From contig CAVUAK010000001.1 of assembly GCA_963739455.1 (NCBI GenBank), positions 231,300 through 295,299 on the forward strand: a stretch of 64,000 nt of DNA, read 5' to 3'. A model generated the notes under the pieces. It had not been told where the DNA came from and did no database searches. It saw only the letters and a list, made by a program, of their open reading frames with translations. Within the stretch, counting starts at the first letter, position 1. Every line of letters begins with the position of its first letter. The position numbers and the translations under genes were made by a program. This document shows, piece by piece, positions 1-64,000 of this stretch. The stretch is from an uncultured Gemmatimonadales bacterium. Its GTDB lineage: Bacteria; Gemmatimonadota; Gemmatimonadetes; Gemmatimonadales; GWC2-71-9.

Positions 1-252
1 ATTCCCCAGGCGGACGACGCACGGGCATTTGCCATCGATGGTGCATATTCGGACTCGCTGAGGTTCGGCATTGCAGCCGGCACGACACTGATCGCGCTTC
101 AGGGAGCTGCTGAGCGCCCAGGTCTTTACCATCTCCGCATCGACAAGCAGGGTTACCGCACCTGGACACAGGCCGACGTTCGGGTTTTCGCCGACGCTTG
201 TCATGTGCGGACCGTGCAGGTAACGGCGAGGCTGCAGCCCATCGAGCCGTAG
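1..252 (+). CDS. 3' end of a CDS entering from upstream (last ~83 codons), function unknown
   Basis: Frame 1 is open from base 1 to TAG 250-252. The tail ...GLYHLRIDKQGYRTWTQADVRVFADACHVRTVQV... resembles a carboxypeptidase-regulatory/Ig-like beta-sandwich. No start codon in the window. Confidence 0.35.
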   Translation: MPQADDARAFAIDGAYSDSLRFGIAAGTTLIALQGAAERPGLYHLRIDKQGYRTWTQADVRVFADACHVRTVQVTARLQPIEP

Positions 253-370
253 CGCCGCGTAACACTTCCGTTATGTACCCTTCGCCCAACCCACACACGA
301 CGCGCATGCAGCGGTGACAGCAGCCTCCGAAGTTTCCCGGATACTGGTTTACCCAATCCCGGAGCTTCCC

Positions 371-1930
371 ATGCATGTGCGCTGGATTCTGACCGCCGCC
401 GCCGCTCTCGCGGTCGCGGCCGCGTGTAACAAGGATCAGGACAGCGTCGCCCCAGCGGCCGACGCCGATATCGCGCTCAACAAGGGCCACGACCGCGACC
501 GCGGCTTCCGCACCGAGCAGCCCGCCCAGGCCGAAGCCCTGGTCAGCGGCGCCCGCCTGGTGCCGATCCTTACCACTGGTGACATCCTCCCTGGCAGCAA
601 CCTTCCATGGGCCCCGGTCCCCGACGGGTTGGGTGCCTATCGCGACGGGCGCGGCATTGTCGTCTTCGCCAACCATGAAATCACCGCCAGCGGCGTCTCC
701 TCTTCCAACGGCGGGCCATCCTTCCTCTTCTCGCGCGTCTCCCGCCTCACGCTCGATCCGTCGTCACTCAAGGTGCTGGGCGGCGACTACGCTGAGGATG
801 GGAGCGGCGGCTACATCCGCTTCTGTTCCGCCACCTGGGCCGGCGCGAAGGAAGGCCTCCCCACCGGCTTCTTCCTCACTGGCGAGGAGAATGGCGCAAC
901 CGCCAAGGGCTCCGTCGTGCTCGCCGTCAGCGGTCAGGGACAGAAGACCGAACTGCCGCACCTGGGCGCTTTCAGCCATGAGAACACCGTGCCGATCGAC
1001 GGCTATGACCAGGTGGTCGTGCTGGGCACTGATGACTCGCAGGGCCAGTCGGAGCTGTACATGTACGTGGCCAGGAATGAGCGCGCCTTCCTGAGCGGTG
1101 ACCAGTCGAAGGGCCATCTCTACGTCTTCAAGACCGACGCCAAGTCGGTCGCAGGCAACCCGCTCCACTCCGGCAACCTCCAGGTCGGGGAGACGATCAA
1201 GGGTTACTTCGTTCCCATCGATGACCCTGCCGATCTCGGCGCCGCTCCCGCGGACCGCTATGCCCGGTTGCAGGCGAAGGTCGATGCGCTCGGTGCCATG
1301 CCCTTCGTGCGCCTCGAGGACGCTGACTATGTGCCCGGCCGCCGCCATGCGCGTGGCGAACCCACCGCGTACTTCGTGGACACCGGCGCGGAAAGCACCA
1401 CCGGACGCCCACAGGTGGGCGCCGACTGCGGCGGGCCGTGTGATGCCTACGGCTCGATCTACCGCATCGAGCTCTCCGAGAATGATCCCACGAAGTGGGC
1501 TGAGCTGACGCTCGTCGCCCGCTCCTCCGGGCCGAAGAGTGGATGGTCGTCGCCCGACAACATCGCGATCTCCCGGAAGAGCATCATGATCATGGAAGAT
1601 CCCGCCAACACCCAGTGGGACGGCAGCCGCGCTCCCGGCATCTGGAACGCATCACTCTATCCCCGCGGTCGCGTCGGCGCCTTCCAGGAAGTGGCGCAGG
1701 TGACCCAGGAGTCGCTCATTCCCGGCCCCGGCGGCAAGTGCATCGACGCATCCGGCCTCTGCTGGGAGTCGAGTGGCATCATCAGCACCGATGACCTGCT
1801 CGGTCCCGGCACCTGGCTGTTCGATGTGCAGGCACACACCTTCCCGTTCGCCGTCGGCACTGGCGCCGACGCGAAGCAGTATACGAAGGAGAGCGGCCAG
1901 CTCCTGTACCTCCGCGTCCCGGGCAGCTGA
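371..1930 (+). CDS. DUF839/PhoX-like (beta-propeller phosphatase family) lipoprotein
   Basis: ORF 314..1930. ATG 371 gives a signal peptide plus lipobox, MHVRWILTAAAALAVAAAC. Motifs FCSATWAG..FFLTGEE, LGAFSHEN, FVRLEDADY and SPDNIAIS..MEDP resemble PhoX/DUF839 signatures (recalled from memory, not searched). Confidence 0.5.
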   Translation: MHVRWILTAAAALAVAAACNKDQDSVAPAADADIALNKGHDRDRGFRTEQPAQAEALVSGARLVPILTTGDILPGSNLPWAPVPDGLGAYRDGRGIVVFANHEITASGVSSSNGGPSFLFSRVSRLTLDPSSLKVLGGDYAEDGSGGYIRFCSATWAGAKEGLPTGFFLTGEENGATAKGSVVLAVSGQGQKTELPHLGAFSHENTVPIDGYDQVVVLGTDDSQGQSELYMYVARNERAFLSGDQSKGHLYVFKTDAKSVAGNPLHSGNLQVGETIKGYFVPIDDPADLGAAPADRYARLQAKVDALGAMPFVRLEDADYVPGRRHARGEPTAYFVDTGAESTTGRPQVGADCGGPCDAYGSIYRIELSENDPTKWAELTLVARSSGPKSGWSSPDNIAISRKSIMIMEDPANTQWDGSRAPGIWNASLYPRGRVGAFQEVAQVTQESLIPGPGGKCIDASGLCWESSGIISTDDLLGPGTWLFDVQAHTFPFAVGTGADAKQYTKESGQLLYLRVPGS

Positions 1931-1935
1931 TCCCG

Positions 1936-3744
1936 GTGCACAGTCACTCCCTCCGCCCGGTGCTGTTGTCGCTGGCCTGCGCCCTCTCGGCAGGTTGCGA
2001 GGCAACGACGCCGGCGGCGGGAAGCAGTACTCCGCAGGCCAACATCGCGGCGCAGGCCTTTTATCAGGCCGGCCTCGATTCCCTCGCTGTCCGTACTTCC
2101 GCACTGATCATCGCCATCGACGCCATCGATGGCTCGCCTGCCCGGGCCGACTCGGCCCGGCAGGCGTTTGTTCAGGCTCGCAACTCGTACAAGCGCATCG
2201 AGGCCCAGGCTGAGTACTACTCTGCTACGGCAGTGGAGCCGGTCAACGGTCCCTCGCTCGAGGCGGAGGAAGAAGACGATCCCCGGCTCAGCGTGGCGGC
2301 CGATGGCTTCCAGGGCGTCGAGGAAGGACTGTACCCGGAGGTAGACCCGGCCCGGCGCGATTCGCTGCTGAAGATTGCCGCGATGCTTCAGGCCCAGCTC
2401 CCTACGCTCAAGGAGTACGGCCGCCGCGTCTACATGACCGACGCCACGCTCCTCGATGCGATGCGCCAGGAACTGGTGCGCATCCAGGTACTCACCCTGT
2501 CCGGCTTTGATTCACCACTGGCGCAGCATGGGCTGGAGGAAGCAGTCGCGGCCCTCTCGGGACTTCGCGATCTCGCCTGGCTGGTGGCACCCAACGTCGC
2601 GACAAATGAGCGTGCCGCCTTCCTCCTGGAGCTGGAGCGCACTGCACGCGCCCTCGAGGGCAGCGACTGGGACCGCTTCGACCGGCTGGGGTTCTACCGC
2701 GAGCGCGTCCCGCCACTCTCAACCGCGCTGGCGCAGTTCCGGATCGCGGCCCGCATCCCATCGCCGCCCGACGCCCGCATCTGGCGCGCAGAGGCCTCGT
2801 CGGTGTTCGAGGCTGGTGCCTTCGATCCCTACGCGCCTTCCGAGCAATGGGTGGGACGTCCCGACTCGGCCCGCATCGCCGAGGGCCGCCGGCTGTTCTT
2901 CGATGCCCGCATGTCCGGCAGCGGCGCGCGAAGCTGCAGCACCTGTCACCAGCCCGGGCGCGCCTTCACCGATGGTCTCGCGCGCAGTGCACCGCTCGCG
3001 ACATCGCCTCATGCCGTCCTGCGAAACGCGCCCACTCTCATCAACAGCGGACTGCAGACGTCGAACTTCTACGACCTGCGCACTGAGACCCTCGAAGGAC
3101 AGGTCGGCGAGGTGGTGAGAAACCGGGATGAGATGCACGGCGATCCCCAGGTCAGCAGCGATACTCGGCAGGCGATCGCCGCGTACGTGCGCTCGCTCAC
3201 TTCACTCAACAGCCGCTTCGATCGCTATGTCCGGGGAGAAGATGTGGAGTACACCGCCGAGGAACGCCTCGGCTTCAATCTCTTCATGGGCAAGGGCCTC
3301 TGCGGGACCTGTCACTTCGCACCACTCTTCAATGGCACCGTGCCTCCCGCCTACACCCAGACCGAGTCGGAAGTCATCGGCGTGCCGTCACGTGCGCAGA
3401 CGCGGAACGCCACCATCGACCCCGATCTGGGCCGGATCGCCATTACCCGACGTCCCACGCAGAAGCACGCGTTCAAGACCCCGACGCTTCGCAACGTCGA
3501 ACTCACCGCACCCTATATGCACAATGGGGTTTATCGAACGCTGGAGGAGGTCCTGGACTTCTACAATCGAGGCGGGGGGGTGGGGATCGGAAGCCAGGTA
3601 CCTAACCAGACACTGCCCTTCGACAAGCTGGACCTCACAATCGCAGAGCAGCGCGCGATCATCGCCTTCCTTCGCACACTGACCGACACCACTGGGCTCG
3701 GAGGCAACCTCAAGGTCGTCACTGTCGCGACAACAAAACAGTGA
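1936..3744 (+). CDS. di-haem cytochrome c peroxidase (CCP/MauG family) lipoprotein with a ~300-aa N-terminal extension
   Basis: GTG start 6 nt after the upstream stop. Lipobox LSAGC. Two CxxCH haem motifs (CSTCHQ, CGTCHF). Typical KTPTLRNVELTAPYMHNGVYRTLEEVLDFYNRGGG block. Confidence 0.85.
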   Translation: MHSHSLRPVLLSLACALSAGCEATTPAAGSSTPQANIAAQAFYQAGLDSLAVRTSALIIAIDAIDGSPARADSARQAFVQARNSYKRIEAQAEYYSATAVEPVNGPSLEAEEEDDPRLSVAADGFQGVEEGLYPEVDPARRDSLLKIAAMLQAQLPTLKEYGRRVYMTDATLLDAMRQELVRIQVLTLSGFDSPLAQHGLEEAVAALSGLRDLAWLVAPNVATNERAAFLLELERTARALEGSDWDRFDRLGFYRERVPPLSTALAQFRIAARIPSPPDARIWRAEASSVFEAGAFDPYAPSEQWVGRPDSARIAEGRRLFFDARMSGSGARSCSTCHQPGRAFTDGLARSAPLATSPHAVLRNAPTLINSGLQTSNFYDLRTETLEGQVGEVVRNRDEMHGDPQVSSDTRQAIAAYVRSLTSLNSRFDRYVRGEDVEYTAEERLGFNLFMGKGLCGTCHFAPLFNGTVPPAYTQTESEVIGVPSRAQTRNATIDPDLGRIAITRRPTQKHAFKTPTLRNVELTAPYMHNGVYRTLEEVLDFYNRGGGVGIGSQVPNQTLPFDKLDLTIAEQRAIIAFLRTLTDTTGLGGNLKVVTVATTKQ

Positions 3745-3990
3745 TCAGCGCGTGGAATTTTCGCGGCGCGGCTTGGAGCTGTGATGTAACTGCTTTGGCA
3801 TCGCTAGGTTGCGCGGCCCATGATCCGAGTTCAATCCCCACCATTCGATCGGCTCCGCCCACAGCGCGGCATACGTGCGGGCCAAGCGGATCGCCGATTC
3901 CGTCGAATAGGGCTCGCGGATCTCTTCGATCGTACCGGTCCGCGTTCCGCGCACAACGATGCCCTCGGGGAACCACTCGTCTGTAAGCAT
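3745..3990 (-). CDS. small hypothetical protein, possibly a degenerate DUF433-like remnant
   Basis: 81-aa ORF in a lower-GC spacer. The ...VVRGTRTGTIEEIREPY..AIRLARTYAA string weakly recalls DUF433 (RGTR..EEI..Y). An adjacent frame (3719..4042) may be its shifted N-terminus. Weak support. Confidence 0.2.
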   Translation of the reverse strand: MLTDEWFPEGIVVRGTRTGTIEEIREPYSTESAIRLARTYAALWAEPIEWWGLNSDHGPRNLAMPKQLHHSSKPRRENSTR

Positions 3991-4044
3991 CGCCGATACT
4001 GCAGCCCGGGACTGCGTTCGTCCAGTAGCCCCGATGTAACACTC

Positions 4045-4066
4045 CCCTGTTCCCTGTTCCCTGTTC
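4045..4066. repeat. CCCTGTT heptamer tandem repeat, 3 copies (family A)
   Basis: ccctgtt ccctgtt ccctgtt c read directly. It abuts the TAG stop (4066-4068) of the minus-strand gene. Confidence 0.9.
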
Positions 4067-4626
4067 TACTGCCCCACCTTCGGCATGCTTGGAAGCGGCG
4101 CAATGGCCTCGGACGCCGGGGGCGCCGGCGGACGGGCCATCGCCGTCGTACCGGTGGACCGAACCCGGCGTGGGGCAGCCTCGTGCAATGCGCTGGTGAC
4201 GGCCGGCCGGTGTTGCATCGCCGTCACCGAGTCACGCAGGTGACTCACCTCTATCGAGAGCGAGTCGTACCGCAGGCGAGCCGCCGCCAGCTCGACCGCC
4301 ACCGTCGAGTCGGCTTGTCCATGCTCTTTCCGGCCCGGACGCCCGGCCACCATGCCGATGGCGAACAGGCCCGCAGCCGCAAACGCCAGAGGCACGCCTG
4401 GCCACGTGGTGAGGCCATCGAGCGGTCCTGGCTTGTCCTCGTACAGCTCACCGAACATCGGGCGCACGTCGGCGGTCCGCTTGGTGCTGGGGGCTGCCTT
4501 CGGCGTGAGTGCCCGCAGTTCCTCCAGTTCGACGCGCATGCGTGCTGACTGTCGCGCAATCTGTACGACAGCGATCACGCTCGCCGCGATGGCAGCGACC
4601 CAGAGAAGGAGACTGAAGAGATTCAT
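4066..4626 (-). CDS. hypothetical membrane protein (two predicted TM helices)
   Basis: ORF 4066..4668. An internal ATG at 4626 gives MNLFSLLLWVAAIAASVIAVV (TM1). Second hydrophobic stretch is GVPLAFAAAGLFAIGMVAG. No recognisable family. Confidence 0.5.
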   Translation of the reverse strand: MNLFSLLLWVAAIAASVIAVVQIARQSARMRVELEELRALTPKAAPSTKRTADVRPMFGELYEDKPGPLDGLTTWPGVPLAFAAAGLFAIGMVAGRPGRKEHGQADSTVAVELAAARLRYDSLSIEVSHLRDSVTAMQHRPAVTSALHEAAPRRVRSTGTTAMARPPAPPASEAIAPLPSMPKVGQ

Positions 4627-4744
4627 GACTCGTCCATGTCGGGAGGCCTGAAACAGCCCACCCCACAATTGACAGCCACTTCGTCACGGGAACATCGCCG
4701 CCAAGTCACACACGCATCCCACCCCAGCTGTTCCCTGGTCCGGC

Positions 4745-5911
4745 CTACGCCCTCCGCATCAGCGAAAGCACCAGCTCACTGAGGATGAGCAACACGATGA
4801 TGATCTCGAGCGCTTGCGACCGCGCCGCCACCGCCATGTCGTTCAGTGCCTCGGCCATGGTGCGGGCCAGCATCAGCTTGCGCTCCACACTCTGCCGCCA
4901 TGCCGGTTCATTCATCACGTCGAGGACAGCCCGGTAAATCCTCGCCAGGTAGATGTCATCAGTAATGCGCAGCGCGTTGGTTGCCTGCTCGATCAGGCGC
5001 GAGGTCTTTGCGGTGAGCTGGTGGACTTCCGTCACCAGCCGCTGCGAGCGGCGCGCGAACAGCGCGCCCGGGCCTACACCCATCGCCGTGGCACGGGCTT
5101 CGAGTTGCGGGACCCGGCTTTCCAGGATCGCATCGTACACTTCGAGTTCCAGCAGCTGCGCATTGGCAAACTCGATCAGGAGCTCGACGTCGTGGTCGGT
5201 GGCGTCCGGCTCCACCACAAGAGCGGCGTCGTAGGCAACGATGGTGCGGTCCAGCTGCGTGTATCGAAAGTCTCGCCCGAGCAGGCTCTCGCGCGCCGCC
5301 GGCGCCAGCGCCCGCGGCTCGCCGAGCAGAAGGCGTGGGATATCCGATTCGCCAAAGTCCCCCTCTGGTTCGCGGCTGAGCCGCAGGATGGCATACTCCT
5401 CGTTCACCGGGCTTCGATCCGGCTCCTGGATCGCCGGACCCAGCAATGACTCCACGCTGCTCACGAGCGGATCACTCCAACCCCGTGTGTCAGCCCCGTG
5501 GATCATGTCGGCAATCACGGGTACGAGCTCCGCCCAGCTCTGCTCCGGTTTCCAGGTCAGGATGCGTCGACAGCTCACCACGCCGAAGTCGTAAACCGCG
5601 ACATGCAGCGCCTCCGACCACCCTGAGGGAGCGGCTGCCCCGGATAGGCTGGGCAGCTCCTCCGAGAAGTCGAGAATCAGGGGTGGTACCGGGATCCGGA
5701 TGCTTCCCTTGGCCTCGTTGCGACGCAGCACCGGACGACGACCCGCCCGCCCCGCCGAGCGTATCCGTGCCTCGGCGATCGCAAGATCAATGCGTTCGCC
5801 AACGTCAACCAGCTGTGTCAGGGTGAGCATTCCCGGCGGGGCGATGGGCATCGTGTACGATAGCCACTCAGCCGAACTTGCGCGCCGGAGCCGAATCACG
5901 CCGCCCGTCAT
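4745..5911 (-). CDS. DUF155/RMD1 (YagE)-like protein with a C-terminal TM helix
   Basis: 388-aa ORF. The overall pattern and the C-terminal ...SQALEIIIVLLILSELVLSLMRRA anchor are typical of DUF155 proteins (recalled, not searched). Confidence 0.4.
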   Translation of the reverse strand: MTGGVIRLRRASSAEWLSYTMPIAPPGMLTLTQLVDVGERIDLAIAEARIRSAGRAGRRPVLRRNEAKGSIRIPVPPLILDFSEELPSLSGAAAPSGWSEALHVAVYDFGVVSCRRILTWKPEQSWAELVPVIADMIHGADTRGWSDPLVSSVESLLGPAIQEPDRSPVNEEYAILRLSREPEGDFGESDIPRLLLGEPRALAPAARESLLGRDFRYTQLDRTIVAYDAALVVEPDATDHDVELLIEFANAQLLELEVYDAILESRVPQLEARATAMGVGPGALFARRSQRLVTEVHQLTAKTSRLIEQATNALRITDDIYLARIYRAVLDVMNEPAWRQSVERKLMLARTMAEALNDMAVAARSQALEIIIVLLILSELVLSLMRRA

Positions 5912-5914
5912 CGG

Positions 5915-6292
5915 CTAGTCGCTCCCACCGATCAGGACTGAGATCTCCATGGGCGAGATGCCCTCGCTCGGGAGGTCGAGCGTGGGCGCGTGACACACGT
6001 GGTTGACCTTGACCCAATACCTGCCGGCCGGCACGTTGCGGATCGTCACCATGTAGGAATGCTCCTCCAGGTTGGCGGCGCTCTCCGCACCCTCGTAGCG
6101 CGCCACCACATGCAGGTTGATCTTCTGCCGATGGCGGTTCGCGTGTGCGCTCAACGCCCATCGGCCCATCCCCACGCTGAGGCTGCCGCGCACCACCACC
6201 GTTCCTGGTCCACCTTCCGCTCCCACACTCGGACGCCCAGTCGCTGCTGCGCCAGTCTGGCTCTGGAACTCCGTCGGAAGCCGGTGCGCCAT
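5915..6292 (-). CDS. small hypothetical beta-sandwich-like protein, last gene of the TBDR operon
   Basis: 125-aa ORF whose ATG overlaps the upstream stop as TAATG (6290-6294). The YMVTIRNVPAGRYWVKV strand pattern is CarboxypepD_reg-like. No signal peptide. Confidence 0.5.
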   Translation of the reverse strand: MAHRLPTEFQSQTGAAATGRPSVGAEGGPGTVVVRGSLSVGMGRWALSAHANRHRQKINLHVVARYEGAESAANLEEHSYMVTIRNVPAGRYWVKVNHVCHAPTLDLPSEGISPMEISVLIGGSD

Positions 6293-8397
6293 TACCAGCC
6301 CACCGTCCAGCCGGTGAACCAGGGAACCACGTTGCCTTCGATCGGGGCACCACCCGTGTAGGTGAGCGTCGGATCGAAGAAGCCGGTGATCGGAATCGGT
6401 CCGCCGGTCGATGCCGCGCTACCGGGCATTGGACGGAAGTCGGGCGTGAGCGTCAGGAAGGGTGCGGCAAGGCCGGGGTTAGTCACGATATTGCCGAGTG
6501 ACGGGGTCAGGGCGTACGCCGCCTCATCGATGCAGTCCACATCGTCTGAGAAGTTGGGCTGTCCCTGGAAGAAGATGCTTGCCCGTACCGTGAGGCTGTC
6601 CGCTGTAAGCGCACAGCCTTGTGCCCCATCGATCTGCAGGCCGGCGCCGGAGGTGCGCAGGATGACCGCATTGCTGATCAACCCGCCGGTGCCGTGGCCA
6701 AGCAGCAGTCCCGGCGCATTCGTCTCCGTCCCCAGCGCGCCAATCACCGTGAGGTTGTAGATCGTCGGATACGTGAGGCGACGCGCCGAAGCGCTTCCGT
6801 CCGCGTTGCTCCCCAGCACCGCTGGACTGGCCGAGGCAGGCTGCTGCACGATCACGTTCTGGGCTCGGCCCTGCCATCCGTTGCTCCACCGGAGCCCGGT
6901 GCCAAGGTTGCCGGTCAGGAGCACCGCCCGGAATTCCGCACGGCCGCCCGACACGTACATCCCGTCACCGAAACTGTTGGCCACCTGGATGGTGTCCATG
7001 ACGGTGCCGCTGCCCACGCCAAGCAGCGACAGGCCCGGCGTGATGACGCCCTCTGCCGTCGCCATGCCGGCATTCTCGATCCTCACGTATCGCAGGGTGC
7101 CACTGTTGAACCCGTCCTGGCATCCACCGTAGTAGCCAAGGTTCCCCGGCGACGCTTTCTGCGGACAGGGCTCGATCTCGTTTCCACTGCTCATGCCGTC
7201 ATTGTTGAGCACTCCAGGACCGTTGATGTTGAGCCCGCCCCAGCAGCCGGGATGCATTGATGGCGTGCAGCTGAATACCACCGGCTGCAGTCGGGTGCCG
7301 ATCGCGACGATCTTCGCGCCCCGCAGGACGGCCAGCCTGCCGGCGGTCGCGGTCTGCCCCTCGATGCGCGTCCCGGCCTCGATCGTGAGCGTCACACCGT
7401 TCTCCACGCTCACCACGCCATCGAGTTCGTAGACCGTGTCGCGTCGGAGCGTGCGATCCGCACTGATGACGCCGCTGAGTACCGCACGCAGGCCCGGCAC
7501 CACCCGGCCCGGAATCGGTCGTCCCACAATTGGTGCCGGCTGGCCCACCGACGCATTCGCGATCGCAAGGGCATCGAGCAGGTTGATCACGAACGTTCCG
7601 TTCAGCTCCCGGCCCGGCGGATTCGCATCGTCGGGCTCGCCAAGGCCTGGCAGGTTGGCCGGCTCGACGTTGGCCGCTATGACGTTGTCATTGGCCGCAT
7701 TGGTGATCAGCGACTGGCTCCCGACGCCAACGTCCGCCGCCGCCAGGGCATCGAGCAGGGTGATGGAGCCGTCCAGCGTCGCGTCGCCGTAGATGGTGCC
7801 GGCGCCGGCCACGAACACGATCGACCTGGCCGGCGCCCGCTCACCGAGTTCCACTGCCCAGGCGTTGATGTCCATCATCCGGCCATCGGACCGCGGCAGT
7901 CCATTGTCCACCTCGGTCCCACCATGCACCACCAGGACGACAAGCCGTCCATCCGCCCCGACGCTCAGCGTCGGGCCCAGCCGCAGCGCGTCCGCGTAGC
8001 CCGGCGCGAGCACCCGGAAGGTCAGGACCACCATCCGCTCGGGGAGTGGCCCCAGCCCGAAAGTGATCAGCCGAAGCCGGGAGGACGGTGAGTCCTGCGT
8101 TGCTGCCATGGTGTAGCTGCCGGGTTCCACGATCTGGCCAGCGTACGCGAGCTGGCGCGAATCGAAGAGCAAGTCGGCTTCGAGCCCGCGCAGCCCACGG
8201 TCGAGGCCCCGCGCGCGAATCGCGACGGCGACCACCGCACCGACCGGCGCGGCGCGATCGGACACGACCACTTCGAGCGCAGGGGCATCCGAGGTGGCGT
8301 CAGGCTCCGGCGGCACATCCCGTCCACAACTCGCGAGTGCTATCGCGAGCAGCAGCGAGGCCAACACGCGCGGCGCGGCCAGCGCAGAATGCCTCAC
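6292..8397 (-). CDS. surface lipoprotein: cohesin-like N-domain, dockerin-like EF-hand pair, beta-helix-like C-region (paralog of 9708..12131)
   Basis: 701 aa. Lipobox LAIALASC. GDATLDGSITLLDAL and LNGTFVINLLDAL segments. FGDGMYVSGG..LRWSNGWQGRAQ block shared with the 807-aa paralog. C-terminal VPWFTGWTVGW. GTGA overlap with the upstream gene. Confidence 0.7.
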   Translation of the reverse strand: MRHSALAAPRVLASLLLAIALASCGRDVPPEPDATSDAPALEVVVSDRAAPVGAVVAVAIRARGLDRGLRGLEADLLFDSRQLAYAGQIVEPGSYTMAATQDSPSSRLRLITFGLGPLPERMVVLTFRVLAPGYADALRLGPTLSVGADGRLVVLVVHGGTEVDNGLPRSDGRMMDINAWAVELGERAPARSIVFVAGAGTIYGDATLDGSITLLDALAAADVGVGSQSLITNAANDNVIAANVEPANLPGLGEPDDANPPGRELNGTFVINLLDALAIANASVGQPAPIVGRPIPGRVVPGLRAVLSGVISADRTLRRDTVYELDGVVSVENGVTLTIEAGTRIEGQTATAGRLAVLRGAKIVAIGTRLQPVVFSCTPSMHPGCWGGLNINGPGVLNNDGMSSGNEIEPCPQKASPGNLGYYGGCQDGFNSGTLRYVRIENAGMATAEGVITPGLSLLGVGSGTVMDTIQVANSFGDGMYVSGGRAEFRAVLLTGNLGTGLRWSNGWQGRAQNVIVQQPASASPAVLGSNADGSASARRLTYPTIYNLTVIGALGTETNAPGLLLGHGTGGLISNAVILRTSGAGLQIDGAQGCALTADSLTVRASIFFQGQPNFSDDVDCIDEAAYALTPSLGNIVTNPGLAAPFLTLTPDFRPMPGSAASTGGPIPITGFFDPTLTYTGGAPIEGNVVPWFTGWTVGW

Positions 8398-9677
8398 TGG
8401 AACGTGTCCATGTCTTCGATCCGGGTGAAATTGCCCCGCGCATCCACCACATACAGGATGATGCCGTACACGTCGGTGTACGCGATGCTGTTGCCTAGTG
8501 GCAGGTCGGGCACCTGCGTGCCGAGATAGCCGGGTGTGTTGTAGATGCCGATGTCCTGCTTGCCATCGGGCGGGCCCAGGATCCCGTCCCGCAGCACCGC
8601 CGCCACGAAGAAGCCCACCTGGTCGCCCTCCGGATCCGCAACGGAGAAGTGCGTCTTGAGTACGTCTGGGCCGTTCAGCACCGCGTTGAAATCGCTGACA
8701 CCCGGGCGTGATCCCGCCTCGTCCCGGAGCGGCTGCTCCACCGTCACCGACGTATTGCCGAAGTTGTCGTCCACCCGGAGCGAAGCGCAGCGCCCGGCGA
8801 GCTCTGCGTCCGGCAGCCCGACCTCGAACGCCCCGATGATCGTCGCCGAGTCCGCGAACCCCGTGCGCCCATCGAGCAGCCCGCCCCGCACGCGCACACC
8901 GCCAGGCAGCACTGACGCACCGTGGCAGTCCGTGATGTCCCAGTAGTAGTTGGTCAGGTTTCGGTTGGGTGAGGTGACCCGCGCAATGAAGACGCCCGCC
9001 CCGTCATGGTACGATGGGTTGAACGACAGGATGGAGGGACGCTGCGTCGGCGACGAGCAGATGGCGTTGAAGCTGACGTCGGTCCCGCCATCCTCGCTCA
9101 CGGTCACCGTGCGTGACGAACCGCCGTCGTTCACGAAGGTGCAGTTGCTGCTCACGTGCTGCAGCGAGACGGTATACGTGCCTGCCGGAAGCTCAGGGAG
9201 CAGTACCGCGGAGTTTGCGCCGACCACTCCATGTGCCTCGGCGGCGGCCCCACTCACCTGCCACACATACATGCTGTCGTTCGCGACACCAGTGGTGTTG
9301 ACGGTGATGCTCAGCGACGCACCGCACACCACGAAGAACCGGCTCAGTGCCGTGTTGGTGCCCTCCGGAATGACGAGCACATCCGTCGTGCCGTACCGGC
9401 TGCGGCATTGTGTCGGAAGGTCCTGCAGTTCGATCGAGTAGGTTGACGGCGCTACCGAGAGGATGATGGTGTCGGTCGGCGCCGCCGTGATCGTGGTGTC
9501 GAGCATCTTGAGGGTGGAAAGGTCGCGCACGTGATACCGGTACTGTTGTGCCAGCTGGGTACCCTGCGGCTTTGCCACGATGGCCAGGTACGGTGGTCCT
9601 GCCGATGATGGCTCTGCCGCGTTGCTGCACGCAGCAAGTGCCCCGGCTGTGAAAAGCAGCCGGAGCACCCGCCACAT
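8394..9677 (-). CDS. lipoprotein with Cys-bracketed Ig-like repeats, unknown function
   Basis: ORF 8394..9695 (TTG). ATG 9677 gives MWRVLRLLFTAGALAAC (lipobox). Modules such as PAGTYTVSLQHVSSNC...VSFNAICS. Confidence 0.65.
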   Translation of the reverse strand: MWRVLRLLFTAGALAACSNAAEPSSAGPPYLAIVAKPQGTQLAQQYRYHVRDLSTLKMLDTTITAAPTDTIILSVAPSTYSIELQDLPTQCRSRYGTTDVLVIPEGTNTALSRFFVVCGASLSITVNTTGVANDSMYVWQVSGAAAEAHGVVGANSAVLLPELPAGTYTVSLQHVSSNCTFVNDGGSSRTVTVSEDGGTDVSFNAICSSPTQRPSILSFNPSYHDGAGVFIARVTSPNRNLTNYYWDITDCHGASVLPGGVRVRGGLLDGRTGFADSATIIGAFEVGLPDAELAGRCASLRVDDNFGNTSVTVEQPLRDEAGSRPGVSDFNAVLNGPDVLKTHFSVADPEGDQVGFFVAAVLRDGILGPPDGKQDIGIYNTPGYLGTQVPDLPLGNSIAYTDVYGIILYVVDARGNFTRIEDMDTFQ

Positions 9678-9707
9678 ACACACTGCCTTGTTCAACTGCG
9701 CACTACC

Positions 9708-12131
9708 CTACCGGCCGGTCGGGGTGGACCAGCCCGTCCACCATGGCAGGCTGCCCGGGCCGGTCGCGCCCAGGTAGGTCGCCGAGACGTCGAAGAAACC
9801 GTCGTTGGGTGGCGTGGCACCGGTTGCCGTCGCCGCGGCACCGATCGGCGTGTAGTTCGCGATCGTCGTGAACGGCGACGCGATGAAGCTCGTCGTCGCA
9901 CCCGCCGGAACCGCCATGGCATTGCTCGGGTAGGTGATGGTGCCAGCCAGCCCGTAACCGGGGAGGAGGCTGTAGTCCTGCGTCCCGCCGGTGTACCCGA
10001 TCCACGTCGCTTCCAGGTCGCTGTTAGCGGCGTTCACCGTGTACTGACCACAGACCGTGCCAGGCGTCGGCAGGACTGGGTCCCCGGTGTCACCATCGCC
10101 GTTCGCCGAGTTGCCGAAGAACATGGCGTTGCGGAACGTCAGCGAATCCTTGGCGATCACCTTGCAGATATCCTGCGACAGCACCAGGCCGGCAGTTGCG
10201 CCAGCGGGCTGGTCGATATCGAGACCCGCCTTCCAGCCACCGACCAGGAAGTTGCGCAGCGTCCCGCCGGTGTTCTGGCGCAGGATGACACCCGCCGTAA
10301 CGGAGGAGGTGGTCGGGTCCGGCGCGCCCAGCAGCGTGAAGTTGTAGAGCGTCGGCGCCGAACGCGGCGCTGCTTCCGGGTCGGTCCCGTTGCCGTCGAT
10401 GCCGAAGTTGTCGGCCTCGATGCCACGATCACAGCCGGTCTGGCAGCCGCGCACGATCACGAACTGCGCCTTGCCCCGGTAGCCAGCCACCCAGTCGAAT
10501 CCGTCATCCTGGGTGCGGTTGATCACGAGGTGCTTCACGTTCACGGTGCCGCCGAAGAACTCGACGCCGTCATCCAGGCCGTTGTCGGTGCTTACGTAGT
10601 CGATGGTCGTTCCACTGCCGATGCCCTGCAGCGTGAGCGAGTTGCGCTCGTTCGTTGCCGTGAAGCGCGTACCGGCGTTGACGATGCGAACGTACGTCAG
10701 GCTGCCGCTGTTGTCGGCCGGGTCGTTGCCGCCGTAGGGGCCGGTGTTGCCCTCACCGGTCGGGCAGATGCCGCCCGAGCCCGCACCGCGACCGGCCTGG
10801 TCGCCCGGAACCGTCACGGCCGGACAGGCGGAGCCGTTGTTCACCGGCGCCAATCCGTTGATGTAGACACCGCCGAAGCAGCCGGCGCCGAACGGGCCAC
10901 CGTTGGTGGCCGAGGCCACCGGCTCATAGCAGTTGAACTCGACCGGCTTGAGGAACGTGCCATTCGCGAAGATCTGCGAGTTGCGGTCGATCACCAGCGT
11001 GTTGCTGTCCGACAGCACCAGAGTGCCCGGCCCGATCGTGAGCTTGGCGCCGGTGACGTTGCAGACCGGGTTGGCGCCGGTCGGCTTCGGGATCACCCAC
11101 ACATGCGTGGAATCCCACGTGGTGTTCACCGTGATCGGGCAGCTCACCACCTGCTCCGAGGCCAGCGCGCCGCGGCCGGCGATCTGCTTGCCGGCCACCG
11201 GACGGGTGCCCGGGGCCACCGCTTCGTTCGCAATTTCGAGCGCGTCGATCAGGTTGATCGTGCCCGAGTTCGGGTTGCTGCAGCTCTCGAGGCCGGGACG
11301 GCAGGCACCAGCGAGGCCACCGTTGGTCGGCTGCACGTTCGCCGCCACCACCAGGTCCTTGCGTGATGCACTTCCGATGGCTCCATCAGTGCCCTGGATC
11401 GCGAACAGGTTGCCCACCGCGACGTTGCTGACATCGAGCGCATCGGCGAGGGACACGCCGCCGCTCAGGTTCACGTCACCATACTTGAGGTTGACGAGTC
11501 CCAGGTCGCCCGGGTTGGCGCTGATCGGGCCGGTCGGCCGGTAGCCGGCGTCGAGCAGCCCCTGCCAGTCCTGCACGGTGAGGATGCGGGCCGACTCCGG
11601 CACGCTGAAGTTCCCCACTCGCACTTCCGGATCCACGTTCGCTCGCTTCACGTACAGCAGCTGCTGGCCTGCGGTGCCACCGATCTCATAGTCGAACTTG
11701 AGGCTCGCCGCGTAGTTGGCACGCGTCACTTCGAACAACAGCACCGATGCGTGCTCCGGCAATCCCGCCGGGTTCAGCACGCCCAGCCGCAGGCTGCCCT
11801 CACGCGCCGCGGAGGCGTTGACGATCGTCGCCGTCGAGCGATCCTCCGGCTGGCCCACATAGCGGAGCGCCGCAGGACTGAAATGCAACGTGCCCTGCAG
11901 GGCGCCCAGCGACTTCCCGTCGATCTTCCCGACGCGAAGGGCCACGGCCACGCGCTGGCCGACCGGCGTATTCAGGTTCGAAACCTCGACCGCGAGGTTC
12001 ACATCCTGGCTTGACTCGGGCACCGCCGCCGGCTCGCTCGGCACGCCATGGTCGCTGTTACAGGCAGCGGCCAGGACGAGTCCGGCGGCGACCAGCGCGC
12101 GCTCGAATCGTGAGTTGAGGTGCAATCGCAT
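9708..12131 (-). CDS. surface lipoprotein: cohesin-like N-domain, dockerin-like EF-hand pair, beta-helix-like C-region
   Basis: 807 aa. Lipobox LVLAAAC. GDVNLSGGVSLADAL and NPNSGTINLIDAL segments (D/N-x-N-x-S/D-G-x-I/V-x-x-x-D). DDGVEFFGGTVNVKHLV..DDGFDWVAGYRGKAQF block. C-terminal LPWWTGWSTP. GGAGAA Shine-Dalgarno upstream. Confidence 0.7.
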   Translation of the reverse strand: MRLHLNSRFERALVAAGLVLAAACNSDHGVPSEPAAVPESSQDVNLAVEVSNLNTPVGQRVAVALRVGKIDGKSLGALQGTLHFSPAALRYVGQPEDRSTATIVNASAAREGSLRLGVLNPAGLPEHASVLLFEVTRANYAASLKFDYEIGGTAGQQLLYVKRANVDPEVRVGNFSVPESARILTVQDWQGLLDAGYRPTGPISANPGDLGLVNLKYGDVNLSGGVSLADALDVSNVAVGNLFAIQGTDGAIGSASRKDLVVAANVQPTNGGLAGACRPGLESCSNPNSGTINLIDALEIANEAVAPGTRPVAGKQIAGRGALASEQVVSCPITVNTTWDSTHVWVIPKPTGANPVCNVTGAKLTIGPGTLVLSDSNTLVIDRNSQIFANGTFLKPVEFNCYEPVASATNGGPFGAGCFGGVYINGLAPVNNGSACPAVTVPGDQAGRGAGSGGICPTGEGNTGPYGGNDPADNSGSLTYVRIVNAGTRFTATNERNSLTLQGIGSGTTIDYVSTDNGLDDGVEFFGGTVNVKHLVINRTQDDGFDWVAGYRGKAQFVIVRGCQTGCDRGIEADNFGIDGNGTDPEAAPRSAPTLYNFTLLGAPDPTTSSVTAGVILRQNTGGTLRNFLVGGWKAGLDIDQPAGATAGLVLSQDICKVIAKDSLTFRNAMFFGNSANGDGDTGDPVLPTPGTVCGQYTVNAANSDLEATWIGYTGGTQDYSLLPGYGLAGTITYPSNAMAVPAGATTSFIASPFTTIANYTPIGAAATATGATPPNDGFFDVSATYLGATGPGSLPWWTGWSTPTGR

Positions 12132-12206
12132 GGATCACGTTCTCCAGTCTTCGGGTGATTCCGGACCCGGCCAGTGCTCCTGGCCGGGCCGGAATGAACT
12201 GTTGGT

Positions 12207-14147
12207 TCAGGGCGTGGTCGGGATCGTGGTCGACCCGTCGTTGCCCTGCACGAAGGCGCTCACGTTGATCGTGCCCGTGGTGATCGCGTTGTAGATGTTG
12301 ACGTCGAAGGCCGAGAGCGCGGCGGTGGTGGCCAGCGATGCACCCGGGAGCAGCTCGAACGTGCATGAGCCGATCGGGATGTTGGCGCTGTTGGCGACAC
12401 CAGTGCCTGCCTGGACCGCACCCGGCACCAGCACGCCCGGGGTGGCGGTACCGACGGTGAAGATCGTCCACGCCCGGCCCGGCGCGCAGTTGGACGTCGG
12501 GTCGTTGTCGAGGATCTGGAGGCGCGACGTCGGGTAGGTCGAGTTGAACTGGATCGTGTTCAACCGGTCCGTCGCCGCTTCCGTCGCGTCGTTGCGCGTG
12601 CTCATGTCGATGCGCCACGAGATCGTGATCAGCTGCCGCGCCTGGCCCAGCGCGTTGGTGCCCGCCGTAACCGGGCTCCACGTCGCGTACGCCTGGTAGA
12701 ATGACGGGGCCGGTGAGCAGGTCACCGCGAATGACACCGTCTGCGCCGCCGCGCCGGTGAGCCCGCTGTAGTTGGCCGCCGTCGCACCGGTGAAGCTGGT
12801 CGGCGTGCAGCTGGCCGGAATGCCGGTCACCGACACCGTGCCGGCGCCGCCCGGGGCGACGTACTGCACCGCGCTGCTGAAGGCACCAGCGGCGCTCGGG
12901 CTGATCGTCACCGGCGGAAGGCCGGCACCGGTCGGCGTGATCGTCACCGACGCGCCCGCGAGCGACGGCGCCACGGCCAGGCCACCGGCCAGCGTGACGT
13001 TGATCGTGCCGTTGACGGTGCCGGTCAGGGCGCTGCAGGTGACGCTGACGTCGGGCAGGGAAACAGTGCCGGCAGTGCTGATCGCCGGGACCGCGACGCC
13101 AGCCGGGGCAACGCAGCCGCTCGGCAGGTTGGTCAGCGTCAGCGTGCGCGCCGGACCAGCCGTCACATTGTTGATGATGAGGTTGTACGCCGGGGCGGCC
13201 GCGTTCGTGCTGACGCCGCTGAAGCCGCCGGGGGCGATCGTGCCCGTGGCGCCGGTGATCACGCCGATCTGCGGGGAAGACACCCGTGCCTGCACCGTCG
13301 CCGTCACCGCCGGGCCGCTGTTCTGCAGGTCGGCCGCGGTGAGGATCAGGGAACGGAAGTTGGAAACCGTCGCGTCGATGATGTAGCCGACCGTCTGGGT
13401 CGAGCTGCTCGCCAGCGGCCCGAGCGGGGCGCCGAAGGCCTCGTAGCGATAGCAGTCGTTCGCCGCTGCCGCTGCGCAATCGCTGTCGTTGAACCAGTTC
13501 CACGGCGCGCCGTTGAGCGCCGCGGTACCGTCGCCATTCCAGTCATCGCTCGTGGTCACTTCGCCCCGGTTCGGCATCACGATGATCACTTCGTTCTGGC
13601 TGCCGGTGGCGCCGCCAGTGGTCGTGGTCACGTTGTTGGCGAAGGGGAAGCTGTAGATAGCCTGTGCGGTGAGGCTCGGCGGGGTCGGAAATGCCACGTT
13701 GCTGTTGCCGCCTGGACGGACCAGCTGCACCCCGCTCAGCTTGTTGGTCAGGGTGATGTCGAACGTCACCCGGATCTTGCCCGGGGGGGCGTTCACGCCC
13801 GGCAGGCCGGCGTTGAAGTTGGAGGCCGTGATGTCAATGACGTCACCACCCTGCAGGCCGGCGTTGATGTCCTTCGACACGCCACGACCCTTCCCGGCTG
13901 ACCCGATGCTCCCGCTCAATCCCGTCACGGGCGCCGACACCTTCACCGTCTTCTTCGCGACGTTCACGTCGAACACAAACGCTGCCTGGTTGAACTGCGG
14001 ATTCGGTGCCGGGTCACCCGGAACGTCCGGGCCGGCGGGCGAATCGGACTTCGCGCTGCAAGCGCCGAGTCCGAGTGCGGCGGCGGTGACCAGCATGGTC
14101 ATCGTGCGCGCGTTGACGCCCCGGTTGAGGGGGAAACCGAGAAACAT
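12207..14147 (-). CDS. lipoprotein with Cys-bracketed Ig-like repeats and a C-terminal cohesin-like domain
   Basis: ORF extends to 14294, but ATG 14147 is preceded by AGGAGG and gives MFLGF..MTMLVTAAALGLGAC (lipobox). The C-terminal ...TIFTVGTATPGVLVPGAVQAGTGV... matches a motif in the 801-aa protein. Confidence 0.65.
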   Translation of the reverse strand: MFLGFPLNRGVNARTMTMLVTAAALGLGACSAKSDSPAGPDVPGDPAPNPQFNQAAFVFDVNVAKKTVKVSAPVTGLSGSIGSAGKGRGVSKDINAGLQGGDVIDITASNFNAGLPGVNAPPGKIRVTFDITLTNKLSGVQLVRPGGNSNVAFPTPPSLTAQAIYSFPFANNVTTTTGGATGSQNEVIIVMPNRGEVTTSDDWNGDGTAALNGAPWNWFNDSDCAAAAANDCYRYEAFGAPLGPLASSSTQTVGYIIDATVSNFRSLILTAADLQNSGPAVTATVQARVSSPQIGVITGATGTIAPGGFSGVSTNAAAPAYNLIINNVTAGPARTLTLTNLPSGCVAPAGVAVPAISTAGTVSLPDVSVTCSALTGTVNGTINVTLAGGLAVAPSLAGASVTITPTGAGLPPVTISPSAAGAFSSAVQYVAPGGAGTVSVTGIPASCTPTSFTGATAANYSGLTGAAAQTVSFAVTCSPAPSFYQAYATWSPVTAGTNALGQARQLITISWRIDMSTRNDATEAATDRLNTIQFNSTYPTSRLQILDNDPTSNCAPGRAWTIFTVGTATPGVLVPGAVQAGTGVANSANIPIGSCTFELLPGASLATTAALSAFDVNIYNAITTGTINVSAFVQGNDGSTTIPTTP

Positions 14148-14290
14148 GCGACCTCCTGAAGTTGGTGGGCTGGCGACTGCGGTTACCGCAGCGACCACAA
14201 GATCCCGCCCACCACACACAGCACGGTGATTCCTCTGTAGCACGTTGATAAGCGACGGAGGCGCAATCGGTGACACCGTTGTGATGTCGC

Positions 14291-16696
14291 TCACGGCGCG
14301 GTGAACGTTCCCTCGACCACGCGCGTGAGCGAGCCATAGCTGAAATCACCAGTCGCCGGCGTGCCTAGCAGCGCGCCGAGGATGCTTTGTGTCGTTGTCG
14401 TGGTACCTGGCGCACCAATGACATCGAACTTCACCCGTGCGATCGGTACCACACTCTGGGAGTTCTGCGCGGTCACCGATCCGCTGAAGCTGATGTCACC
14501 CTGCGGCGCGTTCGTGAAGTTGAACCCGCCCGGTGTACCCGAATCGATGTTGAGCGCGAAGAAGCGAAGCACCGCCGGGTCCCACTTGAGGCGCACCACC
14601 GCCCACGCGGCGAGCGCCTCCGGCCCCGGGGTCTGCGGGATATCAGTGGTCAGGTCGAACAGGATGGTCAGCGTCACCTGGCCGTTCACTACCGGCCCGA
14701 AGGACGATGACCAGGTGAAGGGTTGCCCGCCGCCACCTCCTCCGTCGGAGATGGTGACGCCGGCCGTGGCCGAGTTCTGGGCGCCGGAGTTGTCAGTCAC
14801 CGTGAGCGTCGCGGTGTACGAGCCCGCCGCGGCATAGGCATGCGGGGCGACAGCGCCACTGCCCGTGGCACCGTCACCGAAGTTCCAGGCATATGACACG
14901 ATGCTGCCGTCGGGATCGCTCGACGCCGAGCCATCGAACGAAATCGACGCCCCGACTGACCCGGCATACGGGCCGCCCGGACGTGCGATCGGTGGCAGGT
15001 TGCCTCCACCGCCGCCCTCGCTGATCGTCGCCGTCGTCGTCGCCGTCGAGCTGGCACCGAGGTTGTCGGTTACCCGCAGCGACACCGTGAACGGACTGCC
15101 GCTGGTGCTGGTGTACGTATGGCTCGGCGTTGGCCCGATCGCGGTGCCACCGTCGCCGAACGACCACTCATAGGTCGCAATCGTTCCGTCGGGATCCGAC
15201 GATCCCGCGCCGTTGAACGCGATCGGCGATCCCACGGTCCCGCTGTACGGACCACCCGGTGCCGCCACCGGCGGCTGGTTCGTGCTGCCGCCACCAGTCC
15301 CCACCGTCAGCGTCGCTTCCTGCTTGCGCACCTGATCCGAGATGTTGAGCACCTCAGTCGGGTTTGCGGCGGTGTTCGCACTGACCTCGATGCCGGTCGT
15401 CTGCGTCGTGAACGTGGCGCCGTTGGCGGCTCCCGGGAGCACGGTGAAGTACAGCCTTGCCACGGTCACCAGCCCCGGCACGCCAAGGCCCGCCTTCACG
15501 CCGCCCGGGATGACCTGACCCGGGGTTGCCGTGCCGACGACGAAGATCGTGTTCAGCTGGCCCGCCAGCGCACTGTCGTACTGCACCACCGCCTGGTCGA
15601 AGGTGATCGTCGCCTGGGCCGTCGTGGCCCGCTTGTCCGGCTCGGCGCGCAGGTCGAGTTGCACCAGGAGCTCAACCACCGAACCCGCCGGTGATGTCGC
15701 CGGAGTGAAGGTGCTCGTCAGGATGAACGGCTTGTTGCCCGCGTCGGGATCAGTGCAGGTCACCGTGAAGGTGCGTTCGGTGGTCACGCCCGCCGTCACC
15801 GGTACGTCATCCAGCGTGGCCCCACCTTCCACCGTGCAGTTGTCCGGCACCTCCTGCAGCAGCACCTGGTAGCTGCCCGGCCGGAGCCCCGTCAGCAACT
15901 CCGTGCTGTTGGCGCTCGATGTCGTCTGCTCGATCACCACCGCCTGCAGTGAATCGGTGATCCCGACCACCTTGAGGTGATAGTTGGCCGGCAGGTCGTC
16001 GCCCGTCGTCGCGATCGTGAGCTTGAGGTCGCCCAGCGACGGATCGCTGCACGACACGAGGTAGGACACCGCCTGCACCGTGTTGAGCCCCTGGTCCGTG
16101 ACGGTGACATTCCGCTGAAGGCTGTCGACCGGGACACAGTTGGGCGCGAGATCGCCCAGGACGATGTGATACGCGCCCGGCCGGAGCGGCGACACGGTCC
16201 TGGTGCCGGTAGCATCCAGCTGCACGACCGCGGTGTCCGTGGCACTGCTGATGTGCGCCTCGAACCCGTCCGGGTCGAGCGCCACGGCCGGTCCCTGGGT
16301 CTTCGTCTGGATCGTGATGCCCGGCAGCGGCGGGGTGGACGTTCCCGACACCGTGGTGAAGCCGAGGCTCGAGCCCTGGCGATCGATGACCTCGAGCCGG
16401 TAGCCGTAACGCGTGTCCGGCCGGACTGCCTGGTCGAGGTATTCGCTTTGGCTGCGATTGACGTTGTCTGCCAGCAGGTCGAATGGCCCGGTGAGGTTTT
16501 CCCTGCGGTACAGCCGGTAGAAGCTGGCGTCGTCCACCGGGGTCCACCGCACTCGGACTGACCTGAGGTTGAGGGCCTCCGCCGAGAACGGCATCGCGCT
16601 GGGTTCGGGCGCGCTGTCTTCGCCGTGGCATCCCGCAGCGACTAGCAGCAGCAGGCCGACGGTGTACCGGGCAATCGAGCGGAGGCTAGAACGCAT
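14291..16696 (-). CDS. multidomain lipoprotein: FN3, Cys-bracketed Ig-like repeats, two cohesin-like domains, two PKD domains
   Basis: 801 aa. Lipobox LLLVAAGC. FN3-like RVRWTPVDDASFYRLYRR. Two PKD signatures (SSDPDG.I..Y.W.FGDG...H.Y...G.Y...L.VTDN.G). The start overlaps the TBDR stop by 11 nt. Confidence 0.75.
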   Translation of the reverse strand: MRSSLRSIARYTVGLLLLVAAGCHGEDSAPEPSAMPFSAEALNLRSVRVRWTPVDDASFYRLYRRENLTGPFDLLADNVNRSQSEYLDQAVRPDTRYGYRLEVIDRQGSSLGFTTVSGTSTPPLPGITIQTKTQGPAVALDPDGFEAHISSATDTAVVQLDATGTRTVSPLRPGAYHIVLGDLAPNCVPVDSLQRNVTVTDQGLNTVQAVSYLVSCSDPSLGDLKLTIATTGDDLPANYHLKVVGITDSLQAVVIEQTTSSANSTELLTGLRPGSYQVLLQEVPDNCTVEGGATLDDVPVTAGVTTERTFTVTCTDPDAGNKPFILTSTFTPATSPAGSVVELLVQLDLRAEPDKRATTAQATITFDQAVVQYDSALAGQLNTIFVVGTATPGQVIPGGVKAGLGVPGLVTVARLYFTVLPGAANGATFTTQTTGIEVSANTAANPTEVLNISDQVRKQEATLTVGTGGGSTNQPPVAAPGGPYSGTVGSPIAFNGAGSSDPDGTIATYEWSFGDGGTAIGPTPSHTYTSTSGSPFTVSLRVTDNLGASSTATTTATISEGGGGGNLPPIARPGGPYAGSVGASISFDGSASSDPDGSIVSYAWNFGDGATGSGAVAPHAYAAAGSYTATLTVTDNSGAQNSATAGVTISDGGGGGGQPFTWSSSFGPVVNGQVTLTILFDLTTDIPQTPGPEALAAWAVVRLKWDPAVLRFFALNIDSGTPGGFNFTNAPQGDISFSGSVTAQNSQSVVPIARVKFDVIGAPGTTTTTQSILGALLGTPATGDFSYGSLTRVVEGTFTAP

Positions 16697-19394
16697 AGTT
16701 CACCGCCACGTTGAGGTCGACGCCGTAGCGCACCGACCCGGCGATGCGCTGTGCGTCGGAGGCACTCTCGTCATCGGTTTCCAGCAGCACCAGCGCGTTG
16801 GTCAGGTTTTTTCCATCGATCGAGAGCTGCCAGTGCTTGGACAGCCCGAACACGACCTTCGCGTCCAGCGTCTCGTGACCAACCTCGATGTAGTTGGGCC
16901 CCTGGGTCTGCCCGCTCAGCGCGCCGTAGCGGAACACCCGGTTCCCGAACCAGTTGAAGAGCAGCGACGCCGTGATGTTGGGCCGCTCCGCCTGGTAGAT
17001 GAAGTCGATGTTGATGAGGTAGGGTGACTGACCCTGGAACTGCAGGTCGGGCGAGAACACGCCCAGGCTGTCCGGCAGCGTAATCCGCGACCGCAGCAGA
17101 GTGACGTTGGCCTGCAGCAGCAGCCCGCGCAGTGCATGGGAAATGAACCCGAGTGACTTCTGGGCCTCGAGCTCGATGCCAATCGTCGAGCCCCGCGTCG
17201 CGTTGACCGGCAGCGACACGAACTCGCCGCTCTGGTATTGCACCACCGTCACGATCGGGTTGTCGAACTGCTTGTAGAAAACGCTCGCCGAGAGCTGCTC
17301 ACCCGCGCCCGGGTAGGTCTCGAACCGGAGGTCATAGTTGAGGATCGTTCCCGGCTCCAGCGCCGGGTTGCCGATCTCGAAGAGGCCGCCCACCACCGGC
17401 GGATAGCCGCCCGGGGCGAACTCCCTGAGCTCCGGACGCACGACCGTCTGCGAGAACGCCGCGCGAAGGTTGCTCGCCGGCGACACCGCCCACGTCAGGT
17501 TGACGGAGGGAAGCCAGTCGGTACTCGCCTTCGAGGGAACGCTCCCTGCATCGGTGGTATCCGCCAGGCGCACCGTGGCGTTCCACTGCTCCATCCGCAG
17601 GCCTCCCACGAAGCGAAGGCGCGGGAACACCTCCATGTCCGCCATCACGAACGCGGCGAAGACATCGTCGGTGCCGGAGTAGGGAAAGATGATGCCGCTG
17701 GTGGGAACGATCTGGATGAGGCCGTCGCTGCTGGCGCCCATGTTTTCCGGCGCGAACGCCTGTTCCGGCGGCAGCAGGCGCGTGGAAAGCGGAGCTCCGC
17801 CGGTGATCATCTGGTAGGCGGCGCCGTCCAGGTTGCGGTTCGTGAACCGCCCCAGCGCACCCACCTTGAATTCCGCGTCCCCCTCCTCACGCAGGGTGAA
17901 GGGCGTCGCGTACGAGAAGTCGCCCTGCGTGGTGATGTCGGTGAAGTCGTAGTTGTACCGGAAATTGGGAAACTGGTCCAGCAGCTGGAATCCCGGCCCG
18001 CCGGCCTGTGACACATAGGTCAGCTGGCGGTTGTCGTTGTCGCTCCGTCCTGCCCGGCCATACCCGGCCCGCCACTCCAGCCGCCCGTTGGGTAGCAGGT
18101 GCTCCCCCTCGACCAGGCCCTGGTAGATGAACCGCTCGATGAAGAACATCTGGTAGAGCTTGATCGCCGCGTCGTTCGGGTCGATGCGGACGCCCGAGCC
18201 GAGCGTGGAAGTGCTTGTCGATCCCGTGGTGTAGAAATTCTTGAACGACAGCTTGTTGCGGGAGCCAAGCCGGTAACTGAAGTTCGCGATCGCGCCGAAG
18301 TCGGCCAGCGCGGAGGCCACGTTGTAGGTGTACGCCCCCGAGCCCAGTGTGCTGTACAGGTCCGGCACGTACGTCCGCGCCGCCGAGGTGTTGAGCGCCA
18401 GTGAAAGGCCGAAGACATCCGACTGGCCGATGTCGAAGCTTGTGCCGAACGACGCCTGCAGCGATGCCGCGGGCAGCACGGTGCTGCTCGCCGGGGTCCA
18501 CACATTCGCGAATCCCTGCGAGAAGACCACCGGATCCGGGTTGGGCGGCGGCGTGGCACCCGCACCGCGCCAGCCTGGAAAGGGAACGTCCTCGAAGGTG
18601 CCGTTGCTGTTGTAGCCACCCTTCACCTGGAAGGTGAACTCCGTCTCCTCCGGGAACTCCTTGGTGCGGATGTCTGCCGATCCGCCGGCAAAGTCGCCCG
18701 GCCGGTCGGGCGTGGCCGTCTTCTGCACCACGAGTGCCTCGAGCAACGACGACGGGAAGGCATTGAGCGGTACCAGCTGCTTGTCCGGCTCGGGGCTCGC
18801 CACCTCGATGCCGTTCAGTACCGACGTGCTGTATCGCTCCGTGAGTCCACGAATGACGACCTTGTCGGCCAGCACTGCAACGCCGGAGACCCGGGTGATC
18901 GCAGCACCCGCGTCCGAGTCCGGTGTCTTGCTCATGAACTCGGCGCTCACGCCGTCACTCTCCACCGCAGAGTTCTTCTGTTCCGAGAGCAGCCCCGCGT
19001 CAGATGACGCCGCCTCGGGCAACTCGGCCGCGACCGCGAGCTCCTCGAGCTGCACTGTGGCCGTGTTGAGCGCCATGGTGATCACCGTCGTCTGGCCCGC
19101 CGTGACCCGCACGCTGTCCACCCGCGCCGGCTTGAATCCGAGCTGCCGCCCCGTCACCGAGTAGACACCCACCGGTAGTGCCACCGACCGGAAGCGGCCG
19201 TCGAGGTCGGACTCCGCCTTGCCGAGTTGTCCGGTTACCTCGATGGTCACTCCCTGCAGTGGCTTGCCGGAGCCGCCATCCACCACGCGTCCCGCAATCC
19301 TCCCGGTGGCAGCCGGCGCCTGTGCCGCAGCCACACGCGCCAGCCCCAGGCCGATGATCACGAGCCCGGTGAAGACCCGACATGTCACGCGCAT
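16686..19394 (-). CDS. TonB-dependent outer-membrane receptor with an N-terminal carboxypeptidase-regulatory-like domain
   Basis: ORF extends to 19466. ATG 19394 gives signal peptide MRVTCRVFTGLVIIGLGLARVAAAQA. GRIAGRVVD..GKPLQGVTIEV (CarboxypepD_reg). Plug-like ITRVSGVAV..VVIRGL..STSVLNG. Long beta-barrel ending ..VAVNYAF (terminal Phe). Confidence 0.85.
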   Translation of the reverse strand: MRVTCRVFTGLVIIGLGLARVAAAQAPAATGRIAGRVVDGGSGKPLQGVTIEVTGQLGKAESDLDGRFRSVALPVGVYSVTGRQLGFKPARVDSVRVTAGQTTVITMALNTATVQLEELAVAAELPEAASSDAGLLSEQKNSAVESDGVSAEFMSKTPDSDAGAAITRVSGVAVLADKVVIRGLTERYSTSVLNGIEVASPEPDKQLVPLNAFPSSLLEALVVQKTATPDRPGDFAGGSADIRTKEFPEETEFTFQVKGGYNSNGTFEDVPFPGWRGAGATPPPNPDPVVFSQGFANVWTPASSTVLPAASLQASFGTSFDIGQSDVFGLSLALNTSAARTYVPDLYSTLGSGAYTYNVASALADFGAIANFSYRLGSRNKLSFKNFYTTGSTSTSTLGSGVRIDPNDAAIKLYQMFFIERFIYQGLVEGEHLLPNGRLEWRAGYGRAGRSDNDNRQLTYVSQAGGPGFQLLDQFPNFRYNYDFTDITTQGDFSYATPFTLREEGDAEFKVGALGRFTNRNLDGAAYQMITGGAPLSTRLLPPEQAFAPENMGASSDGLIQIVPTSGIIFPYSGTDDVFAAFVMADMEVFPRLRFVGGLRMEQWNATVRLADTTDAGSVPSKASTDWLPSVNLTWAVSPASNLRAAFSQTVVRPELREFAPGGYPPVVGGLFEIGNPALEPGTILNYDLRFETYPGAGEQLSASVFYKQFDNPIVTVVQYQSGEFVSLPVNATRGSTIGIELEAQKSLGFISHALRGLLLQANVTLLRSRITLPDSLGVFSPDLQFQGQSPYLINIDFIYQAERPNITASLLFNWFGNRVFRYGALSGQTQGPNYIEVGHETLDAKVVFGLSKHWQLSIDGKNLTNALVLLETDDESASDAQRIAGSVRYGVDLNVAVNYAF

Positions 19395-20422
19395 CAAGGC
19401 TGGCTCGACGCGGCGGCGCTCACCTGGGTGGCAAAGGGCTCCGGCTTGGCTGCCGACTCCGGCCACTCACCGCGAAGGAAGGTGGCCGCGGCGGTATCGA
19501 ATGCCGGTTCCGCCCCCAGCCAGGGGAAGCCGAACGCCCCGGCGATGAACGCGACACGTGCGTTCGGCAGGTGCTGCGCCCAGCGGGTCGCCGCAGCCTC
19601 CACCATCTCGTTGCCCGATCCCTCGATCACCAGCACCGGTGCCGGGACGTCATTCAGCGCCAGCCGCCAGCTCCAATAGCCCAGCTTCGACAGCACCGCG
19701 TAGTTGATGCGCTCCACCTGCTCGATGCGGTCGTCGGGTGCGCTGCACACGCTCCTGCCCACCGTCCGTGTGTCGGCGCGTGGATCCTTGAGCGTGCCGT
19801 AGAAGAACGTCGGCCACACCACCCGGCATGCACGCGACACACTCTCCCCACGCCGCAGTTGCCCCAGCATCTGGGCCTCTCGGCCACGTCCGGTGGTATC
19901 GGTGCGCTGCATGCCGATCTCAAAGGCGAAGGAGGGGTGTACCACGAAGGGACTGACCATCAGGATGCGAGATACCCGATCCGGATGGCGTATGGCATAG
20001 AGAGCGCCCACCGCTGCACCCCAGTGGTGCCCGACCAGCGTGAGTCGCGAAAGGCCGAAGTGCTGACGCACCGATTCGAGGTCGGCCACGTCGGAATCGG
20101 GCGAGAGGGCAAGCGAGTCGGTCACGGCATCCGACCGCCCGCGTCCCCGCATGTCGTAGTAGATCAGTGTCCGCCCCGCCTGCAGCGCCTGGAGCGGTGC
20201 CTCGAGGTACACATGATCCACACCGGGCCCGCCATGCAGCACGACCACCGTGTCCGGCCCCGATCCAAGCGCGACGTATGACAGTCGAATCCCGCTCGCG
20301 GTTGTGACCGTTCCCTGTTCCCTGTTCCCTGTTCCCTTGGCGGTACACGCGGTTCCCGCCCATACCACGGCACACACGATGGACAGCACGCGTAGCGGAC
20401 TCATTGAATTCCCGGCTGACAT
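19394..20422 (-). CDS. alpha/beta hydrolase (proline iminopeptidase-like) lipoprotein
   Basis: ORF extends to 20500; likely starts are ATG 20422 or 20404 (MSPLRVLSIVCAVVWAGTAC). HGGPG oxyanion motif and GHHWGA nucleophile-elbow-like motif. Its stop shares a base with the TBDR ATG (TGATG, 19392-19396). Confidence 0.7.
   Translation of the reverse strand: MSAGNSMSPLRVLSIVCAVVWAGTACTAKGTGNREQGTVTTASGIRLSYVALGSGPDTVVVLHGGPGVDHVYLEAPLQALQAGRTLIYYDMRGRGRSDAVTDSLALSPDSDVADLESVRQHFGLSRLTLVGHHWGAAVGALYAIRHPDRVSRILMVSPFVVHPSFAFEIGMQRTDTTGRGREAQMLGQLRRGESVSRACRVVWPTFFYGTLKDPRADTRTVGRSVCSAPDDRIEQVERINYAVLSKLGYWSWRLALNDVPAPVLVIEGSGNEMVEAAATRWAQHLPNARVAFIAGAFGFPWLGAEPAFDTAAATFLRGEWPESAAKPEPFATQVSAAASSQP
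20311..20338. repeat. CCCTGTT-family heptamer repeat, 4 copies, inside the hydrolase CDS
   Basis: ttccctg x3 plus ttccctt read directly. On the coding (minus) strand it encodes KGTGNREQGT directly after the lipobox Cys. Confidence 0.9.
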
Positions 20423-20542
20423 GGAGAACGTCGGAAGAGCGCGCCAAGTATCCCCCGCCGCGGCTGCATCAAGTGCAGCGCGCGGTATCGTCCTTGGCAC
20501 GTCTGGGTATCGTGTTCGTTACTTGACGGAAGGCGTACGGAG

Positions 20543-22186
20543 CTATCGGATGCGTGCGATCGCGATACGGGCGGCGAGCAATGGTGCGATGGCCTGGCCG
20601 CCTCCACCCGTCAGGCGCACCGGCACCGCCGCCGCATTGGCCGGCAGCACGAACCGCACATGCTGCCCCGATCCCGCGCGCAGCGTGCCGCTCCGGGCGT
20701 AGCTGGCACCGCTGGTGCTGTCGGGACGGAGCGGATACACCGGTGAGAGCTGCGACATCGTGGCACGCAGGTTGACCGACAGGTACTGCAGTTGTGGTGG
20801 AACCGTGGGAAGCCCCTCGAGATTGTCGAGGTAGTTGGCGAGCTGCCATGCGCCCACCAGCTGGTCGAACGCCGTGCCGGTCACTGCAGCAACATTGTCA
20901 CTGCCGACGACGCTCGTCTGTACCAGCGCGCGGGTAAGCGCCGTTCCCTTCACATCCGCTCCGGCGTACTGGTCCGCCAGCCACCGCACGAAGAGCCACT
21001 GCGCACCCCGCTCCTGCAGGTAGCCCAGTGAACTCCCAGGGTTCACCAGGAAGTAGTTCGCCGGTTCGCCGAAGTAACCCGATGCATTGTAGACGTCGCC
21101 CTGCAGGAACTGGGATTGCCGGGTCGCGGCATCGCCCTGTGCCGCCCCGTCGGGAATGAGCCGGCCGCCGAGTTCCTCGGCGAAGTGGGACAGGCCCTCG
21201 TTCAGCCAGACGTTCTCGGAGCTGCCACCGCGAACCAGCACATGCTGGTTGAAGCTGATCATGTGCTGGAACTCATGAATGAACGTCGGCGCCAGGCCCC
21301 GCAGCACGCGCTCCCGCGTGTGACCGCAGCCTGGATTGGCGGCATCTGGCACCCGGCTGTAGAACACCTCGCCCCCGTTCGATCCCGGCTCGCTCGGCAC
21401 CAGGTCCACCCCGTAGAAGTAGCCCAGGATGACCGACCCGTTGCTGCAGTCGCCGCTCAATGCGTTCACCGCACCCGAAAGGAGGATCGCGACGACCCCG
21501 TTGTCGTCGAGGTCCGATTCCCGTCCGAACGCCGTCGTGTCGATGGGATACATGTAGGTGTCGAAGAGCACGCCCACGTCGGTGATATCCTGGTCGGTCA
21601 GGCCGCCGGCCGGGACAGCGTCATCCACATAGATCGCGCCCTTGGCGCCCACGTAGCGCGCCGTCGCGGCCACCCGGACAAAAGCGGTGCAACTCGTCGT
21701 AGAGCAGACATTGAAGTCGCGATGGTCGCCCACGACCGGAAGGGCGACGAGCCTCGCGGCGCGCGGACCTGCAGGTGGTACGTCGCGAGTCAATCGCGCT
21801 TCCAGGTTCCGGAGTCGCTCGTGAAACGCTCCGTTCGGCTGGGGCGAGCCATCCGGTGAGGTAGCCCGCGCTCGCGTTGGGCTCCGCAGCGACGCCGATG
21901 TGCCTGCACCTGCCGTGAGCGAGTACGTACCACTGATCCCGCTCGTCACCTGCACTCCGTTTGTCGCGATCGCCGCCACGAGATACTCTGCGCCCGCAGG
22001 TCCCGCCGCCGGCAGCACCAGGCACCCCTCCGATAGCGACGGGTCAACCACGCGGTACTCGCCCGCTGCGAGGACAGTGGGTGTGATGGCGTCACATGGG
22101 CTGGCTGGCACCGGATCTGAGCCACCACAGGCAGTGGCAGCGGCGACTACGAGCAGTACGTGGTAGGCACGATGGGAAGAACGCAT
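20543..22186 (-). CDS. secreted zinc metalloprotease lipoprotein (gluzincin-type HExxH..E)
   Basis: ORF extends to 22234. ATG 22186 gives MRSSHRAYHVLLVVAAATAC. HEFQHMISF followed by WLNEGLSHFAEE. Confidence 0.65.
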   Translation of the reverse strand: MRSSHRAYHVLLVVAAATACGGSDPVPASPCDAITPTVLAAGEYRVVDPSLSEGCLVLPAAGPAGAEYLVAAIATNGVQVTSGISGTYSLTAGAGTSASLRSPTRARATSPDGSPQPNGAFHERLRNLEARLTRDVPPAGPRAARLVALPVVGDHRDFNVCSTTSCTAFVRVAATARYVGAKGAIYVDDAVPAGGLTDQDITDVGVLFDTYMYPIDTTAFGRESDLDDNGVVAILLSGAVNALSGDCSNGSVILGYFYGVDLVPSEPGSNGGEVFYSRVPDAANPGCGHTRERVLRGLAPTFIHEFQHMISFNQHVLVRGGSSENVWLNEGLSHFAEELGGRLIPDGAAQGDAATRQSQFLQGDVYNASGYFGEPANYFLVNPGSSLGYLQERGAQWLFVRWLADQYAGADVKGTALTRALVQTSVVGSDNVAAVTGTAFDQLVGAWQLANYLDNLEGLPTVPPQLQYLSVNLRATMSQLSPVYPLRPDSTSGASYARSGTLRAGSGQHVRFVLPANAAAVPVRLTGGGGQAIAPLLAARIAIARIR

Positions 22187-22268
22187 ACACTCCGCGGGCG
22201 CGAGTTGGCGGGTAAGGTCCGCCGTCCGCGTCACGGATCAATGATGGTACCGCAACGTTCGTCTATCT

Positions 22269-22298
22269 CTGTTCCCTGTTTCCCTGTTCCCTGTTCCC
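22269..22298. repeat. CCCTGTT-family heptamer repeat, 4 copies (one unit has an extra t)
   Basis: ctgttcc ctgtttcc ctgttcc ctgttcc read directly. It lies immediately 3' of the sulfatase stop (22300-22302), in the spacer before the metalloprotease gene. Confidence 0.9.
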
Positions 22299-22299
22299 G

Positions 22300-24696
22300 C
22301 TACTTCAAGTACTCGATCGTCGTCTTCCCAATCGTGCCATTGAACGGGAACGGAGCTTGGTCGTAGTAGTCCGCTGATACCGGTGAGTCCAGGTCGGTGC
22401 CGATGTCGAACGTCGCGTTCGACGTGAAGTGAAGCGACATCGCTCGCGGCACCCGGCCCGTCCCCACCACCGCGCCATCCACCCGGAGCGTGATGTCCAT
22501 CGGGCCACCGATCGGGCCGGCCAGCTTCGACTCCACTTCAATCGTGCGTTGGCCCGCTGGCACCCGGCCCTTGGACCGGATCCTGGTGCGCTCCACCTCG
22601 AAGAGGTTGAACTCGTACCAGAGGACATTGTCCTTCAAATAGCTCGTGACACCGCCGGAAAATCCCGCCAGCGCATAGAGCACCCCATTTGCCCTGGCAG
22701 GCACATCCACCTTCATCGTCACCAGGCTGCTGTTCTTGCCCAGCTTTGGTGCTGCCGATTCTGGCATCCGCGTAATCGGCGCATCGAAAGACCAGCTCGT
22801 GGCGGTGGGAGCCGGTGCATCCTCCGGATGGAACAGCGCGGTAGACCACAACCCGCCGCCGATCGGCATGTTCTTGTTCTTCTTCGACTCCTCGATGAAG
22901 AGCGCCTTCATCTCCTCGAGCTTGGCGGGCTCCGCCGCCGCCAGGTCGGTCGCCTGGCTCCAGTCGTCGTCGATGTGGTAGAGCTCCCACTTGTCCGTAA
23001 GTGGCGACCACTCCTTGATCCCCTTCGGGATGCCACCGACCCACGGGTCACGCGGCCCCGGCGCGCTCGCGAACCAGCCGTCGTGGTAGATCCCGCGACT
23101 CGCCATGATGTCGAAGAACTGGGTGTGGCGATGCCCGGCCGCCGCCGGGTCGCCGAACGCGTACACCATGCTGGTGCCCGCGATGGAGTCCTGCGTGAAC
23201 CCGTTCACCACCCGCGGCGGCGTGATCTTCGTCAGTTCATAGATCGTGGGAACGATGTCGATGACATGATGGAACTGAGGGCGCGGCGTCGTATCGTGGG
23301 TAATGTGCCCCGGCCACGCAATCGCCATCGGCTGGCGCGTGCCACCGAAGTACGCCCCCATCAGCTTGGTGCCCTGGTACGGCGTGCTGCCGGCCCACGC
23401 CCACCCCGCGTGGAACATGTTGTCGGTCTTTGGCCCGCCCAGCACCGGCAGCCCGCCGAGCTCCTGCAGCGCCTTGATGTGCTGCGCGATCGTGGTCGGT
23501 ATCCCGTTCTGCGCCAGCTGCTCGCTGATCGTGCCGTTCAGCCCCTCCGATGACGACCCGTTGTCGCCCCAGATGTACAGCACCAGGGTGTTGTCGAGCC
23601 TGCCCTCCTTCTCGATTTCATCGATCACCAGGCCCGCGTTGTAGTCGGCGTGCTCGGCGAAACCCGCCCAGATCTCCATCAGGCGGCGCTGGAACGGCTT
23701 CTCCGATTCCGGGATCGATTCCCACGACGCCATCGTCGTGGCTCGCGGCGTCAGCTTCGCGTCCTGCGGAATCCATCCCTTGGCCTTCGCCCGCTCGAAT
23801 GTCCGCACCCGGTATGCATCCCAGCCGTCGTCGAACTTCCCCTTGTAGCGGTCGGCCCACTCCTTCCACACCTGGTGCGGGCCATGCGCCGCGCCCGGTG
23901 CCCAGTACATGAAGAAGGGCTTGTCAGGTGCGTAGGCCTTCTGCTCGCGGAGCCACCGGATGGCGTCCTGCGCGAGATCCTCCGACAGGTGATAGCGCTT
24001 GGGCCTCTCCTCCGTCACCTGCGTCGTGTTTCGGACGAGCGTCGGTTCGTACTGTGATGCTTCACCAGCGAGGAAACCGTAGAAGTACTCGAACCCGTAG
24101 CCGGTGGGCCAATAGTCGAATGGGCCCTTGTCGGTGATCTGGTCCTCTGGCGTGTTGTGCCACTTCCCCCAGGCCCCCGTGTTGTAGCCGTAGTCCTTGA
24201 GCACCTCGACCATTGTCGCTGAGGTCTTGGGGATGACGCCGCTGAAGCCGTCGAAGTCATTGGCGATCGCGGAGATCTGCCCGTTGCCCACGAAGGTGTG
24301 GTTGCGGCCCGTCAGGAGCGACGCTCGCGTCGGCGAGCACATCGCGGTCGAGTGGAACCGATTGAAGGAGATCCCCATGTTCGCGATGCGGCTGAGCGTC
24401 GGCGTGTTGACCTCGCCGCCATAGGTGGACGGGGTGCCGGGTCCGACATCGTCCATCAGGATGATCAGGATATTTGGCGCATCCGCCGCGAGATGTTTCG
24501 GCTCGACCCGCTTGTGGTAGGTCGAGGTCTCCATCGTCAGTCCCGGAGTGGACGCGGAGGGCGCAGGCGGAAAGGGCAGCACCTCACCCGTCATCACCTG
24601 CTCGGTCCCCTTGCTTGCGGACTCCTTGCAGGCGGTTACGATGGATGCGAAGACCAGGGCGGACGCCAGCCGCCGGTACCGGCAATGGATTCTCAT
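22300..24696 (-). CDS. arylsulfatase (formylglycine-dependent sulfatase family), lipoprotein
   Basis: ORF extends to 24825. ATG 24696 gives MRIHCRYRRLASALVFASIVTAC. Sulfatase signature MCSPTRASLLTGRNH and NILIILMDDVG. Confidence 0.85.
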   Translation of the reverse strand: MRIHCRYRRLASALVFASIVTACKESASKGTEQVMTGEVLPFPPAPSASTPGLTMETSTYHKRVEPKHLAADAPNILIILMDDVGPGTPSTYGGEVNTPTLSRIANMGISFNRFHSTAMCSPTRASLLTGRNHTFVGNGQISAIANDFDGFSGVIPKTSATMVEVLKDYGYNTGAWGKWHNTPEDQITDKGPFDYWPTGYGFEYFYGFLAGEASQYEPTLVRNTTQVTEERPKRYHLSEDLAQDAIRWLREQKAYAPDKPFFMYWAPGAAHGPHQVWKEWADRYKGKFDDGWDAYRVRTFERAKAKGWIPQDAKLTPRATTMASWESIPESEKPFQRRLMEIWAGFAEHADYNAGLVIDEIEKEGRLDNTLVLYIWGDNGSSSEGLNGTISEQLAQNGIPTTIAQHIKALQELGGLPVLGGPKTDNMFHAGWAWAGSTPYQGTKLMGAYFGGTRQPMAIAWPGHITHDTTPRPQFHHVIDIVPTIYELTKITPPRVVNGFTQDSIAGTSMVYAFGDPAAAGHRHTQFFDIMASRGIYHDGWFASAPGPRDPWVGGIPKGIKEWSPLTDKWELYHIDDDWSQATDLAAAEPAKLEEMKALFIEESKKNKNMPIGGGLWSTALFHPEDAPAPTATSWSFDAPITRMPESAAPKLGKNSSLVTMKVDVPARANGVLYALAGFSGGVTSYLKDNVLWYEFNLFEVERTRIRSKGRVPAGQRTIEVESKLAGPIGGPMDITLRVDGAVVGTGRVPRAMSLHFTSNATFDIGTDLDSPVSADYYDQAPFPFNGTIGKTTIEYLK

Positions 24697-24713
24697 GACC
24701 GTATCTTGCTGTC

Positions 24714-25925
24714 GTGAAGGGAAGAACGCCAATGCCTGCGAACGACGACCTTGAAGATGGCAACGACAGTGGCCACGCGATATCCCTGATCCGTGGCGAC
24801 CCGCTCTTCCGCCTCCAGCGTGCAATCGGCCTTATCCCGCCCCAGGGGCTCGGCCTGGTTCGTCGTGCCGTCTTCGCGGCACTGGTCACCTGGCTACCCA
24901 TCGCCATCTGGGCCTGGTGGCGCGGTCACGTCTTCGGCAGCACCATCGATGAACCGCTGCTGCAACACTACGGCGTGCATGTTCGCTGCCTCGTCGCCAT
25001 TCCATTGCTGATTTTCGCCGAGGGCATGGCAAGTGCCGTCTCCCGGCGCTTGCTGCCGCAGTTTGTGCGGGCCGGGATCGTGTCGGAGGACGATGCATTC
25101 CACCAGGTCGTGCGCGACATGGCTCGCCTGCGCGATCGCACCCTCCCCTGGGTCTTCATCGCCGGGGTGGTCGTCGCCTGGATAGTGCTGGAGCCGGCGA
25201 GCCATCAGGCCCATGACCTCTTGTGGGCCGTGGATCCACCGCCGGCCGGCGGCATGGGGTTCGGTGGGTGGTGGTACCTCTACGTCGTGCGCCCCGTCTA
25301 TATCACGCTGGTGCTCGCCTGGATCTGGCGTCTCCTGCTGCTCACCGTGCTGATGTTCCGCGTGTCACGGCTTCCCCTGTCGCTCGTACCAACGCATCCC
25401 GACCGCCAGGCTGGGCTGGGATTCCTTGCGGCGGTTCCGGGCGCGTTCTCGCTCGTGATCCTTGCGCTCTCGTCTGTCCTTGCATCCGGCTGGGCCCACA
25501 ACGTCATGTTCCACGAGGTCACGCTCCTGCAGCTCCGGATCCCCGCCGCTGCCTTTCTCGTGCTGACCACGACGGTCTTCCTGGCCCCCCTCCTCGTGTT
25601 TGCACCGGCACTGGCGCGGACCAGGAAATTCGCCAGGCTCGAATATTCCGCGCTCGTGGCACGACACGGCAGGGCAGTGCGCGAACGCTGGATCAATGGC
25701 AAGCCGGTTGTCGAGGACGAGGCGCTCCTGTCGGCCCCCGAGATAGGTCCCGTCGCCGACACCATCTCCATGTATGACGCCGTCGCGCGCATGCGGCCCC
25801 TGCCCGTGGGGCGCACCAGCCTCCTCTCGGTGCTTGTTCCTGCCATCGTTCCCATGTTCGTCGTCGTGGCGCTGCGCATTCCCATCAAGGACGTTTTCCT
25901 TTCCCTGCTCAAGGCCATCACCTAG
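24714..25925 (+). CDS. polytopic membrane protein of unknown function
   Basis: 403-aa ORF (GTG 24714 or ATG 24732) with about 8 hydrophobic segments. Divergent from the sulfatase gene. No family recognised. Confidence 0.5.
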   Translation: MKGRTPMPANDDLEDGNDSGHAISLIRGDPLFRLQRAIGLIPPQGLGLVRRAVFAALVTWLPIAIWAWWRGHVFGSTIDEPLLQHYGVHVRCLVAIPLLIFAEGMASAVSRRLLPQFVRAGIVSEDDAFHQVVRDMARLRDRTLPWVFIAGVVVAWIVLEPASHQAHDLLWAVDPPPAGGMGFGGWWYLYVVRPVYITLVLAWIWRLLLLTVLMFRVSRLPLSLVPTHPDRQAGLGFLAAVPGAFSLVILALSSVLASGWAHNVMFHEVTLLQLRIPAAAFLVLTTTVFLAPLLVFAPALARTRKFARLEYSALVARHGRAVRERWINGKPVVEDEALLSAPEIGPVADTISMYDAVARMRPLPVGRTSLLSVLVPAIVPMFVVVALRIPIKDVFLSLLKAIT

Positions 25926-27333
25926 CCGAGAGCACCGATTCCGCAGCCGCTATCGCCCGCGCGACATCGCGGGCATTCGTGCGCCAGTTCACCACGCTCA
26001 CGCGCATCGCTCGCCGGCCGCGCCATGTCGTGCCGCTGAAGAACGCCTCGCCCGTCGCATTGATCCCCGCGATCACCGAGTCGGTATAGCGGTCATCATC
26101 CTCCTGCGACGCACCTGCCCGCGGAGCGTGGAACCGCACCAGCCCCTGGTTCAGGTCCGACACCCACAGTGCCTCCGCTCCCTTCAATGCTCCGATGCCG
26201 GTGACAATCGCTCGGCAGTGGTCACAACACCGATCCACCAGTGCCTCGAGGCCCTCGCGTCCGAGCTCCCGTATCGCCGCGTATACCGTGTAACCGCGAC
26301 CACGCCGGGAGAACTCCGGTGTCCAGTCGAGCTGGTCCCGCGCGCGATCGTCGGGAGCCAGGTATGACGCGCTCACCGTCATTGCCGCGCGATGTGCCTC
26401 CCGGTCGCGCACGATCGCGATGCCGCAGTCGAACGGCACGTTGAGCCATTTGTGGCCATCGGTAGCCCAGCTGTCGGCGGTCTCCACGCCTGCCATCAGG
26501 CCGTGCTTGGCCCGGCTCGCGCGCGCGATCAACCCGAACGCGCCATCGACATGCACCCACGCATTCGACGCACGCGCAATCGGGATCAGTTCCTTGAAGG
26601 GATCGAACGCCGCGATGTTGAGGTCCGCTGCGTTTAGCACCACGATGCTCGGCCCCTTCCACTCGGCGAGCGCCCTGGTCAGTGTCTCCGGCGCCAGTTG
26701 CCCCACCTCGTTGCTGGGAAGCACCTGCAGGCTGCTGGTGCCGAAGCCCAGGTAACGCACCGCGCGGTCGATCGTGCTGTGTTTCTGGTCGCTCACGAAG
26801 ATCCGGGTGGCCGGCGCCCCGGTCAGTCCGCTGTGCTCGACATCCCAGCCCACGCGCTGCAGCACCGCGTGCCGCGCCGCCGCGAGGCAGGTGAAGTGGG
26901 CCATCTGGCAGCCCGTCACGAATGCGAACGCTGCCGCGCGGGGAAGGTCCAGCAGTTCCTTGATCCAGGCCCCCGCCACCTCCTCCACCACCGCGGGCGC
27001 CGGGGCCACGGCGAACTGTCCGGCATTGCCATCCCACGCGGAGGTAAGCCAGTCCGCGGCGAGCGCGGCATCGAGTGACCCGCCGATCACCCAGGCGTAG
27101 AACCGCCCGCTCGCCGAGCCGTGATGGCCGCCAGCCGTCTGCGCCACCAGCTCATCGATGATCTGCGCCGGGTCCGTCCCCCGCTCCGGCACGGGCAGGT
27201 GCAACCGCGCGCGCAGTGTCGCGAGATCCGCCCGCGCGCCAACCGGCCTCGTATCGAGACCCGCCAGCCACTCCGAGGCATGATGAACGGCGCGCAGCAG
27301 CGCCGGCGGGGGATTGACCTGTTCACTTGCCAC
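25918..27333 (-). CDS. PLP-dependent decarboxylase (group II, aspartate aminotransferase fold)
   Basis: 471 aa. HVDGAFGL and SWATDGHKWLNVPFDCG (PLP-lysine context) are typical of pyridoxal-dependent decarboxylases. Confidence 0.75.
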   Translation of the reverse strand: MASEQVNPPPALLRAVHHASEWLAGLDTRPVGARADLATLRARLHLPVPERGTDPAQIIDELVAQTAGGHHGSASGRFYAWVIGGSLDAALAADWLTSAWDGNAGQFAVAPAPAVVEEVAGAWIKELLDLPRAAAFAFVTGCQMAHFTCLAAARHAVLQRVGWDVEHSGLTGAPATRIFVSDQKHSTIDRAVRYLGFGTSSLQVLPSNEVGQLAPETLTRALAEWKGPSIVVLNAADLNIAAFDPFKELIPIARASNAWVHVDGAFGLIARASRAKHGLMAGVETADSWATDGHKWLNVPFDCGIAIVRDREAHRAAMTVSASYLAPDDRARDQLDWTPEFSRRGRGYTVYAAIRELGREGLEALVDRCCDHCRAIVTGIGALKGAEALWVSDLNQGLVRFHAPRAGASQEDDDRYTDSVIAGINATGEAFFSGTTWRGRRAMRVSVVNWRTNARDVARAIAAAESVLSAR

Positions 27334-27389
27334 AAACGCTCCGGGTAGGACTCGGCTGTTATTCTAGCCGAACCTCCTTCGTACCGCCT

Positions 27390-27427
27390 CCTGTTTCCTG
27401 CTTTCTGTTCCCCGTTCCCTGTTCCCG
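27390..27427. repeat. degenerate CCCTGTT-family repeat tract
   Basis: cctgtttcctgctttctgttccccgttccctgttcccg lies in the divergent spacer between the decarboxylase and K1. Confidence 0.7.
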
Positions 27428-27517
27428 TATCTGACCACGGCGCATTTCGCAGCGTATGTTCATTGTCAGGCCTGCGAAGCAGGCCGTGGCAATCCAGTTG
27501 CCTGGCACGGAGCCCGC

Positions 27518-30514
27518 TTGAATAGCTTCGATCGCCTCACTGCCGCACTCTCAGACCGCTACCGCATCGAGCGCGAGCTCGGGCACGGGGGCATGGCCAC
27601 CGTCTACCTCGCGCACGACCTCAAGCACGACCGCCGCGTCGCCATCAAGGTGCTCCACCCCGAACTCGCCCACACGCTTGGCCCTGAGCGGTTCCTCCGC
27701 GAGATCACGACGACCGCCCAGTTCGACCATCCGTACATCCTGCCGCTCCTCGACAGCGGCGTTGCTGACTCACGACTGACGACTCACGACTCACGACTGC
27801 TGTTCTACGTCATGCCGTATGTCGAGGGCGAATCCCTCCGCGACCGCCTGAAGCGCGGGAAGCAACTTCCGGTCGATGAGGCGCTCCAGGTCACTCGCGA
27901 AGTCGCGGAGGCGCTCGGCTATGCCCACGCCAGGGGCGTCATTCACCGCGACATCAAGCCGGAGAACATCATGCTCTCGGGCGGCCACGCGCGGGTAGCC
28001 GACTTCGGCATTGCGAGGGCCATCGACGCCGCCGGCAACGAGAAGTTGACAGAAACCGGCCTCGCCATCGGCACACCAGCCTACATGAGTCCGGAACAGT
28101 CCATGGGCGAGCGGCGACCTCGACGGCCGGAGCGATCTCTACGCACTGGGCTGCGTGCTGTACGAGATGCTCGCGGGAGAGCCTCCCTATACCGGGACCC
28201 ACCGCGCAGGCCATCATCGCCAAGCGGATGACGAACCCGGTCCCGTCGGTGCTCACCGTGCGGGAGACGGTGCCGGACTCCGTCGATCGCGCACTGACAC
28301 GTGTGCTCGCCAAGGCCCCTGCTGACCGGTTCCCCACTGCCGCGCGGTTCGTCGATGCGCTGAGCCAGACGGCGACGACTGCGCCGATGGCGGTGAGACG
28401 GCCTGGTGCGCGGAAGAGTGCGAGGATCGTGGGAGCCGGCACCCTTCTGGCGGCAATTCTCTTTGGCGGCTGGCGCTTCGCGCGCGCACACCGGCCACAG
28501 GTCGAGCCATCAGTGTCGGTCATTGCCGTTTTCCCGTTTTCTTCCAGCGGAGACACGGCGCTGGCGCGACTGAGCCGTGACCTCGCCCTCACGATCAGCG
28601 CAAACCTCGACGGGCAGGGCGGCATCCGGACTGTGGACCCCCAACAGGTCTTGGCGAAGGTCGGCGACGGCAGCGGCCAGGGAGCCTCCGACGTGACCGC
28701 GCTCGGGAGGAGCCTCGGTGCCGGAAGCGTGCTCCGGGGCAGCATCGTGAAGGCGGGCTCCGACGCGCAACTCGACCTGAAGCTCGTGTCCACCACCGGT
28801 GACTCCGAGCCGTTGGCGCGGGTATCCCTGCGCAATGCCCCTGACTCCATCAACGCCCTCACGGACTCAATCACCTGGTCCGTGCTCCGGCAGATCTGGC
28901 GCCGGGGCGAGCCGCCCTCTCCGAGCTACGCAAACCTCAGCACCCGATCGGTGCAGTCGCTCCGCGCCTTCCTCGATGGCGAGCGGCTCAGCGTCGCCGG
29001 TCGCTACCCCGAGGCCATCGAGGCTTATTCCGCCGCTATCCAGGCCGACTCGAGTTTCTGGCTGGCCGGCTGGCGATACAATGCGGCGCAGGGATGGATG
29101 AATGATGCCCAGCCCGACTCGAACCTCGAGCGCGGGTATGAATCTCATCTCGCCGCGTTTGGGGAGCGAGATCGAATGCTGATCGAGGCCGAACGAGATG
29201 CCGAAGCTCAGGGTGCCAGGCACCTTGCCAGTATCGCGGCCATCAAGGATCGGTTCCCCACGGACTGGCTCGCCTGGTTCTACTACGCGGACCACCTCTT
29301 TCATGTCGGTGGTGTGCTCGGGCACACGAACGCCGAGACGAGGGACGCGCTGCAGCGCACCGTGGACCTGAATCCCCGAGCTGGTGCCGATGTGGAAGCA
29401 TCTCTTCCAGGCCAGTGTGAGCCACGATTCAGCCCAGAGCGGCCGTGCTCTGAGGGCTATGACCGCACTGGGTCTCTGGTCGGCAGGGTCCGAGGAATCG
29501 AAGCGGGTCGGCTTCGATACAGGGCTGTTCTGGCGCGTGCTCCAGTCGTACGCTGGCGAACCGTCGCTGCCGCTACTCGATAGCCTCGCGGCCAGTGTGG
29601 TCAGCGTGAAATGGCCGGCGCCTCCCACGTTCCTGACGTCAAACGGGTTCCCGGCCGCGCAAGTGCAATTCAACCAGCGCTGGATGCAGCTGGTCCCGAC
29701 TGGCACGCCGATCTGGCGGGCCTGGCGGGGTTCCGCCTATGCGTCGGTGGCCCGCGGCGCGTGGGACTCTGCCCTCGTCATGATGGATCGCTACGCGGCG
29801 GGAAGCCCCGACGACGCGGCAGCCCTCGACATCTATCGACTCGCTGTGATCGGTGCCTGGCTCGGCGGACTCGATACGCTCCGGGCGGCCGAGCGTCGCC
29901 CGGCGGCTGCGAAGTACGTCGCTCGGCTCTCTCCCGACTCCGCCTCCGGCAAGGAGGCGCGCGCGACCTTGGCCTGGAGCGACGGTATGCTCGCAGTGCT
30001 TCGGCGCGACAGGAAATTGCTTTCGACCGCGCGCGAGGCCAACCGGCAGAGTGGCGCCAGCGGGGCCGCGAACACAGGCCGGTTGCTGAGTGCCTTCGAG
30101 GCGCAACTTCGCGAAGAGACGCGAACGGCCGCCGATTCGTTTGCAATGCTGGACATCCCCGACACCACCAGCGCTCTTGCCGAGGTGGATTCGTATACGA
30201 GATCCGTGGCGCACATGAACGCGGCACAGCTGATGCTCGCGCTCGGTGACACAAGCCGGGCCGTTCGCTTGCTGTACTGGCATGAAGCGCACGGCGTCGA
30301 CAAGGATGCCTTTCCCCTCTTTGAGGCACTCGCGTACGACCAGCTGGCCCGCATCGAGGAGGCGCAGGGTAAGGACGACCTCGCCCGCGACCACTACCAG
30401 CAATTCCTCCGACGCTACGATATGCCACCCCCTGCCCATCAGTACATGGTCGACAACGCGAAGGCGGCGCTGCGGCGCCTGTCCGGCCAGAATGACGCTC
30501 CCGCCACAAGGTGA
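27518..30514 (+). pseudogene. Ser/Thr protein kinase K1 (kinase, TM helix, TolB-N-like segment, TPR-like region), interrupted by three +1 frameshifts
   Basis: ORF pieces 27518..28231, 28228..29583 and 29384..30514, plus a short middle frame, join into a ~995-aa protein. Motifs: [41 protein letters not shown]. Extra g at ~28113, extra a at 28197, extra c in the c-run 29374-29377. TTG start. Could be sequencing error rather than true decay. Confidence 0.7.
27767..27799. repeat. GACTCAC-family heptamer tract (about 4.7 units) inside K1
   Basis: gactcac gactgac gactcac gactcac gactgc encodes DSRLTTHDSRL between LLDSG and LFYVMPYVEGESL. Confidence 0.9.
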
Positions 30515-30804
30515 GCGCAGGCAGTACATTCTGTGGCCCCCATGGCCGACAACTCGACCCCACCCGCCGCACTCGCCGCCAGCCTCGCCGACCGCTACCG
30601 GGTCGAGCGCGAGCTGGGCGCCGGCGGCATGGCCACCGTCTACCTCGCTGAAGACCTGAAGCACGGCCGCAAGGTCGCCATCAAGGTCCTCCACCCCGAA
30701 CTCAGTGCCGTCATCGGCGGCGAACGCTTCCTCGCCGAGATCAAGGTCACCGCCGACCTGCAGCACCCCCACATCCTCGGCCTTATCGACTCCGGGGCCG
30801 TTCC

Positions 30805-30862
30805 GTCTGAACTCTGAACTCTCGACCCCTGACCCGTCTGACGACTCACGACTGCCGACTGC
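30805..30862. repeat. degenerate heptamer tract (about 8 units) inside K2, containing a perfect tctgaac duplication
   Basis: g tctgaac tctgaac tctcgac ccctgac ccgtctga cgactca cgactgc cgactgc read directly. Confidence 0.85.
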
Positions 30863-31479
30863 CGGCTTGCTGTATTACGTCATGCCCTTCGTGTCGGGCG
30901 AGTCCCTCCGCGACCGCCTGACCCGCGAGAAACAGCTCCCCGTCGACGATGCGACCCGCCTCGCGAAGGAGGTCGCCTCTGCCCTCGACTATGCCCATCG
31001 CCAGGGCGTCGTCCACCGCGACATCAAGCCCGAGAACATCCTGCTGCAGGAAGGCTCGGCCCTCGTCGCCGACTTCGGCATCGCCCTCGCCGTCCAGCAC
31101 GCCAGCGGCAGTCGCATGACCCAGACCGGCATGTCGCTCGGCACGCCCGTCCTATATGTCGCCCGAGCAGGCAATGGGCGAACGCGTCATCGGGCCGCGC
31201 AGCGATGTGTACGCCCTCGGCGCCATGACCTATGAGATGCTCGTCGGCGATCCGCCCTTCACCGGCAGCACGGTACAGTCGATCGTCGCCAAGGTGATGA
31301 CCGAGAAGCCGCTGCCGCCCTCGCGCATCCGCGACACGATCCCGCCAAACGTCGAGCACGCGGTGATGACGGCGCTGCAGAAGCTCCCCGCCGATCGCTT
31401 CTCCACCGCGAAGGACTTCGCTGACGCGCTCGAGGGCGGACGCTCCGGCACCTACGCCGCGACGGTGGTGACCGGCAAG

Positions 31480-31515
31480 CCTACCCGCCCTCCCCGCCCT
31501 CCCCGCCCTCCCCGC
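31480..31515. repeat. GCCCTCCCC-family nonamer tract (about 4 units) inside K2
   Basis: cctacccg ccctccccg ccctccccg ccctccccg encodes PTRPPRPPRPPR. Confidence 0.85.
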
Positions 31516-33265
31516 GCTTGCGGCGCGCCCTGGCGCTTGCAGGCACTCGGCGCCGCGGCGACGTTCCTCGGCATGCGCACGCGGCAGGCCGCGAGCACCG
31601 AGCGCCGCAAACTCTCCGCTTCACTCTCGGCCTCCCCCCGGACATCCGGATCGCGACCCCGATCACCAACCCGATCGCGATCTCACCCGACGGTGATCTG
31701 GTCGCATTCTCCGGACGGGCCGGCAACGGGCCGCTCCAGATCTTCATCCGACGCATGGACGAACTGGGCGTGGAGGCGATCCCGGGCACCGAGGGCGGCG
31801 AGCAGCCGTTCTTCTCGCCCGACGGCAAGTGGGTCGCGTACTCCGTCAAGCTCCAGCTAAGGAAGGTGGCGGTGACCGGCGGACCCTCGACCGTGCTGGC
31901 CGAGCTGCCCGGTGGCCGCCCGTCGGGTGGCGCATTCGTTCCGGATGGTCGCATTGTCGTCTCACGCGGAAACTCGCTCGCCATCATTCCGGCCGGCGGC
32001 GGCGCGGCGAGACTCCTCTCCGCGACCGACACCGCGACCGACCGCCTGCTGATGAATCCCAAGGTGCTCCCCGACGGCAAGACGGTGATCGTCACCCGCT
32101 GGCGTGGTTCGACGGTGTCGGCGGGCCTCTGGGTGGCCACGATCGGCGAGGGCAAGGCGACCGACCTGGAACTCCCCGGTACCTATGTGCTGGGCATGAT
32201 CGACAGGCACCTCATCTATGACACACAGGCCGGCGTGTTGATGGCGGTTCCCTTCGACATGGCGAAGCGAAAGGTCACCGGACCGCCCGTGTCGTTGCTC
32301 GATGGCATTGCGGTTGGCGCCAATGGCGCGGCCCAGGCCGCGATCTCGGAGAGCGGGACACTGGTCTACCAGACCGGTGCATTGCTCCGGCATGCCCTGA
32401 TCGTCGACCTCCATGGCGCGGTCGTGTCAAAGCTGCTCGACCCGGGCAAGTACGCCGTCCCCCGCTTCTCTCCCGACGGCAGTCGTATCGCCATAGGGCT
32501 GAACAACCAGGGAACCGCGGACATCTGGATGTATGACCTGCGCTCACAGACGCTCAGCCGTATCACGACGGAAGGCGACGTCAACGACCGCCCCGAGTGG
32601 AGCCCCGATGGCAAGCGCATCGTCTTCCGGTCCAATCGGGGCGGACCACTCGCGCTCTGGTCCCAGCCGGCCGACGGCACCGGGAAGGCCGAGTTGGTAT
32701 TTCAGGATCCCAAGGCGGAGATCTGGGAAGGCGTGCCGACGCCTGACGGTGCAAGCATGATCTACCGCACCGGCACCATTGGCACGGCCGACATCTGGCT
32801 GCGGCGGTTGACCGGCGACACCACTCGGCATCCGCTCGCCACGACGCCCTTCACCGAATGGTCCGGCCGGCCGTCACCCGACGGCAAGTGGCTCGCCTAC
32901 GAATCCATCGAGACAGGCGACTTCCAGGTCTACGTTCGTCCCATCGCCGAGGGCGGCGCCCGGCAGCAGGTATCGGTCGACGGCGGTGTCGAGCCAGTGT
33001 GGTCGCCTGACGGTACGACGCTCTACTACCGACACGATGACGAATTCCTGGCCGCTACCCTGACCACCACACCCAGCCTTGCCATCGTCCGGCGCGAGAG
33101 TCTCTTCAAGGGCGACTATCCGGTTACGACGGGCCACGCCAACTACGACATCGCGCCTGACGGAAAACGCCTCCTGCTGTTGCGATCGGTGCCCGACTCG
33201 GTCCACGCGATTGTGGTGCACAACTGGAGCACTGAAGTCCGCGCGAAGCTGGCGGCCGCCGGCAA

Positions 33266-35950
33266 ATGACAATGGACCGCCTCACTGCCTCCCTCGCCGA
33301 CCGCTACCGCATCGAACGCGAACTCGGCCAGGGCGGCATGGCCACCGTCTACCTCGCGCACGACCTCAAGCACGATCGCCCAGTCGCGATCAAGGTCCTC
33401 CGCCCCGAACTCGCTGCCGTCATCGGCGCCGAGCGTTTCCTGAGCGAAATCAAGACCACGGCGAACCTCCAGCACCCTCACATCCTGCCCCTGTTCGACA
33501 GCGGCATCGCCACCCTCGACCCACGACTCACGACTCCACGACCTCTCAACTGCTGCTTCTACGTCATGCCCTTCGTCGAGGGCGAGTCCCTCCGCGATCG
33601 ACTCATACGCGACAAGCAGCTCTCTATCACCGACGCCGTACGCATCGCCACGGAAGTCGCTGGCGCCCTCGACTACGCCCATCGTCGCGGCATCGTCCAT
33701 CGCGACATCAAGCCCGAGAACATTCTGCTGCATGACGGCCGGGCCCTGGTTGCCGATTTCGGCATCGCCCTCGCCGCGAGCAAGGCGGGCGACAGTCGCA
33801 TGACCCAGACCGGCATGTCCCTCGGCACACCCGCCTACATGTCGCCCGAACAGGCCATGGGCGAGCGCGATATCGGCCCCCGCAGCGACATCTATGCGCT
33901 CGGCGCCATGACCTACGAGATGCTCGTCGGTGATCCGCCCTTCACCGGCAGCACCGTGCAGTCGATCGTCGCCAAGGTGATGACCGAGAAGCCGGTGCCG
34001 CCCACGCGCATCCGCGACACTGTGCCGCCCAATGTCGAGCACGCGGTGCTCACCGCACTGCAGAAGCTCCCCGCCGATCGCTTCGCCTCCGCGAAGGAGT
34101 TTGCCGACGCCTTGGCGGACAGTGGACGGTCAGGCAACTACGCGGCGACGGTCGCTACGGGGACAACCCGCCTTCCCCGCCCTCCCCGCCCTCCCCGCCT
34201 CGGACTGATCGCTGCGGTTGCACTCATCTCCACCGCCGCGGGCCTGGCGGGCTGGCTCATGCGCGGAAGCTCGCGCGCGGGTCCTGCCACCTACGACGCC
34301 GCCCTCCCCGACAGCGCCGCCATCACGTTCGGCGCGACGACGTCCACCAGCAGCTTCGGTGCTGCCCGTCGCAACCTGTCGATCTCGCCCAGGGGCGACT
34401 TCGCCGTGTACGCCTCGCGGAGTGGTGACTCGACCCAGTTCTGGTACAGGAGCCTGAAGGATGCGGCGTCGCATCCCATCAGCGGCACCGAGGGAGGTAC
34501 CGGTCCAAGGATTTCTCCCGACGGATCCCGCATCGCGTACACCGCCGGCAATCGAGTCATGCTGATCCCCATTGCGGGAGGCACGCCCCGGATGCTGCTG
34601 GACGCCCAGGTGCCCGACAGCCCGGAATGGATTTCCAATACCGAGCTTTTCCTGCCGCAGCGCACCGGAACCCGCTTCACCCTGCTCGACCCCGAGGGTG
34701 GCGTGACGCATACCGTGGATCAGGCACACCCCTGCCTCGTCGGGCACTGGATTCCTGAGTATCGCGAGGTGATCTGCTCTTACAACGGAACGGCATCGAT
34801 TGTCGACCCGATCTCCCGCGAGGAGTGGAGCCTGCGCGTCGCCCGGCCCGATGGTTCGCCTGGGGCCAGCGTGGCCGGGTTCGGGTTCCGCGTCGTTGAC
34901 GGAGCGTACGTCGTCTACATGTCGGTGGACGGCGTGCTCCGCGCTGCACCCTACGACCACAAGCGACACCTCGTCGGCCGGTCGGTCACGCTCGATGGCG
35001 GAGTTCGCGGTGAGGCGCTGGGCGATGCCCAGATCGACATGGCGCCCAGCGGTACGCTCGTATTCGCCCCGGGAGTGAACGCGGCGGTTGGACACGTGGT
35101 CCGGCTTCGACCAGGACAGGCCCCGGAGCCATTGGTCGCTGAGGCGGCCGCCTTCCAGCGTATCGATATCAGCCGCGACGGCCGCTGGCTCGCCGCCGCG
35201 GTACAGATGGCGGAGGGCCAGGAGCTGCGCATCTACGATCTGCGCGATGGACAGCGCAGCACCATGCTCAGCGCCGAACTGGTTCGCCAGCCGCTGTGGA
35301 GTCCCACCGGAGCCCAGCTCCTCGTGTCCCGGCGCGACTCCAGCCTGAGCTCGATACTGATGACCGTGCCCGGGTCCGGCCACAAGCCCGTCACCCTGCT
35401 GACCGTCGAGGGCGCACCACTGGCGGTCGATCCGATCGACTATCCCGAGGAGCACACCGTCCTCCTGCAGGACTGGGGCGCCAACGTCACCCGCCGCTTC
35501 GACCCAGCGATATCCCCGGCGCAATTCGACACCGTCCTCACGGCGGCGAGGTTTCCTTCCGTGGCACCGGATGGAAAGCACATCATCTATCAGGACGGTG
35601 GAGCATCGGGCGTTCTCGTCACCAGCTATCCCGTGGCCGGCCGGCGCTGGCAGGTCGCCGCTGACGGGGTCGAGCCGCTATGGCTTTCCTCCACCGAGAT
35701 TCTCTGTCGCATCGGCGTCTCCTGGTACCTGACGCGCATCAACCCCGCGACTGGCGAACCGCTCGGGCCCGCGACGCTCTGGGGTCGTGACCCTCGCTTC
35801 AACGACACTGCAGGATGGTCCAACCGCCCCGACTGGCACGGCGGCATCATCTATGTCCAGGGCCCGGCCGAAGTGAGCGCCAGCTTCCTGCGCGTCGTGC
35901 CCAACTGGGTGGCACAGATGAAGAACGCTGTCGCCGCAGCCAATCGCTAA
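33266..35950 (+). CDS. Ser/Thr protein kinase K3 (kinase, PRP linker, TM helix, beta-propeller), intact
   Basis: 894-aa uninterrupted ORF. ATGA overlap with the K2 stop. All Hanks motifs present. TM helix LGLIAAVALISTAAGLAGWLM. C-terminal PD40/TolB-like repeats. Confidence 0.85.
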   Translation: MTMDRLTASLADRYRIERELGQGGMATVYLAHDLKHDRPVAIKVLRPELAAVIGAERFLSEIKTTANLQHPHILPLFDSGIATLDPRLTTPRPLNCCFYVMPFVEGESLRDRLIRDKQLSITDAVRIATEVAGALDYAHRRGIVHRDIKPENILLHDGRALVADFGIALAASKAGDSRMTQTGMSLGTPAYMSPEQAMGERDIGPRSDIYALGAMTYEMLVGDPPFTGSTVQSIVAKVMTEKPVPPTRIRDTVPPNVEHAVLTALQKLPADRFASAKEFADALADSGRSGNYAATVATGTTRLPRPPRPPRLGLIAAVALISTAAGLAGWLMRGSSRAGPATYDAALPDSAAITFGATTSTSSFGAARRNLSISPRGDFAVYASRSGDSTQFWYRSLKDAASHPISGTEGGTGPRISPDGSRIAYTAGNRVMLIPIAGGTPRMLLDAQVPDSPEWISNTELFLPQRTGTRFTLLDPEGGVTHTVDQAHPCLVGHWIPEYREVICSYNGTASIVDPISREEWSLRVARPDGSPGASVAGFGFRVVDGAYVVYMSVDGVLRAAPYDHKRHLVGRSVTLDGGVRGEALGDAQIDMAPSGTLVFAPGVNAAVGHVVRLRPGQAPEPLVAEAAAFQRIDISRDGRWLAAAVQMAEGQELRIYDLRDGQRSTMLSAELVRQPLWSPTGAQLLVSRRDSSLSSILMTVPGSGHKPVTLLTVEGAPLAVDPIDYPEEHTVLLQDWGANVTRRFDPAISPAQFDTVLTAARFPSVAPDGKHIIYQDGGASGVLVTSYPVAGRRWQVAADGVEPLWLSSTEILCRIGVSWYLTRINPATGEPLGPATLWGRDPRFNDTAGWSNRPDWHGGIIYVQGPAEVSASFLRVVPNWVAQMKNAVAAANR
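33515..33550. repeat. degenerate GACTCAC-family tract inside K3
   Basis: ctcgacc cacgact cacgact ccacgac ctctcaa encodes LDPRLTTPRPLN at the same kinase loop position. Confidence 0.7.
34167..34200. repeat. GCCCTCCCC-family nonamer tract inside K3
   Basis: cccgccttccccgccctccccgccctccccgcct encodes RLPRPPRPPRL. Confidence 0.85.
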
Positions 35951-35989
35951 GTCTTTGCCCATCAATACCTTGCTAAACTCACCATGAGC

Positions 35990-36005
35990 ATATAGATTTC
36001 TATAT
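35990..36005. promoter_or_regulatory. perfect inverted repeat ATATAGA-tt-TCTATAT in the AT-rich spacer upstream of vapB (candidate operator)
   Basis: Read directly. It lies 19 nt upstream of the vapB ATG, in the only AT-rich stretch of this region (35951-36023). Confidence 0.5.
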
Positions 36006-36023
36006 CACTTTCTGGACAGCTAG

Positions 36024-36275
36024 ATGGCCATCAGCATCAAGGACGCCGAAACCGACCGCCTCGCCCGCGCACTCGCCGCCGTTACCGGCGAGTCCCTCAC
36101 CGAGGCAATCAGGCGCGCCCTCCACGAACGCCTCGAACGTGAGTCCCATCGCGCACGCCGCGGCATCGATGCAGAGGTCCGCCGAATCCAGGAGCGCGTC
36201 GCTCGCCTGCCAATAGTGGACTCCCGGCCCGCAAGCGAAATTCTGGGCTACGACGAGCACGGCCTGCCGCACTGA
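36024..36275 (+). CDS. vapB: type II antitoxin, VapB family
   Basis: 83 aa, [38 protein letters not shown]... It ends 3 nt before a PIN-domain gene. Confidence 0.8.
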
Positions 36276-36278
36276 ACC

Positions 36279-36671
36279 ATGGTCATTGATACCTCTGCCC
36301 TTGTGGCCATCCTGACACACGAGACGTCAGCCGATCGGCTCGTCGTGGCGCTTGAGGCCGATCGCACGCGCCTCGTGTCCGCGGCAACAGTGGTCGAGGC
36401 ATCGCTCGTCCTGCTCGGGCGCTACGGAGAGGCCGGCGAGGCTCAACTCGATCGATTACTGCGTGGCATCGGGGCGGAAGTCGTTCCGGTCGGGGAGGAA
36501 CAGGTCGTACTGGCACGCGATGCCGCGCTGCGCTTCGGGCGCAGCCGTCATCCGGCTGCGCTCAACTTCGGCGATTGCTTCAGCTACGCCCTCGCCGTCG
36601 CACGGGACGAACCGCTCCTGTTCGTGGGTGACGATTTCTCGAAGACTGATGTCGAGGTCTGCTCCTGGTAG
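36279..36671 (+). CDS. vapC: type II toxin, PIN-domain ribonuclease VapC
   Basis: 130 aa. MVIDTSALVAIL (first acidic residue), ..VSAATVVEASLVL.., ..LNFGDCFSYALA.. are characteristic PIN motifs. Confidence 0.85.
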   Translation: MVIDTSALVAILTHETSADRLVVALEADRTRLVSAATVVEASLVLLGRYGEAGEAQLDRLLRGIGAEVVPVGEEQVVLARDAALRFGRSRHPAALNFGDCFSYALAVARDEPLLFVGDDFSKTDVEVCSW

Positions 36672-36673
36672 GC

Positions 36674-38941
36674 CTGAATGACGTTACGACCCGCCTCACC
36701 GCTGCCCTCGGCGACCGCTATCGCATCGAGCGCGAGCTCGGCCAGGGTGGCATGGCCACCGTCTATCTCGCCCACGACCTCAAGCACGACCGCAAGGTCG
36801 CCATCAAGGTCCTCCGGCCCGAGCTCGCCGCCTCACTCGGCGCTGATCGTTTCCTCTCCGAGATCCGGACAGTCGCCGCACTGAGCCACCCGAATATCCT
36901 GCCACTCTTCGACAGCGGCGTAGCCACCCTCGACCCTGAACGCTTAACTCCTGACTCTCAACTGTTGTTCTACGTCATGCCCTTCATCGAGGGCGAGACC
37001 CTCCGCGCCCGCATGACCCGCGAGAAGGCTCTCCCCGTCGACGAGGCCGTGCGCCTCACCCGCGAGATTGCCGACGCCCTCGCCTATGCCCACGCGCACG
37101 ACGTCATCCACCGCGACATCAAGCCGGAAAACATCCTGCTCCAGTCCGGCCATGCCGTGGTCGCCGATTTCGGTATTGCCCGCGCCGTGAGGACGGCCGG
37201 CGCCGAGCGCATGACGGAGGTGGGCCTGGCCATCGGCACGCCCGCCTACATGAGCCCGGAACAGTCGGCCGGTGAGCGCGACCTGGACGGCCGGAGCGAT
37301 CTCTACGCCCTGGCCAGCGTGCTCTACGAGATGCTTGCCGGCGAGCCGCCGTTCACCGGCGCAACCGTCGAGGCCATCCTGGTCCAGCGCTTCACCCAGC
37401 CGCCCCCGAAGATCACGAAGAAGCGGCCCACCATTCCGCGCGCGATCGAGGCAGCCCTGTACACGGCGATGGCCCGCGCCCCCGAGGAGCGCTTCCCCAC
37501 CGTCGAGCGGTTTGTTGCCTCACTTGAATCGAAGGAGACGTCGAGCACCGAGCTCGAGCGCTCCATTGCCGTGCTGCCCTTCGCCAACATGAGCGGCGAT
37601 CCGGAGAACGAGTACTTCTCCGACGGCATCTCCGAGGAGATCATCAACGCCCTGACCCAGTTGCCGAAGCTTCGCGTCGCGGCACGGACGTCTGCCTTTT
37701 CCTTCAAGGGCAGGAACCTCGACCTCCGGAGCGTCGGCGAGCAGCTGAACGTCGCCACCGTGCTCGAGGGGAGCGTGCGGCGCGCCGGCGGACGGATCCG
37801 CATCACCGCGCAGCTCGTCAATGTCGCCGACGGCTACCATCTCTGGTCCGAGCGCTACGACCGGGAGCTCACCGACATTTTCGCCATTCAGGATGAGATC
37901 GCCACTGCCATCGCCGGGAAGCTGAAGGTGACGCTCGGCGTGGGCAGCGAACGACAGCTGGTCCGTGCCCCTACCACGAACGTCGAGGCGTACGACCTCT
38001 ATCTCAAGGGACATGCCTTCGTGAAACAGCGGGGCCTCGCCCTGCTGCGCGCGGCGGATTGCCTCGAGCAGGCCATCGCACTCGATCCCGACTTCGCGCT
38101 CGCACACGCGGAACTCGCCGAGGCGCTGGTCCTGATGAGCCTGTATGGAATCGTCCTTCCTGCCGACATCCGCGACCGGGCGCGTCACGCCACCTCTCGC
38201 GCGCTGGAGCTCGATCCCGCCCTCGTCACCACCCAGATCGCGCTCGCCCTCTACTCCATCATCGTTGAGTTCGACCAGGCCGGGACGAAAGCGGCCTTCG
38301 CCCGCGCCATCGAGCTTGACCCTGCCGACATCGACGCCCGGACCTTCCAGGCGGCGTTCGACTTTTGCTACATTCGCGGCGAGCACGAACGCGCCGTCGC
38401 GCAACTCCTCGGCGTTGTCGAGTCGGATCCGCTGAGTGCAGTAGCACGCGGTCAGGCCGGTATCGTGCTCGCCTTCGCCGGAAGGCTCGACGAGGCGGAG
38501 GCACAGGCCCGGCGGGGCATCGCGCTCGACCCGGGCGCGTTCTACTCCCACTGGGCCCTGCTCCACGCCTTGATGCTGGGTTCCAGGCCAGCGGCTGGAG
38601 TGCAGGAAGGCCGCGCGATGCTGGCGCGTTTCGGCCGCCACCCGTGGCTCATGATGGGTGTCGCCTATGCCTGCGGAGCGGCGGGGCAGCCGGACAAGGC
38701 CGCGGCCATCTACGCCGAGCTCGAGGCTCGCTCCCGTGGCGAATACGTCCAGCCGGTGTCGCTCGCCGTCTCCGCCCTGGGAGCCGGCCGCCGGGATCTG
38801 GCGTTGCAGCATGTTCGCGAAGCCGGTCGCATCCGTGACCCCATGCTCGCAGCCACCGGTCTCCACGGCCCGATGTTCCCCTCGATCCGTAACGAACCGG
38901 AATACATTGCCATCCTCGAAGAGCTTGGTTGGCACAACTGA
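36674..38941 (+). CDS. Ser/Thr protein kinase K4 (kinase, TolB-N-like segment, TPR), probable CTG start
   Basis: The track ORF starts at ATG 36752, inside the Gly-loop. The frame is open upstream through ..RLTAALGDRYRIERELGQGG. CTG AAT at 36674 aligns with the TTG AAT start of K1. IAVLPFANMSGDPENEYFSDG segment, then TPR-like repeats. Confidence 0.75.
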   Translation: MNDVTTRLTAALGDRYRIERELGQGGMATVYLAHDLKHDRKVAIKVLRPELAASLGADRFLSEIRTVAALSHPNILPLFDSGVATLDPERLTPDSQLLFYVMPFIEGETLRARMTREKALPVDEAVRLTREIADALAYAHAHDVIHRDIKPENILLQSGHAVVADFGIARAVRTAGAERMTEVGLAIGTPAYMSPEQSAGERDLDGRSDLYALASVLYEMLAGEPPFTGATVEAILVQRFTQPPPKITKKRPTIPRAIEAALYTAMARAPEERFPTVERFVASLESKETSSTELERSIAVLPFANMSGDPENEYFSDGISEEIINALTQLPKLRVAARTSAFSFKGRNLDLRSVGEQLNVATVLEGSVRRAGGRIRITAQLVNVADGYHLWSERYDRELTDIFAIQDEIATAIAGKLKVTLGVGSERQLVRAPTTNVEAYDLYLKGHAFVKQRGLALLRAADCLEQAIALDPDFALAHAELAEALVLMSLYGIVLPADIRDRARHATSRALELDPALVTTQIALALYSIIVEFDQAGTKAAFARAIELDPADIDARTFQAAFDFCYIRGEHERAVAQLLGVVESDPLSAVARGQAGIVLAFAGRLDEAEAQARRGIALDPGAFYSHWALLHALMLGSRPAAGVQEGRAMLARFGRHPWLMMGVAYACGAAGQPDKAAAIYAELEARSRGEYVQPVSLAVSALGAGRRDLALQHVREAGRIRDPMLAATGLHGPMFPSIRNEPEYIAILEELGWHN

Positions 38942-38979
38942 CGACTCCCTGACGACTGATGACTGCCGACTGATGACCG
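38938..38979. repeat. CTGACGA/CTGATGA heptamer tract spanning the K4 stop and the next gene's start codon
   Basis: ctgacga ctcc ctgacga ctgatga ctgccga ctgatga ccgac read directly. TGA 38939-38941 and ATG 38973-38975 both lie inside repeat units. Confidence 0.8.
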
Positions 38980-39926
38980 ACATCCGTCCCATCACACTCG
39001 ACGAAATCCGCGCCGCGCGCACCCGCATCGCCGGCACCATCCTGCGCACGCCACTCGTCAAGCTCGAGCTCGGCCCCGGCTATCCCGACATCCGCCTCAA
39101 GCTCGAGAACCTGCAGCCCATCAACTCCTTCAAGCTTCGCGGTGCCGCCAACGCCGTTGCCCTGCTGACAGATGCCGAACGGAAGCTCGGCGTCTGGACC
39201 ATCAGTGCCGGCAACGCCGGCCAGGGTGTGGCGTATGCCGCGCGGCAGGCTGGAGTCCCCTGCACGGTCGTCGTCATCGAGACGGCGCCCGCCTCCAAGG
39301 TCGAGCGCATGAAGGCGCTCGGCGCCAAACTGGTGCTGGTGCCGTTCGCCGTCGCATGGAAGGCGCTCGAGGACCGCACCTATCCCGGCATCGAGGGCAC
39401 CTTCGTGCACCCCTTCGATGACCACAACTTCATCGCCGGCAATGCCACGGTTGGTCTCGAGATTCTCGAGGACGTCCCCGATGTCGCCGTCGTCATCGCT
39501 GCCCTAGGCGGCGGCGGCCTCATCGCCGGCGCCGGCAGCGCAATCAGGCCGCTGCGCCCAGACGTCAGGATCCTCGCCGCCGAACCCGAGACGGCGGCGC
39601 CCATGTCGCTCTCACTCGAGAAGGGCTCGCCCCAGGCGTTTCCCGGCTGGCAGGCCTCCTTCATTGACGGCGCAGGTGGCAAGAGTGTCTTTCCGCGCAT
39701 GTGGGAACGCATGCACGGCCTGCTCGACGGCAGCATTGTGGTCACCCTCGAGCAGGTGAAGGCCGCGGTCCGGCTCATGGCCGAGAAGTCCCGGGTCATC
39801 GCCGAGGGCGCCGGCGCCTTGCCGCTCGCCGCCGCACTCACCGGCAAGGCCGGTCCGGGCCCGATCGTGTGCATCGTCTCCGGTGGCAACATCGACCTCG
39901 ACAAGTTCGCCGAGTTCATCGCATGA
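38973..39926 (+). CDS. PLP fold-type II enzyme (threonine/serine dehydratase-like)
   Basis: In frame with track ORF 38658..39926. ATG 38973 gives MTDIRPITLDEIRAARTRIAG... NSFKLRGA lysine motif, SAGNAGQGVAYAA, GGGGLIAG glycine loop. Confidence 0.8.
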   Translation: MTDIRPITLDEIRAARTRIAGTILRTPLVKLELGPGYPDIRLKLENLQPINSFKLRGAANAVALLTDAERKLGVWTISAGNAGQGVAYAARQAGVPCTVVVIETAPASKVERMKALGAKLVLVPFAVAWKALEDRTYPGIEGTFVHPFDDHNFIAGNATVGLEILEDVPDVAVVIAALGGGGLIAGAGSAIRPLRPDVRILAAEPETAAPMSLSLEKGSPQAFPGWQASFIDGAGGKSVFPRMWERMHGLLDGSIVVTLEQVKAAVRLMAEKSRVIAEGAGALPLAAALTGKAGPGPIVCIVSGGNIDLDKFAEFIA

Positions 39927-41974
39927 GCCTGGACGCGCGCCTTGTTGCCGCCCTTGCTGATCGCTACCGCATCGAGCGCGAGCTCGGTGAGGGCGGCATG
40001 GCTACCGTCTACCTCGCCCACGACCTCAAGCACAACCGTCCCGTCGCGATCAAGGTCCTCCGCCCCGAACTCGCCGCCGCACTCGGGGCAGACCGATTCC
40101 TCCGCGAAATCGAGACGACGGCTAATCTCCGCCACCCGAACATCCTCCCATTGTTTGACAGTGGTGCACTGCCGACTGACTCACGACTGCCGACTGACGA
40201 CTCACGACTGCTGTACTACGTCATGCCCTTCATCGACGGCGAGTCGCTCCGAGATCGCTTGAAGCGCGAGGGACAGCTGTCGATTCCCGATGCCCTCCAG
40301 GTCGCCCGCGAAGTGGCCGATGCCCTCGGGTATGCCCACAGCCGCAATGTCATCCATCGCGACATCAAGCCCGAGAACATCCTTCTCGAGCGGGGACATG
40401 CCGTCGTCGCTGATTTCGGCATCGCCCGGGCCGCGAGCACCGCTGGCGCCGGGAGGCTCACCCAGACCGGCATGGCTATCGGCACCCCGGCCTACATGAG
40501 CCCGGAGCAGTCAGTGGGCGAGTCGGATGTCGACGCCCGCAGCGACCTGTACGCGCTCGGTTGCGTGCTGTACGAAATGCTGGCTGGTGAGGCACCCTAC
40601 ACCGGGCCGAATGCGCAGGCCATCATCGCCAAGCGTTTCATGGAGCCGGTGCCACGCATCTCCACCTTGCGGAGCACCGTTTCGCCTGCACTCGAGGCGG
40701 CCGTGAGTCGGCTCCTCGCCAGGTCGCCCGCCGATCGCTTTGCGACTGCGGATGAGTTCGTGAGGGCGCTCGACGATCCCGCGCCAGCCACGGTCACGGC
40801 GCCGGTGGTCGTTGAGGAGGGCTTCTGGATCGTGGTGATGCCCTTCCGGTTCAGCGGCGCGAGCACCGAGCTGACCGCACTGGCAGAAGGACTCACCGAT
40901 GAGATCGTGGCTGGGCTGTCACGATTCTCGTATCTCCGCGTTTCGCTCGGCGAGAAGCCCGGCGCGCGCTATGTGATCGAGGGAACCCTTCGTCAGGCAG
41001 GCGCAGCCCTGCGGCTGTCGGTGCAGCTGGTGGACACGAACTCGCGCGCCCACGTGTGGGCCGAGACCTACGATCGTGCCTTCCAGTCGGGGGACATCTT
41101 CGTGCTGCAGGACGATCTCGTCCCCCGCATCGTCTCCACGGTGGCTGACGCACATGGCGCCCTCCCTCATACCCTGAGCGAAGCACTGCGCGGCAGGGAT
41201 CCGGGTCTGCTCACGCCATACGAGGCCGTGTTGCGCAGCTTTGGCTACGGCTATCGCATGACGCCGGAAGAGCACGCTGCCGTGCGGGCCTGCCTGGAGA
41301 GAGCCGTCACGCAGGCGCCCGGCTACGCCGATGCCTGGGGCATGCTGTCGCTCGTGTATGCGGAGGAGTTCTCCAACGGGTTCAATGCGCGGCCCGATCC
41401 GCTCGGGCGTGCACTCCAGGCGGCTCGGCGCGCAGCCGACGCTGCACCGTCAAGCGCCCTGGCATACAACGCCCTGGCCCGGGCACTGTTCTTCCGGAAG
41501 GAGTTCCCCGCCTTCAGGGTCGCGGCGCAGCGTGCCATTGAACTCAATCCTTTCAACGGACCCACGCTCGCCGGCCTGGGTGGCATGGTGGCGTACGCCG
41601 GCGACTGGGAAGCTGGCTGCGCCCACGTCGAGCGGGCGTTGCGGCTCAACCCGCGACACCCCGGCGGCTACTGGTTCCCCCTGTACTACAATGCCTATCG
41701 TCAGGGGGACTACCGCGCTGCGCTGAACTTCGCCCTCAACATCGACCTCCCGGAATTCTTCGCGACGCACGAGGTCCTGGCCGCCGTCTATGGCCAGCTC
41801 GGGGAACGTGACGCGGCCGCGAGGAGCCTGCGGGAACTGCTCCGGCTGAAGCCCGACTTCGCCGCGACGATGCGCGAAGAAACCGGGAAGTGGCTCGATC
41901 GAGACCTCGTCGAGCACCAGGTCGATGGGCTTCGCAAGGCGGGACTGGAGCTTCCCGATGACATTGGACACTGA
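39923..41974 (+). CDS. Ser/Thr protein kinase K5 (kinase, TolB-N-like segment, TPR), intact
   Basis: In frame with ORF 39701..41974. ATG 39923 overlaps the upstream stop (ATGA) and gives MSLDARLVAALADRYRIERELGEGGMATVYLA. All Hanks motifs present. FWIVVMPFRFSG segment and TPR-like C-terminus. Confidence 0.85.
   Translation: MSLDARLVAALADRYRIERELGEGGMATVYLAHDLKHNRPVAIKVLRPELAAALGADRFLREIETTANLRHPNILPLFDSGALPTDSRLPTDDSRLLYYVMPFIDGESLRDRLKREGQLSIPDALQVAREVADALGYAHSRNVIHRDIKPENILLERGHAVVADFGIARAASTAGAGRLTQTGMAIGTPAYMSPEQSVGESDVDARSDLYALGCVLYEMLAGEAPYTGPNAQAIIAKRFMEPVPRISTLRSTVSPALEAAVSRLLARSPADRFATADEFVRALDDPAPATVTAPVVVEEGFWIVVMPFRFSGASTELTALAEGLTDEIVAGLSRFSYLRVSLGEKPGARYVIEGTLRQAGAALRLSVQLVDTNSRAHVWAETYDRAFQSGDIFVLQDDLVPRIVSTVADAHGALPHTLSEALRGRDPGLLTPYEAVLRSFGYGYRMTPEEHAAVRACLERAVTQAPGYADAWGMLSLVYAEEFSNGFNARPDPLGRALQAARRAADAAPSSALAYNALARALFFRKEFPAFRVAAQRAIELNPFNGPTLAGLGGMVAYAGDWEAGCAHVERALRLNPRHPGGYWFPLYYNAYRQGDYRAALNFALNIDLPEFFATHEVLAAVYGQLGERDAAARSLRELLRLKPDFAATMREETGKWLDRDLVEHQVDGLRKAGLELPDDIGH
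40167..40212. repeat. GACTCAC-family heptamer tract (about 6 units) inside K5
   Basis: cactgcc gactgac tcacgac tgccgac tgacgac tcacgac tgctg encodes LPTDSRLPTDDSRL. Confidence 0.85.
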
Positions 41975-43526
41975 TGTTCTCATCGTCGGCGCCGGACCAA
42001 CGGGGCTGATGCTCGCCAATCAGCTCGCTCGCCGCGGCGTCCGCACCATGATCATCGATCGCCATCCTGCACCCGCCCGCGAGTCACGCGCGCTCGGCGT
42101 GCAGGCGCGCACCCTCGAGATCTACTCGCGCCTTGGCATCGTTGATCGCGCCCTCGCCCTCGGCCGCCGCGCGACCGGCGCCAACCTCTGGTCGAATGGA
42201 CGTCGCGCCGCGCGCGTTCCCCTCGGTGACATCGGGCGCGACGTGAGCCCCTATCCCTATCTCCTCATTCTCGGGCAGGACGACAACGAACGGATCCTGG
42301 GTGAGAACCTGGCCCAGTGGGACCTGAAGGTGCAGTGGAATACCGAACTGGTCGGCCTGGCGCAGGACGACAACACGGCGACGGCCACGCTGAAGCACGC
42401 GGATGGAACGCTCCACCAGGTTACCGCCGCGTGGGTGGCAGGGTGCGACGGCGCCCGCAGCGCCGTGCGCAGCCTGACAGGCATCGCGTTCGACGGCGCG
42501 CCGTATGAGCACGTGTTCTTCGTCGCCGATATCGAGGCGACCGGCAACATGGTGCCGGATGAACTCAACATCTACCTGTGGCGGGAGGGGTTTCACCTTC
42601 TCTTCCCGATGCGCGGCACCAACCACTGGCGCCTCGTGGGAATCCTGCCGCCGGAGCTGCGCGACAGGGACGACCTGGTGTTCGACGAAGTCATTCCGTC
42701 GATACACCAGCAGGCGGGAACCGGCTTGGTCTTCAAGTCGTGCGACTGGTTCTCCACCTACCGCATTCACCATCGCCGGGCCGCCCGCTTTCGCGACCGC
42801 CGCTGCTTCCTCCTCGGCGACGCGGCACACATCCACAGTCCCGTGGGTGCACAGGGCATGAACACCGGCCTGCAGGACGCGTACAACCTGGCGTGGAAGC
42901 TTGCCCTCGTCGTGGCGGGTCGCGCGGCGCCCGCGCTGCTCGATTCCTATGAGGAAGAGCGCATTCCAGTCGCCAGGCGACTGCTCGACACCACCGACCG
43001 CGCCTTCTCGCTCATTGTGTCCGCGAGTCCGCTCGCCGCCCTGCTGCGCTCGACCGTACTCGCAAGAGTTGGTGCGTTCGCCATGCGCTTCGAGCGGGTC
43101 CGGATGTTCGCCTTCCTCACCATCTCGCAGACCGGTATCGAGTACCGCGCCAGCTCGTTGTCCCGGACGCTGCCGGGTTTGCCGGCCGCGGCGCCTCAGG
43201 CCGGCGATCGCTTCCCCTGGGTCAGGCTCAAGCTCGAGCAGGATGCTGAGGCCACAAGCCTGTTCGACGAGATCGACGACACGCGCTTCACCCTCCTCCT
43301 GTTTGGCCAGCAGCAACCCACGACAGTCATACCCGAACTCGACGACATGCTCGACACGATTGTGATCCCAGCTGACCTGGCCAACGTCCGGGAACTGGCC
43401 CGCGTCCAGGTTTCCCGGCCTTCGTTCTATCTTCTCCGCCCCGACGGCCACATCGCGCTCGCCGGGACGATATTCGATGCCGCCACAGTGGCCGACTATC
43501 TGGCTGTCATTGCGAGGCCCGCGTAG
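41958..43526 (+). CDS. FAD-dependent aromatic-ring monooxygenase/hydroxylase family protein
   Basis: ATG 41958 (17-nt overlap with K5) gives MTLDTDVLIVGAGPTGLMLA (GxGxxG). CDGARSAVR. LLGDAAHIHSPVGAQGMNTGLQDAYNLAWKL. Confidence 0.85.
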   Translation: MTLDTDVLIVGAGPTGLMLANQLARRGVRTMIIDRHPAPARESRALGVQARTLEIYSRLGIVDRALALGRRATGANLWSNGRRAARVPLGDIGRDVSPYPYLLILGQDDNERILGENLAQWDLKVQWNTELVGLAQDDNTATATLKHADGTLHQVTAAWVAGCDGARSAVRSLTGIAFDGAPYEHVFFVADIEATGNMVPDELNIYLWREGFHLLFPMRGTNHWRLVGILPPELRDRDDLVFDEVIPSIHQQAGTGLVFKSCDWFSTYRIHHRRAARFRDRRCFLLGDAAHIHSPVGAQGMNTGLQDAYNLAWKLALVVAGRAAPALLDSYEEERIPVARRLLDTTDRAFSLIVSASPLAALLRSTVLARVGAFAMRFERVRMFAFLTISQTGIEYRASSLSRTLPGLPAAAPQAGDRFPWVRLKLEQDAEATSLFDEIDDTRFTLLLFGQQQPTTVIPELDDMLDTIVIPADLANVRELARVQVSRPSFYLLRPDGHIALAGTIFDAATVADYLAVIARPA

Positions 43527-43560
43527 CGGGCCGCGGCAATCCCGTGAAATCAGCTTCGAT

Positions 43561-44373
43561 CTAGTTCACCGTAAACACCTGGCTCATCCCCCGCTCGGCA
43601 TGATTCTGCTTCTCTCCTTCCTTCTGGAAGAAGCAGAACATCCGGTACGTGCCCGGCGTGAATGTCGCCGTCATCACTGTCGTGTCCCCCGGGGTCAGGT
43701 CCGCCACGCCGCCGTAATTCTCCCACGGTGACGGCCCCTTCGGGTCGGCGCTGTCGGCCCGCGCCTTCGCCTGCTCCAGCGTGAACCCGTCCTTGAGCCG
43801 GGAAATGATCATTTCGTGCGGCTCGTCGCTCGTGTTGACCGCGCGAATGACCTGGGGCCCCGCGCTGATTGGCTTGGACACATTGAACCCGAAGCTGATC
43901 AGCTGCACCTCCAGGTCCGGTTGGGGCGGGGCGGCCGCGAGCGTCGGACCCCGCACAATGATTTCCCTTATCATGCCCTTCGCGAAGTGCGGCTCATGGT
44001 CGGGCGCGCTGAAGTAGCACAGCATCACGTACACCCCGGGCTCCAGCTTCAAGGTGTAGGTCGGGCTCGTGCCTGACTTCGACGTGACGCCACCACCAAC
44101 CGACTTCACCCACGAGGAGTCGTACGCGCTTTCACCAACCGCCAGCAGGTCGTTGATGCGCTTGCCCTGTTCCAGTCGCAGCAGGTCCAGCACATGCGCC
44201 GCATCGCTGGCCAGCTTGAGCTTCAGGGTGACGGTTCCGGCCGGGATCGTGTCAGGTCCCTGGAAGAAGTAGTCGCCCAGGGTGTACTCGATCACCGGCG
44301 GAGTCTTCACCAGCGGCTCACCCTTGCACGCCAGCACGCTTCCGAGCAGCACCAGGCATACAGTCGCTCGCAT
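43561..44373 (-). CDS. lipoprotein with two cupredoxin-like repeats (putative copper-binding)
   Basis: ORF extends to 44403. ATG 44373 gives MRATVCLVLLGSVLAC. Two similar halves each end in a Cys..His..Met string (YVMLCYFSAPDHEPHFAKGM; YRMFCFFQKEGEKQNHAERGM), with an upstream His (AAHVLDL; EPHEMII). Confidence 0.4.
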   Translation of the reverse strand: MRATVCLVLLGSVLACKGEPLVKTPPVIEYTLGDYFFQGPDTIPAGTVTLKLKLASDAAHVLDLLRLEQGKRINDLLAVGESAYDSSWVKSVGGGVTSKSGTSPTYTLKLEPGVYVMLCYFSAPDHEPHFAKGMIREIIVRGPTLAAAPPQPDLEVQLISFGFNVSKPISAGPQVIRAVNTSDEPHEMIISRLKDGFTLEQAKARADSADPKGPSPWENYGGVADLTPGDTTVMTATFTPGTYRMFCFFQKEGEKQNHAERGMSQVFTVN

Positions 44374-44411
44374 GAATCCTCTTTGTTGAAGTGGCGGAAC
44401 CAAATACTAGC

Positions 44412-44459
44412 GTCCTCCCCGTCCTCCCCGCCCTCCCCGCCCTCCCCGCCATATTATCC
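44412..44459. repeat. GCCCTCCCC/GTCCTCCCC nonamer tandem repeat, 5.3 copies, intergenic
   Basis: gtcctcccc gtcctcccc gccctcccc gccctcccc gccctcccc gcc read directly. It ends 2 nt before ATG 44462. Confidence 0.9.
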
Positions 44460-44461
44460 CC

Positions 44462-45836
44462 ATGCCCAAACCCCGACTCGCCGCCATACTCTCCGACATC
44501 CAGTTCTGGGTCCCCTTCGCCGTCCTGCTCACCGGCGCCCTGATCCTCGTTCTGGGTCAGCCGATGAGTACCTGGCCCGCTGACCTCGACGGACGCCGTC
44601 GCGCGCTCCGCACCGCCGGTCTCCTGAGTGGTGTTGCTGCCGGGGCCTGGCTCGGTGCCGCCGAGGCGCCCGCCAAGCTCGTCGCCACCGGCCTGAGTCC
44701 CGTCACCGTCTCGCTCGTCATGGTGTGCGGCGTCTTCCTCGCCCGCTGGAGCGTGCCCGCCCTGCTGCAGGGAACCTCCGCGGTCGGCGCCGACGTGAAG
44801 CAGGCCCCGCATCTCGTCATCTGGGCCATACTCGCCGGCAGCCTCTGGTCCATCGCCAACACCCTCACCGTCTACGCCATTCGCGATGTCGGCCTGAGCA
44901 TCGCGTTCCCGCTGTGGAACTCGAACAGCCTCCTCGGCATCCTCTGGGGCGCCCTCTTCTTCGGGGAGCTGCGCGGTGCCACCGGCGGCCAGCGCACGCG
45001 CGTCATCGGCGGCACCATCGCGATGTGCATCGGCGCCACGCTCCTCGCACTCGCCTCCACCCACGAGGCGGCGCACGGCTCTGCCGCCCGCGGCGTCATC
45101 GCGGCACTCGGTGCCGGCGCACTCTGGGGAACGATGTACATCCCCTACCGGAAGGCGTACCTCACCGGCATGTCGCCGTTGGCGTTCATCACCTTCTTCA
45201 CCGTGGGTGAGCTCGCCTGCATGGGCATCATCGCCCTCACCATCAATGGCGCATCGGTCACCGCCACCGAGCTCGCCGCCGCCCGCGGCGTCCTCTTCTG
45301 GCTCATGCTCGGCGGCTTCATCTGGGTCATCGGTGACCTCTTCCAGCAGTATGCCGCCAAGTACGTCGGCATCAGCCGCGGCATTCCGCTCTCGAATACC
45401 AACCAGCTCTGGGGACTCCTCTGGGGAACGCTCGTGTTCGGCGAACTCCGCCAGGGCGGCGTCTCCCTGCCCCTCGTCATCATCGGTTCGCTCACCATGG
45501 CCACTCGGCGCCGCCGCCGTTGCCCTCGCCACCACCGGCGATACCGAGCACGGGCGATGGCAGGAGGCCGCTGAGCGCGAAGCCCGTCGCTATGGCGTCG
45601 ATATCGAGTGGGTTCGCGCCCGCCTCCTCGGCACTGCCTCCGAACCCGCGCGACGGACATGGATTGACTGGACCTTGGTGGCAATTTCTACGGCAGTGTT
45701 CGTTTTTCTTGCACGCCAGGCCGAGGCTCCGGCGCTCGCCATGGACCTGCGCTGGGTAGTCATCCTGTGTATTGTGTCGGTCGCGCTGCTCGTGGCTGCG
45801 GGATGGATCCTGTGGCGAACGACCAGGTTCAATTGA
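44462..45836 (+). pseudogene. DMT-superfamily (GRP/RhaT-like) 10-TM transporter with a C-terminal extension, one +1 frameshift
   Basis: ORF 44462..45574 continues in the frame of 44976..45836 after an extra a at ~45503 (..VIIGSLTMA / LGAAAVALATTG..). AIRDVGLSIAFPLWNSNSLLGILWGALFFGE resembles GRP/RhaT family helices (recalled). Confidence 0.45.
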
Positions 45837-45880
45837 GAGTAGGAGGCGGGAGGGCGGGGCGCCCCTCAGGACTGGCGCAG

Positions 45881-45931
45881 CTCACGACTCACGACCCACG
45901 ACTCACGACCCACGACCCACGACCCACGACC
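45881..45931. repeat. CTCACGA/CCCACGA heptamer tandem repeat, 7 copies, intergenic
   Basis: ctcacga ctcacga cccacga ctcacga cccacga cccacga cccacga read directly. It is preceded at 45841-45862 by gaggcgggagggcggggcgcccc, an inverted nonamer-family fragment. Confidence 0.9.
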
Positions 45932-45941
45932 GAGGTTCCGC

Positions 45942-46776
45942 GTGATCGATATCGCCCAGTTCCATCCCCAGTTCGTCCACTTCGTCGTCGCACTCGGCGT
46001 TGCCGGCGTCATTTTTCGCCTCATCTCCCTCACCGGCAAGGCGACGTGGACCAATCCCGCCGCCACCACCCTCCTCCTTGTCGCCGCGCTGTTCAGCATG
46101 GCCGCGGTCAAGTCAGGCGCCGAGGCCCACGGACCCGCCGAGCGCGTCCCTGGCGCTCGTGACGCCGTTGAGGAGCACGAGGAACTCGGCGAGCGCACCC
46201 GCAATCTCTTCCTTCTCGTCGCCGCACTCGAGCTCGCCGCGATCGCCTTCAAGCAGCGCCACAACTGGCAGCGCGGATTTCGCGTCGCTTCCGGCATCGG
46301 TGGCATTGCCGCCGCCTTCACGCTCTACCAGGCCGGCGAGGCGGGCGGCAAGCTCGTCTATTCGTATGCCGGTGGTGTTGGTCTTCGGAGCGGCGACCCC
46401 GCCGACGTCCAGCGCCTCCTCGTGGCCGGCCTCTATCATCAGGCCCGCGCCGCTCGCGCCGCTGGCAAGCACGCCGAGGCCGCGCGCCTCATCGACGAGC
46501 TCGCCCTCCAGCGCCCCGACGATCCGTCGATTGTTTATCTGTCGGTCGAATCCATGATCCGCGATCGCCAGGATGCCGCGGGAGCACTCGTCGTCCTCGC
46601 CGCCCAGGCTCCAGCCGGCCGACAACACCCGCCTCAACATCCAGAAGGGCCTGCTCACCAGCGAGGCCTTCGACTCGCTTGGCCAGCCCGACTCCGCCCG
46701 CGCCACGCTCCAGGCGCTCGCGACCCAGTTCCCCAAGAACCGCTTCATCGCCGAGGCCGTCGCGAAGCACCAATAG
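45942..46776 (+). pseudogene. DUF2231-like membrane protein with a TPR-like C-terminus, one +1 frameshift
   Basis: GTG 45942. FHPQFVHFVVALGVAGVIF and 3-4 TM helices. At ~46616-46620 the frame passes to that of 46573..46776 (..AAQAPA / DNTRLNIQKGLL..AVAKHQ*). Confidence 0.45.
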
Positions 46777-46797
46777 GGGGCCTAGATTCCATCCTCT

Positions 46798-49479
46798 GTG
46801 ACAGCCCCCATTGTCAGGCTCCGAGATGCACTTAGCGACCGCTACCAGCTCGAATCCGAGCTCGGAGCGGGCGGAATGGCCACCGTATATCTCGCACAGG
46901 ACCTGAAGCACGGTCGGCAGGTCGCCATCAAGGTCCTTCACCCAGAGCTCGCGGCCGTCATCGGCGCCGATCGCTTCCTCGCCGAGATCAAGGTCACCGC
47001 CAGCCTCCAGCACCCCCACATCCTGCCGCTCTTCGACAGTGGTGCCATCTCCGCAGATGGACGGCTGTCGACTGACGGCTCACTGACGACTCACGACTCA
47101 CGACTGCTGTTCTACGTCATGCCCTATGTCCAGGGCGAGTCGCTCCGCGGCCGGCTCAACCACGATCGCCAGCTTCCCGTTCCCGACGCTGTCCGGATCG
47201 CGACTGAAGTCGCCAGTGCACTCGACTACGCCCATCGCCGCGGCGTCATCCATCGCGACATCAAGCCCGAGAATATCCTCCTGCACGACGGCACCGCGCT
47301 GGTGGCCGACTTCGGCATCGCGCTCGCCCTCACCGCGGCGGGCGGCGGACGCCTGACGCAGACTGGCCTCTCGCTCGGCACGCCAGCCTACATGAGTCCC
47401 GAGCAGGCCATGGGCGAGCGCGACATTGGCGCACGCAGCGATGTCTACGCCCTTGGCGCCATCACCTACGAGATGCTCACCGGCGAGCCCCCCTTCACCG
47501 GGCCCACGGCACAGGCCATCGTGGCCCGCACACTGACGGAAGCTCCGCGCCCCATCTCGCCGCAGCGCAAGAGCGTGCCGCCGTCGGTCGAGAACGCCGT
47601 GCTCACCGCGCTCGAGAAGCTCCCCGCCGATCGCTACGCGACCGCGAAGGAGTTCAGCGACGCCCTCGCCGACGAGAAGGCAAGACCGCGCTCCGGCAAG
47701 GGGAGCACGGTGCAGATGCGGCAGCACACCTGCCGCTCCTGCCGCCCGGTGGGGGTGGGTGGTGGGCGGTGCCGCCGCCGTTGCCGGTGCGATTGCTCTC
47801 GGCATGGCCCTGGGTCGGAGCACCGGCAACGCTGCCGCCTCCACCGCGGGCCCCGTCCGCTTCAGCCTGCCCGAGCTCAACAACGTCGGGTACTTCTCCG
47901 TCGCACCCGACGGTCGCCAGATCCTCGGCGTCTCGCCCGACTCGAGCGGAGTGCTTCACGGCTGGATCCGGAAGCTCGACGATCTCCAGCCGTCCGGCCC
48001 TCTCTGGCACCGCAGGCGCGGAGCGCGTCTGGCTTTCGCCTGACGGCAAGCAGGTGGTCATGCGCGTCGGCGGAGCGCTCAAGCTCCTGCCGCTGTCTGG
48101 AGGGACAGCCCGCGAACTCGACCCAGGTGCGCGGCTATGTCACCGCCGAGTGGGGACCGCAGGACAGCATCGCGGTGGTGAGTGGAGCCGACCTCCTGCT
48201 CGTGCCGGCGCTGGGCGGGCAGCCGCGGGTCATCGCCACGGTTGATAGCGCGGCAGGAGATATCTCCTTTTACATCCCGCGTTTCCTGCCCGGTGGCCGC
48301 CAGCTCCTGGTTGGCCTACGTCACGCGCTCGACTCCATCGCGCTCTACCAGATGGACATCGCGACCGGCAAGCGCGACCATGTGCTGCCAAACGTCCAGG
48401 AGGCGCGCTTCTACGAACCGGGCCGTCTCCTGTGGCTCGACGCCGATGGGACTGTTCGCTACGCGACGTATGACCCGGGCACGAGGAAGGTTGGCGCCAG
48501 CCAGGTCGGCGTGGCCGAGGGCATGGATGACTTCTACGCCAATGGCGATCTCGTGGTGCTCCGGCCCGGCCTGCCCAACCGCAACCTGCGCTTCTACAAC
48601 GAGCGGCTTGGCACCAGCACCGAGGTCGCGTATCCCGACAGTACGGTCAGCGTTCCGGTGTTCTCGTACGATGGCTCCCGTCTCGCCATGTCGATCACGC
48701 CGAGCACCGAGCTTCGCAGCGTGCAGCGGGCCGATCAGGCGCGGGGCACCGACCTCTGGATCCTCGACCGCGCCACCGGGTTGCGCCGCCGCGTCGCTGA
48801 GCAGGCATTTGGCGCCGCCTGGTCGCCCGACGACCAGCGCATCGCTTTCACGCGCACCAACGTGGGCAGCAGTGACCTCTGGATTGCGCCGTCGGCGGGT
48901 GGCGAACCGGTGCGGATCGGCAACGAGAAGACCCGCAAGTTCGGGCTGACCTTCACGCCAGATGGACAGGCGCTCGTCTATGCCCAGCTGCCGACCAATC
49001 GCATTACGATCCAGCCGCTGGCGGCCAGTGCCCCGGCGACGGCACTGTTCGACGACGACGCCGGTGCGGAGGGCGACGCCACCTTCTCGCCCGACGGGAA
49101 GTGGCTGCTCTACCAGACCTTCGACGGACTGAGTGGGCGCGCGGTGGTGCGGGCCTGGCCCGGTCTCGATCGACGCACCGTCATCATGACGGTGGGAAAC
49201 TGTGGCGCACACTGGGGCGACCACGGCACGCGCATCTATGGCTGCACGCCCGATGGCAAGGTGGCCTGGATCGGGTTCGACCCGGCCACCGGCCGTCCCG
49301 TCGGCTCCCCGCAGCCGGTGCCGCAGGTGACCCAGAGCGAGCCCGACTTCGACGTGAACCCGACCGGCCTCGACATCGCCTGGATCTCTGCCCCACCGCG
49401 CTTCGGCACCGAGCCCGTCGTGCTCGCGCACTGGCTCGCCGACGCCGAGCGTCGCCTTCAGGGACTGGGGAAGAGATGA
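46798..49479 (+). pseudogene. Ser/Thr protein kinase K6 (kinase, TM helix, beta-propeller) with three +1 frameshifts hidden inside an apparently open 893-aa ORF
   Basis: The kinase domain is intact. Between ~47720 and 48120 the annotated frame is Arg/Cys-rich nonsense. The TM helix (VVGGAAAVAGAIALGMAL) and first propeller blades read in frame +1 (47759..48043) and then +2 (47769..48245: LSGTAGAERVWLSPDGKQVV). The sense frame returns to the original at ~48120. Confidence 0.7.
47060..47108. repeat. GACTCAC-family heptamer tract (7 units) inside K6
   Basis: gacggct gtcgact gacggct cactgac gactcac gactcac gactgct encodes DGRLSTDGSLTTHDSRL. Confidence 0.85.
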
Positions 49480-51032
49480 CCGCACCCGCGTCGAGCTGGC
49501 GTGACAATCTCCGCGCCGACCTCCCCGCGTCCCTCGTCGTTTTCCTGGTGGCGCTCCCGCTCTGCCTCGGCGTGGCGCTCGCCTCCGGTGCACCGCTCGT
49601 CGCCGGCCTCATTGCCGGCGTCATCGGCGGCCTCGTCGTCGCACCGCTCAGCGGCTCGAACCTCATGGTCAGCGGCCCCGCCGCCGGCCTCACGGCCGTC
49701 GTCCTCTCCGCCATCGCCAAGCTCGGCGGCTTCGACGTCTTCCTCACGGCACTCGTCCTCGCCGGCGCCATGCAGCTCGGCTTCGGCCTGGCGAAGGCCG
49801 GCTTCATTGCGAAGTACTTCCCCTCGTCCGTCATCAAGGGAATGCTCGCCGCCATCGGCATCACCCTCGTCCTCAAGCAGGTCCCCCACGCCATGGGCTA
49901 CGACGCCGAGGCGATGGGCCTCGAGCAGTTCCAGGCGGTGGGGGACGAGAACACCTTCACCTCCATCCTCCATCTCGCGGGTCGCATCAATCCGACGGCG
50001 GTGGTCCTCTCCGTCGTGTCGCTGCTGATCCTCTTTCTCTGGGACAACCCGCGCTTCAAGGGGCTCAAGCGTGTTCCCGGCGCGCTGGTGGTGGTGCTGC
50101 TCGGCACCATCGGGAACGAGCTCCTCGTCCGCTTCTGGCCCGCGCGCCAGCTTTCGGGTGACGAGCTCGTGCAGGTGCCGGTGGGCGGCATTGCCGCCTA
50201 CGTCGGTGAGGTGACCCTGCCCCGGTGGGACGTGCTGCTGCAGCCGCAGGTGTGGGTCGTGGCCGCGACGATCGCCCTCGTCGCCAGCCTCGAGACGCTC
50301 CTGTCACTCGAGGCCACCGACAAGCTCGATCCGCTCAAGCGGCACTCCTCCGCCGATCGCGAGCTTCGCGCTCAGGGCATCGGCAACTTCCTCGCCGGCA
50401 TGGTGGGTGGCCTGCCGCTCACCGGCGTCATCGTGCGGAGCGCCGCCAACATCGAGTCGGGCGGCCGCACCCGTACCAGCGCCATCGCCCACTCGGTGTG
50501 GCTGCTGATCGCCATGCTGCTCATTCCCGGCGTCCTCAACCGCATGCCGCTCGCGGCACTCGCGGCCATCCTCATTCATGTCGGCTGGAAGCTGGCGCAC
50601 CCGGCCCACCTGCTGAAGGCGTGGCGCATCGGTCGAGACCAGTTCATCCCGTTCACCGTCACCATCGTGGCGATCCTCTTCACCGATCTCCTGGTGGGCG
50701 TCATCATCGGCCTGCTGGTCGGCGCCTTCTTTATCCTGAAGGAACAGGCCGACGCACCTGGGCTCACCGTGCTGAGCCCGCCCGGCGCCGTCCTCACCCG
50801 CTACGCGCTTGGCCAGCAGGCCACGTTCCTTACCAAGGTGCGTATCGAGAAGACCCTCAACGCGCTCCCGGCCGGCTCGCGGGTGGAGATCGATGCCCGC
50901 GATTGCCGCCGCATCGACCCCGACGTGCTGCAGCTGCTCCATGACTTTCGTTACACCGCGGCCGAGCGGAACATTGACTACCGCCTTGTCGCCGTGCCCG
51001 ACCTTGCCGTCATCGGCGCCACCTCACACTGA
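49476..51032 (+). CDS. SulP-family anion transporter with a C-terminal STAS-like domain
   Basis: In frame with ORF 49101..51032. ATG 49476 overlaps the K6 stop (ATGA). DLPASLVVFLVALPLCLGVALASGAPLVAGLIAGVIGG and LMVSGPAAGLTAVV are typical SulP helices. Confidence 0.8.
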   Translation: MTAPASSWRDNLRADLPASLVVFLVALPLCLGVALASGAPLVAGLIAGVIGGLVVAPLSGSNLMVSGPAAGLTAVVLSAIAKLGGFDVFLTALVLAGAMQLGFGLAKAGFIAKYFPSSVIKGMLAAIGITLVLKQVPHAMGYDAEAMGLEQFQAVGDENTFTSILHLAGRINPTAVVLSVVSLLILFLWDNPRFKGLKRVPGALVVVLLGTIGNELLVRFWPARQLSGDELVQVPVGGIAAYVGEVTLPRWDVLLQPQVWVVAATIALVASLETLLSLEATDKLDPLKRHSSADRELRAQGIGNFLAGMVGGLPLTGVIVRSAANIESGGRTRTSAIAHSVWLLIAMLLIPGVLNRMPLAALAAILIHVGWKLAHPAHLLKAWRIGRDQFIPFTVTIVAILFTDLLVGVIIGLLVGAFFILKEQADAPGLTVLSPPGAVLTRYALGQQATFLTKVRIEKTLNALPAGSRVEIDARDCRRIDPDVLQLLHDFRYTAAERNIDYRLVAVPDLAVIGATSH

Positions 51033-51678
51033 TCGGAGCGCCCATGGACGACGCTACCAGCGCCTCTTCGAGAACAACCGCCAGTGGGTTCGCGAGCGCC
51101 TCCAGGCCGACCCCGACTACTTCAAGCGGAACGCCAAGTCGCAGACCCCCGAGTTCCTGTTCATCGGCTGCTCCGACAGCCGCGTGCCGGCAAACGAGAT
51201 CACCGGCACGAACCCGGGCGAGATGTTCGTGCATCGCAACATCGCGAACCAGGTCTTTCCCAACGACATCAACGTCCTGTCGGTGCTCCAGTACGCGGTG
51301 GAAGTGCTCGACGTGAAGCACGTCATCGTCTGCGGGCACTACGAGTGCGGTGGCGTGAAGGCGGCGGCACAGAAGGCGGTGCACTACGGCCTGGTCGACA
51401 ACTGGCTCTCGGAAATCCGCACCATCGAGCGCCTGCACGGCCGCGAGCTCGAGGGCATGAAGGACGAGCATGCCCGCATCAACCGGCTCGGCGAACTCAA
51501 CGTCATCCACCAGGTCTACAACCTCACGCTGACCCCGGTGGTGCGGCAGGCCTGGGAGCGCGGCCAGCGCCCGGTGCTGCACGGATGGATCTACTCGCTG
51601 GAGAACGGCCTGCTCAAGGAACTGGTGCAGGGCGTCGACACCCCCGAAGAGGCCGATCGCCTCCTCCCCATGCTGTAA
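51004..51678 (+). CDS. beta-class carbonic anhydrase (start codon uncertain)
   Basis: FLFIGCSDSRVPANEITG, FVHRNIANQV and VIVCGHYECGGV (Cys-His-Cys zinc ligands). The only in-frame start near the N-terminus is TTG 51004. ATG 51044 is out of frame. Confidence 0.8.
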   Translation: MPSSAPPHTDRSAHGRRYQRLFENNRQWVRERLQADPDYFKRNAKSQTPEFLFIGCSDSRVPANEITGTNPGEMFVHRNIANQVFPNDINVLSVLQYAVEVLDVKHVIVCGHYECGGVKAAAQKAVHYGLVDNWLSEIRTIERLHGRELEGMKDEHARINRLGELNVIHQVYNLTLTPVVRQAWERGQRPVLHGWIYSLENGLLKELVQGVDTPEEADRLLPML

Positions 51679-51701
51679 CCTGTTCCCTGTTCCCTGTTCC
51701 C
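51679..51701. repeat. CCCTGTT-family heptamer repeat, 3 copies
   Basis: cctgttc cctgttc cctgttc cc begins at the base after the carbonic anhydrase TAA (51676-51678). Confidence 0.9.
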
Positions 51702-51806
51702 GCTATTTTCCGGGTCGACACCCCCAATGACCTGAGGTTTAGCGAATGAGCCCGGAGACTCGCCGAGCAGGAAACGCCCACGTCGACAGCGGTCGACTGG
51801 AACGCC

Positions 51807-52837
51807 ATGCTCGCCCCATATCGCCGTCCCGTCATGTGGAAGAGCCTCTTCCAGCTTGTAACGACGGCGGCGCTGCTCGCGGCCTTCTGGTTCGCGATGC
51901 TGTGGAGCCTCGACGTCGGCTACTGGCTCACCCTCCTGCTGGCCGTCCCTGCCGCCTGCATGGTCGTCCGCCTCTTCATGCTCCAGCACGACTGCGGACA
52001 CGGCGCCTTCTTCCGGTCCCAGAAGCTCAACAACGCGCGTCGGCACCGTCCTCGGCGTCTTCACGCTCGTTCCCGTACGACTACTGGCGTAAGACCCACG
52101 CGATTCATCACGCCACCTCGGGCAACCTCGACCTCCGCAGCCTGGGCGACATCGACACGCTCACGGTCAAGGAGTACCTGAGCCGCTCGAAGACGAAGCG
52201 CGTTCTCTATCGCCTCTATCGCCACCCCGCCGTCATGCTGCTCGTCGGCCCGGCGTGGCAGTTCATCCTGAAGCACCGCCTGCCGCTCGATATCCCGCGC
52301 GCCTGGAAGCGCGAGGCCATCAGCGTCCAGGTCACCAACCTCATGCTCGCCGCCCTGCTCGTGGTCATGTGCATGGTGGTCGGCGTGAAGGAATTCTTCA
52401 TGCTCCAGCTGCCGATCACCCTCATCGCGGGCTCGATCGGTGTCTACCTCTTCTACGTGCAGCACCAGTACGAGGACACCTACTGGCGCTACCGCGAGAG
52501 CTGGAACTACTTCGCCGCCGGCCTCGAGGGTGCGTCACATCTCGTCATGCCGAAGCCGCTCCAGTGGCTCACGGCCAACATCGGCTTGCACCACATTCAC
52601 CATGTGTCGAGCCGCATCCCGAACTACAACCTCCAGCGCTGCTACGACTCGCACCCCGAACTCCGGGACGTGACAAAGCTGACGCTCTGGCAGAGCGTGA
52701 AGACCCTCCGGCTGACGCTGTGGGATGAAGACGACCGCAAGCTGGTCGGGTTCCGGGAACTGCGCACCATCCGCCAGCGGCTCGGCTCACCGGTCCTCGC
52801 CACCAAGCCCGAGGTCGTCCCAGCCACTTGGAGGTAG
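51807..52837 (+). pseudogene. membrane fatty-acid desaturase, two +1 frameshifts 37 nt apart
   Basis: His boxes HDCGH, HAIHH and HHIHH. The frame of 51807..52181 passes to that of 51746..52837 via an extra c at 52038 and an extra g at 52075 (..KLNNA / VGTVLGVFTLVP / YDYWRKTH..). Confidence 0.7.
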
Positions 52838-52870
52838 GGAGGGCGGGGGAGGGCGGGGAGGGCGGGGAGG
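52837..52870. repeat. GGGAGGGCG nonamer repeat (inverse orientation of the GCCCTCCCC family), about 3.5 copies
   Basis: gggagggcg ggggagggcg gggagggcg gggagg starts at the last base of the desaturase TAG. Confidence 0.9.
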
Positions 52871-53051
52871 TAACTACAGGGCGGGTCGAATGGGGATGGC
52901 TCCCGAGGCACCGTTGCTCGGCGCGCCGCTATCGAAGACCGAGTGCCCGGACGGTCAAGGCAGCGCCGGCACGTGTGCCGACGGGGCCGCCCCAGAGACC
53001 CGCCGGTAGCGCCAACCTAAAACGTTCAAGCTCAAAATCTTAGCGAAACTC

Positions 53052-53079
53052 AGAACGCGGCCAGCCTTGGCCGCGTTCT
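53052..53079 (+). terminator. perfect 12-bp stem / 4-nt loop hairpin (terminator-like)
   Basis: agaacgcggcca gcct tggccgcgttct is followed by tgctttctg and preceded by an unusually AT-rich 45-nt stretch. The strand assignment is tentative. Confidence 0.45.
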
Positions 53080-53318
53080 TGCTTTCTGCTAGCCCGGATA
53101 TGCCTGTGACCAGCTTGCTGTTGCGGTCTGCAACTCCCGGAGCCCGATGACCTCGTTGCGCCACGAAGACGCCTTCCGCCCTGCCGCTCCAGACCCGCTC
53201 GAACCAGGTCGGGATCGTAACCGCGCTCGCCGCGGTCTACGGCCTCGCCTACCTGGTCTTCGAGCGGGCTGGCGTTGGCAGCCAGGGCCTGCGCGATCTC
53301 CTCGGCAACGTCGCCTTC

Positions 53319-55916
53319 ATGCCGCTCAACATCGCCGTCGCGGCCCTCAACTGGTTCGCCTCGCGCCAGACAGTCCTCGACACCGGCGTCCGCCGTGCCC
53401 TGCGCATCATGTGCTTCGGCGCGCTGAGCGTCTTTATCGGGAACTGCATCTCGGTCTGGTACCTGCTCGTCCTGCACTCGAAGCCCACGGCCTCACCCGC
53501 CGACTTCTTCTACCTCTCCGACAGCATCCTTCTCCTCGTCGGCCTGCTGATGTTCCCGCTCAGCCGCCGGATCCGCGTGGAGCGCTGGAAGCTCGTCCTC
53601 GACGCCGCCATGGTGCTCGCCGGCGGCGTCGTGCTCGTCTGGTACTTCGCCATCCGGCCGTCGGCCGATGCCCAGGGTGACAGCACGACGCTCACCCTGC
53701 TGACCTACGCCTTCCCGCTCACCAGTCTCCTGTTGCTGCTCGGCGTCACCACCGTGCTGCTGCGCGGGCCGCTCGACAAGAACCGCGAGGCGTTCAGCTG
53801 CCTGGTGGGCGGCATCCTGGTCAGCATCGTCAGTGACCTCGCCTTCGACCTGGTGCTGCTCGAGACCGGTGAGCGGAGTGCCAGCTGGACCGATGGCGTC
53901 TACCTGCTCTCCTATCTCCTCCTCATCGCCAGCGCCGAGCTCTACTGGAAGCGGCCGGTCGCGAGGGGATGGACCACCGCCGATCAGGAGCCCCGCGCCC
54001 AGGTCCTGAGCCCCCTGCCGTATCTCGCGGCGGCGGCGGTGTTCTGGCTCCTGTTCACTGATGGCGTGCACCCCTGGATCGACCCCCTGAGCGGGCTCGT
54101 GGCGGGCGCCACCGTGATCACGTTCCTCATGGTCATCCGGCAGGTGGTGGCAGTGCGCCAGAACGTGCGACTGCTCGAGGAAACCGCCGCCCGTCAGGGC
54201 GAGGCGCGCTTCCGCTCGCTGGTCCAGAACTCGTCCGACGTGATCATCCTCGTGAACACCGCGGCCAGCGTCACCTACGTCAGCCCGTCGGCGTCGCGCG
54301 TGCTGCGCTACGATCCCACCGCCCTCATGGATCGCTCGCTGCTTCACGCTCATCGATCCCGACGATCGCGCGCGCGCCGAGTCCTTCTTCCGCGAAGCGA
54401 CGACCTCCCGCGGCGTCAGTGCACCCACCGAGTTGCGCTTCCTGCAGCCCGAGGGTGCGCCGCTGCATGCCGAGGTGATCGCCACCAACCTTCTCGGCGA
54501 CCCGATCGTGAACGGCATCGTGCTCAACACCCGGGACATCTCCGAGCGGAAGCGCTTCGAGCAGCAGTTGCTGCACCAGGCCTTCCACGACCCGCTCACC
54601 GGCCTCGCCAACCGCGCGCTGTTCCGCGATCGCGTGGATCACGCCCTCAAGCTCGCGAAGCGGCAGCGGCACGCGATCACCGTGCTCTTCCTCGACCTCG
54701 ACGACTTCAAGAAGGTCAACGACAGCTTCGGGCACGGCGAGGGCGACAAGCTGCTGGTCGCTGGCCGCCGAGCGCTTCCGCTCCTGTGCCCGCGCCGCCG
54801 ACACCGTGGCCCGGCTGGGTGGCGACGAGTTCGCCATCCTGATCGAGGATTCCACCGGCCCCGAGGAACAGCAGGCCCTGATCGAGCGGCTCACCAGTTC
54901 CATGGCGCAGCCGTTCATGCTGAGCGGCAACGAGGTGTTCGTCACCGCCAGCGTCGGCATCGCCGCCGCCGTCACCGGCGAGAGCGTGAGCGACGTGCTC
55001 CGCAACGCCGACACCGCCATGTACGCCGCCAAGCGCGCCGGCAAGGGCCGCTTCGAGGCCTACGCCTCGCAGATGTCCTCCGACGTGCGCCATCGCCTGG
55101 AGCTCGAGCGCGGCCCTGCGGCGCGCGCTCGAGAAGGGCGAGCTGGTGCTCCACTACCAGCCCATCGTCTCCCTGCACACCGGCAGCATGACCGGCGTCG
55201 AGGCCCTGGTGCGCTGGGAGCACCCGCAGTTCGGTCACCTGCTGCCCGGGCATTTCATCCCCATGGCGGAGGAGACGGGGCTCATTACCCGCGTTGGCAG
55301 CTGGGTGCTCCACGAGGCTTGCCGCCAGGTCGGGCGCTGGCGCCGGGAGCATCCTGCGTTGAACCTGACGGTGGCAGTGAACATCTCCGGGCGCGAGCTG
55401 CACGAGCACAACATCGTGGAAGACGTGCGCATCGCCCTGGCCGAGACCCGCATCGATCCCAAGGCCCTGGTCCTCGAGATCACCGAGAGCGTGCTGATGC
55501 AGGAGACACCGATGGTGCTCGAGCGCCTGCAGCAGCTCAAGGCACTCGGCGTGCAGCTCGCCATCGACGACTTCGGCACCGGGTACTCGTCGCTGAGCTA
55601 CCTGCAGCGGTTCCCCATCGACATCCTCAAGATCGCCAAGCCGTTCATCGACGAAGTCGGCGGCGGCGGCGATCGATCTGCCCTTGCCCGCGCCATCATC
55701 GGCCTGGGCGACACCCTGAAGCTCCGCACCATCGCCGAGGGCATCGAGACACCCGCCCAGGTGGCAGCGCTCCTCGAGCTCGGCTGCAACATGGGCCAGG
55801 GCTATCACTTCTCCACGGCGCTTACCGCCACGCAGCTCGAGCACGCCCTCGCCGGCCGCACATTCCCCGCCCTACCCGCCTCACCCGCCCTCCCCGCCCT
55901 CCCCGCCCTGTTGTAA
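53319..55916 (+). pseudogene. membrane-anchored PAS-GGDEF-EAL (c-di-GMP turnover) protein with three single-G insertions
   Basis: Pieces 53319..54842, 54433..55191, 54806..56200 and 55146..55916. Multi-TM N-terminus; the frame stays open upstream to 53151, with a possible CTG 53181 start. PAS-like FRSLVQNSSDVIILV, RLGGDEFAIL, HYQPIV..VEALVRWEHP..DDFGTGYSSLSYL. Extra g at 54348, 54763 and 55112. Confidence 0.75.
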
Positions 55917-55985
55917 CCTCCCCGCCCTCCCCGCCTTCCCCGCCCTGTTGTAACCTCCCCGCCCTCCCCGCCTTCCCCGCCCTGC
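55862..55985. repeat. nonamer-family tract plus a perfect 37-bp tandem duplication (55905-55941 / 55942-55978)
   Basis: gccctgttgtaacctccccgccctccccgccttcccc occurs twice back to back, then gccctg again. The EAL gene's TAA (55914-55916) lies in copy 1 and is duplicated at 55951-55953. Confidence 0.9.
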
Positions 55986-56001
55986 AGTATCCTTGGGCGC
56001 C

Positions 56002-58518
56002 ATGCAGCGATCCGTTCCAGAACTGCTTTCCCCCGCCGGCACCCTCGACGCCGCGCGCGCTGCCCTCGCCAACGGGGCCAACGCCGTCTATCTCGGCGCT
56101 GAGCGCTTCAACGCCCGTGACGACGGTGCCCAGCTCACCATGGACGAGCTGGAACAGGCCTGCCTCCTGGCGCACGCCCGCGGCGCCCGCATCTACCTGA
56201 CGTTCAACGTGCTCATGAAGCCCGCGGAGCTGCGCGAGGCGCTGGTCCACCTGGGTGACTGCATCGACCGCGGCATCGACGCCGCGATCGTCCAGGACAT
56301 TGGCGCCGTGCGGCTCATCCAGCAGGTCTACCCGGAACTCGAGATCCACGGTTCCACCCAGATGACGGTGCACGATGAGTCCGGTGCGCGGGTAGCGCAG
56401 GAACTGGGTATCGACCGCGTCGTGCTCGCCCGCGAGAACACCCTGGAGGACATCCAGGCCATTCGTCAGGCCGTTCCAGGCCTTGGCCTCGAGAGCTTCA
56501 TTCACGGCGCGCTGTGCATCGCCTACTCCGGGCAGTGCTACATGTCGGGCATGATCTCGGAGCGGAGTGCCAATCGCGGCGCCTGCGCCCAGTCCTGCCG
56601 CAAGGACTACGTGCTCACCGACACCGCCGACGGCGCCGAGCTCGATCGCGGTTACCTCATCTCGGCGAAGGACCTGTCGGCGGCAGAGCATCTCGAGGGC
56701 ATTGCCGACGCCGGCATCGGGTGCATCAAGATCGAGGGACGGAAGAAGAAGCCGGAGTACGTCGCGACCGTCACCCACACCTATCGCAACTTCCTCGATA
56801 GGCTGGCGGAGGGGCACTGGGCCCCGCCCACGCCGGTTGAGACGCAACCGCTGGTACAGATCTTCTCCCGCGGCTTCACTGGTGGCATGTATGGCGGGCG
56901 CGCGGGACGCGACTACATCACCCGCAACCAGCCCGATAATCGGGGCGCCGAGCTTGGGGTTGTGGTCGGTATGGAGGGGAACGAGCTGGTCATTGCTGTC
57001 ACCGAGCCGATCGGCGTGGGTGACGGCCTTGGCTTCGAGCATCCCGATGGCGCCGCGCGCGGTAACACCGGCTTCGCCGTCAGTCGCGTGCGCACCATCT
57101 CCACCCGCGACGGGCGAGTGACGCAGGCGATCCCCGCTGACGAGAAGGTGGCTGCCGGCTGGATCGTCGTGCGCTCCTCCCAGGCGTCACTCATCAATGA
57201 GGCACGGGCCTCATTCTCGGCGGTGGAGAAGCGCGCCGATGCGCCCCGCATCCGGCTCGACGCCGCCGTGAGCGGTATCGCCGGCTCGCCACTCACCTTC
57301 ACGTGTACTACTGGTGACGACACCGTCACTCTTCAGAGCGCCATGCCGCTCGGAGTCGCCGAGAAGCGGCCACTGGATTCAGCGCGCCTTCGCGAGCAGC
57401 TCGGCCGCCTCGGCGAGACGCCGTACACGCTCGGCGCACTGGACATCTCAGGCCTCGCCATCGACGTCTTCCTCCCGGTCAGCGAGCTCAACGAACTACG
57501 CCAGCTCGCAGTCAAGGAGCTACTCTCCCGTCGCGCCGCCGCCGAACAGGCCCGTCTCGATGCGCGCGTCGCGGCCATCGACTCGTCCGTGCGAGGCGTT
57601 CGCGCTGCTGAGTCATTGCGAGGCGTTCGCTTCGCGAACGCCGAAGCAATCCCGCGACCTTCGAGCGGAGTCCTCGTCGCCGAGGTCTTTTCCCTCGACC
57701 AGGCCCGTGCGGCAGCGCCTCACGCCGATGAGATCTCCCTCGACCTGTTCCTTCGACACCCCACCCCGCCCACAACCCGGGTCAAGGCGTTGATCGAGGA
57801 ACTGCACGCCGCCGGCAAGATCCTCCGTCTCCGCACCCCCACCATCGTGCGCCCCGAGGAACGGAAAACGCTCGACAAGTGGCTGGCGCTCGGGACGCCG
57901 GTCGTGAGCGGGCACCTCGGCCTGGTCGCGGAGTTGGCCCGTGCCGGCCGCGATGTCGTCGCCGACTATGCGGTCAATTGCTTCAACCAGCACACTGCCG
58001 CCGAGATTTTCCGCCTCGGCGCAACCCGCATTGTCCCGTCAATCGAACTGACTTTGGAAGAGCTGGCCCAGGTCTCCGCCCCATGGGAGGGCGCGGGCTT
58101 CGAGGTGTTCGTCTACGGCCGGCCGGAGGGGATGACGCTGGAACACTGCGTGCTCTCGGCCGCCTTCGATCGCGAGGTGACTACCTGTCGGGACCTCTGC
58201 GTGCAGAAGCACCCGAATGTGGAACTGACGGATCCTGCGGGATATGTCTTTCCGGTAGCGACCGACTCGGCCTGCCGAAATCGCCTGCTGCACTCCCGCC
58301 CGGTTGACGCCTCGGAATACCTGCCGGCGCTCTGGCTGCACGGCGTCCGCACCTTCCGTCTCGTCTTCAACGTTCCCGGCGACCCCGTGGCCGAGGTTAC
58401 CGCCGCTTACCGTGCCGCGATCGATGCCGTGGCCATTGGCGCCAGACCGGATGTGCGTTCGATCCGCAAGCTCAATGGAACGGCCTTCACCCGAGGCCAC
58501 TTCGCCCGCGCCGTGTAG
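56002..58518 (+). CDS. U32-family peptidase (collagenase-like), long form
   Basis: ORF begins at TTG 55993; ATG 56002 gives MQRSVPELLSPAGTLDAARAALANGANAVYLGAERFNAR, typical of the U32 N-terminus. Cys-rich central block ...ALCIAYSGQCYMSG..GACAQSCR. Confidence 0.8.
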   Translation: MQRSVPELLSPAGTLDAARAALANGANAVYLGAERFNARDDGAQLTMDELEQACLLAHARGARIYLTFNVLMKPAELREALVHLGDCIDRGIDAAIVQDIGAVRLIQQVYPELEIHGSTQMTVHDESGARVAQELGIDRVVLARENTLEDIQAIRQAVPGLGLESFIHGALCIAYSGQCYMSGMISERSANRGACAQSCRKDYVLTDTADGAELDRGYLISAKDLSAAEHLEGIADAGIGCIKIEGRKKKPEYVATVTHTYRNFLDRLAEGHWAPPTPVETQPLVQIFSRGFTGGMYGGRAGRDYITRNQPDNRGAELGVVVGMEGNELVIAVTEPIGVGDGLGFEHPDGAARGNTGFAVSRVRTISTRDGRVTQAIPADEKVAAGWIVVRSSQASLINEARASFSAVEKRADAPRIRLDAAVSGIAGSPLTFTCTTGDDTVTLQSAMPLGVAEKRPLDSARLREQLGRLGETPYTLGALDISGLAIDVFLPVSELNELRQLAVKELLSRRAAAEQARLDARVAAIDSSVRGVRAAESLRGVRFANAEAIPRPSSGVLVAEVFSLDQARAAAPHADEISLDLFLRHPTPPTTRVKALIEELHAAGKILRLRTPTIVRPEERKTLDKWLALGTPVVSGHLGLVAELARAGRDVVADYAVNCFNQHTAAEIFRLGATRIVPSIELTLEELAQVSAPWEGAGFEVFVYGRPEGMTLEHCVLSAAFDREVTTCRDLCVQKHPNVELTDPAGYVFPVATDSACRNRLLHSRPVDASEYLPALWLHGVRTFRLVFNVPGDPVAEVTAAYRAAIDAVAIGARPDVRSIRKLNGTAFTRGHFARAV

Positions 58519-58556
58519 CTGTTTCAGTTCCGCAGTCGCAGCTCCTCCTTACGCAG

Positions 58557-59450
58557 TTACACGTACAGCCTCCTCAACATGTCTGCCGCCGACTCGTCCA
58601 GCAGTTCCTGGCTCCTCAGCTGGTCAAAGATCCCCAGCAGGTTCTCCACCCGCAGGTGCTGCTTCTCCCGCCCACGGATTTCCCGCACGATCCTGCCCCG
58701 GTGCATCATCAGCACCCTGTCGCCCAGTCGCACCGCCTGGTGCATCGAGTGCGTCACCATCAGCGTCGTGAGCCGCTGCCTCGACACCACCCGCTCCGTC
58801 AGCTTCACCACCTGCTCCACGCTCCGCGGATCGAGCGCCGCGGTGTGCTCATCCAGCAGCAGCAGGCTCGGCTTCACGAGCGTCGCCATCAGCAGCGTCA
58901 GCGCCTGGCGCTCTCCCCCGGAGAGAGTCCCCATCTTCGCGTCGAGCCGATCCTCCAGCCCCAGGTGCAGTGTGCTCACCTGCTTGCGCAGTTCCTCCCT
59001 GCGCGACGTTGTCAGCGCCCAGCGCAGCGCGAACGGGCTCTTCTCCCGGTCGAGCGCCAGCGAGAGGTTCTCCGCGATCGTCAGGTTGGGCGCCGTGCCC
59101 TTGAGCGGATCCTGGAACACTCGGCCCACATGCTGTGCCCGCCGGTACTCATCCTGTTTCGTCACGTCGGCGCCATCGAGCTTGATGGTGCCCGAATCCG
59201 GTGGGAACGCTCCCGCCACCGCGTTGAGCAGCGTGGACTTGCCCGACCCGTTCATCCCCACCACCGTCACGAAATCGCCCGGGGCCAGCGTAAGGCTGAC
59301 GTCGATCAGGGCGCGCACCTCATTTGCCGTGCCGCGCTCGAACGTGTGGTTGAGGTCGTGCACTTCGAGGGTCGGCGGCGGTGTCTCCTGCGCCACGCCG
59401 TGCTCGAAGTCGTAGGCCGCATCGCGCGGAGTCGGCGCGGACTCAGGCAT
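58557..59450 (-). CDS. ABC transporter ATP-binding protein
   Basis: Walker A GMNGSGKST, signature LSGGERQ, Walker B LLLLDEHTAALD. 8-nt overlap with the permease gene. Confidence 0.85.
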   Translation of the reverse strand: MPESAPTPRDAAYDFEHGVAQETPPPTLEVHDLNHTFERGTANEVRALIDVSLTLAPGDFVTVVGMNGSGKSTLLNAVAGAFPPDSGTIKLDGADVTKQDEYRRAQHVGRVFQDPLKGTAPNLTIAENLSLALDREKSPFALRWALTTSRREELRKQVSTLHLGLEDRLDAKMGTLSGGERQALTLLMATLVKPSLLLLDEHTAALDPRSVEQVVKLTERVVSRQRLTTLMVTHSMHQAVRLGDRVLMMHRGRIVREIRGREKQHLRVENLLGIFDQLRSQELLDESAADMLRRLYV

Positions 59451-60378
59451 CGGCGGCCTCCGGGCTCAGTCGACGCCGGCGGATCAGGTCCGGAATGATC
59501 AGCACCGCCAGCACCAGCGCCGCCGTCACCAGCTTGAGCGTGTTCGCCGGCAGGCCTGCCGCAATCGCCGCCGCCACGACGAGTCGTAGCAGGATCGAAC
59601 CCAGCACCACACCGCCGATGCGTGCGCTCATAGACCGGCCCCGCAGCAAGCCCTCGTCGATCGCCACCGCAGCCAGGCCCGTCACCAGGTTCCCGATGCT
59701 CATCTGGATGGTGACGAACCCCTGGTACTGCGCGAACAGTGCACCACTCAGCCCGACCAGCCCGTTGGACACTGCGAGCCCGGCGATGAACACCATCGCG
59801 TCATCGATCCCCATCGAGCGCGCCATCTGCGCATTGTCACCGGTGGCGCGCATCGCGAGGCCGAGCGATGTGCGGAAGAATCGGTCCACCAGGAAAACCG
59901 CGGTGCCCACCGCTGGCAGCATGGCGAGGAAGGTGGAGAGCGTGCGGGCGCTCACCTCGGTGCCGAAGATCGTGGCACCCGACTCCGGGCCGCCGAACCA
60001 CTGCCACAGTGCGAACGCCTGCGTCGGCAGCGTGCGGGTGGACGCGAGCGAGATGTCGCCGCCACCCATGATGAGGAGATCCAGCGAGTAGAGCGCCGTT
60101 GCCACCAGCAGGCCCGAGAGCAAGCGACTCACGCCGAGCCGTCGATGGATCATCCCTGACACCGCCCCTGCCAGCATCCCGGCAATGAATCCCGCCGCCG
60201 ATGCCCAGAACGAGGCCATGCCGCGCGCAAGCAGCACCCCCGCCACGACCGCGCCGAATGCGAACGAACCATCCACCGTGAGATCGAAGGTGTCGAGTAC
60301 CCGGTAGGAGATGTAGACGCCGAGGCCGAGCAGCGAGAGCACCAGCCCCATCGAGAGGGCGCCAATGAGGAGGTTCAC
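59443..60378 (-). CDS. ABC transporter permease (branched-chain amino-acid-type fold, COG4120-like)
   Basis: 311 aa with about 8-9 TM helices. GTGA overlap with the upstream gene. Confidence 0.75.
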   Translation of the reverse strand: MNLLIGALSMGLVLSLLGLGVYISYRVLDTFDLTVDGSFAFGAVVAGVLLARGMASFWASAAGFIAGMLAGAVSGMIHRRLGVSRLLSGLLVATALYSLDLLIMGGGDISLASTRTLPTQAFALWQWFGGPESGATIFGTEVSARTLSTFLAMLPAVGTAVFLVDRFFRTSLGLAMRATGDNAQMARSMGIDDAMVFIAGLAVSNGLVGLSGALFAQYQGFVTIQMSIGNLVTGLAAVAIDEGLLRGRSMSARIGGVVLGSILLRLVVAAAIAAGLPANTLKLVTAALVLAVLIIPDLIRRRRLSPEAADA

Positions 60379-61661
60379 GACCCTCCTTCGATCGCCGAGA
60401 CCGGCGATACCCAGCAGATGCCCCGCTGGAACGCGCTCTCGCCTGCGCCCGCGGCACCGCGATCGTCGTGCAGCAGGTGCATGATCGAGCGGAGCGGCTG
60501 CTGCGAGAAGTACTTGGTCATCAGGGGGCGAAGCGCCACCGTGCGGAGCGGCACTGGGCGGAACTCGAAGACGGCGGCGTGAAAGTGTCCCAGGAGATCG
60601 TTCGACACACCAACTGGACGGAGCAGCGGCGCCAGGCGCGGGTCGGGCTGTCGCGATACGACGCCAGTTACCACCGCCACAGTGCCCTCGTGCACTCGTT
60701 CCGGCGTGATGCTGAAGCCGTCGCGCGCTTCAGGCATGGTGAATTTCACCGGCCGCGACGGGTCTGCCGGAGAGCGGCGGAGGCGAGCGCCCACCAGCCC
60801 CGCCACTTCCACCAGCATCACGACGCCAACCGTGGGAGACGACGAATGATCGAGACATACCCGCGCCAGTTCCGACAGCGGCACCGGTTGTCCACCGGGA
60901 CGCTTCGTGAAGCGGCTCAACGTCTCGAAGCCCCCCTCGCACAGGAGCCCGCTCCCGATCACCGCTGGTGCTGGCTCCTCAGTGGTGCCGATGAGGTAGT
61001 CAGGAACCGCGCCACCCTCGGTGGGCTCGTACGCCACCACGCCCGCCGCCGCAATCAGCTCGCCCATGCGCGGCGCGGCGTCGGCGAACTGCGCTCCGAT
61101 GGCGCCGATGCCCAGGCCGAACGCCTCCGGTCCCACCTTGATGCTGCTGGCATGATCGGCATCGATCCCGCCCCGGTCGATCCATGACGCGTCACCCAGC
61201 ACTCGGCAGGAAAGGCTCGCCCCCGGATTCCGCGCGGCACTTTCGTACAGGCCGTGCAGCAGCACCAGCTTCCCCGCCACTCGCCACTCGCTGGTGCCGC
61301 GCAGCGAGTTGAGCCCGCCCGACGATTGCCGGTTCACGGTGGGTGGCGGAGCTTCCGATCCGTGCACCAGCGAACGCGTCAGGTCCGCCGCGTCGAGCTG
61401 GTGCAGGATCGCCTCGTTCGGCGCCGCAATGCTGAGGACCCCCTTCACCATCGCGAACTCGTGCCCGCCCCGCGCCAGCACCTGCATCGCGGGCGTGCTC
61501 ATGTACGACACGCGGCTCATGTCGATGGTGGCTGTTCGCACCCCCTCTCGCAGGAACTGCGCGAGGATGTCCTCGAGGGCCAGGGCCCCCTCGGCGTCGA
61601 GGCGACCTTCCAAACGAACGACGGCGCCACCGGCGCCGTCGTAGGAAGGAACAGCGCGCAC
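60375..61661 (-). CDS. STAS-domain protein with a ~320-aa C-terminal domain of unknown function
   Basis: 428 aa, GTG start 2 nt after the binding-protein stop. The N-terminal VVRLEGRLDAEGALALEDIL..ATIDMSRVSYMSTPAMQVL is anti-sigma-antagonist/STAS-like. No TM helix or signal peptide. I do not recognise the rest of the protein. Confidence 0.55.
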   Translation of the reverse strand: MRAVPSYDGAGGAVVRLEGRLDAEGALALEDILAQFLREGVRTATIDMSRVSYMSTPAMQVLARGGHEFAMVKGVLSIAAPNEAILHQLDAADLTRSLVHGSEAPPPTVNRQSSGGLNSLRGTSEWRVAGKLVLLHGLYESAARNPGASLSCRVLGDASWIDRGGIDADHASSIKVGPEAFGLGIGAIGAQFADAAPRMGELIAAAGVVAYEPTEGGAVPDYLIGTTEEPAPAVIGSGLLCEGGFETLSRFTKRPGGQPVPLSELARVCLDHSSSPTVGVVMLVEVAGLVGARLRRSPADPSRPVKFTMPEARDGFSITPERVHEGTVAVVTGVVSRQPDPRLAPLLRPVGVSNDLLGHFHAAVFEFRPVPLRTVALRPLMTKYFSQQPLRSIMHLLHDDRGAAGAGESAFQRGICWVSPVSAIEGGS

Positions 61662-61663
61662 GG

Positions 61664-62656
61664 CTACTGGGCTGGGGCCGGCGCCGTCGGATTCTCGCCG
61701 GCGACTGACGTCTTCGTCGTTTCCAGCCTGTAGAACGGCACCGTGGCGAGGCTCTCTCCCTTGAGCGCCTTGGCCACCATGCCGCCTGCCACCACGCCGC
61801 CTTCCTGGAAGTCGGGGAAGAACGCCGCGGTGGCACCCTTCACCACCTCGAACGGCGACGGCGAGAACACCGGGACCTTGTTCTCCTTCGCCACCTTGAT
61901 GATGCTCTCGAACGCCGCGTGCGCCGCATTGCCGTAGATCTCGATCGCGCCCACCTTCTTCGCAATCAAGGCCGTCGTCGCTTCCGCACCCTCGGTCGGG
62001 CTGCTGATCGGCACCGCCACCACCGTCAGGCCCGCCGCCTTCGCCGACGCCGTCATCTTGTCCTTCATGCTCACCGCCAGCGGCTCCAGCGGGCTGTACA
62101 GCACCCCGATGCGCTTGGCGTTCGGCGCCACCTTCTGGATCAGCGCCACGCGGGCGCGCTGCTCCGGGTCGCCCAGGCCCGGCGAGTACACGCCGGTGAT
62201 GTTCGGGAGGTGGGACGAGTCGCTCGTGCCCGCGCCAGCTGCGAACGGATCGGACAGGACGTTGAAGACGACCGGCGTGGTCTTCACCCGCTCCACCGCC
62301 GACTTGAGGGTCTCGTCCTGCAGCGCCACGATCACGTCTGCCTTGGCGTCCAGCGCTGCATCGATCAGGCTCGGCAGAGTGGCCAGGTCGCCCTGGGCGC
62401 TGGAGATGGTAAAGACGAAGTCACGGCCCGGTTCCAGGCCTGCTTCCTGAAGGCCGACCTTGAGCGCGTCCTCGCTCCACTCGCTCCCGATCCAGTCGGC
62501 CGCGCGGATGATCGCAACTGTCTTGGGCTTGGGGGCCGCCGAGGCAGCCATCGCGGTGCTGTCAGCAGCTTTCCCGGCATCGCCCTTATTGCAGGCGCCG
62601 AGCCCGGCAACGAGAATCAGGGCCGACGCTGCCAGTGAACCATACCGCTCGAACAT
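61664..62656 (-). CDS. ABC transporter substrate-binding lipoprotein (COG2984/ABC_sub_bind-like)
   Basis: ORF extends to 62692. ATG 62656 gives MFERYGSLAASALILVAGLGAC. The KTVAIIRAADW..DVIVALQDETLKSAV..VVFNVLSDP pattern is typical of this family (recalled). Confidence 0.7.
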   Translation of the reverse strand: MFERYGSLAASALILVAGLGACNKGDAGKAADSTAMAASAAPKPKTVAIIRAADWIGSEWSEDALKVGLQEAGLEPGRDFVFTISSAQGDLATLPSLIDAALDAKADVIVALQDETLKSAVERVKTTPVVFNVLSDPFAAGAGTSDSSHLPNITGVYSPGLGDPEQRARVALIQKVAPNAKRIGVLYSPLEPLAVSMKDKMTASAKAAGLTVVAVPISSPTEGAEATTALIAKKVGAIEIYGNAAHAAFESIIKVAKENKVPVFSPSPFEVVKGATAAFFPDFQEGGVVAGGMVAKALKGESLATVPFYRLETTKTSVAGENPTAPAPAQ

Positions 62657-62747
62657 TGGAAGAACCCCCGGGATAGAACGTGGCAAGATCACGACACGCC
62701 TGAATCTAACACGCCATCAAGTCATCAAGTCTTCACGCCCTCACGCC

Positions 62748-62765
62748 CGGCTACTTCAGTAGCCG
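62748..62765 (-). terminator. 7-bp stem / 4-nt loop hairpin immediately 3' of the TPR gene stop
   Basis: cggctac ttca gtagccg read directly. There is no U-tract, so the terminator function is uncertain. Confidence 0.3.
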
Positions 62766-62766
62766 C

Positions 62767-64000
62767 TCAAACCTCGGATTCCCCTTCAACGACGCGAACG
62801 TCGGGTCGAGCGCCAGGTAGTGTGGCGTCAGGATTCCACCCGATCCTCCGGCTCTCCTCGATGAAGTCGATGGCCCGGTCCTTGTTGCCCAGGACGGTCT
62901 CGATCCGGGCCGCGTTGATCAGGATGTAGAAGTGCTGGGTGGTGGCATTCGGGGCGAGGGCGACCGCCTTTGCCAGCAGCGGACGTGCCTCCGCCGCCTT
63001 GCCCTTGATAGCCAGCATCAGGCCATAGAGCACCTGCAGTTGCGGATCGGTTGGGTTGTCCTCCGCCTGCGTCTTCGACAGCGCCAGCGACGAGTCGGCG
63101 TACGCGCGTGCCTTCACCGAATCGCCCGCCTGCCAGTAGGCCATTGCGAGCGCCTGACCCCACCAGGCCCGGTCATTGTCGAAGGCCGACGGCGTGAGCC
63201 GGAATACCAGCTGCCGCTCCCGGTCTTCCAGGATCCAGGAAATCTCCTGATAGCCGGCGAAGTGCGCCGCAATGGCCGGCGCCGCAACGCCGGACTCGAT
63301 GGCCGCGCGGATCCCAGCCCTGGCCTCCTCCAGCTTGCCCTGCAAAACCCTGGCGATGGCGAGCCATTGGATCGAATTGAGGTCCCCCGGACGCACCAGG
63401 AGTGCGGCTGCCGCGGTCGCTTCACCATCCGCGGGACGGCCCAGGTAGTCGTAGACCTGGGAGAGGGAATACAGGGTGATGTAGGACCGGGGATCGATCT
63501 CCCGGGCCCGCTCGAGCTTCGCCAGCGCCGAGCCCAGGTCGCCGGCGCCCATGTCCGATAGGCCGGCGGCCGAAAGCACCTCGGCGTCGGTGGGCGCCGC
63601 CCGCAGGGCGAGGTCCATTTCGGTGCGCGAGAGCTCCGGATTCCTCGCAACGAGCTGGTTGTACCGCGCCGCGGCGAGATGCGTCCTGGCGGCATCCGGA
63701 TCGAGGGCGACGGTCCGCTCCAGCGCCTCCTTGGCCCGCTGGGCGGTGGCCGCATTGACGAACCCGTTCGCGTAGAGCCGGCTCAGTTGCATGCTGAGAA
63801 AAGCCCAGGCATCGCCGAACGTGGAGTCGAGCGCCACCGCCTGCTCCAGGTATCCCGTCGATGCGCGCAGGCTCGCCGGATCAGGGCCCTCCACCGCGCG
63901 CCCCTTGAGGTAGAGCTGGTACGCCTCCACATTGCCGGTGGGGCGCTTGGTGACTTGCTCCTGCTCGCTGCTTCCCAGCGCCACGCCCAGGGCGCCCGCC
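62767..64000 (-). CDS. 3' part of a TPR-repeat protein continuing beyond the window (probably the sensor half of another kinase/regulator)
   Basis: The frame is open from TGA 62767-62769 to the window edge. ..NVEAYQLYLKGRA.. and the following TPR-like repeats parallel the K4/K5 C-termini (..NVEAYDLYLKGHA..). Confidence 0.6.
   Translation of the reverse strand, partial: AGALGVALGSSEQEQVTKRPTGNVEAYQLYLKGRAVEGPDPASLRASTGYLEQAVALDSTFGDAWAFLSMQLSRLYANGFVNAATAQRAKEALERTVALDPDAARTHLAAARYNQLVARNPELSRTEMDLALRAAPTDAEVLSAAGLSDMGAGDLGSALAKLERAREIDPRSYITLYSLSQVYDYLGRPADGEATAAAALLVRPGDLNSIQWLAIARVLQGKLEEARAGIRAAIESGVAAPAIAAHFAGYQEISWILEDRERQLVFRLTPSAFDNDRAWWGQALAMAYWQAGDSVKARAYADSSLALSKTQAEDNPTDPQLQVLYGLMLAIKGKAAEARPLLAKAVALAPNATTQHFYILINAARIETVLGNKDRAIDFIEESRRIGWNPDATLPGARPDVRVVEGESEV

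Follow-up and report, generated by a model that had tools for sequence, protein, structure and literature searches.

The locus described here, from an uncultured Gemmatimonadales bacterium, encodes a TonB-dependent receptor (TBDR) together with lipobox proteins, two of which, the paralogous 807-aa 'A-type' and 701-aa 'B-type' proteins, are predicted to carry a cohesin and a dockerin-like module between the lipid anchor and a beta-helix. We consider it an evenly balanced proposition that a TBDR plus Beta_helix_4 module has here been elaborated, in a way specific to Gemmatimonadota, into a cohesin-dockerin-linked capture complex. All positions refer to the window, the whole stretch of 64,000 nucleotides that was analysed.

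Gene order and the conserved core

Eight co-directional genes, from the hydrolase to the 125-aa gene, occupy the minus strand (Table 1) and, as the ORF listing and the sequence confirm, had been read correctly in the first-pass annotation, including the junctions which it quoted. The hydrolase stop and TBDR start codons overlap in TGATG (19392-19396), the TBDR and 801-aa genes overlap by 11 nt (16686-16696) and the 433-aa and 701-aa genes by 4 nt (8394-8397), while the 701-aa gene stop overlaps the start of the 125-aa gene (TAATG at 6290-6294). The description of short overlaps and small gaps does not extend to the 801/695 junction. A start at Met50 is most likely for the 695-aa ORF, to judge from an identical contig on which the gene was called at 646 aa, and it replaces the overlap by a gap of about 140 nt; the corresponding gaps in orthologous loci are 170-300 nt. 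We infer that the run is co-transcribed as an operon.

Five further Gemmatimonadota genomes (L002, L008, L014, L046, L047) show synteny for the six-gene core TBDR, 801, 695, A, 433, B, so that the search for synteny proposed earlier finds the receptor neighbourhood kept. As the order is the same at 40-50% protein identity, the arrangement is more than chance; the 11-nt TBDR/801 overlap is found again in L002, L046 and L047. The receptor heads this conserved core, as had been claimed for the operon, since the hydrolase is located elsewhere in L046, but in the window the hydrolase precedes the TBDR as the first gene of the run. Lipoboxes can be read in all five lipoproteins noted previously after the receptor (VAAGC, 801; LGAC, 695; LAAAC, 807; LAAC, 433; LASC, 701) and also in the hydrolase (AGTAC).

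Downstream, the 125-aa protein is conserved, lacks a signal peptide and matches no Pfam or NCBIfam family; orthologues with 28-36% identity occur in L001, L002, L010, L014 and L046. Starting 3 nt past its stop codon, the 388-aa gene is the ninth of the run and encodes a protein with a C-terminal hydrophobic helix and a precomputed Pfam assignment to PF27233 (MJ0711_N). It is missing from the matching position in L002, L046 and L047 and does not belong to the conserved cluster, though it may be co-transcribed here.

Table 1. Genes and predicted modules of the locus, in window positions
Feature	Position (nt)	Strand	Remarks
Hydrolase ORF	19394-20500	-	ORF listing; gene taken as 19394..20422
TBDR ORF	16686-19466	-	ORF listing; gene taken as 16686..19394
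801-aa gene	14291-16696	-	ORF listing
801-aa lipoprotein, N-terminal part			FN3-like aa 36-110 (weak); two Cys-containing Ig-like repeats aa ~125-320
801-aa cohesin-like module a (weak)	15338-15712		aa 329-453
801-aa two PKD domains	14753-15277		aa 474-648
801-aa cohesin-like module b (weak)	14294-14734		aa 655-801
695-aa ORF	12207-14294	-	ORF listing; gene taken as 12207..14147
695-aa cohesin-like module c (weak)	12210-12722		C-terminal
807-aa gene, A-type	9708-12131	-	ORF listing; lipobox
807-aa predicted cohesin	11547-12014	-	aa ~40-195
807-aa dockerin-like module	11169-11525	-	aa 203-321
807-aa Beta_helix_4	9711-11159	-	aa ~325-807
433-aa gene	8394-9695	-	ORF listing
701-aa gene, B-type	6292-8397	-	ORF listing; lipobox
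701-aa predicted cohesin	~7873-8283	-	aa ~39-175
701-aa dockerin-like module	7501-7821	-	aa 193-299
701-aa Beta_helix_4	6295-7485	-	
125-aa gene	5915-6292	-	ORF listing
388-aa gene	4745-5911	-	sequence

Predicted cohesin and dockerin-like modules

The 701-aa and 807-aa proteins are paralogues (29% identity, BLASTP E 2e-48) and the cohesin-like domains reported in the first-pass annotation stand firmest here. An AF2 model of the 807-aa protein reaches pLDDT 84-94 across roughly aa 40-195, and the first 44 of the 50 best PDB matches that Foldseek listed are cohesins without exception; the only non-cohesin fold below E 1e-3 among the matches listed is the beta-helix of a GH87 glucanase (7c7d_A, E 7.4e-4). 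Of ten members of the family, eight match Pfam Cohesin, the best at E 7.8e-6, and the homologue P0189 is named 'cohesin domain-containing protein' in its NCBI record. The model thus supports a predicted cohesin fold for the N-terminal domain of both paralogues.

The second module contains the paired EF-hand segments recognized earlier in the two paralogues, and an alignment of 129 relatives keeps both as a loop plus helix, with the patterns YGD[AV][NTD]L[DSN]Gx[VI][NDT]xxD-ALxVANVAVG and [EDN]x[DCN]G[ST]RxI[ND]VLD-ALAIANEAVG. Both 12-residue loops match the dockerin pattern, Asp occupying loop position 12 of either segment in 129/129 sequences before the helix follows. A separate AF2 prediction of the dockerin-like module of the 701-aa protein (about 107 residues) gave one confident model of five (pLDDT 79 vs 53-58 for the others, pTM 0.75), and 26 of its 27 PDB fold matches are dockerins (top target-normalised TM-score 0.73; Foldseek E 0.1-10). 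When the profile of the 807/701 family was compared with PDB sequences, 27 of 30 matches (E 0.003-10) were to cohesins or dockerins, their N-to-C order being correct; 19 of them are dockerins at profile positions ~160-213. A double EF-hand of dockerin type is therewith supported as a prediction, although the conserved linker between the segments, at about 45 residues, far exceeds that of canonical dockerins in length.

The E-values of the profile and dockerin fold searches, together with Pfam scores of the window's own modules below the gathering thresholds (Cohesin 14.2 vs 24.1 bits; Dockerin_1 14.1 vs 22.9 bits), would also be expected if a generic beta-sandwich and generic EF-hand-like Ca2+ loops resembled the cellulosomal modules by chance, without homology. 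This is highly improbable in view of match lists that consist nearly entirely of cohesins and dockerins, their right order along the protein, the Pfam Cohesin match of a family member and the fit of both loops to the dockerin pattern with invariant Asp and subsequent helix.

For the 801-aa and 695-aa lipoproteins, a cohesin-like identity is weakly indicated by sequence comparison. The 801-aa protein has a Pfam Cohesin match at E 8.7e-4 (19.9 bits, cutoff 24.1), Pfam Cohesin was found in 2 of 9 module sequences of this type (best E 2.5e-5), and the top two matches of their PDB profile are cohesins at E 0.7-0.9. Local hhalign comparison relates module a to module b with 97.5% probability and the N-terminal cohesin of the 807/701 family to module b with 51%; module a and module c are related with 83.5%. 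Of the other domains assigned previously, the two PKD domains of the 801-aa protein are strong (PKD_4 E 1.6e-45), and the FN3 domain is present as a weak match (fn3 E 0.0083). The 695-aa protein, related to the 801-aa protein (BLASTP E 1e-9), combines an N-terminal domain without family match with CarboxypepD_reg-like/Ig-like repeats; it matched nothing in Pfam or NCBIfam, and a profile search of the PDB returned nothing meaningful. The 433-aa lipoprotein (427 aa if the ATG at 9677 is the start) shares two Cys-containing Ig-like repeats with the 801-aa protein (BLASTP E 1e-9), followed by a conserved C-terminal domain without known family. Its orthologues in 10 loci have invariant Cys and Asp columns; Pfam gave no match and NCBIfam a marginal adhesin-domain match (E 0.0028) far under the cutoff.

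In every carrier examined, cohesin and dockerin-like module occur in cis, ~20-45 residues apart and in one fixed order. At 50% identity the cassette family falls into at least 143 clusters (E<=1e-30), and a lipobox-like motif precedes the cohesin in 109/126 sequences. Among 149 representatives analysed, the cassette stands before a beta-helix in 97, before Peptidase_S8 in 4 and before RHS repeats in 2; L006 has it ahead of an SBBP beta-propeller, in the gene that follows the B-type. Since subtilases, RHS proteins and one beta-propeller protein carry it too, the cassette is portable.

The cis arrangement in one fixed order equally allows an intramolecular unit, in which the dockerin-like module binds or packs on the cohesin of its own chain and makes with it a rigid pedestal, stabilised by Ca2+, on which a beta-helix, protease, RHS or propeller domain is held away from the membrane; inter-subunit assembly would not occur, and the operon proteins would act independently or associate via other surfaces. 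Such a stalk accords with the occurrence of both modules once each directly after the lipobox, with the finding of neither dockerin-only nor cohesin-only proteins among the complete top matches (top 150 representatives), and with the short linker between the modules, the invariant Pro-Gly and Trp residues of which fit a fixed relative geometry. We nevertheless regard it as rather doubtful. The full-length AF2 model of the 807-aa protein does not place the dockerin region confidently on the cohesin (pLDDT < 50), and both dockerin helices display the strongly conserved surface pattern D-A-L-x-[IV]-A-N-x-[AS]-V-G, the duplicated helix arrangement being what dockerins use for partner binding. Moreover, the fact that every operon has kept a degenerate B paralogue is easier to explain if A and B pair.

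The receptor and its beta-helix partner

The TBDR (902 aa) consists of a signal peptide, a CarboxypepD_reg domain (Pfam E 7.3e-16), a Plug (E 7.9e-7) and a 22-strand-type barrel (TonB_dep_Rec_b-barrel, E 3.7e-29). By its profile matches it is of the TonB-Xanth-Caul type (TIGR01782, E 1.5e-73, 248 bits with the cutoff at 310) and not of the SusC type, TIGR04056 (SusC) giving only E 0.053. In Xanthomonas and Caulobacter, receptors of the TonB-Xanth-Caul subfamily are linked with the scavenging of carbohydrates. A SusD-like partner was not found among the locus proteins with Pfam and NCBIfam, in agreement with the first-pass annotation, which had nevertheless overlooked a conserved partner of another kind. 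The C-terminal halves of the 807-aa and 701-aa proteins belong to Pfam Beta_helix_4 (PF28492) according to precomputed annotation of homologues, among them P0168, which is identical to the 701-aa protein. Of 33 loci outside Gemmatimonadota (Kordiimonas, Sphingomonadales, Myxococcota, Balneola and others), 31 have the beta-helix gene immediately next to a homologous TBDR gene, and the adjacency is also seen in Pseudoalteromonas and Flagellimonas. As it spans at least five phyla, the beta-helix protein is a conserved receptor partner in the place of SusD. An extracellular location of these relatives is suggested by the Kordiimonas pair, which is located within a type II secretion cluster, and by Bacteroidota homologues, which possess T9SS C-terminal sorting domains; some of the latter join the beta-helix to PKD and chitinase-N domains. 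No characterised family member was found, all source names being 'hypothetical protein' or 'lipoprotein'.

Invariant Asp, Glu and Asn residues form rows along successive beta-helix rungs. Twelve such acidic/polar residues are kept in 10/10 A-type and about 14-17 of 17 out-group sequences, and most of them are replaced in the 39 B-type sequences. The A-type row is probably a Ca2+-dependent ligand-binding or lyase-like site, and the B-type beta-helix probably has a structural role. The hydrolase is an alpha/beta-hydrolase lipoprotein (Abhydrolase_1, E 1.5e-20) which is distantly akin to the proline iminopeptidase (S33) family (TIGR01250, E 5e-22, far under the family cutoff), and homologues are found near the locus in L001, L002, L008, L014 and L046.

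The residue rows, the GH87 fold match, the receptor type, the consistently near hydrolase gene and the Bacteroidota fusions with PKD and chitinase-N domains would also suit a PUL-like degradative locus. In that case the A-type beta-helix would act enzymatically, for instance as a Ca2+-dependent polysaccharide lyase or hydrolase, assisted by the hydrolase as esterase or peptidase; the PKD/Ig/cohesin-like lipoproteins would be surface glycan-binding proteins analogous to SusE/F, with the TBDR importing oligomers; the cohesin/dockerin-like modules would be spacer, carbohydrate-binding or Ca-binding domains rather than a binding pair. This seems unlikely, as neither GH, PL nor CBM families were found in the eight locus proteins with Pfam and NCBIfam, the beta-helix family lacks a characterised member and the same cassette on subtilases and RHS proteins is left unexplained. 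Degradation is, on the other hand, compatible with assembly and does not exclude it.

A proposed capture complex in the light of known systems

Cohesins and dockerins are 'plug and socket' modules known above all from the cellulosomes of Gram-positive bacteria, the logic of which is a scaffoldin that joins dockerin-bearing enzymes. For the capture complex that we favour, the base would be a widespread uncharacterised two-gene uptake module of a TBDR and an extracellular Beta_helix_4 protein, the latter standing where SusD, BtuG or TbpB-type partners are found elsewhere. Here the partner would have been duplicated into lipid-anchored A- and B-types, and the cassette would act as a Ca2+-dependent protein-protein connector, joining A and B by reciprocal or chain-wise cohesin-dockerin binding and perhaps also tying them to the 801-aa and 695-aa lipoproteins through the cohesin-like modules there. 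In this proposal the modules would bind, choose partners and self-assemble into a multi-lipoprotein complex kept beside the receptor, which would import captured or released ligand; surface exposure of the lipoproteins and the substrate are likewise presumed.

The cellulosome parallel drawn in the first-pass annotation is supported in part. The predicted cohesin beta-sandwich, the predicted dockerin-like pair of 12-residue Ca2+-loop plus helix segments and a portable cassette on varied functional domains, including enzymes such as subtilases, are shared with Clostridia and Ruminococcus. In contrast to cellulosomes, both modules are in cis in every carrier, no multi-cohesin scaffoldin appears among the top matches, glycoside hydrolases and CBMs were not found, an N-terminal lipid anchor replaces SLH or sortase attachment in a diderm host, and the dockerin repeats are separated by the long linker.

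With SusC/SusD-type and related TBDT-lipoprotein complexes of Bacteroidota, among them the 'utilisomes' with SusE/F-like SGBPs, BtuB-BtuG (PMC10404256) and XusAB (PMC13142918), the locus has in common a TBDT in an operon with several lipobox proteins for which a surface location is expected, accessory lipoproteins rich in Ig-like and PKD domains, and one conserved partner gene adjoining the transporter across many genomes. It differs in phylum (Gemmatimonadota), in receptor type, in the lack of a SusD/RagB-like protein, in a beta-helix partner instead of TPR-like SusD or beta-propeller BtuG, and in lipoproteins with predicted cohesin and dockerin modules, which are unreported in these complexes. 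A further comparison is with the TBDR plus Beta_helix_4 pairs of Pseudoalteromonas, Kordiimonas, Balneola, Sandaracinaceae and Flagellimonas, with homologous TBDRs (phmmer E 1e-46 to 1e-100) and homologous beta-helices with the same invariant acidic motif encoded immediately adjacent. Unlike the locus, these lack the cassette and the 801, 695 and 433 lipoproteins; in many, the beta-helix occurs two or three times or a T9SS sorting domain is present.

The earlier statement that no system of this composition has been described holds in so far as our literature search found no published TBDR/cohesin-dockerin lipoprotein locus of this kind. Cohesin and dockerin modules outside cellulosomes are, however, already known from diderm bacteria (Peer et al., 2009, as cited in PMC6461901 and PMC10066038). 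For freshwater Planctomycetes, a 'planctosome' at the outer membrane, built on cohesin and dockerin, has been put forward as a hypothesis (PMC6461901). The planctosome likewise places cohesin and dockerin in diderms outside cellulose degradation, has one 'adaptor' protein with both modules and was proposed from sequence alone as an outer-membrane-tethered complex; its model is built around peptidases and does not contain a TonB-dependent receptor, lipobox anchoring or a beta-helix partner, whereas the cassette described here resides in a conserved TBDR operon. If the proposed assembly is correct, the locus may represent a new way to build a nutrient-capture complex on the diderm cell surface.

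Organization and conservation of the gene cluster

Behind the TonB-dependent receptor (TBDR) on the minus strand follow five lipoproteins which, as read from the translations, each possess a signal peptide and a lipobox with its invariant cysteine, and the eight genes running in the same direction that the first-pass annotation had reported are all recovered by the ORF calls and translations. The 388-aa gene is the ninth in the run; elsewhere, the cluster occurs without this gene.

Genes of the minus-strand run (window coordinates)
Feature	Position	Strand	Basis and remarks
alpha/beta-hydrolase	19394-20422/20500	-	ORF call; Pfam Abhydrolase_1; lipobox AGTAC
TBDR	16686-19394	-	ORF call
801-aa lipoprotein	14291-16696	-	ORF call; lipobox VAAGC
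695-aa ORF, lipobox protein	12207-14294	-	ORF call; lipobox LGAC
807-aa lipoprotein (A-type)	9708-12131	-	ORF call; lipobox LAAAC
433-aa lipoprotein	8394-9695	-	ORF call; lipobox LAAC
701-aa lipoprotein (B-type)	6292-8397	-	ORF call; lipobox LASC
125-aa ORF	5915-6292	-	ORF call; without signal peptide
388-aa gene	4745-5911	-	start 3 nt past the 125-aa stop; C-terminal hydrophobic helix; precomputed Pfam PF27233 (MJ0711_N)

The genes had been described as joined throughout, which holds for the junctions quoted at the time, TGATG between the hydrolase and receptor genes (19392-19396) and TAATG between the 701- and 125-aa genes (6290-6294), both read from the sequence, as well as the overlaps of 11 nt between the TBDR and 801-aa genes (16686-16696) and 4 nt between the 433- and 701-aa genes (8394-8397), both taken from ORF coordinates, but probably not for the 801/695 junction. 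The true start of the 695-aa ORF is probably Met50, giving a protein of 646 aa in accordance with the gene call on an identical contig, and a non-coding gap of approximately 140 nt (window 14148-14290) then lies between the 801-aa gene and the likely start. Gaps of 170-300 nt are found at the matching site in the related loci L002, L046 and L047. This gap may harbour a promoter inside the run or a site for a regulatory RNA. A scan for promoters and terminators was uninformative, retrieving no promoter and two terminator-like sites versus 7.1 expected. A 481-aa ORF in an alternative frame within the 695-aa gene (window 12058-13503, minus strand), rich in arginine, glycine and proline, is most probably one of the spurious long ORFs to be expected in DNA of 67% G+C.

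BLASTP aligns the 807- and 701-aa proteins, termed A-type and B-type, as paralogues from end to end (29% identity, E 2e-48), and the 801-aa protein has modules in common with both the 695- and 433-aa proteins. Homologues of the cluster genes indeed reside beside a TBDR in related genomes, as the order TBDR, 801, 695, A-type, 433, B-type is observed in L002, L008, L014, L046 and L047, with proteins about 40-50% identical to those of the window, and contigs too short for the full cluster all show the expected portion. The 11-nt overlap of the TBDR and 801-aa genes occurs again in L002, L046 and L047. The hydrolase and 125-aa genes are mostly found near the cluster at variable position, with relatives of the 125-aa ORF (28-36% identity) in five other Gemmatimonadota loci.

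The surroundings of the cluster comprise, a few kb downstream on the opposite strand (window 314-3744), genes for a PhoX-like alkaline phosphatase (E 2.4e-13) and then a di-haem cytochrome c peroxidase/MauG-like protein (E 5e-31), and, upstream on the same strand (window 20543-24825), a 563-aa ORF without family match and an 841-aa Sulfatase-family protein (E 6.6e-56), neither of the latter two being kept beside the cluster in other loci. A phosphate-related role, considered on account of the nearby PhoX and of PPK2 in two loci, was dropped as the neighbours vary between loci.

Cohesin-like and dockerin-like modules

The cohesin-like domain proposed for the A-type and B-type paralogues is corroborated by its predicted fold. 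AF2 models the 807-aa protein with confidence at residues ~40-195 (pLDDT 84-94) and through most of the C-terminal domain, and its N-terminal domain is predicted to adopt the nine-stranded beta-sandwich (jelly-roll) characteristic of cohesins; in a Foldseek search of the PDB the top 44 matches are all cohesins (E 2e-5 to 7e-4, target-normalised TM-score up to 0.68). The 701-aa paralogue aligns across the same region. On the sequence level, the 807-aa N-terminus stays below the Pfam Cohesin threshold (PF00963; 14.2 bits, E 0.05, versus 24.1 bits) and the 807-aa protein as a single-sequence query gave no match among PDB sequences. Within the family, 8 of 10 sequences have a Pfam Cohesin match (best E 7.8e-6). 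A profile built on the N-terminal ~280 residues matches cohesin chains in the PDB at positions 3-113, and NCBI annotates one homologue as a 'cohesin domain-containing protein'.

Paired EF-hand segments with similarity to dockerins had been noticed in the two paralogues, and column statistics of 129 family members delineate two such segments, YGD[AV][NTD]L[DSN]Gx[VI][NDT]xxD-ALxVANVAVG and [EDN]x[DCN]G[ST]RxI[ND]VLD-ALAIANEAVG, each consisting of a 12-residue EF-hand-type loop followed by a helix, with aspartate at position 12 in 129/129 sequences in both segments. Dockerin type I (PF00404) is defined by two tandem loop-helix segments with D/N at loop positions 1, 3, 5 and 9 and D at position 12, and the 129-sequence columns display both loops and both helices. 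While the linker between the two segments of a dockerin usually spans about 8-18 residues, here a conserved linker of ~45 residues (AANVxPxNLPGLGEPxDAxPPG) takes the place of the short linker of type I. The Pfam threshold of 22.9 bits is likewise not reached (best 14.1 bits, E 0.054), 4 of 10 members giving a sub-threshold match that is confined to the first segment. In the profile search against the PDB, 19 of 30 matches are dockerins (E 0.0085-8.6, positions ~160-213).

The dockerin region has a pLDDT below 50 in the full-length 807-aa model. Of five separate AF2 models of residues 193-299 of the 701-aa protein (54-sequence alignment), the best reached a pLDDT of 79 and a pTM of 0.75, with the other four at 53-58, and shows each loop running straight into a helix (residues 22-32 and 81-91). 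Foldseek matched this one confident model in five to dockerins in 26 of 27 PDB hits, every E being at least 0.1, with 4uyq_B on top (probability 0.97, target-normalised TM-score 0.73, rmsd 3.2 A). We accept the predicted module as 'dockerin-like', noting its sequence score below threshold and its atypical linker.

Cohesin-like domains had also been placed elsewhere in the lipoproteins. Upon hhalign comparison, modules a (residues ~320-470) and b (650-801) of the 801-aa protein match each other with 97.5% probability, module a matches the 695-aa C-terminus with 83.5%, and the cohesin of the 807/701 paralogues matches module b with 51%. Pfam Cohesin scores module a at 19.9 bits (E 8.7e-4), under the 24.1-bit threshold, and finds a match in 2 of the 9 module sequences (best E 2.5e-5), and the two best PDB matches of the module profile are cohesins at E 0.7-0.9. 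For these modules a cohesin-like nature is thus suggested by sequence rather than established. In some genomes, 801-aa orthologues extend to 1025-1169 aa (L008:4344-7853, L014:4330-7812, L046:1203-4280) and contain a single PKD domain where the 801-aa protein has two, together with additional CarboxypepD_reg-like repeats and a further C-terminal module homologous to the 695-aa C-terminus (hhalign probability 100%).

The lipobox-cohesin-dockerin part, subsequently called the cassette, was searched as an N-terminal profile against 1.84 billion cluster representatives; 656 of these were retrieved at E<=1e-3, and 143 when the limit was set to E<=1e-30. Most carriers are cohesin-dockerin-beta-helix proteins. 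The cassette also precedes a Peptidase_S8 subtilase (P0085, P0106, P0135, P0154), RHS repeats (P0126, P0152) and an SBBP beta-propeller, the latter in the gene that follows the B-type (L006:7591-9978); judged from these architectures the cassette is portable. Of 126 complete N-termini of family representatives, 109 show a lipobox-like motif ahead of the cohesin, and a profile of a 46-sequence cohesin-dockerin alignment retrieved at least four proteins from a 5.8-billion-protein database. Cohesin and dockerin are present once each, always in cis and in a single order. This cis arrangement speaks for the main rival to a connector between lipoproteins, an intramolecular stalk built from the cohesin and dockerin of one chain, which we consider a serious alternative.

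The beta-helix protein and its receptor

The receptor combines the plug (PF07715; 30.0 bits, cutoff 23.9) and the C-terminal beta-barrel (PF00593; 103.3 bits, cutoff 27) that define a TonB-dependent receptor, with CarboxypepD_reg also matched. It is of the TonB-Xanth-Caul type (TIGR01782, 248 bits, under the 310-bit cutoff) and not of the SusC type (TIGR04056, E 0.053). Consistent with the proposed lack of a SusD-like partner, no cluster protein has a SusD/RagB-family match in Pfam or NCBIfam. Of the FN3 and two PKD domains reported, the PKD domains are confirmed as two strong matches in the 801-aa protein; fn3 is weak (E 0.0083). Pfam and NCBIfam gave no convincing family match for the 695-, 807-, 433- and 701-aa lipoproteins and the 125-aa ORF, the 433-aa protein showing one marginal NCBIfam match (E 0.0028) far under the cutoff, and the 695-aa family profile had no meaningful match in the PDB.

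The C-terminal domain of the A-type and B-type proteins belongs to Beta_helix_4 (PF28492) according to precomputed Pfam annotations, which cover all homologues, including P0168 (the identical protein) and P0001 (92% identical), and both window proteins as called on the identical contig; the AF2 model shows a beta-rich repetitive domain. Scanning one genome per species with the A-type full-length alignment and analysing the result with phmmer recovered full-length cohesin-dockerin-beta-helix proteins from Gemmatimonadota and Gemmatimonadales MAGs only. Relatives restricted to the beta-helix, all named 'hypothetical protein' or 'lipoprotein' in their accessions, are found in Kordiimonas, Sphingomonadales, Sandaracinaceae and other Myxococcota, Balneola and one Bacteroidota MAG. 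A homologous TBDR (E 1e-46 to 1e-100) adjoins the beta-helix-only gene in 31 of 33 loci, the two exceptions being cut by contig ends, and this adjacency is equally seen in two metagenomic contigs as well as in Pseudoalteromonas and in Flagellimonas.

In Pseudoalteromonas lipolytica (L048:2646-13466), the Beta_helix_4 and TBDR genes are located directly downstream of a TonB2-type cluster (DUF3450, ExbB, ExbB, ExbD, TonB, TPR protein). In Kordiimonas (L016:8899-20846; likewise L029 and L033), a beta-helix lipoprotein and TBDR are embedded in a type II secretion (T2SS) cluster, with a prepilin peptidase upstream of the pair and GspC, the GspD secretin, GspE and GspF directly downstream; this beta-helix protein may be a surface lipoprotein exported by the T2SS. 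Bacteroidota relatives carry T9SS sorting domains. Adjacency to the TBDR across phyla, together with the T2SS context and the T9SS sorting domains, argues for the beta-helix protein as a conserved TBDR partner, predicted to be extracellular or exposed at the outer face of the outer membrane.

Twelve polar positions of the beta-helix (N494, E495, N497, D520, D521, E524, D542, D543, D546, E572, D574, N575) are invariant in 10/10 A-type proteins and, among the beta-helix-only relatives, persist in 14-17 of 17 sequences. In B-type proteins (n=39) most of the twelve are replaced, for example D520G, E524F/Y, D542G and D546R/H. As every operon keeps one A-type and one B-type copy and the B-type has lost most of these residues, the A-type is suggested to be an active and the B-type a structural, degenerate subunit. 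A degradative role of the A-type beta-helix akin to a polysaccharide utilisation locus would not conflict with an assembly model and could hold alongside it.

Known systems and implications

The cellulosome combines a scaffoldin with multiple cohesins, separate dockerin-bearing glycoside hydrolases and a CBM. In contrast, Pfam and NCBIfam detected neither GH nor CBM families in the operon proteins, and the cohesin and the dockerin-like module, one of each, share one chain. The cluster equally differs from a SusC/SusD polysaccharide utilisation locus, in which a SusD/RagB-family lipoprotein stands beside a SusC-type TBDR. A major theme of nutrient acquisition is the TonB-dependent transporter (TBDT) that acts with a surface lipoprotein, as in SusCD, BtuBG and TbpAB, and, to our knowledge, the known lipoprotein partners all dock by idiosyncratic interfaces. 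Non-cellulosomal cohesin and dockerin modules were reportedly described by Peer et al. in 2009 (as cited in PMC6461901 and PMC10066038). Such modules are already known from diderm bacteria, and on sequence grounds an outer-membrane 'planctosome' has been put forward (PMC6461901). TBDT-lipoprotein complexes are well known too (e.g. PMC10404256). The view that no system of this composition has been described is upheld by a literature search on Beta_helix_4, Gemmatimonadota with dockerin, and TonB with cohesin, dockerin or lipoprotein, which found neither cohesin/dockerin modules on TBDR-operon lipoproteins nor a published description of the TBDR/Beta_helix_4 pair.

The best-supported reading is an uptake module of TBDR and beta-helix protein at the base of the cluster, to which the Gemmatimonadota version would add the lipid-anchored cohesin-dockerin cassette as a predicted Ca2+-dependent connector between surface lipoproteins. 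More tentatively, and with somewhat less than even confidence, the cassette might constitute a general Ca2+-dependent self-assembly system of Gemmatimonadota outer-membrane lipoproteins, which here would wire the active and degenerate beta-helix lipoproteins, possibly along with the 801- and 695-aa proteins, onto a TonB-dependent transporter. If true, this would be the first nutrient-capture machine built by cohesin and dockerin and coupled to TonB-dependent import in a diderm, and the beta-helix protein would represent a new phylum-spanning class of TBDT partner.

A conserved operon with a portable cassette on its partners would show that diderms reuse the assembly principle of the cellulosome on their outer surface. 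Separately, the analysis exposes an uncharacterised pair of TBDR and beta-helix protein whose conservation reaches from Pseudoalteromonas and Kordiimonas as far as Balneola and Myxococcota; several of the hosts are culturable, tractable organisms. Gemmatimonadota are an abundant soil phylum with an almost unstudied cell-surface biology, to which the cluster would offer a testable handle.

Follow-up and report, generated by a model that had tools for sequence, protein, structure and literature searches.

Six neighbouring genes for Hanks-type Ser/Thr kinases (K1 to K6, all on the + strand) in an uncultured Gemmatimonadales bacterium carry true heptamer-period simple-sequence repeats at one and the same loop of the catalytic domain, and these repeats are a property of the DNA. 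All positions refer to the window, i.e., the whole stretch of 64,000 nucleotides that was analysed. With a probability of about 0.6, the tracts are slippage-prone heptamer arrays that survive in an insertion-tolerant site of the kinase, with selection acting on reading frame, on avoidance of stop codons, and perhaps on loop length.

Host kinases and heptamer tracts

The host genes were recognized by motif search (L[FLI]DSG, YVMP[YF], HRDIKP, and DFGIA, the latter two found in six of six), and they belong to the Hanks-type kinases, a class marked by a Pkinase domain that combines the Gly-rich loop with the VAIK lysine, the HRD catalytic loop, and the DFG motif. K1 (27518–29583) was delineated from motifs, direct reading, and tblastn, and K2 (30542–33269; kinase and PD40 propeller) from motifs and Pfam. 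Pfam was used for K3 (33266–35950; kinase and PD40), K4 (36674–38941; kinase and TPR), K5 (39923–41974; kinase and TPR), and K6 (46798–49479; kinase and PD40), which matched PF00069 with E-values of 1e-38 to 9e-49. For K4, no ATG, GTG, or TTG start was found 5′ of the Gly-rich loop, and a block consisting of VapBC and K4 is missing from L081; the start of K5 overlaps the stop of a PLP-enzyme gene (ATGA). The closest database relative was about 90% identical. The top PDB match of the host domains was M. tuberculosis PknB (E-value 4e-59), with which (PDB 3F69/1MRU) they share all catalytic motifs; unlike in PknB, the C-terminal sensors are PD40/TolB-like propellers or TPR instead of PASTA, and the loop is repeat-encoded.

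Between the DSG and YVMP motifs, each of the six kinases contains a tract of 7-nt periodicity, as the original prediction had claimed from the letters of the DNA. The tracts (all + strand) are located at 27761–27805 in K1 (45 nt, encoding VADSRLTTHDSRLLF; units GACTCAC and GACTGAC; TRF, lag-7 z = 6.1), 30797–30875 in K2 (79 nt as assembled, i.e., 3n+1; TCTGAAC × 2.4, then GACTCAC and GACTGCC units), 33506–33559 in K3 (54 nt, IATLDPRLTTPRPLNCCF), 36920–36970 in K4 (51 nt, VATLDPERLTPDSQLLF; diverged units), 40166–40216 in K5 (51 nt, ALPTDSRLPTDDSRLLY), and 47044–47112 in K6 (69 nt, AISADGRLSTDGSLTTHDSRLLF). The resulting DSG-to-Y distances (45, 79, 54, 51, 51, and 69 nt from K1 to K6 vs 21 nt in canonical relatives) agree with the predicted length differences among paralogues. 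Period-7 arrays were placed by TRF at 27767–27798 (GACTCAC × 4.6), 30806–30822 and 30834–30864, 33512–33543, 40178–40209, and 47082–47105 in the loops, and at 38949–38981 and 45883–45931 (× 7.0) at two intergenic sites. The positions given beforehand were thereby recovered, that of K4 by lag-7 self-match only (0.52, z = 4.0), this tract being under the TRF threshold.

The lag-7 match was 0.49–0.93 (z = 3.0–8.9 vs shuffles) in eight of eight tracts (six loops and two intergenic arrays). At up to one mismatch, the two-unit pattern CGACTSMCGACTSM had 22 matches vs 0.84 expected, a number that 0 of 100 shuffles reached, and all 22 lie on the + strand inside seven of the eight tracts; the tracts are thus head-to-tail copies of a short unit beyond chance. 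In the loops, perfect runs extend over 1.7–2.9 units at most, and in the intergenic array at 45881 over 4.0. A GACTCAC-type unit, predicted for all six genes, is present in general, with diverged units in K3 and K4 (CTCGACC/CTGAACG type), and direct translation gives the 7-residue peptide repeats that had been proposed (e.g., VADSRLTTHDSRL and ALPTDSRLPTDDSRL). The lag-7 match is higher than in synonymous re-encodings of the tracts' own peptides (p = 0.022 or lower in each of five tracts), which, along with the orthologue turnover and the intergenic copies described below, bears out the view of a DNA-level repeat and not just a conserved peptide. No Rfam family matched at gathering score in 26000–50000.

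Arrays with a period of nine were detected by TRF on the + strand in the post-kinase linkers of K2 (CCCTCCCCG; 31480–31515) and K3 (34167–34199), the latter encoding (PRP)n directly before a predicted membrane helix. Linkers of the kinase family hold 8- and 9-mer arrays, and the post-kinase linker appears to be a second repeat-bearing, insertion-tolerant site of these kinases.

Position in the kinase fold

By alignment to PknB, the tract corresponds to residues 79–88, directly after D76-T77-G78, and an AlphaFold2 model of K5 (pLDDT 86.7) has beta4 at residues 79–83, a loop at 84–95, and beta5 at 96–102. Alignment and model agree with the beta4–beta5 location that was proposed originally, and the tract is, in the predicted structure, the tip of the beta4–beta5 hairpin of the N-lobe; the loop of PknB itself is somewhat longer there (EAETPAGPLP). 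PknB D76 is a residue of the back-to-back interface (PMC13434768). The equivalents of D76 and R10 (D79 and R14) are invariant or nearly so in the family, and the equivalent of L33 is His, not Leu.

Intergenic arrays and orthologue comparison

The tract units also occur outside genes, as had been noted at the outset, in two arrays (both + strand, TRF) whose positions are conserved in relatives. The array at 38938–38979 (CTGACGA, CTGATGA, and CTGCCGA) reaches from the stop codon of K4 as far as the ATG (38973) of a PLP-dependent dehydratase-like gene (PALP family, 38973–39926, + strand); this ATG lies within the last repeat unit in the window, L081, L204, and L205, and the array keeps its position in these relatives with a different number of units in each (about 42–54 nt across the four genomes). 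The array at 45881–45931 (CACGACT and CACGACC, × 7) lies about 48 nt past the true end of a sugar-transporter gene and 10 nt before the start of DUF2231, and is conserved in L082. In sister genomes, the unit variants CTCACCC and CACGACC were found in both loops and intergenic arrays. Arrays of kinase-tract units are widespread in metagenomes and mostly intergenic; none was located in a kinase loop in at least 120 metagenome contigs. A comparison of their orientation and proximity to start codons gave 42 of 90 vs 38% in a random control, a difference blurred by spurious long ORFs, which are common in GC-rich DNA.

Orthologous loops retain heptamer periodicity (TRF) and alter their length and even their repeat unit, yet stay in frame. 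Among five syntenic genomes, the K5 loop measures 42, 45, 51, 51, and 57 nt, with the units CGACTSM, CCCCTCA, TCGACCC, and ACTGACG among the orthologues, and is extended in all five while its sequence changes; in the closest pair (window and L081, kinase domains 94–96% identical), the loop peptides have few residues in common. The K6 loop comprises 69 nt vs 45 nt in the L082 orthologue, with the 3′ 30 nt identical, and the L081 orthologue of K2 (86% identical) has a canonical 21-nt EADGLLY loop where K2 of the window has a 58-nt insert between unchanged flanks. The K3 loop comprises 54 nt here, 81 nt in L204 (89% identical), and about 21 nt in L081; a recent gain was dropped as an explanation for the K2 and K3 tracts. 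The difference in K2 could stem from a gain or a loss; for K3, because L204 carries the 81-nt tract, a contraction in L081 is the better reading. Length therefore differs at the same locus among close relatives for K5, K3, K6, and the PALP-upstream array. The fixed-length, peptide-conserved insert that the original prediction had set against its own claim was absent from the orthologues and, because length and unit vary and the peptide is not conserved, the signal lies at the DNA level. To call the repeat maintained overstates how stable it is, since the tracts are turned over and both shorten and lengthen.

Survey of the kinase family

An enlarged beta4–beta5 loop was found in 51 of 232 related kinase domains (22%), in many unrelated sequence classes; elsewhere in the 265 aligned positions, insertions of at least 3 aa occurred in only 1–3 sequences, at four sites. 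On a neighbour-joining tree, the enlarged-loop state needs at least 33 changes, and the nearest neighbours of most insert-bearing kinases have the canonical loop at 80–98% identity. Judged by these alignments, short DNA repeats have landed in this loop time and again over the kinase family. The insert repeats of relatives (TTCCCCT, GCCCAATC, GCGGGGAA, a 14-mer, and inverted arrays) are unrelated and non-triplet, and the composition of the inserts varies widely (G/E-rich, P-rich, or S/T-rich). Loop inserts are hence not confined to the six genes: about one fifth of the family has other, unrelated short-repeat inserts in the same loop. Bacterial heptamer arrays, taken by themselves, were already known as a class.

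Inserts with inverted arms are present in L059, L203, and L040; P0006 and P0021 have them in the form ESRV...DSRL. Such inserts are limited to relatives, and the arrays in the window are direct, vary in length, and lack inverted arms. In two cases, two paralogues of one genome share identical (L059) or 94% identical (L014) inserts, and in others the loop itself was duplicated in place (GADGGAD in L032, RTDGQTDG in P0040). Canonical loop DNA was rejected as a slippage seed, its best-lag self-match (0.39–0.42) not being above that of the rest of the domain (0.42 ± 0.03). Gene conversion among the six paralogues was likewise rejected, as the tract identity (0.35–0.76) is not above flank identity.

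Reading frames

The long loops in 80 GTDB genome loci (L001–L080) are multiples of three in 21 of 21 cases, and the sole out-of-frame tract is that of K2, whose LIDSG and YYVMPF motifs lie in different frames. The window contains about ten frame-breaking indels in 22 kb, non-kinase genes included: the sugar transporter and DUF2231 are frameshifted as well (tblastn with intact relatives), K1 has two breaks (about 28113 and about 28200, from tblastn frame changes), K2 is broken at the loop tract, at about 31146, and at about 31474, and K6, compared with its L082 orthologue, has three indels and leaves the frame over residues of about 308–440. The frame breaks of the window, those of K1 included, are probably assembly errors, and for K1, K2, and K6 this is the more likely explanation because non-kinase genes are also frameshifted. 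An assignment of K1, K2, and K6 as pseudogenes was dropped in view of the frameshifted sugar transporter and DUF2231 and of the three indels in K6. K2 as a slippage-inactivated allele was dropped too, the assembly being indel-rich and the frame being restored by a change of GGGG to GGG at 30794–30797. Programmed frameshifting at K2 was rejected upon reading of the sequence, its CTC-TGA context being unlike a prfB-type shift site.

Alternative explanations

Seven nucleotides do not divide evenly into codons, and adding or dropping a single unit might turn these sensor kinases off and on, as in a contingency locus. The H. influenzae hmw genes do phase-vary via heptanucleotide repeats, and their promoters ((ATCTTTC)n, 13–24 units in the studied constructs) likewise consist of 7-nt tandem units, the copy number of which changes by slippage (PMC8262952); K2 is out of frame, and the loss of one of its two perfect TCTGAAC units would restore the frame. 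However, removal of one G repairs K2 equally well, the indels of the window also hit non-kinase genes, and none of the 21 long GTDB loops is out of frame. The tracts are short, imperfect, and intragenic with perfect runs far below the hmw copy numbers, neither a long near-perfect tract nor on/off alleles were seen, and such a switch is very improbable; phase variation of the kinases is not supported. That the insert is a conserved functional peptide with an incidental heptamer pattern is scarcely credible: K6 and its L082 orthologue do not differ in LTTHDSRLLF, encoded by the 3′ portion of the tract, and K1 and P0013 have this segment too, but the periodicity exceeds that of synonymous re-encodings, the loop peptides of K5 orthologues are unrelated or share few residues, and the units also lie outside genes. 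By the orthologue comparison, the conserved-peptide reading is largely refuted.

An adaptive role of the loop is possible, although unlikely. A long, fast-changing hairpin beside the back-to-back dimer interface of the N-lobe might tune or insulate dimerisation of paralogues, or supply Ser/Thr phospho-sites, and the repeat would be an evolvability device. The tract begins right after the D of DSG, which corresponds to the PknB interface residue D76 (PMC13434768), the D76/R10 pair is nearly invariant, every one of the five K5 orthologues has an extended loop, of changing sequence, and the loop is enlarged in 22% of family members. Against this, neither peptide nor length is conserved (K3 ranges from 81 to about 21 nt), insert compositions are diverse, His replaces the L33 equivalent, and the S/T richness of the tract peptides follows automatically from C-rich units. 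It is more doubtful that arrays, including hairpin-type inverted ones, were moved into the loop from intergenic sites or paralogues, conceivably by gene conversion, template switching, or a small mobile-element mechanism, by analogy with Rickettsia palindromic elements, which lie in frame in protein-coding genes (about 150 bp, defined consensus, scattered over unrelated genes; PMC10969869). As with those elements, non-coding-type repeat DNA is translated here in conserved enzymes at fold-compatible sites; unlike them, the inserted DNA consists of short, variable-unit tandem arrays concentrated in one loop of one family. Such copying would fit the heterogeneous 58-nt insert of K2 vs the EADGL loop of its orthologue, the inverted-arm inserts, the match of loop units to intergenic array families, and the shared inserts of same-genome paralogues. 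Yet where two paralogues carry identical inserts, they duplicated recently and their flanks are just as similar, flank identity around the window tracts is not raised, and some inserts are plainly in-place duplications. The window tracts have no defined consensus, terminal inverted repeats, clear target-site duplication, or constant element length, and no transposase or reverse transcriptase is associated. As regards a diversity-generating retroelement, which has a template/variable repeat pair and a nearby reverse transcriptase, the tracts are short tandem arrays, and a reverse-transcriptase domain was absent from the nine ORFs scanned with Pfam.

Comparison with known repeats and proposed mechanism

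TAACTGA-type heptamer direct repeats are known from Beggiatoaceae, cyanobacteria, and Bacteroidetes, where they lie just upstream of start codons and, within genes, only at protein peripheries (MacGregor 2015, PMC4679880). The arrays described here resemble them in having direct 7-nt units with an ACTGA core (CGACTGA vs TAACTGA) and few copies per array, lying few nt from a start codon (PALP and DUF2231) in forward orientation with stops, overlapping an upstream stop, and being rare within genes, the rarity in other proteins being a rough assessment only, as loci were sampled through kinases. They differ in their GC-rich unit, several variants of which coexist (CGACTGA, CGACTCA, CGACTGC, and CGACCCA, not TAACTGA), and in their location in a catalytic-domain core, at one recurrent loop instead of protein ends. 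Heptameric SSRs are over-represented in large, high-GC bacterial genomes according to Rehm 2015 (Xanthomonas GGGAATC, Nostoc GGGGAYT; PMC4692102, citing Mrazek 2007); such repeats are mostly intergenic, differ between close relatives, and have been proposed to result from polymerase slippage (PMC4692102). Shared with them are the period of seven, a mostly intergenic position near genes that is conserved, and variation in length and sequence; unlike them, the tracts in the kinases are translated and contain little G in the sense strand. The window also holds separate CCCTGTT arrays, which match this class more closely than the kinase tracts do. A literature search found, within the library covered, no paper pairing a heptanucleotide repeat with Gemmatimonadetes.

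On the preferred reading of slippage-prone arrays in a tolerant site, the tracts would belong to a lineage-wide pool of C-rich, G-poor units (CACGACT, CACGACC, CTGACGA, CTCGACC, and CTCACCC) whose usual seat would be short spacers between genes, right next to stop and start codons, where the arrays look like a high-GC counterpart of TAACTGA-type repeats. Inside genes of this Gemmatimonadota kinase family, arrays would persist at the hairpin tip and the post-kinase linker, apparently the sole sites at which the protein can accommodate added residues. Because three units make 21 nt, an array would be read in all three phases and yield arbitrary 7-residue repeats rich in S, T, D, R, L, P, and H, and only its stop-free orientation would survive within a gene. 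The arrays would grow, shrink, and swap unit variants via replication slippage or recombination, and selection would hold the total length to a multiple of three and remove stops without conserving the peptide. We infer that slippage is the engine of turnover and that structural tolerance causes the site specificity. For a passive filter this specificity is extreme, because kinases have other surface loops, and canonical loop DNA, with a self-match no higher than in other parts of the domain, offers no seed from which an array would start; the inserts of K2, L059, L203, and L040, with heterogeneous units or inverted arms, look copied in and not grown in place. Bacterial genomes usually have a deletion bias, and the retention of a long K5 loop in five genomes despite it hints that length may be selected.

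Implications

Non-triplet repeats are normally excluded from bacterial coding sequence or serve to switch genes on and off. In the present kinases, a catalytic domain contains them in stably translated form, and within one enzyme family they recur at a single hairpin, which shows a route from "junk" repeat DNA to protein loop sequence and links the kinase loops to poorly understood heptamer arrays at gene starts in many bacteria. In practical terms, such tracts trap gene callers and indel-prone long-read assemblies. Many of the 51 kinases with an enlarged loop (out of 232 domains) have close relatives with the canonical loop, and the set forms a natural series on how insertions near the dimer interface of the N-lobe are tolerated or used. 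It is improbable that the hairpin is a targeted landing site, a conserved position beside the dimer interface of the N-lobe into which intergenic repeat arrays, hairpin-forming inverted ones included, are actively copied; if true, the arrays would be selfish DNA of a new, very small, in-frame sort, or else a device that serves to diversify pairing among dozens of paralogous kinases.

Heptamer tracts in the kinase loops

Six Hanks-type Ser/Thr kinases (K1–K6) are encoded on the + strand between 27.5 and 49.5 kb of the window, which originates from a Gemmatimonadota bacterium, has a GC content of 66%, and whose best protein matches were named Gemmatimonadetes or Gemmatimonas. Comparisons were made with at least 80 related genome loci, Gemmatimonadota MAGs throughout among the matches listed, and with four contigs syntenic with the window (L081, L082, L204, and L205). 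K2, K3, and K6 carry C-terminal PD40 propellers, K4 and K5 TPR repeats, and K1 an uncharacterised C-terminus; FAD monooxygenase, sugar transporter, and DUF2231 genes as well as the gene of a PLP-dependent enzyme (PALP, 38973–39926) are interspersed.

With Tandem Repeats Finder (TRF), period-7 arrays were recovered at the coordinates first noted, namely in the tracts of five kinases and in the two intergenic tracts (38938–38979 and 45881–45931), and the more decayed tract of the sixth kinase, K4, still had a lag-7 match (self-identity at a 7-nt offset) of 0.52 (z = 4.0). Compared to shuffled sequences, lag-7 matches reached z = 3.0–8.9 in 8/8 tracts, and a pattern of two units, searched at up to one mismatch, occurred 22 times versus 0.84 expected, always on the + strand and within the tracts. 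DSG and the Y of YVMP were 45–79 nt apart in K1–K6 versus 21 nt (the canonical loop) in 101 of 122 related kinases. The heptamer feature is genuine and constitutes a DNA-level repeat.

The original prediction of a DNA-level element, and not just a conserved peptide, was borne out by re-encoding, orthologue turnover, and extragenic copies alike. When each tract peptide was back-translated by the window's own codon usage, lag-7 matches were 0.37–0.44 versus 0.49–0.66 in the real sequences (p ≤ 0.022 in each of five tracts). Orthologues presented the opposite of the fixed-length, peptide-conserved insert that would speak against a DNA-level element. The K5 loop measured 42 nt in L082 (unit ACTCACG), 45 nt in L204 (TCGACCC), 51 nt in the window (CGACTSM) and in L081 (CCCCTCA), and 57 nt in L205 (ACTGACG), heptamer periodicity being kept in every orthologue (TRF); the loop peptides of the window (ALPTDSRLPTDDSRL) and L081 (AIPLTPDPSPLTRQL) were almost unrelated, with kinase domains 94–96% identical. 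Likewise, the K3 loop spanned 81 nt in L204, 54 nt in the window, and ~21 nt in L081, where a remnant (GCCGACTCC) was left, and the K6 loop 69 nt in the window versus 45 nt in L082.

Intergenic repeats

The units also lie outside genes, as first noted, in arrays whose positions are conserved in relatives. Between the K4 stop and the PALP start codon, the window shares with L081, L204, and L205 an array that differs in unit number, the PALP ATG falling within the last unit in all of them. The array before DUF2231 was also found in L082, additional arrays separated convergent genes in L204 and L205, and the units CTCACCC (L081 K5 loop) and CACGACC (L204 kinase loop) formed intergenic arrays in sister genomes, too. 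A metagenome scan with CGACTSM ×3 plus CGACT matched at least 120 contigs with units such as CGACTCA, CGACTGC, and CGACTCC (longest noted array 172 nt, L101). Among the matches listed, ~107 of 129 arrays lay between genes or at the margins of ORFs (some in inverted pairs), and none was inside a kinase loop; repeats of this unit family are thus widespread and intergenic, copies in kinases being the exception. Contig GC contents of 0.36 to 0.74 (among the matches listed) indicate that such arrays exist in very different bacteria.

Two further families were observed. (CCCTGTT)n, or (AACAGGG)n on the other strand, occupies short intergenic spacers, mostly with 3–4 units (4045–4066, 20310–20337, 22269–22298, 27407–27426, and 51679–51701; 17 copies at 11309–11425 of L081), and resembles the G-quadruplex-forming Xanthomonas GGGAATC repeats, which prefer four units. 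The 9-mer CCCTCCCCG (GGGGAGGGC on the other strand), with a GGAGG Shine-Dalgarno-like core in each unit of the G-rich strand, lies between genes (44414–44450, 52837–52870, and 55864–55984, the latter a composite with a 37-nt period) and inside the K2 and K3 linkers (31480–31515 and 34167–34199), where it encodes (PRP)n ahead of the predicted membrane helix.

Around K4, a VapB/VapC-like (PIN) toxin–antitoxin pair (36024–36671) lies between K3 and K4; L081, 90% identical to the window, lacks the entire block of VapBC and K4 (~3 kb), which is bounded on its right by the heptamer array in front of PALP. In L082 and L204, a PhdYefM–PIN pair is located immediately 5′ of a kinase, with a CTCACGA array (7940–7964) 5′ of the pair in L082. 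K4 has no ATG, GTG, or TTG start 5′ of its Gly-rich loop (36650–36760), and its first listed start (36752) is within GQGGMATVY, which a non-standard CTG start, misassembly, or a defect of the gene could explain. The K5 start overlaps the PALP stop (ATGA, 39923–39926) and the PALP–K5 order is kept in L081, L204, and L205, suggesting that the PLP-dependent dehydratase-like enzyme and the sensor kinase are co-translated.

An insertion hotspot at the β4–β5 hairpin

Both alignment and model placed the tract in the β4–β5 hairpin, in agreement with the predicted β4–β5 region. K5 aligned with M. tuberculosis PknB (E = 4e-59), its tract opposite PknB 79–88 and directly after D76-T77-G78; in the AlphaFold2 model (pLDDT 86.7; 77–82 on average for the blocks of ten residues that span the tract), β4 comprised residues 79–83, the tract 84–95, and β5 96–102. 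The tract start adjoins the equivalent of PknB D76, which together with R10 is part of the back-to-back dimer interface (PMC13434768). Since the equivalents of D76 and R10 (here R14) are both conserved in this family, an effect of the tract on dimerisation is plausible from sequence.

Across 232 kinase domains aligned with the loop masked, 51 had loops of >8 residues, and the neighbour-joining tree required at least 33 loop-state changes. The nearest neighbours of most insert-bearing kinases had canonical loops at 80–98% identity, and DNA alignments showed clean inserts with conserved flanks. Inserts fell into many unrelated sequence classes, the majority non-triplet repeats themselves: TTCCCCT-type 7–8-mers (L008), GCCCAATC (L014), GCGGGGAA (L039), a 14-mer (L068), inverted arrays with reverse-complementary arms (L059, L203/P0017, L040, and, as ESRV...DSRL, P0006/P0021), and simple duplications of codons from the loop itself (GADGGAD in L032, RTDGQTDG in P0040). 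Inverted pairs in loops or linkers of relatives (L059, 175–255 and 2862–2942; L203, 10169–10246 and 1944–2018; L040, 522–584), e.g., (GGGTCAA)n...(CCCTCGA)n, would fold into DNA or mRNA hairpins within the coding sequence; their arms encode peptides such as ESRV/DSRL, mutual reverse-complement translations.

Insertions of at least 3 residues elsewhere (265 aligned positions) were limited to four sites with 1–3 sequences each, which makes the β4–β5 tip an extreme hotspot. The linker after the kinase domain was a second repeat-bearing site (9-mers encoding (PRP)n in K2 and K3; 8-mers in L081, L204, and L205; inverted 8-mers in L203). Gemmatimonadota DNA totalling 1.12 Mb, a sample picked through kinases and hence biased, contained 98 arrays with a period of 7, 8, or 14; almost all convincing intragenic arrays were kinase loops and the remainder was intergenic.

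Origin of the tracts

Phase variation was considered and is not supported, as perfect runs in the loops comprise only 1.7–2.9 units, the window is rich in indels, and the K2 frame is repaired equally by loss of one TCTGAAC unit and by a GGGG-to-GGG contraction at the DSG codon. The window that holds the K2 break has about 10 frame-breaking indels in 22 kb, among them three in K6 and others in the sugar transporter (~45503) and DUF2231 (~46618). Compared with intact relatives, indels of 1–5 nt were noted at 28113, 28200, 31146, 31474, 45503, 46618, and 47728–48122. K6 residues ~308–440 are out of frame, with the ORF still open. These breaks look like error-prone long-read assembly, not pseudogenes.

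The best-supported account has three parts: heptamer arrays would arise and turn over through DNA-level processes, would persist within genes only if oriented stop-free and a multiple of three in overall length, and would be tolerated in these kinases only at the hairpin tip and the linker. The loops turn over, retain frame, and conserve no peptide; we infer slippage itself and structural tolerance. TGA arises from the reverse complement of GACTCAC and from one phase of GACTGAC, and 21/21 long loops of the GTDB genome loci were multiples of 3 (among the matches listed). The proposed mechanism does not account for three observations: canonical loop DNA is not repeat-prone, some inserts (K2 included) give the impression of having been copied in instead of growing in place, and the K5 lineage retains an extended loop in five genomes.

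Many bacterial genomes are enriched in heptamer repeats, which are mostly intergenic and near genes, with conserved positions and with length and sequence differing between close relatives, and polymerase slippage has been proposed as their cause (PMC4692102). TAACTGA repeats of Beggiatoaceae, cyanobacteria, and Bacteroidetes lie a few nt from start codons, may overlap the upstream stop, and are confined to protein peripheries when intragenic (PMC4679880); the intergenic tracts of the window have the ACTGA core and the start/stop architecture in common with them. A literature search found no paper joining heptanucleotide repeats with Gemmatimonadetes, and the kinase tracts are an unusual variant of bacterial heptamer repeats that is apparently undescribed. 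Their recurrence at one loop of a catalytic domain is notable and would carry more weight if the site specificity were targeted or functional.

Follow-up and report, generated by a model that had tools for sequence, protein, structure and literature searches.

The simple-sequence-repeat (SSR) contingency loci of, for example, Neisseria, Haemophilus, and Campylobacter, which show phase variation by slipped-strand mispairing, contain a non-triplet repeat unit in a coding region and vary in unit number between relatives. In published accounts, the switching rate is tied to the repeat number (PMC11868660). The kinase gene K2, which is located in a 64,000-nt stretch of Gemmatimonadota DNA (the whole of which is referred to here as the window; 66.8% G+C), resembles these loci in its non-triplet unit and varying unit number and also in that arrays of the same heptamer family adjoin the start codons of neighbouring genes. 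It differs from them in having two perfect copies within a degenerate tract, in showing no ON/OFF polymorphism, and in the stability of the orthologous tract in three samples. Moreover, the repeat encodes a loop of a signalling kinase in a soil bacterium rather than a surface antigen, and the break in the K2 reading frame is probably not a change in unit number. Another precedent is offered by the STRR (short tandemly repeated repetitive) sequences of cyanobacteria, which are usually 7-bp tandem repeats of unknown function (PMC2670836). Similar to these, several families of 7-bp tandem repeats are dispersed in the DNA studied here and many of the arrays are intergenic or promoter-proximal (GTTCCCT; CACGACY/CTGACGA). 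In contrast, the host belongs to Gemmatimonadota, the units GACTCAC/CTGACGA and GTTCCCT differ from the cyanobacterial ones, and one of the families is embedded in coding sequence.

At the protein level, the kinase domain of the K2 paralogue K3 aligns with that of Mycobacterium tuberculosis PknB (PDB 1MRU, 1O6Y, and 3F69) over residues 8–273 (E = 3e-54). As in PknB, the catalytic motifs are complete, and the repeat tract corresponds to the PknB β4–β5 loop (..DTGEAETPAGPLPYIVMEY..), directly before the gatekeeper Met. The differences are that the sensor is a PD40/Tricorn-like β-propeller or consists of TPR repeats, whereas PknB has PASTA, and that the loop is built from a DNA microsatellite, its length ranging from 6 to >40 residues among homologues.

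Receptor kinases of the window and their β4–β5 loops

Six Ser/Thr kinase paralogues, K1 to K6, are encoded on the + strand between 27.5 and 49.5 kb of the window (Table 1). The C-termini of K2 and K3 are PD40/Tricorn-like β-propellers, those of K1, K4, and K5 are TPR repeats, and K6 aligns with K3 across the C-terminal β-propeller region. All Hanks-type (PknB-like) kinase motifs (VAIK, the helix-C Glu, HRDxKPxN, DFG, and GTPxYMSPE) were found in K2 after its frames had been joined, PF00069 matched its paralogues, and the PD40 profile scored 2e-29 on ORF 31518–33269. The repaired K2 spans 100% of the homologues P0001 (83% identity) and P0002 (73% identity), and the 91-aa product of its 5′ ORF is a called gene in a public collection. 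Judged by these matches, K2 is assigned to a Gemmatimonadota receptor family with a kinase, a TM segment, and a PD40/Tricorn β-propeller and is collinear with full-length homologues; it is one of six tandem Gemmatimonadota receptor Ser/Thr kinases, in each of which a PknB-like kinase is joined by a repeat-rich linker and a transmembrane segment to a sensor domain. Among the matches listed from a genome-contig scan with the K2 C-terminus, relatives were of at most 43% identity.

All six kinases carry an insertion of GACTCAC-like or TCTSRAC-like heptamers between β4 and β5. Among the approximately 330 homologues listed in the protein searches, about 80% of those spanning the loop have a six-residue loop such as EADGLL, while about 20% contain insertions of 12–45 residues at exactly the β4–β5 point, many of them with LTT(H/D)DSRL. 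In the AlphaFold model of K5 (mean pLDDT 82.9), the tract forms an extended β4–β5 hairpin; in all six kinases, a heptanucleotide microsatellite encodes a longer hairpin in place of the six-residue β4–β5 turn (EADGLL) of most homologues. The heptamer family is translated in all three phases, giving DSRLTTH. The codons of the tracts are atypical, with a GC3 of 0.53–0.67 versus 0.85 in the window's genes and with recurrent TCA, CGA, and ACT (5–8% of their synonymous sets), which argues that the tract was made at the DNA level rather than selected as a peptide. The heptanucleotide loop tract is real, and it is also present in the Illumina contigs L001, L002, and L090. The K2 orthologues in L085 and L004 lack any tract. 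The tract turns over fast between relatives, and about 20% of these kinases have a β4–β5 loop enlarged by such a repeat. The literature was searched for repeats in Gemmatimonadota kinases, and neither anything relevant nor a published account of the loop tract was found.

Homologues from other lineages (P0010, P0027, P0054, P0345, and P0348) contain different insertions at the same position; the β4–β5 loop seems to be a general insertion hot spot. The SPIAQSPNHPIAE-type loops of other lineages suggest a further 7-nt unit, and one 39-residue insert (..HSERSEESG..PERREGEESG..) resembles a translated palindromic repeat element. In L089 (330–560), a K2-like kinase N-terminus stops at the 3′ end of the heptamer tract; the DNA beyond is unrelated and carries an oppositely oriented gene. 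This junction may be either a rearrangement breakpoint within the tract or a short-contig chimera.

Several observations concern the parts of the kinases beyond the loop. Arrays of the 9-mer CCTCCCCGC / ACCCGCCCT encode the PRP/PTR repeats of the kinase-to-TM linkers and occur in intergenic DNA, too. The kinase/sensor junction falls into separate ORFs in several assemblies (window K2, L004, L085, and L091); L090 was uninformative on this split, having a stretch of poly-C junk in its linker. The K2 linker and TM segment (window 31470–31620 vs. L085 3790–3925) is replaced by unrelated sequence in L085 between flanks of 95–100% identity, and the patch of the window resembles the L004/P0003 allele; the replacement looks like a cassette-style allele exchange. 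P0002 (L003 10001–12697) is a full-length homologue with a K3-like kinase domain fused to a K2-like β-propeller, a composition that suggests domain shuffling or gene conversion between paralogues. On reading the sequence, a putative vapBC-like toxin–antitoxin pair was recognized (ORFs 36024–36275 and 36279–36671). The region containing this pair and K4 (35951–38941) is missing from the syntenic L085, where the PALP gene directly follows K3.

Table 1 Features of K2, its paralogues, and the repeat arrays (window positions unless another contig is named)
Feature	Position	Strand	Details
Two perfect TCTGAAC copies (the doublet)	30806–30819	+	sequence, TRF
K2 5′ ORF: kinase N-lobe (G-loop, VAIK, helix C, HPHILGLIDSG), ends at TGA 30815–30817	30542–30817	+	
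79-nt heptanucleotide tract encoding the enlarged β4–β5 loop of K2	30797–30875	+	canonical loop 21 nt (L004, L085)
Likeliest site of the surplus base (G30805, T30806, or C30807)	30805–30807	+	comparison with L089, L090, L088, L091
Second perfect heptamer pair, CGACTGC x2.3	30849–30864	+	inside 30841–30874, identical to the L002 orthologue
K2 kinase, β5 to activation segment (YYVMP, HRDIKPEN, DFG), frame 0	30820–31147	+	
CCC run in GGCACGCCCGTCC (GTPxYMSPEQ motif), second K2 frameshift (+1)	31146–31148	+	one extra C relative to L085
K2 kinase C-lobe and PRP linker, frame 1	31149–31515	+	includes 9-mer array CCTCCCCGC x4 at 31480–31515
K2 linker/transmembrane patch	31516–31610	+	non-homologous to L085, several 1-nt indels vs. 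L004
K2 C-terminal PD40/Tricorn-like β-propeller (in ORF 31518–33269)	31611–33269	+	94% identical to L001, purifying selection
K1 loop tract	27761–27805	+	45 nt, VADSRLTTHDSRLLF
K3 loop tract	33506–33559	+	54 nt; L001 orthologue 87 nt; L085 canonical length
K4 loop tract	36920–36970	+	51 nt, CCTCGAC-CCTGAAC-GCTTAAC-TCCTGAC-TCTCAAC; architecture as in L090, L091
K5 loop tract	40166–40216	+	51 nt in window and L085; units wholly different, L085 homogenized to CCCTCAC
K6 loop tract	47044–47112	+	69 nt
Frame-switch sites, precise	31148, about 31603, 45503, about 54342, 54760, 55112		
Frame-switch sites, approximate	about 28110, 28190, 29388, 36684, 46600, 47720, 47990, 48100		
Genes with further frame switches	K1 27518–30514; K4 start 36678–36700; GlcU-like 44564–45833; DUF2231 45942–46775; K6 46798–49479; PAS-GGDEF-EAL 53187–55865		
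9-mer arrays	31480–31515, 34167–34199, 44414–44450, 52837–52870, 55866–55984; L004 about 3010–3040		
GTTCCCT arrays	4045–4066, 20310–20337, 22269–22298, 27407–27426, 51679–51701; L085 11306–11417		

The TCTGAAC doublet and the K2 reading frame

In the tract of K2, TCTGAAC at 30806–30812 is directly repeated at 30813–30819, and TRF reported 2.4 perfect copies (30806–30822). Read from the start codon (GTG 30533 or ATG 30542), the K2 frame ends at the TGA at 30815–30817, in agreement with the listed ORF 30533–30817, and removal of one 7-nt copy gives IDSGAVPSELSTPDPSDDSRLPTAGLLYYVMPFVSGES, which is identical to the peptide obtained in the sequence-only reading. These observations of that reading were thus reproduced. 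The window contains 16 perfect 7+7 loci, compared with 6.0 ± 2.6 expected from Markov-1 simulations, and 11 of the 16 fall in two heptamer families; a perfect 7+7 repeat alone is not rare, and the K2 doublet matters by its position, not by its existence. It is situated in the degenerate 5′ half of the 79-nt tract, between the DSG and YYVMP codons, and the register of the whole tract is GCCGTTCC-G-TCTGAAC-TCTGAAC-TCTCGAC-CCCTGAC-CCGTCTGAC-GACTCAC-GACTGCC-GACTGCC-GGCTTGCTGTAT.

The sequence-only reading took the duplication itself for the lesion of K2. Because 7 = 1 mod 3, gain of a unit and gain of a single base are indistinguishable by frame, and any 1-nt deletion within 30797–30814 likewise reopens K2. 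The relatives point to the single base. The same type of doublet followed by TCTCGAC is in frame in L090 (JGI, Illumina), where the register is GTGGCCAC-TCTGGAC-TCTGGAC-TCTCGAC-TCCTGGC-TCTCAAC-TGCTCTTC, open through FYVMP (VATLDSGLSTPGSQLLF), and in L089 (Illumina, megahit contig; same 90% cluster as the K2 N-terminus), where it is GCAGTTCC-CCTGGAC-TCTGGAC-TCTCGAC. L091 and K4 of the window show the same five-unit architecture in a degenerate form. K2 has the architecture of its relatives but is one base longer, the surplus (G30805/T30806) lying at the 5′ edge. Removing any one of G30805, T30806, or C30807 results in AVPLNSELSTP.. (AVPLNSELSTPDPSDDSRLPTAGLL), and K2 repaired in this way lines up codon for codon with L089, to which it shows three synonymous differences. 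The one-base repair scored better than the 7-nt repair against five of six related loops (L089, 48 vs. 34; L090, 58 vs. 45; L091, 68 vs. 50; K4, 55 vs. 51; L088, 85 vs. 79), and it restores the Leu common to the K2-like loops: AVPL opens the loops of P0134, P0301, and P0302, and the fourth-position Leu is also retained in P0001, P0018, P0159, and P0310. Two facts run counter to the one-base interpretation: the 7-nt repair was marginally better against L002 (96 vs. 94) and its 72-nt product has exactly the length of the L002 orthologue tract. In addition, an inserted T lengthens the perfect periodicity from 16 to 17 nt, for which a random base has a chance of 1 in 4.

According to the sequence-only reading, a one-copy, in-frame allele of 72 nt gained a TCTGAAC unit by slipped-strand mispairing, and this +7 change is the genuine lesion. 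The perfection of the repeat over 17 nt, the length match with L002, and the real unit-level turnover in these tracts are in line with this explanation. Nevertheless, no one-copy relative was found by protein searches, metagenome scans, or in the 90% cluster. The exact-flank metagenome scan covering 0–4 copies (GGGGCCGTTCCG N{0,28} TCTCGACCCCTGACCC) gave no matches, and what the metagenome scan with the 3′ part of the tract detected was confined to two additional samples of the L002 species, in which the tract is the same. Since the doublet is in frame in L090 and L089, the explanation needs a −6 followed by a +7 change, or parallel duplications, versus a single +1. Furthermore, with the 7-nt repair the conserved AVPL Leu is lost and the scores are lower for five of the six relatives, and the other five tracts of the window are all in frame. 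We consider a genuine +7 lesion unlikely. The idea of whole-unit change holds for the history of the tracts, as indicated by the doublet, the K3 lengths, and the K5 homogenization, but not for the doublet as the lesion of K2. The claimed difference in kind from the single-base frameshifts nearby was not supported either, as the K2 break is most likely one of them.

Other kinases keep the doublet in frame, deleting one base restores the K2 frame, and the remaining frameshifts of the window are clean single-base events. The doublet would then be an old slippage product kept in frame, which related kinases, together with TCTCGAC, would read as L-(N/D)-x-(E/G)-L-S-T, and a single additional base, placed at the tract's 5′ edge (GTT CCG [T]CT G..), would break K2; its removal gives AVPLNSELSTPDPSDDSRLPTAGLLYYVMP.

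A programmed +1 frameshift like that of prfB (CUU UGA C) was considered at CTC TGA A and rejected: the CUC to UCU re-pairing is not cognate, no Shine–Dalgarno-like stimulator is present (GGGG lies about 20 nt upstream rather than 3), and the orthologues are without the site.

The identity to L085, which is 95–100% in the flanks, decreases to 77–88% only around the K2 tract, which suggests that loop alleles may be exchanged by recombination. The tract could also be a chimeric consensus of two co-occurring loop alleles, so that the 79-nt sequence would exist in no cell. Besides the local loss of identity and the non-homologous linker/TM patch, this agrees with the composite structure of the tract, whose 5′ half is of the K4/L090 type while the 34 nt on its 3′ side match the L002 type exactly, and with the occurrence of both tract-bearing and tract-free alleles among close relatives. 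On the other hand, genuine recombination between alleles gives the same mosaic, and each half has a regular heptamer register of its own; a chimeric tract was judged improbable.

Frameshifts elsewhere in the window

When codon-usage segmentation was combined with three-frame views and homology, about 15 frame switches inside genes emerged, 13 of them being +1; they fall in seven genes of the window. K1, K2, K6 (the ORF of which stays open), and the PAS-GGDEF-EAL gene contain three each, while K4 (at its start), the GlcU-like transporter gene, and the DUF2231 gene contain one each. Outside K2 there are about 12, of which 11 are +1, and the three +1 shifts in each of K1, K6, and the GGDEF-EAL gene lead back to the starting frame. 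An annotator would call K6 as an 893-aa protein, in which residues ~300–430 are out of frame. Codon-usage segmentation revealed no frame switch in the remaining ~45 kb; for ~9 kb of this, a direct check against L085 was possible and likewise showed none.

The junctions are clean. Segments of the PAS-GGDEF-EAL gene are 95–100% identical to intact 918-aa homologues, with exactly one extra base per junction, and the GlcU-like gene has a one-base junction at 45503 with 94–96% identity to its homologues. K2 reads in frames 2, 0, 1, and 0 in turn, the L002 orthologue being intact; besides the tract, K2 contains two more frameshifts, one at 31148 and a −1 shift at about 31603 after which frame 0 is read, and its TM patch is scrambled; these features may be assembly errors. 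There are no in-frame stops in the repaired frames of K2, and its C-terminus shows no relaxed constraint, the synonymous/non-synonymous counts being 35/18 for the window branch and 31/14 for the L001 branch. The view of K2 as a dead gene with multiple lesions was dropped on this branch test and on the clean one-base junctions of the GGDEF-EAL and GlcU-like genes; the simple dead gene that the sequence-only reading had named as an alternative is doubtful, as the other K2 lesions look like assembly errors.

In the sister long-read contig L085, which is 90–92% identical to the window, genes with an intact window counterpart contain six uncompensated single-base frame-breaking indels, each of them an insertion in L085. 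At the C-rich GTPxYMSPEQ site, where the second lesion of K2 is located (CC to CCC), L088 has a −1 change. For natural indels in bacteria, 13 insertions in 15 events outside homopolymers would be an unusual bias. No common motif, such as a methylation site, was seen at the insertion sites. The contig of origin spans 2.59 Mb (2,585,337 bp), the sister contigs bear Flye-style names, and several other related MAGs originate from the Microflora Danica long-read project, the pipeline of which is Nanopore-only with one round of Medaka polishing (PMC12313526); the window itself may have been produced by this pipeline. The frameshifts resemble the artefacts of Nanopore-only assemblies in that they are clean single-base indels splitting conserved genes, that the insertion bias is common to the window and L085, and that indels recur at one C-rich motif. 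They are unlike such artefacts in that the breaks of the window cluster in few genes and most lie outside long homopolymers.

Considering these results, we give about even odds (a probability of roughly 0.5) to a single surplus base in the K2 tract that arose through faulty assembly and not through a true mutation of very recent date. Consensus error is the leading reading and genuine recent mutation comes second; the readings overlap, and their probabilities sum to slightly more than 1. The surplus base would belong with about 14 other frameshifts of the window, 12 of them +1, which most likely are long-read metagenome consensus errors at strain-variable patches. Such patches must be assumed, since the clustering of ~15 frameshifts in seven genes is unexplained by uniform errors. 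K2 would then probably be intact in the living cell.

If all the frameshifts were genuine, K2, K1, K4, K6, the PAS-GGDEF-EAL gene, and the others would be very recent pseudogenes in a decaying signalling cluster. The confinement of the breaks to seven genes, with none detected in the rest of the window, speaks for this possibility, as does the absence of K4 and the vapBC-like pair from L085, which indicates an array in flux. The K2 orthologue of L004 is also frameshifted, by a real-looking −1 inside a 9-mer linker unit; L004 is derived from Illumina data, thus genuine breaks occur in the family, which counts against assembly error. However, the repaired frames are free of in-frame stops, non-synonymous changes are not in excess, even genes with three lesions keep an identity of 95–100% to intact homologues, and the insertion bias matches the assembly-type breaks of L085. 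A decaying cluster of this kind is considered unlikely, and consensus error is preferred.

Heptamer arrays and the question of phase variation

Heptamer arrays are not restricted to the kinase loops; at a stringent threshold, four period-7 tracts were found in the window versus none in shuffles. A second family, GTTCCCT (CCCTGTT), forms intergenic arrays of 3–4 units, among them arrays in the divergent upstream region of K1 and in the gap in front of a desaturase gene. Between K5 and the FAD mono-oxygenase gene, a GTTCCCT array of >100 nt is present in L085 and none in the window. Arrays of the kinase-loop family adjoin start codons (window 38949–38981 and 45880–45936; L085 8268–8308). CTGACGA/CTGATGA units extend into the ATG of the PALP enzyme gene, so that the start codon lies inside a unit, and this array is 8 nt longer in L085 than in the window; CACGACY x7 stops 6 nt short of the GTG with which the DUF2231 gene starts.

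The sequence-only reading had also raised the possibility of an ON/OFF state. In that case, K2 would be a phase-variable (contingency) kinase with gain and loss of heptamers at high frequency, and the window would have caught its OFF state. K2 has a repeat unit whose length is not divisible by three, its tract falls within the 5′ third of the gene, orthologues differ in tract length, and arrays of the same family adjoin the start codons of two neighbouring genes, all of which speaks for such a locus. Against it, TCTGAAC occurs perfectly only twice (TRF, 2.4 copies), much too few for a hypermutable array, the 79-nt tract is otherwise degenerate, and the tracts of L002, L086, and L087, from three independent samples, are identical at 72 nt. 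The other tracts examined are all multiples of 3, except for the canonical-length K3 loop of the error-prone L085 (22 nt), and three stops in the shifted frame block downstream compensation. Co-occurring ON and OFF tract lengths were not encountered among close relatives, either in the tracts examined or in the exact-flank scans for 0–4 copies. We regard an ON/OFF switch in K2 as very improbable. The broader proposal, in which the heptamer arrays would form a contingency system in soil Gemmatimonadota that stochastically varies the length of the β4–β5 loop, switches off individual sensor kinases, and tunes the expression of neighbours, with K2 in a genuine OFF or intermediate state, is quite improbable. 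While the doublet itself was correctly observed, its interpretation as a unit-duplication lesion or as an ON/OFF state is probably wrong.

A unit duplication that switches a kinase off would, if true, be the first hint of contingency loci in soil Gemmatimonadota, but the evidence points the other way. Two lessons follow: with a 7-nt unit, the frame alone cannot separate the deletion of one unit from that of one base, and clustered single-base frameshifts in long-read MAGs can mimic arrays of pseudogenes. The part of lasting biological value is the loop tract, a microsatellite that is gained, lost, and homogenized between close relatives and that lengthens a single surface hairpin in roughly one fifth of the members of a very large family of kinases.
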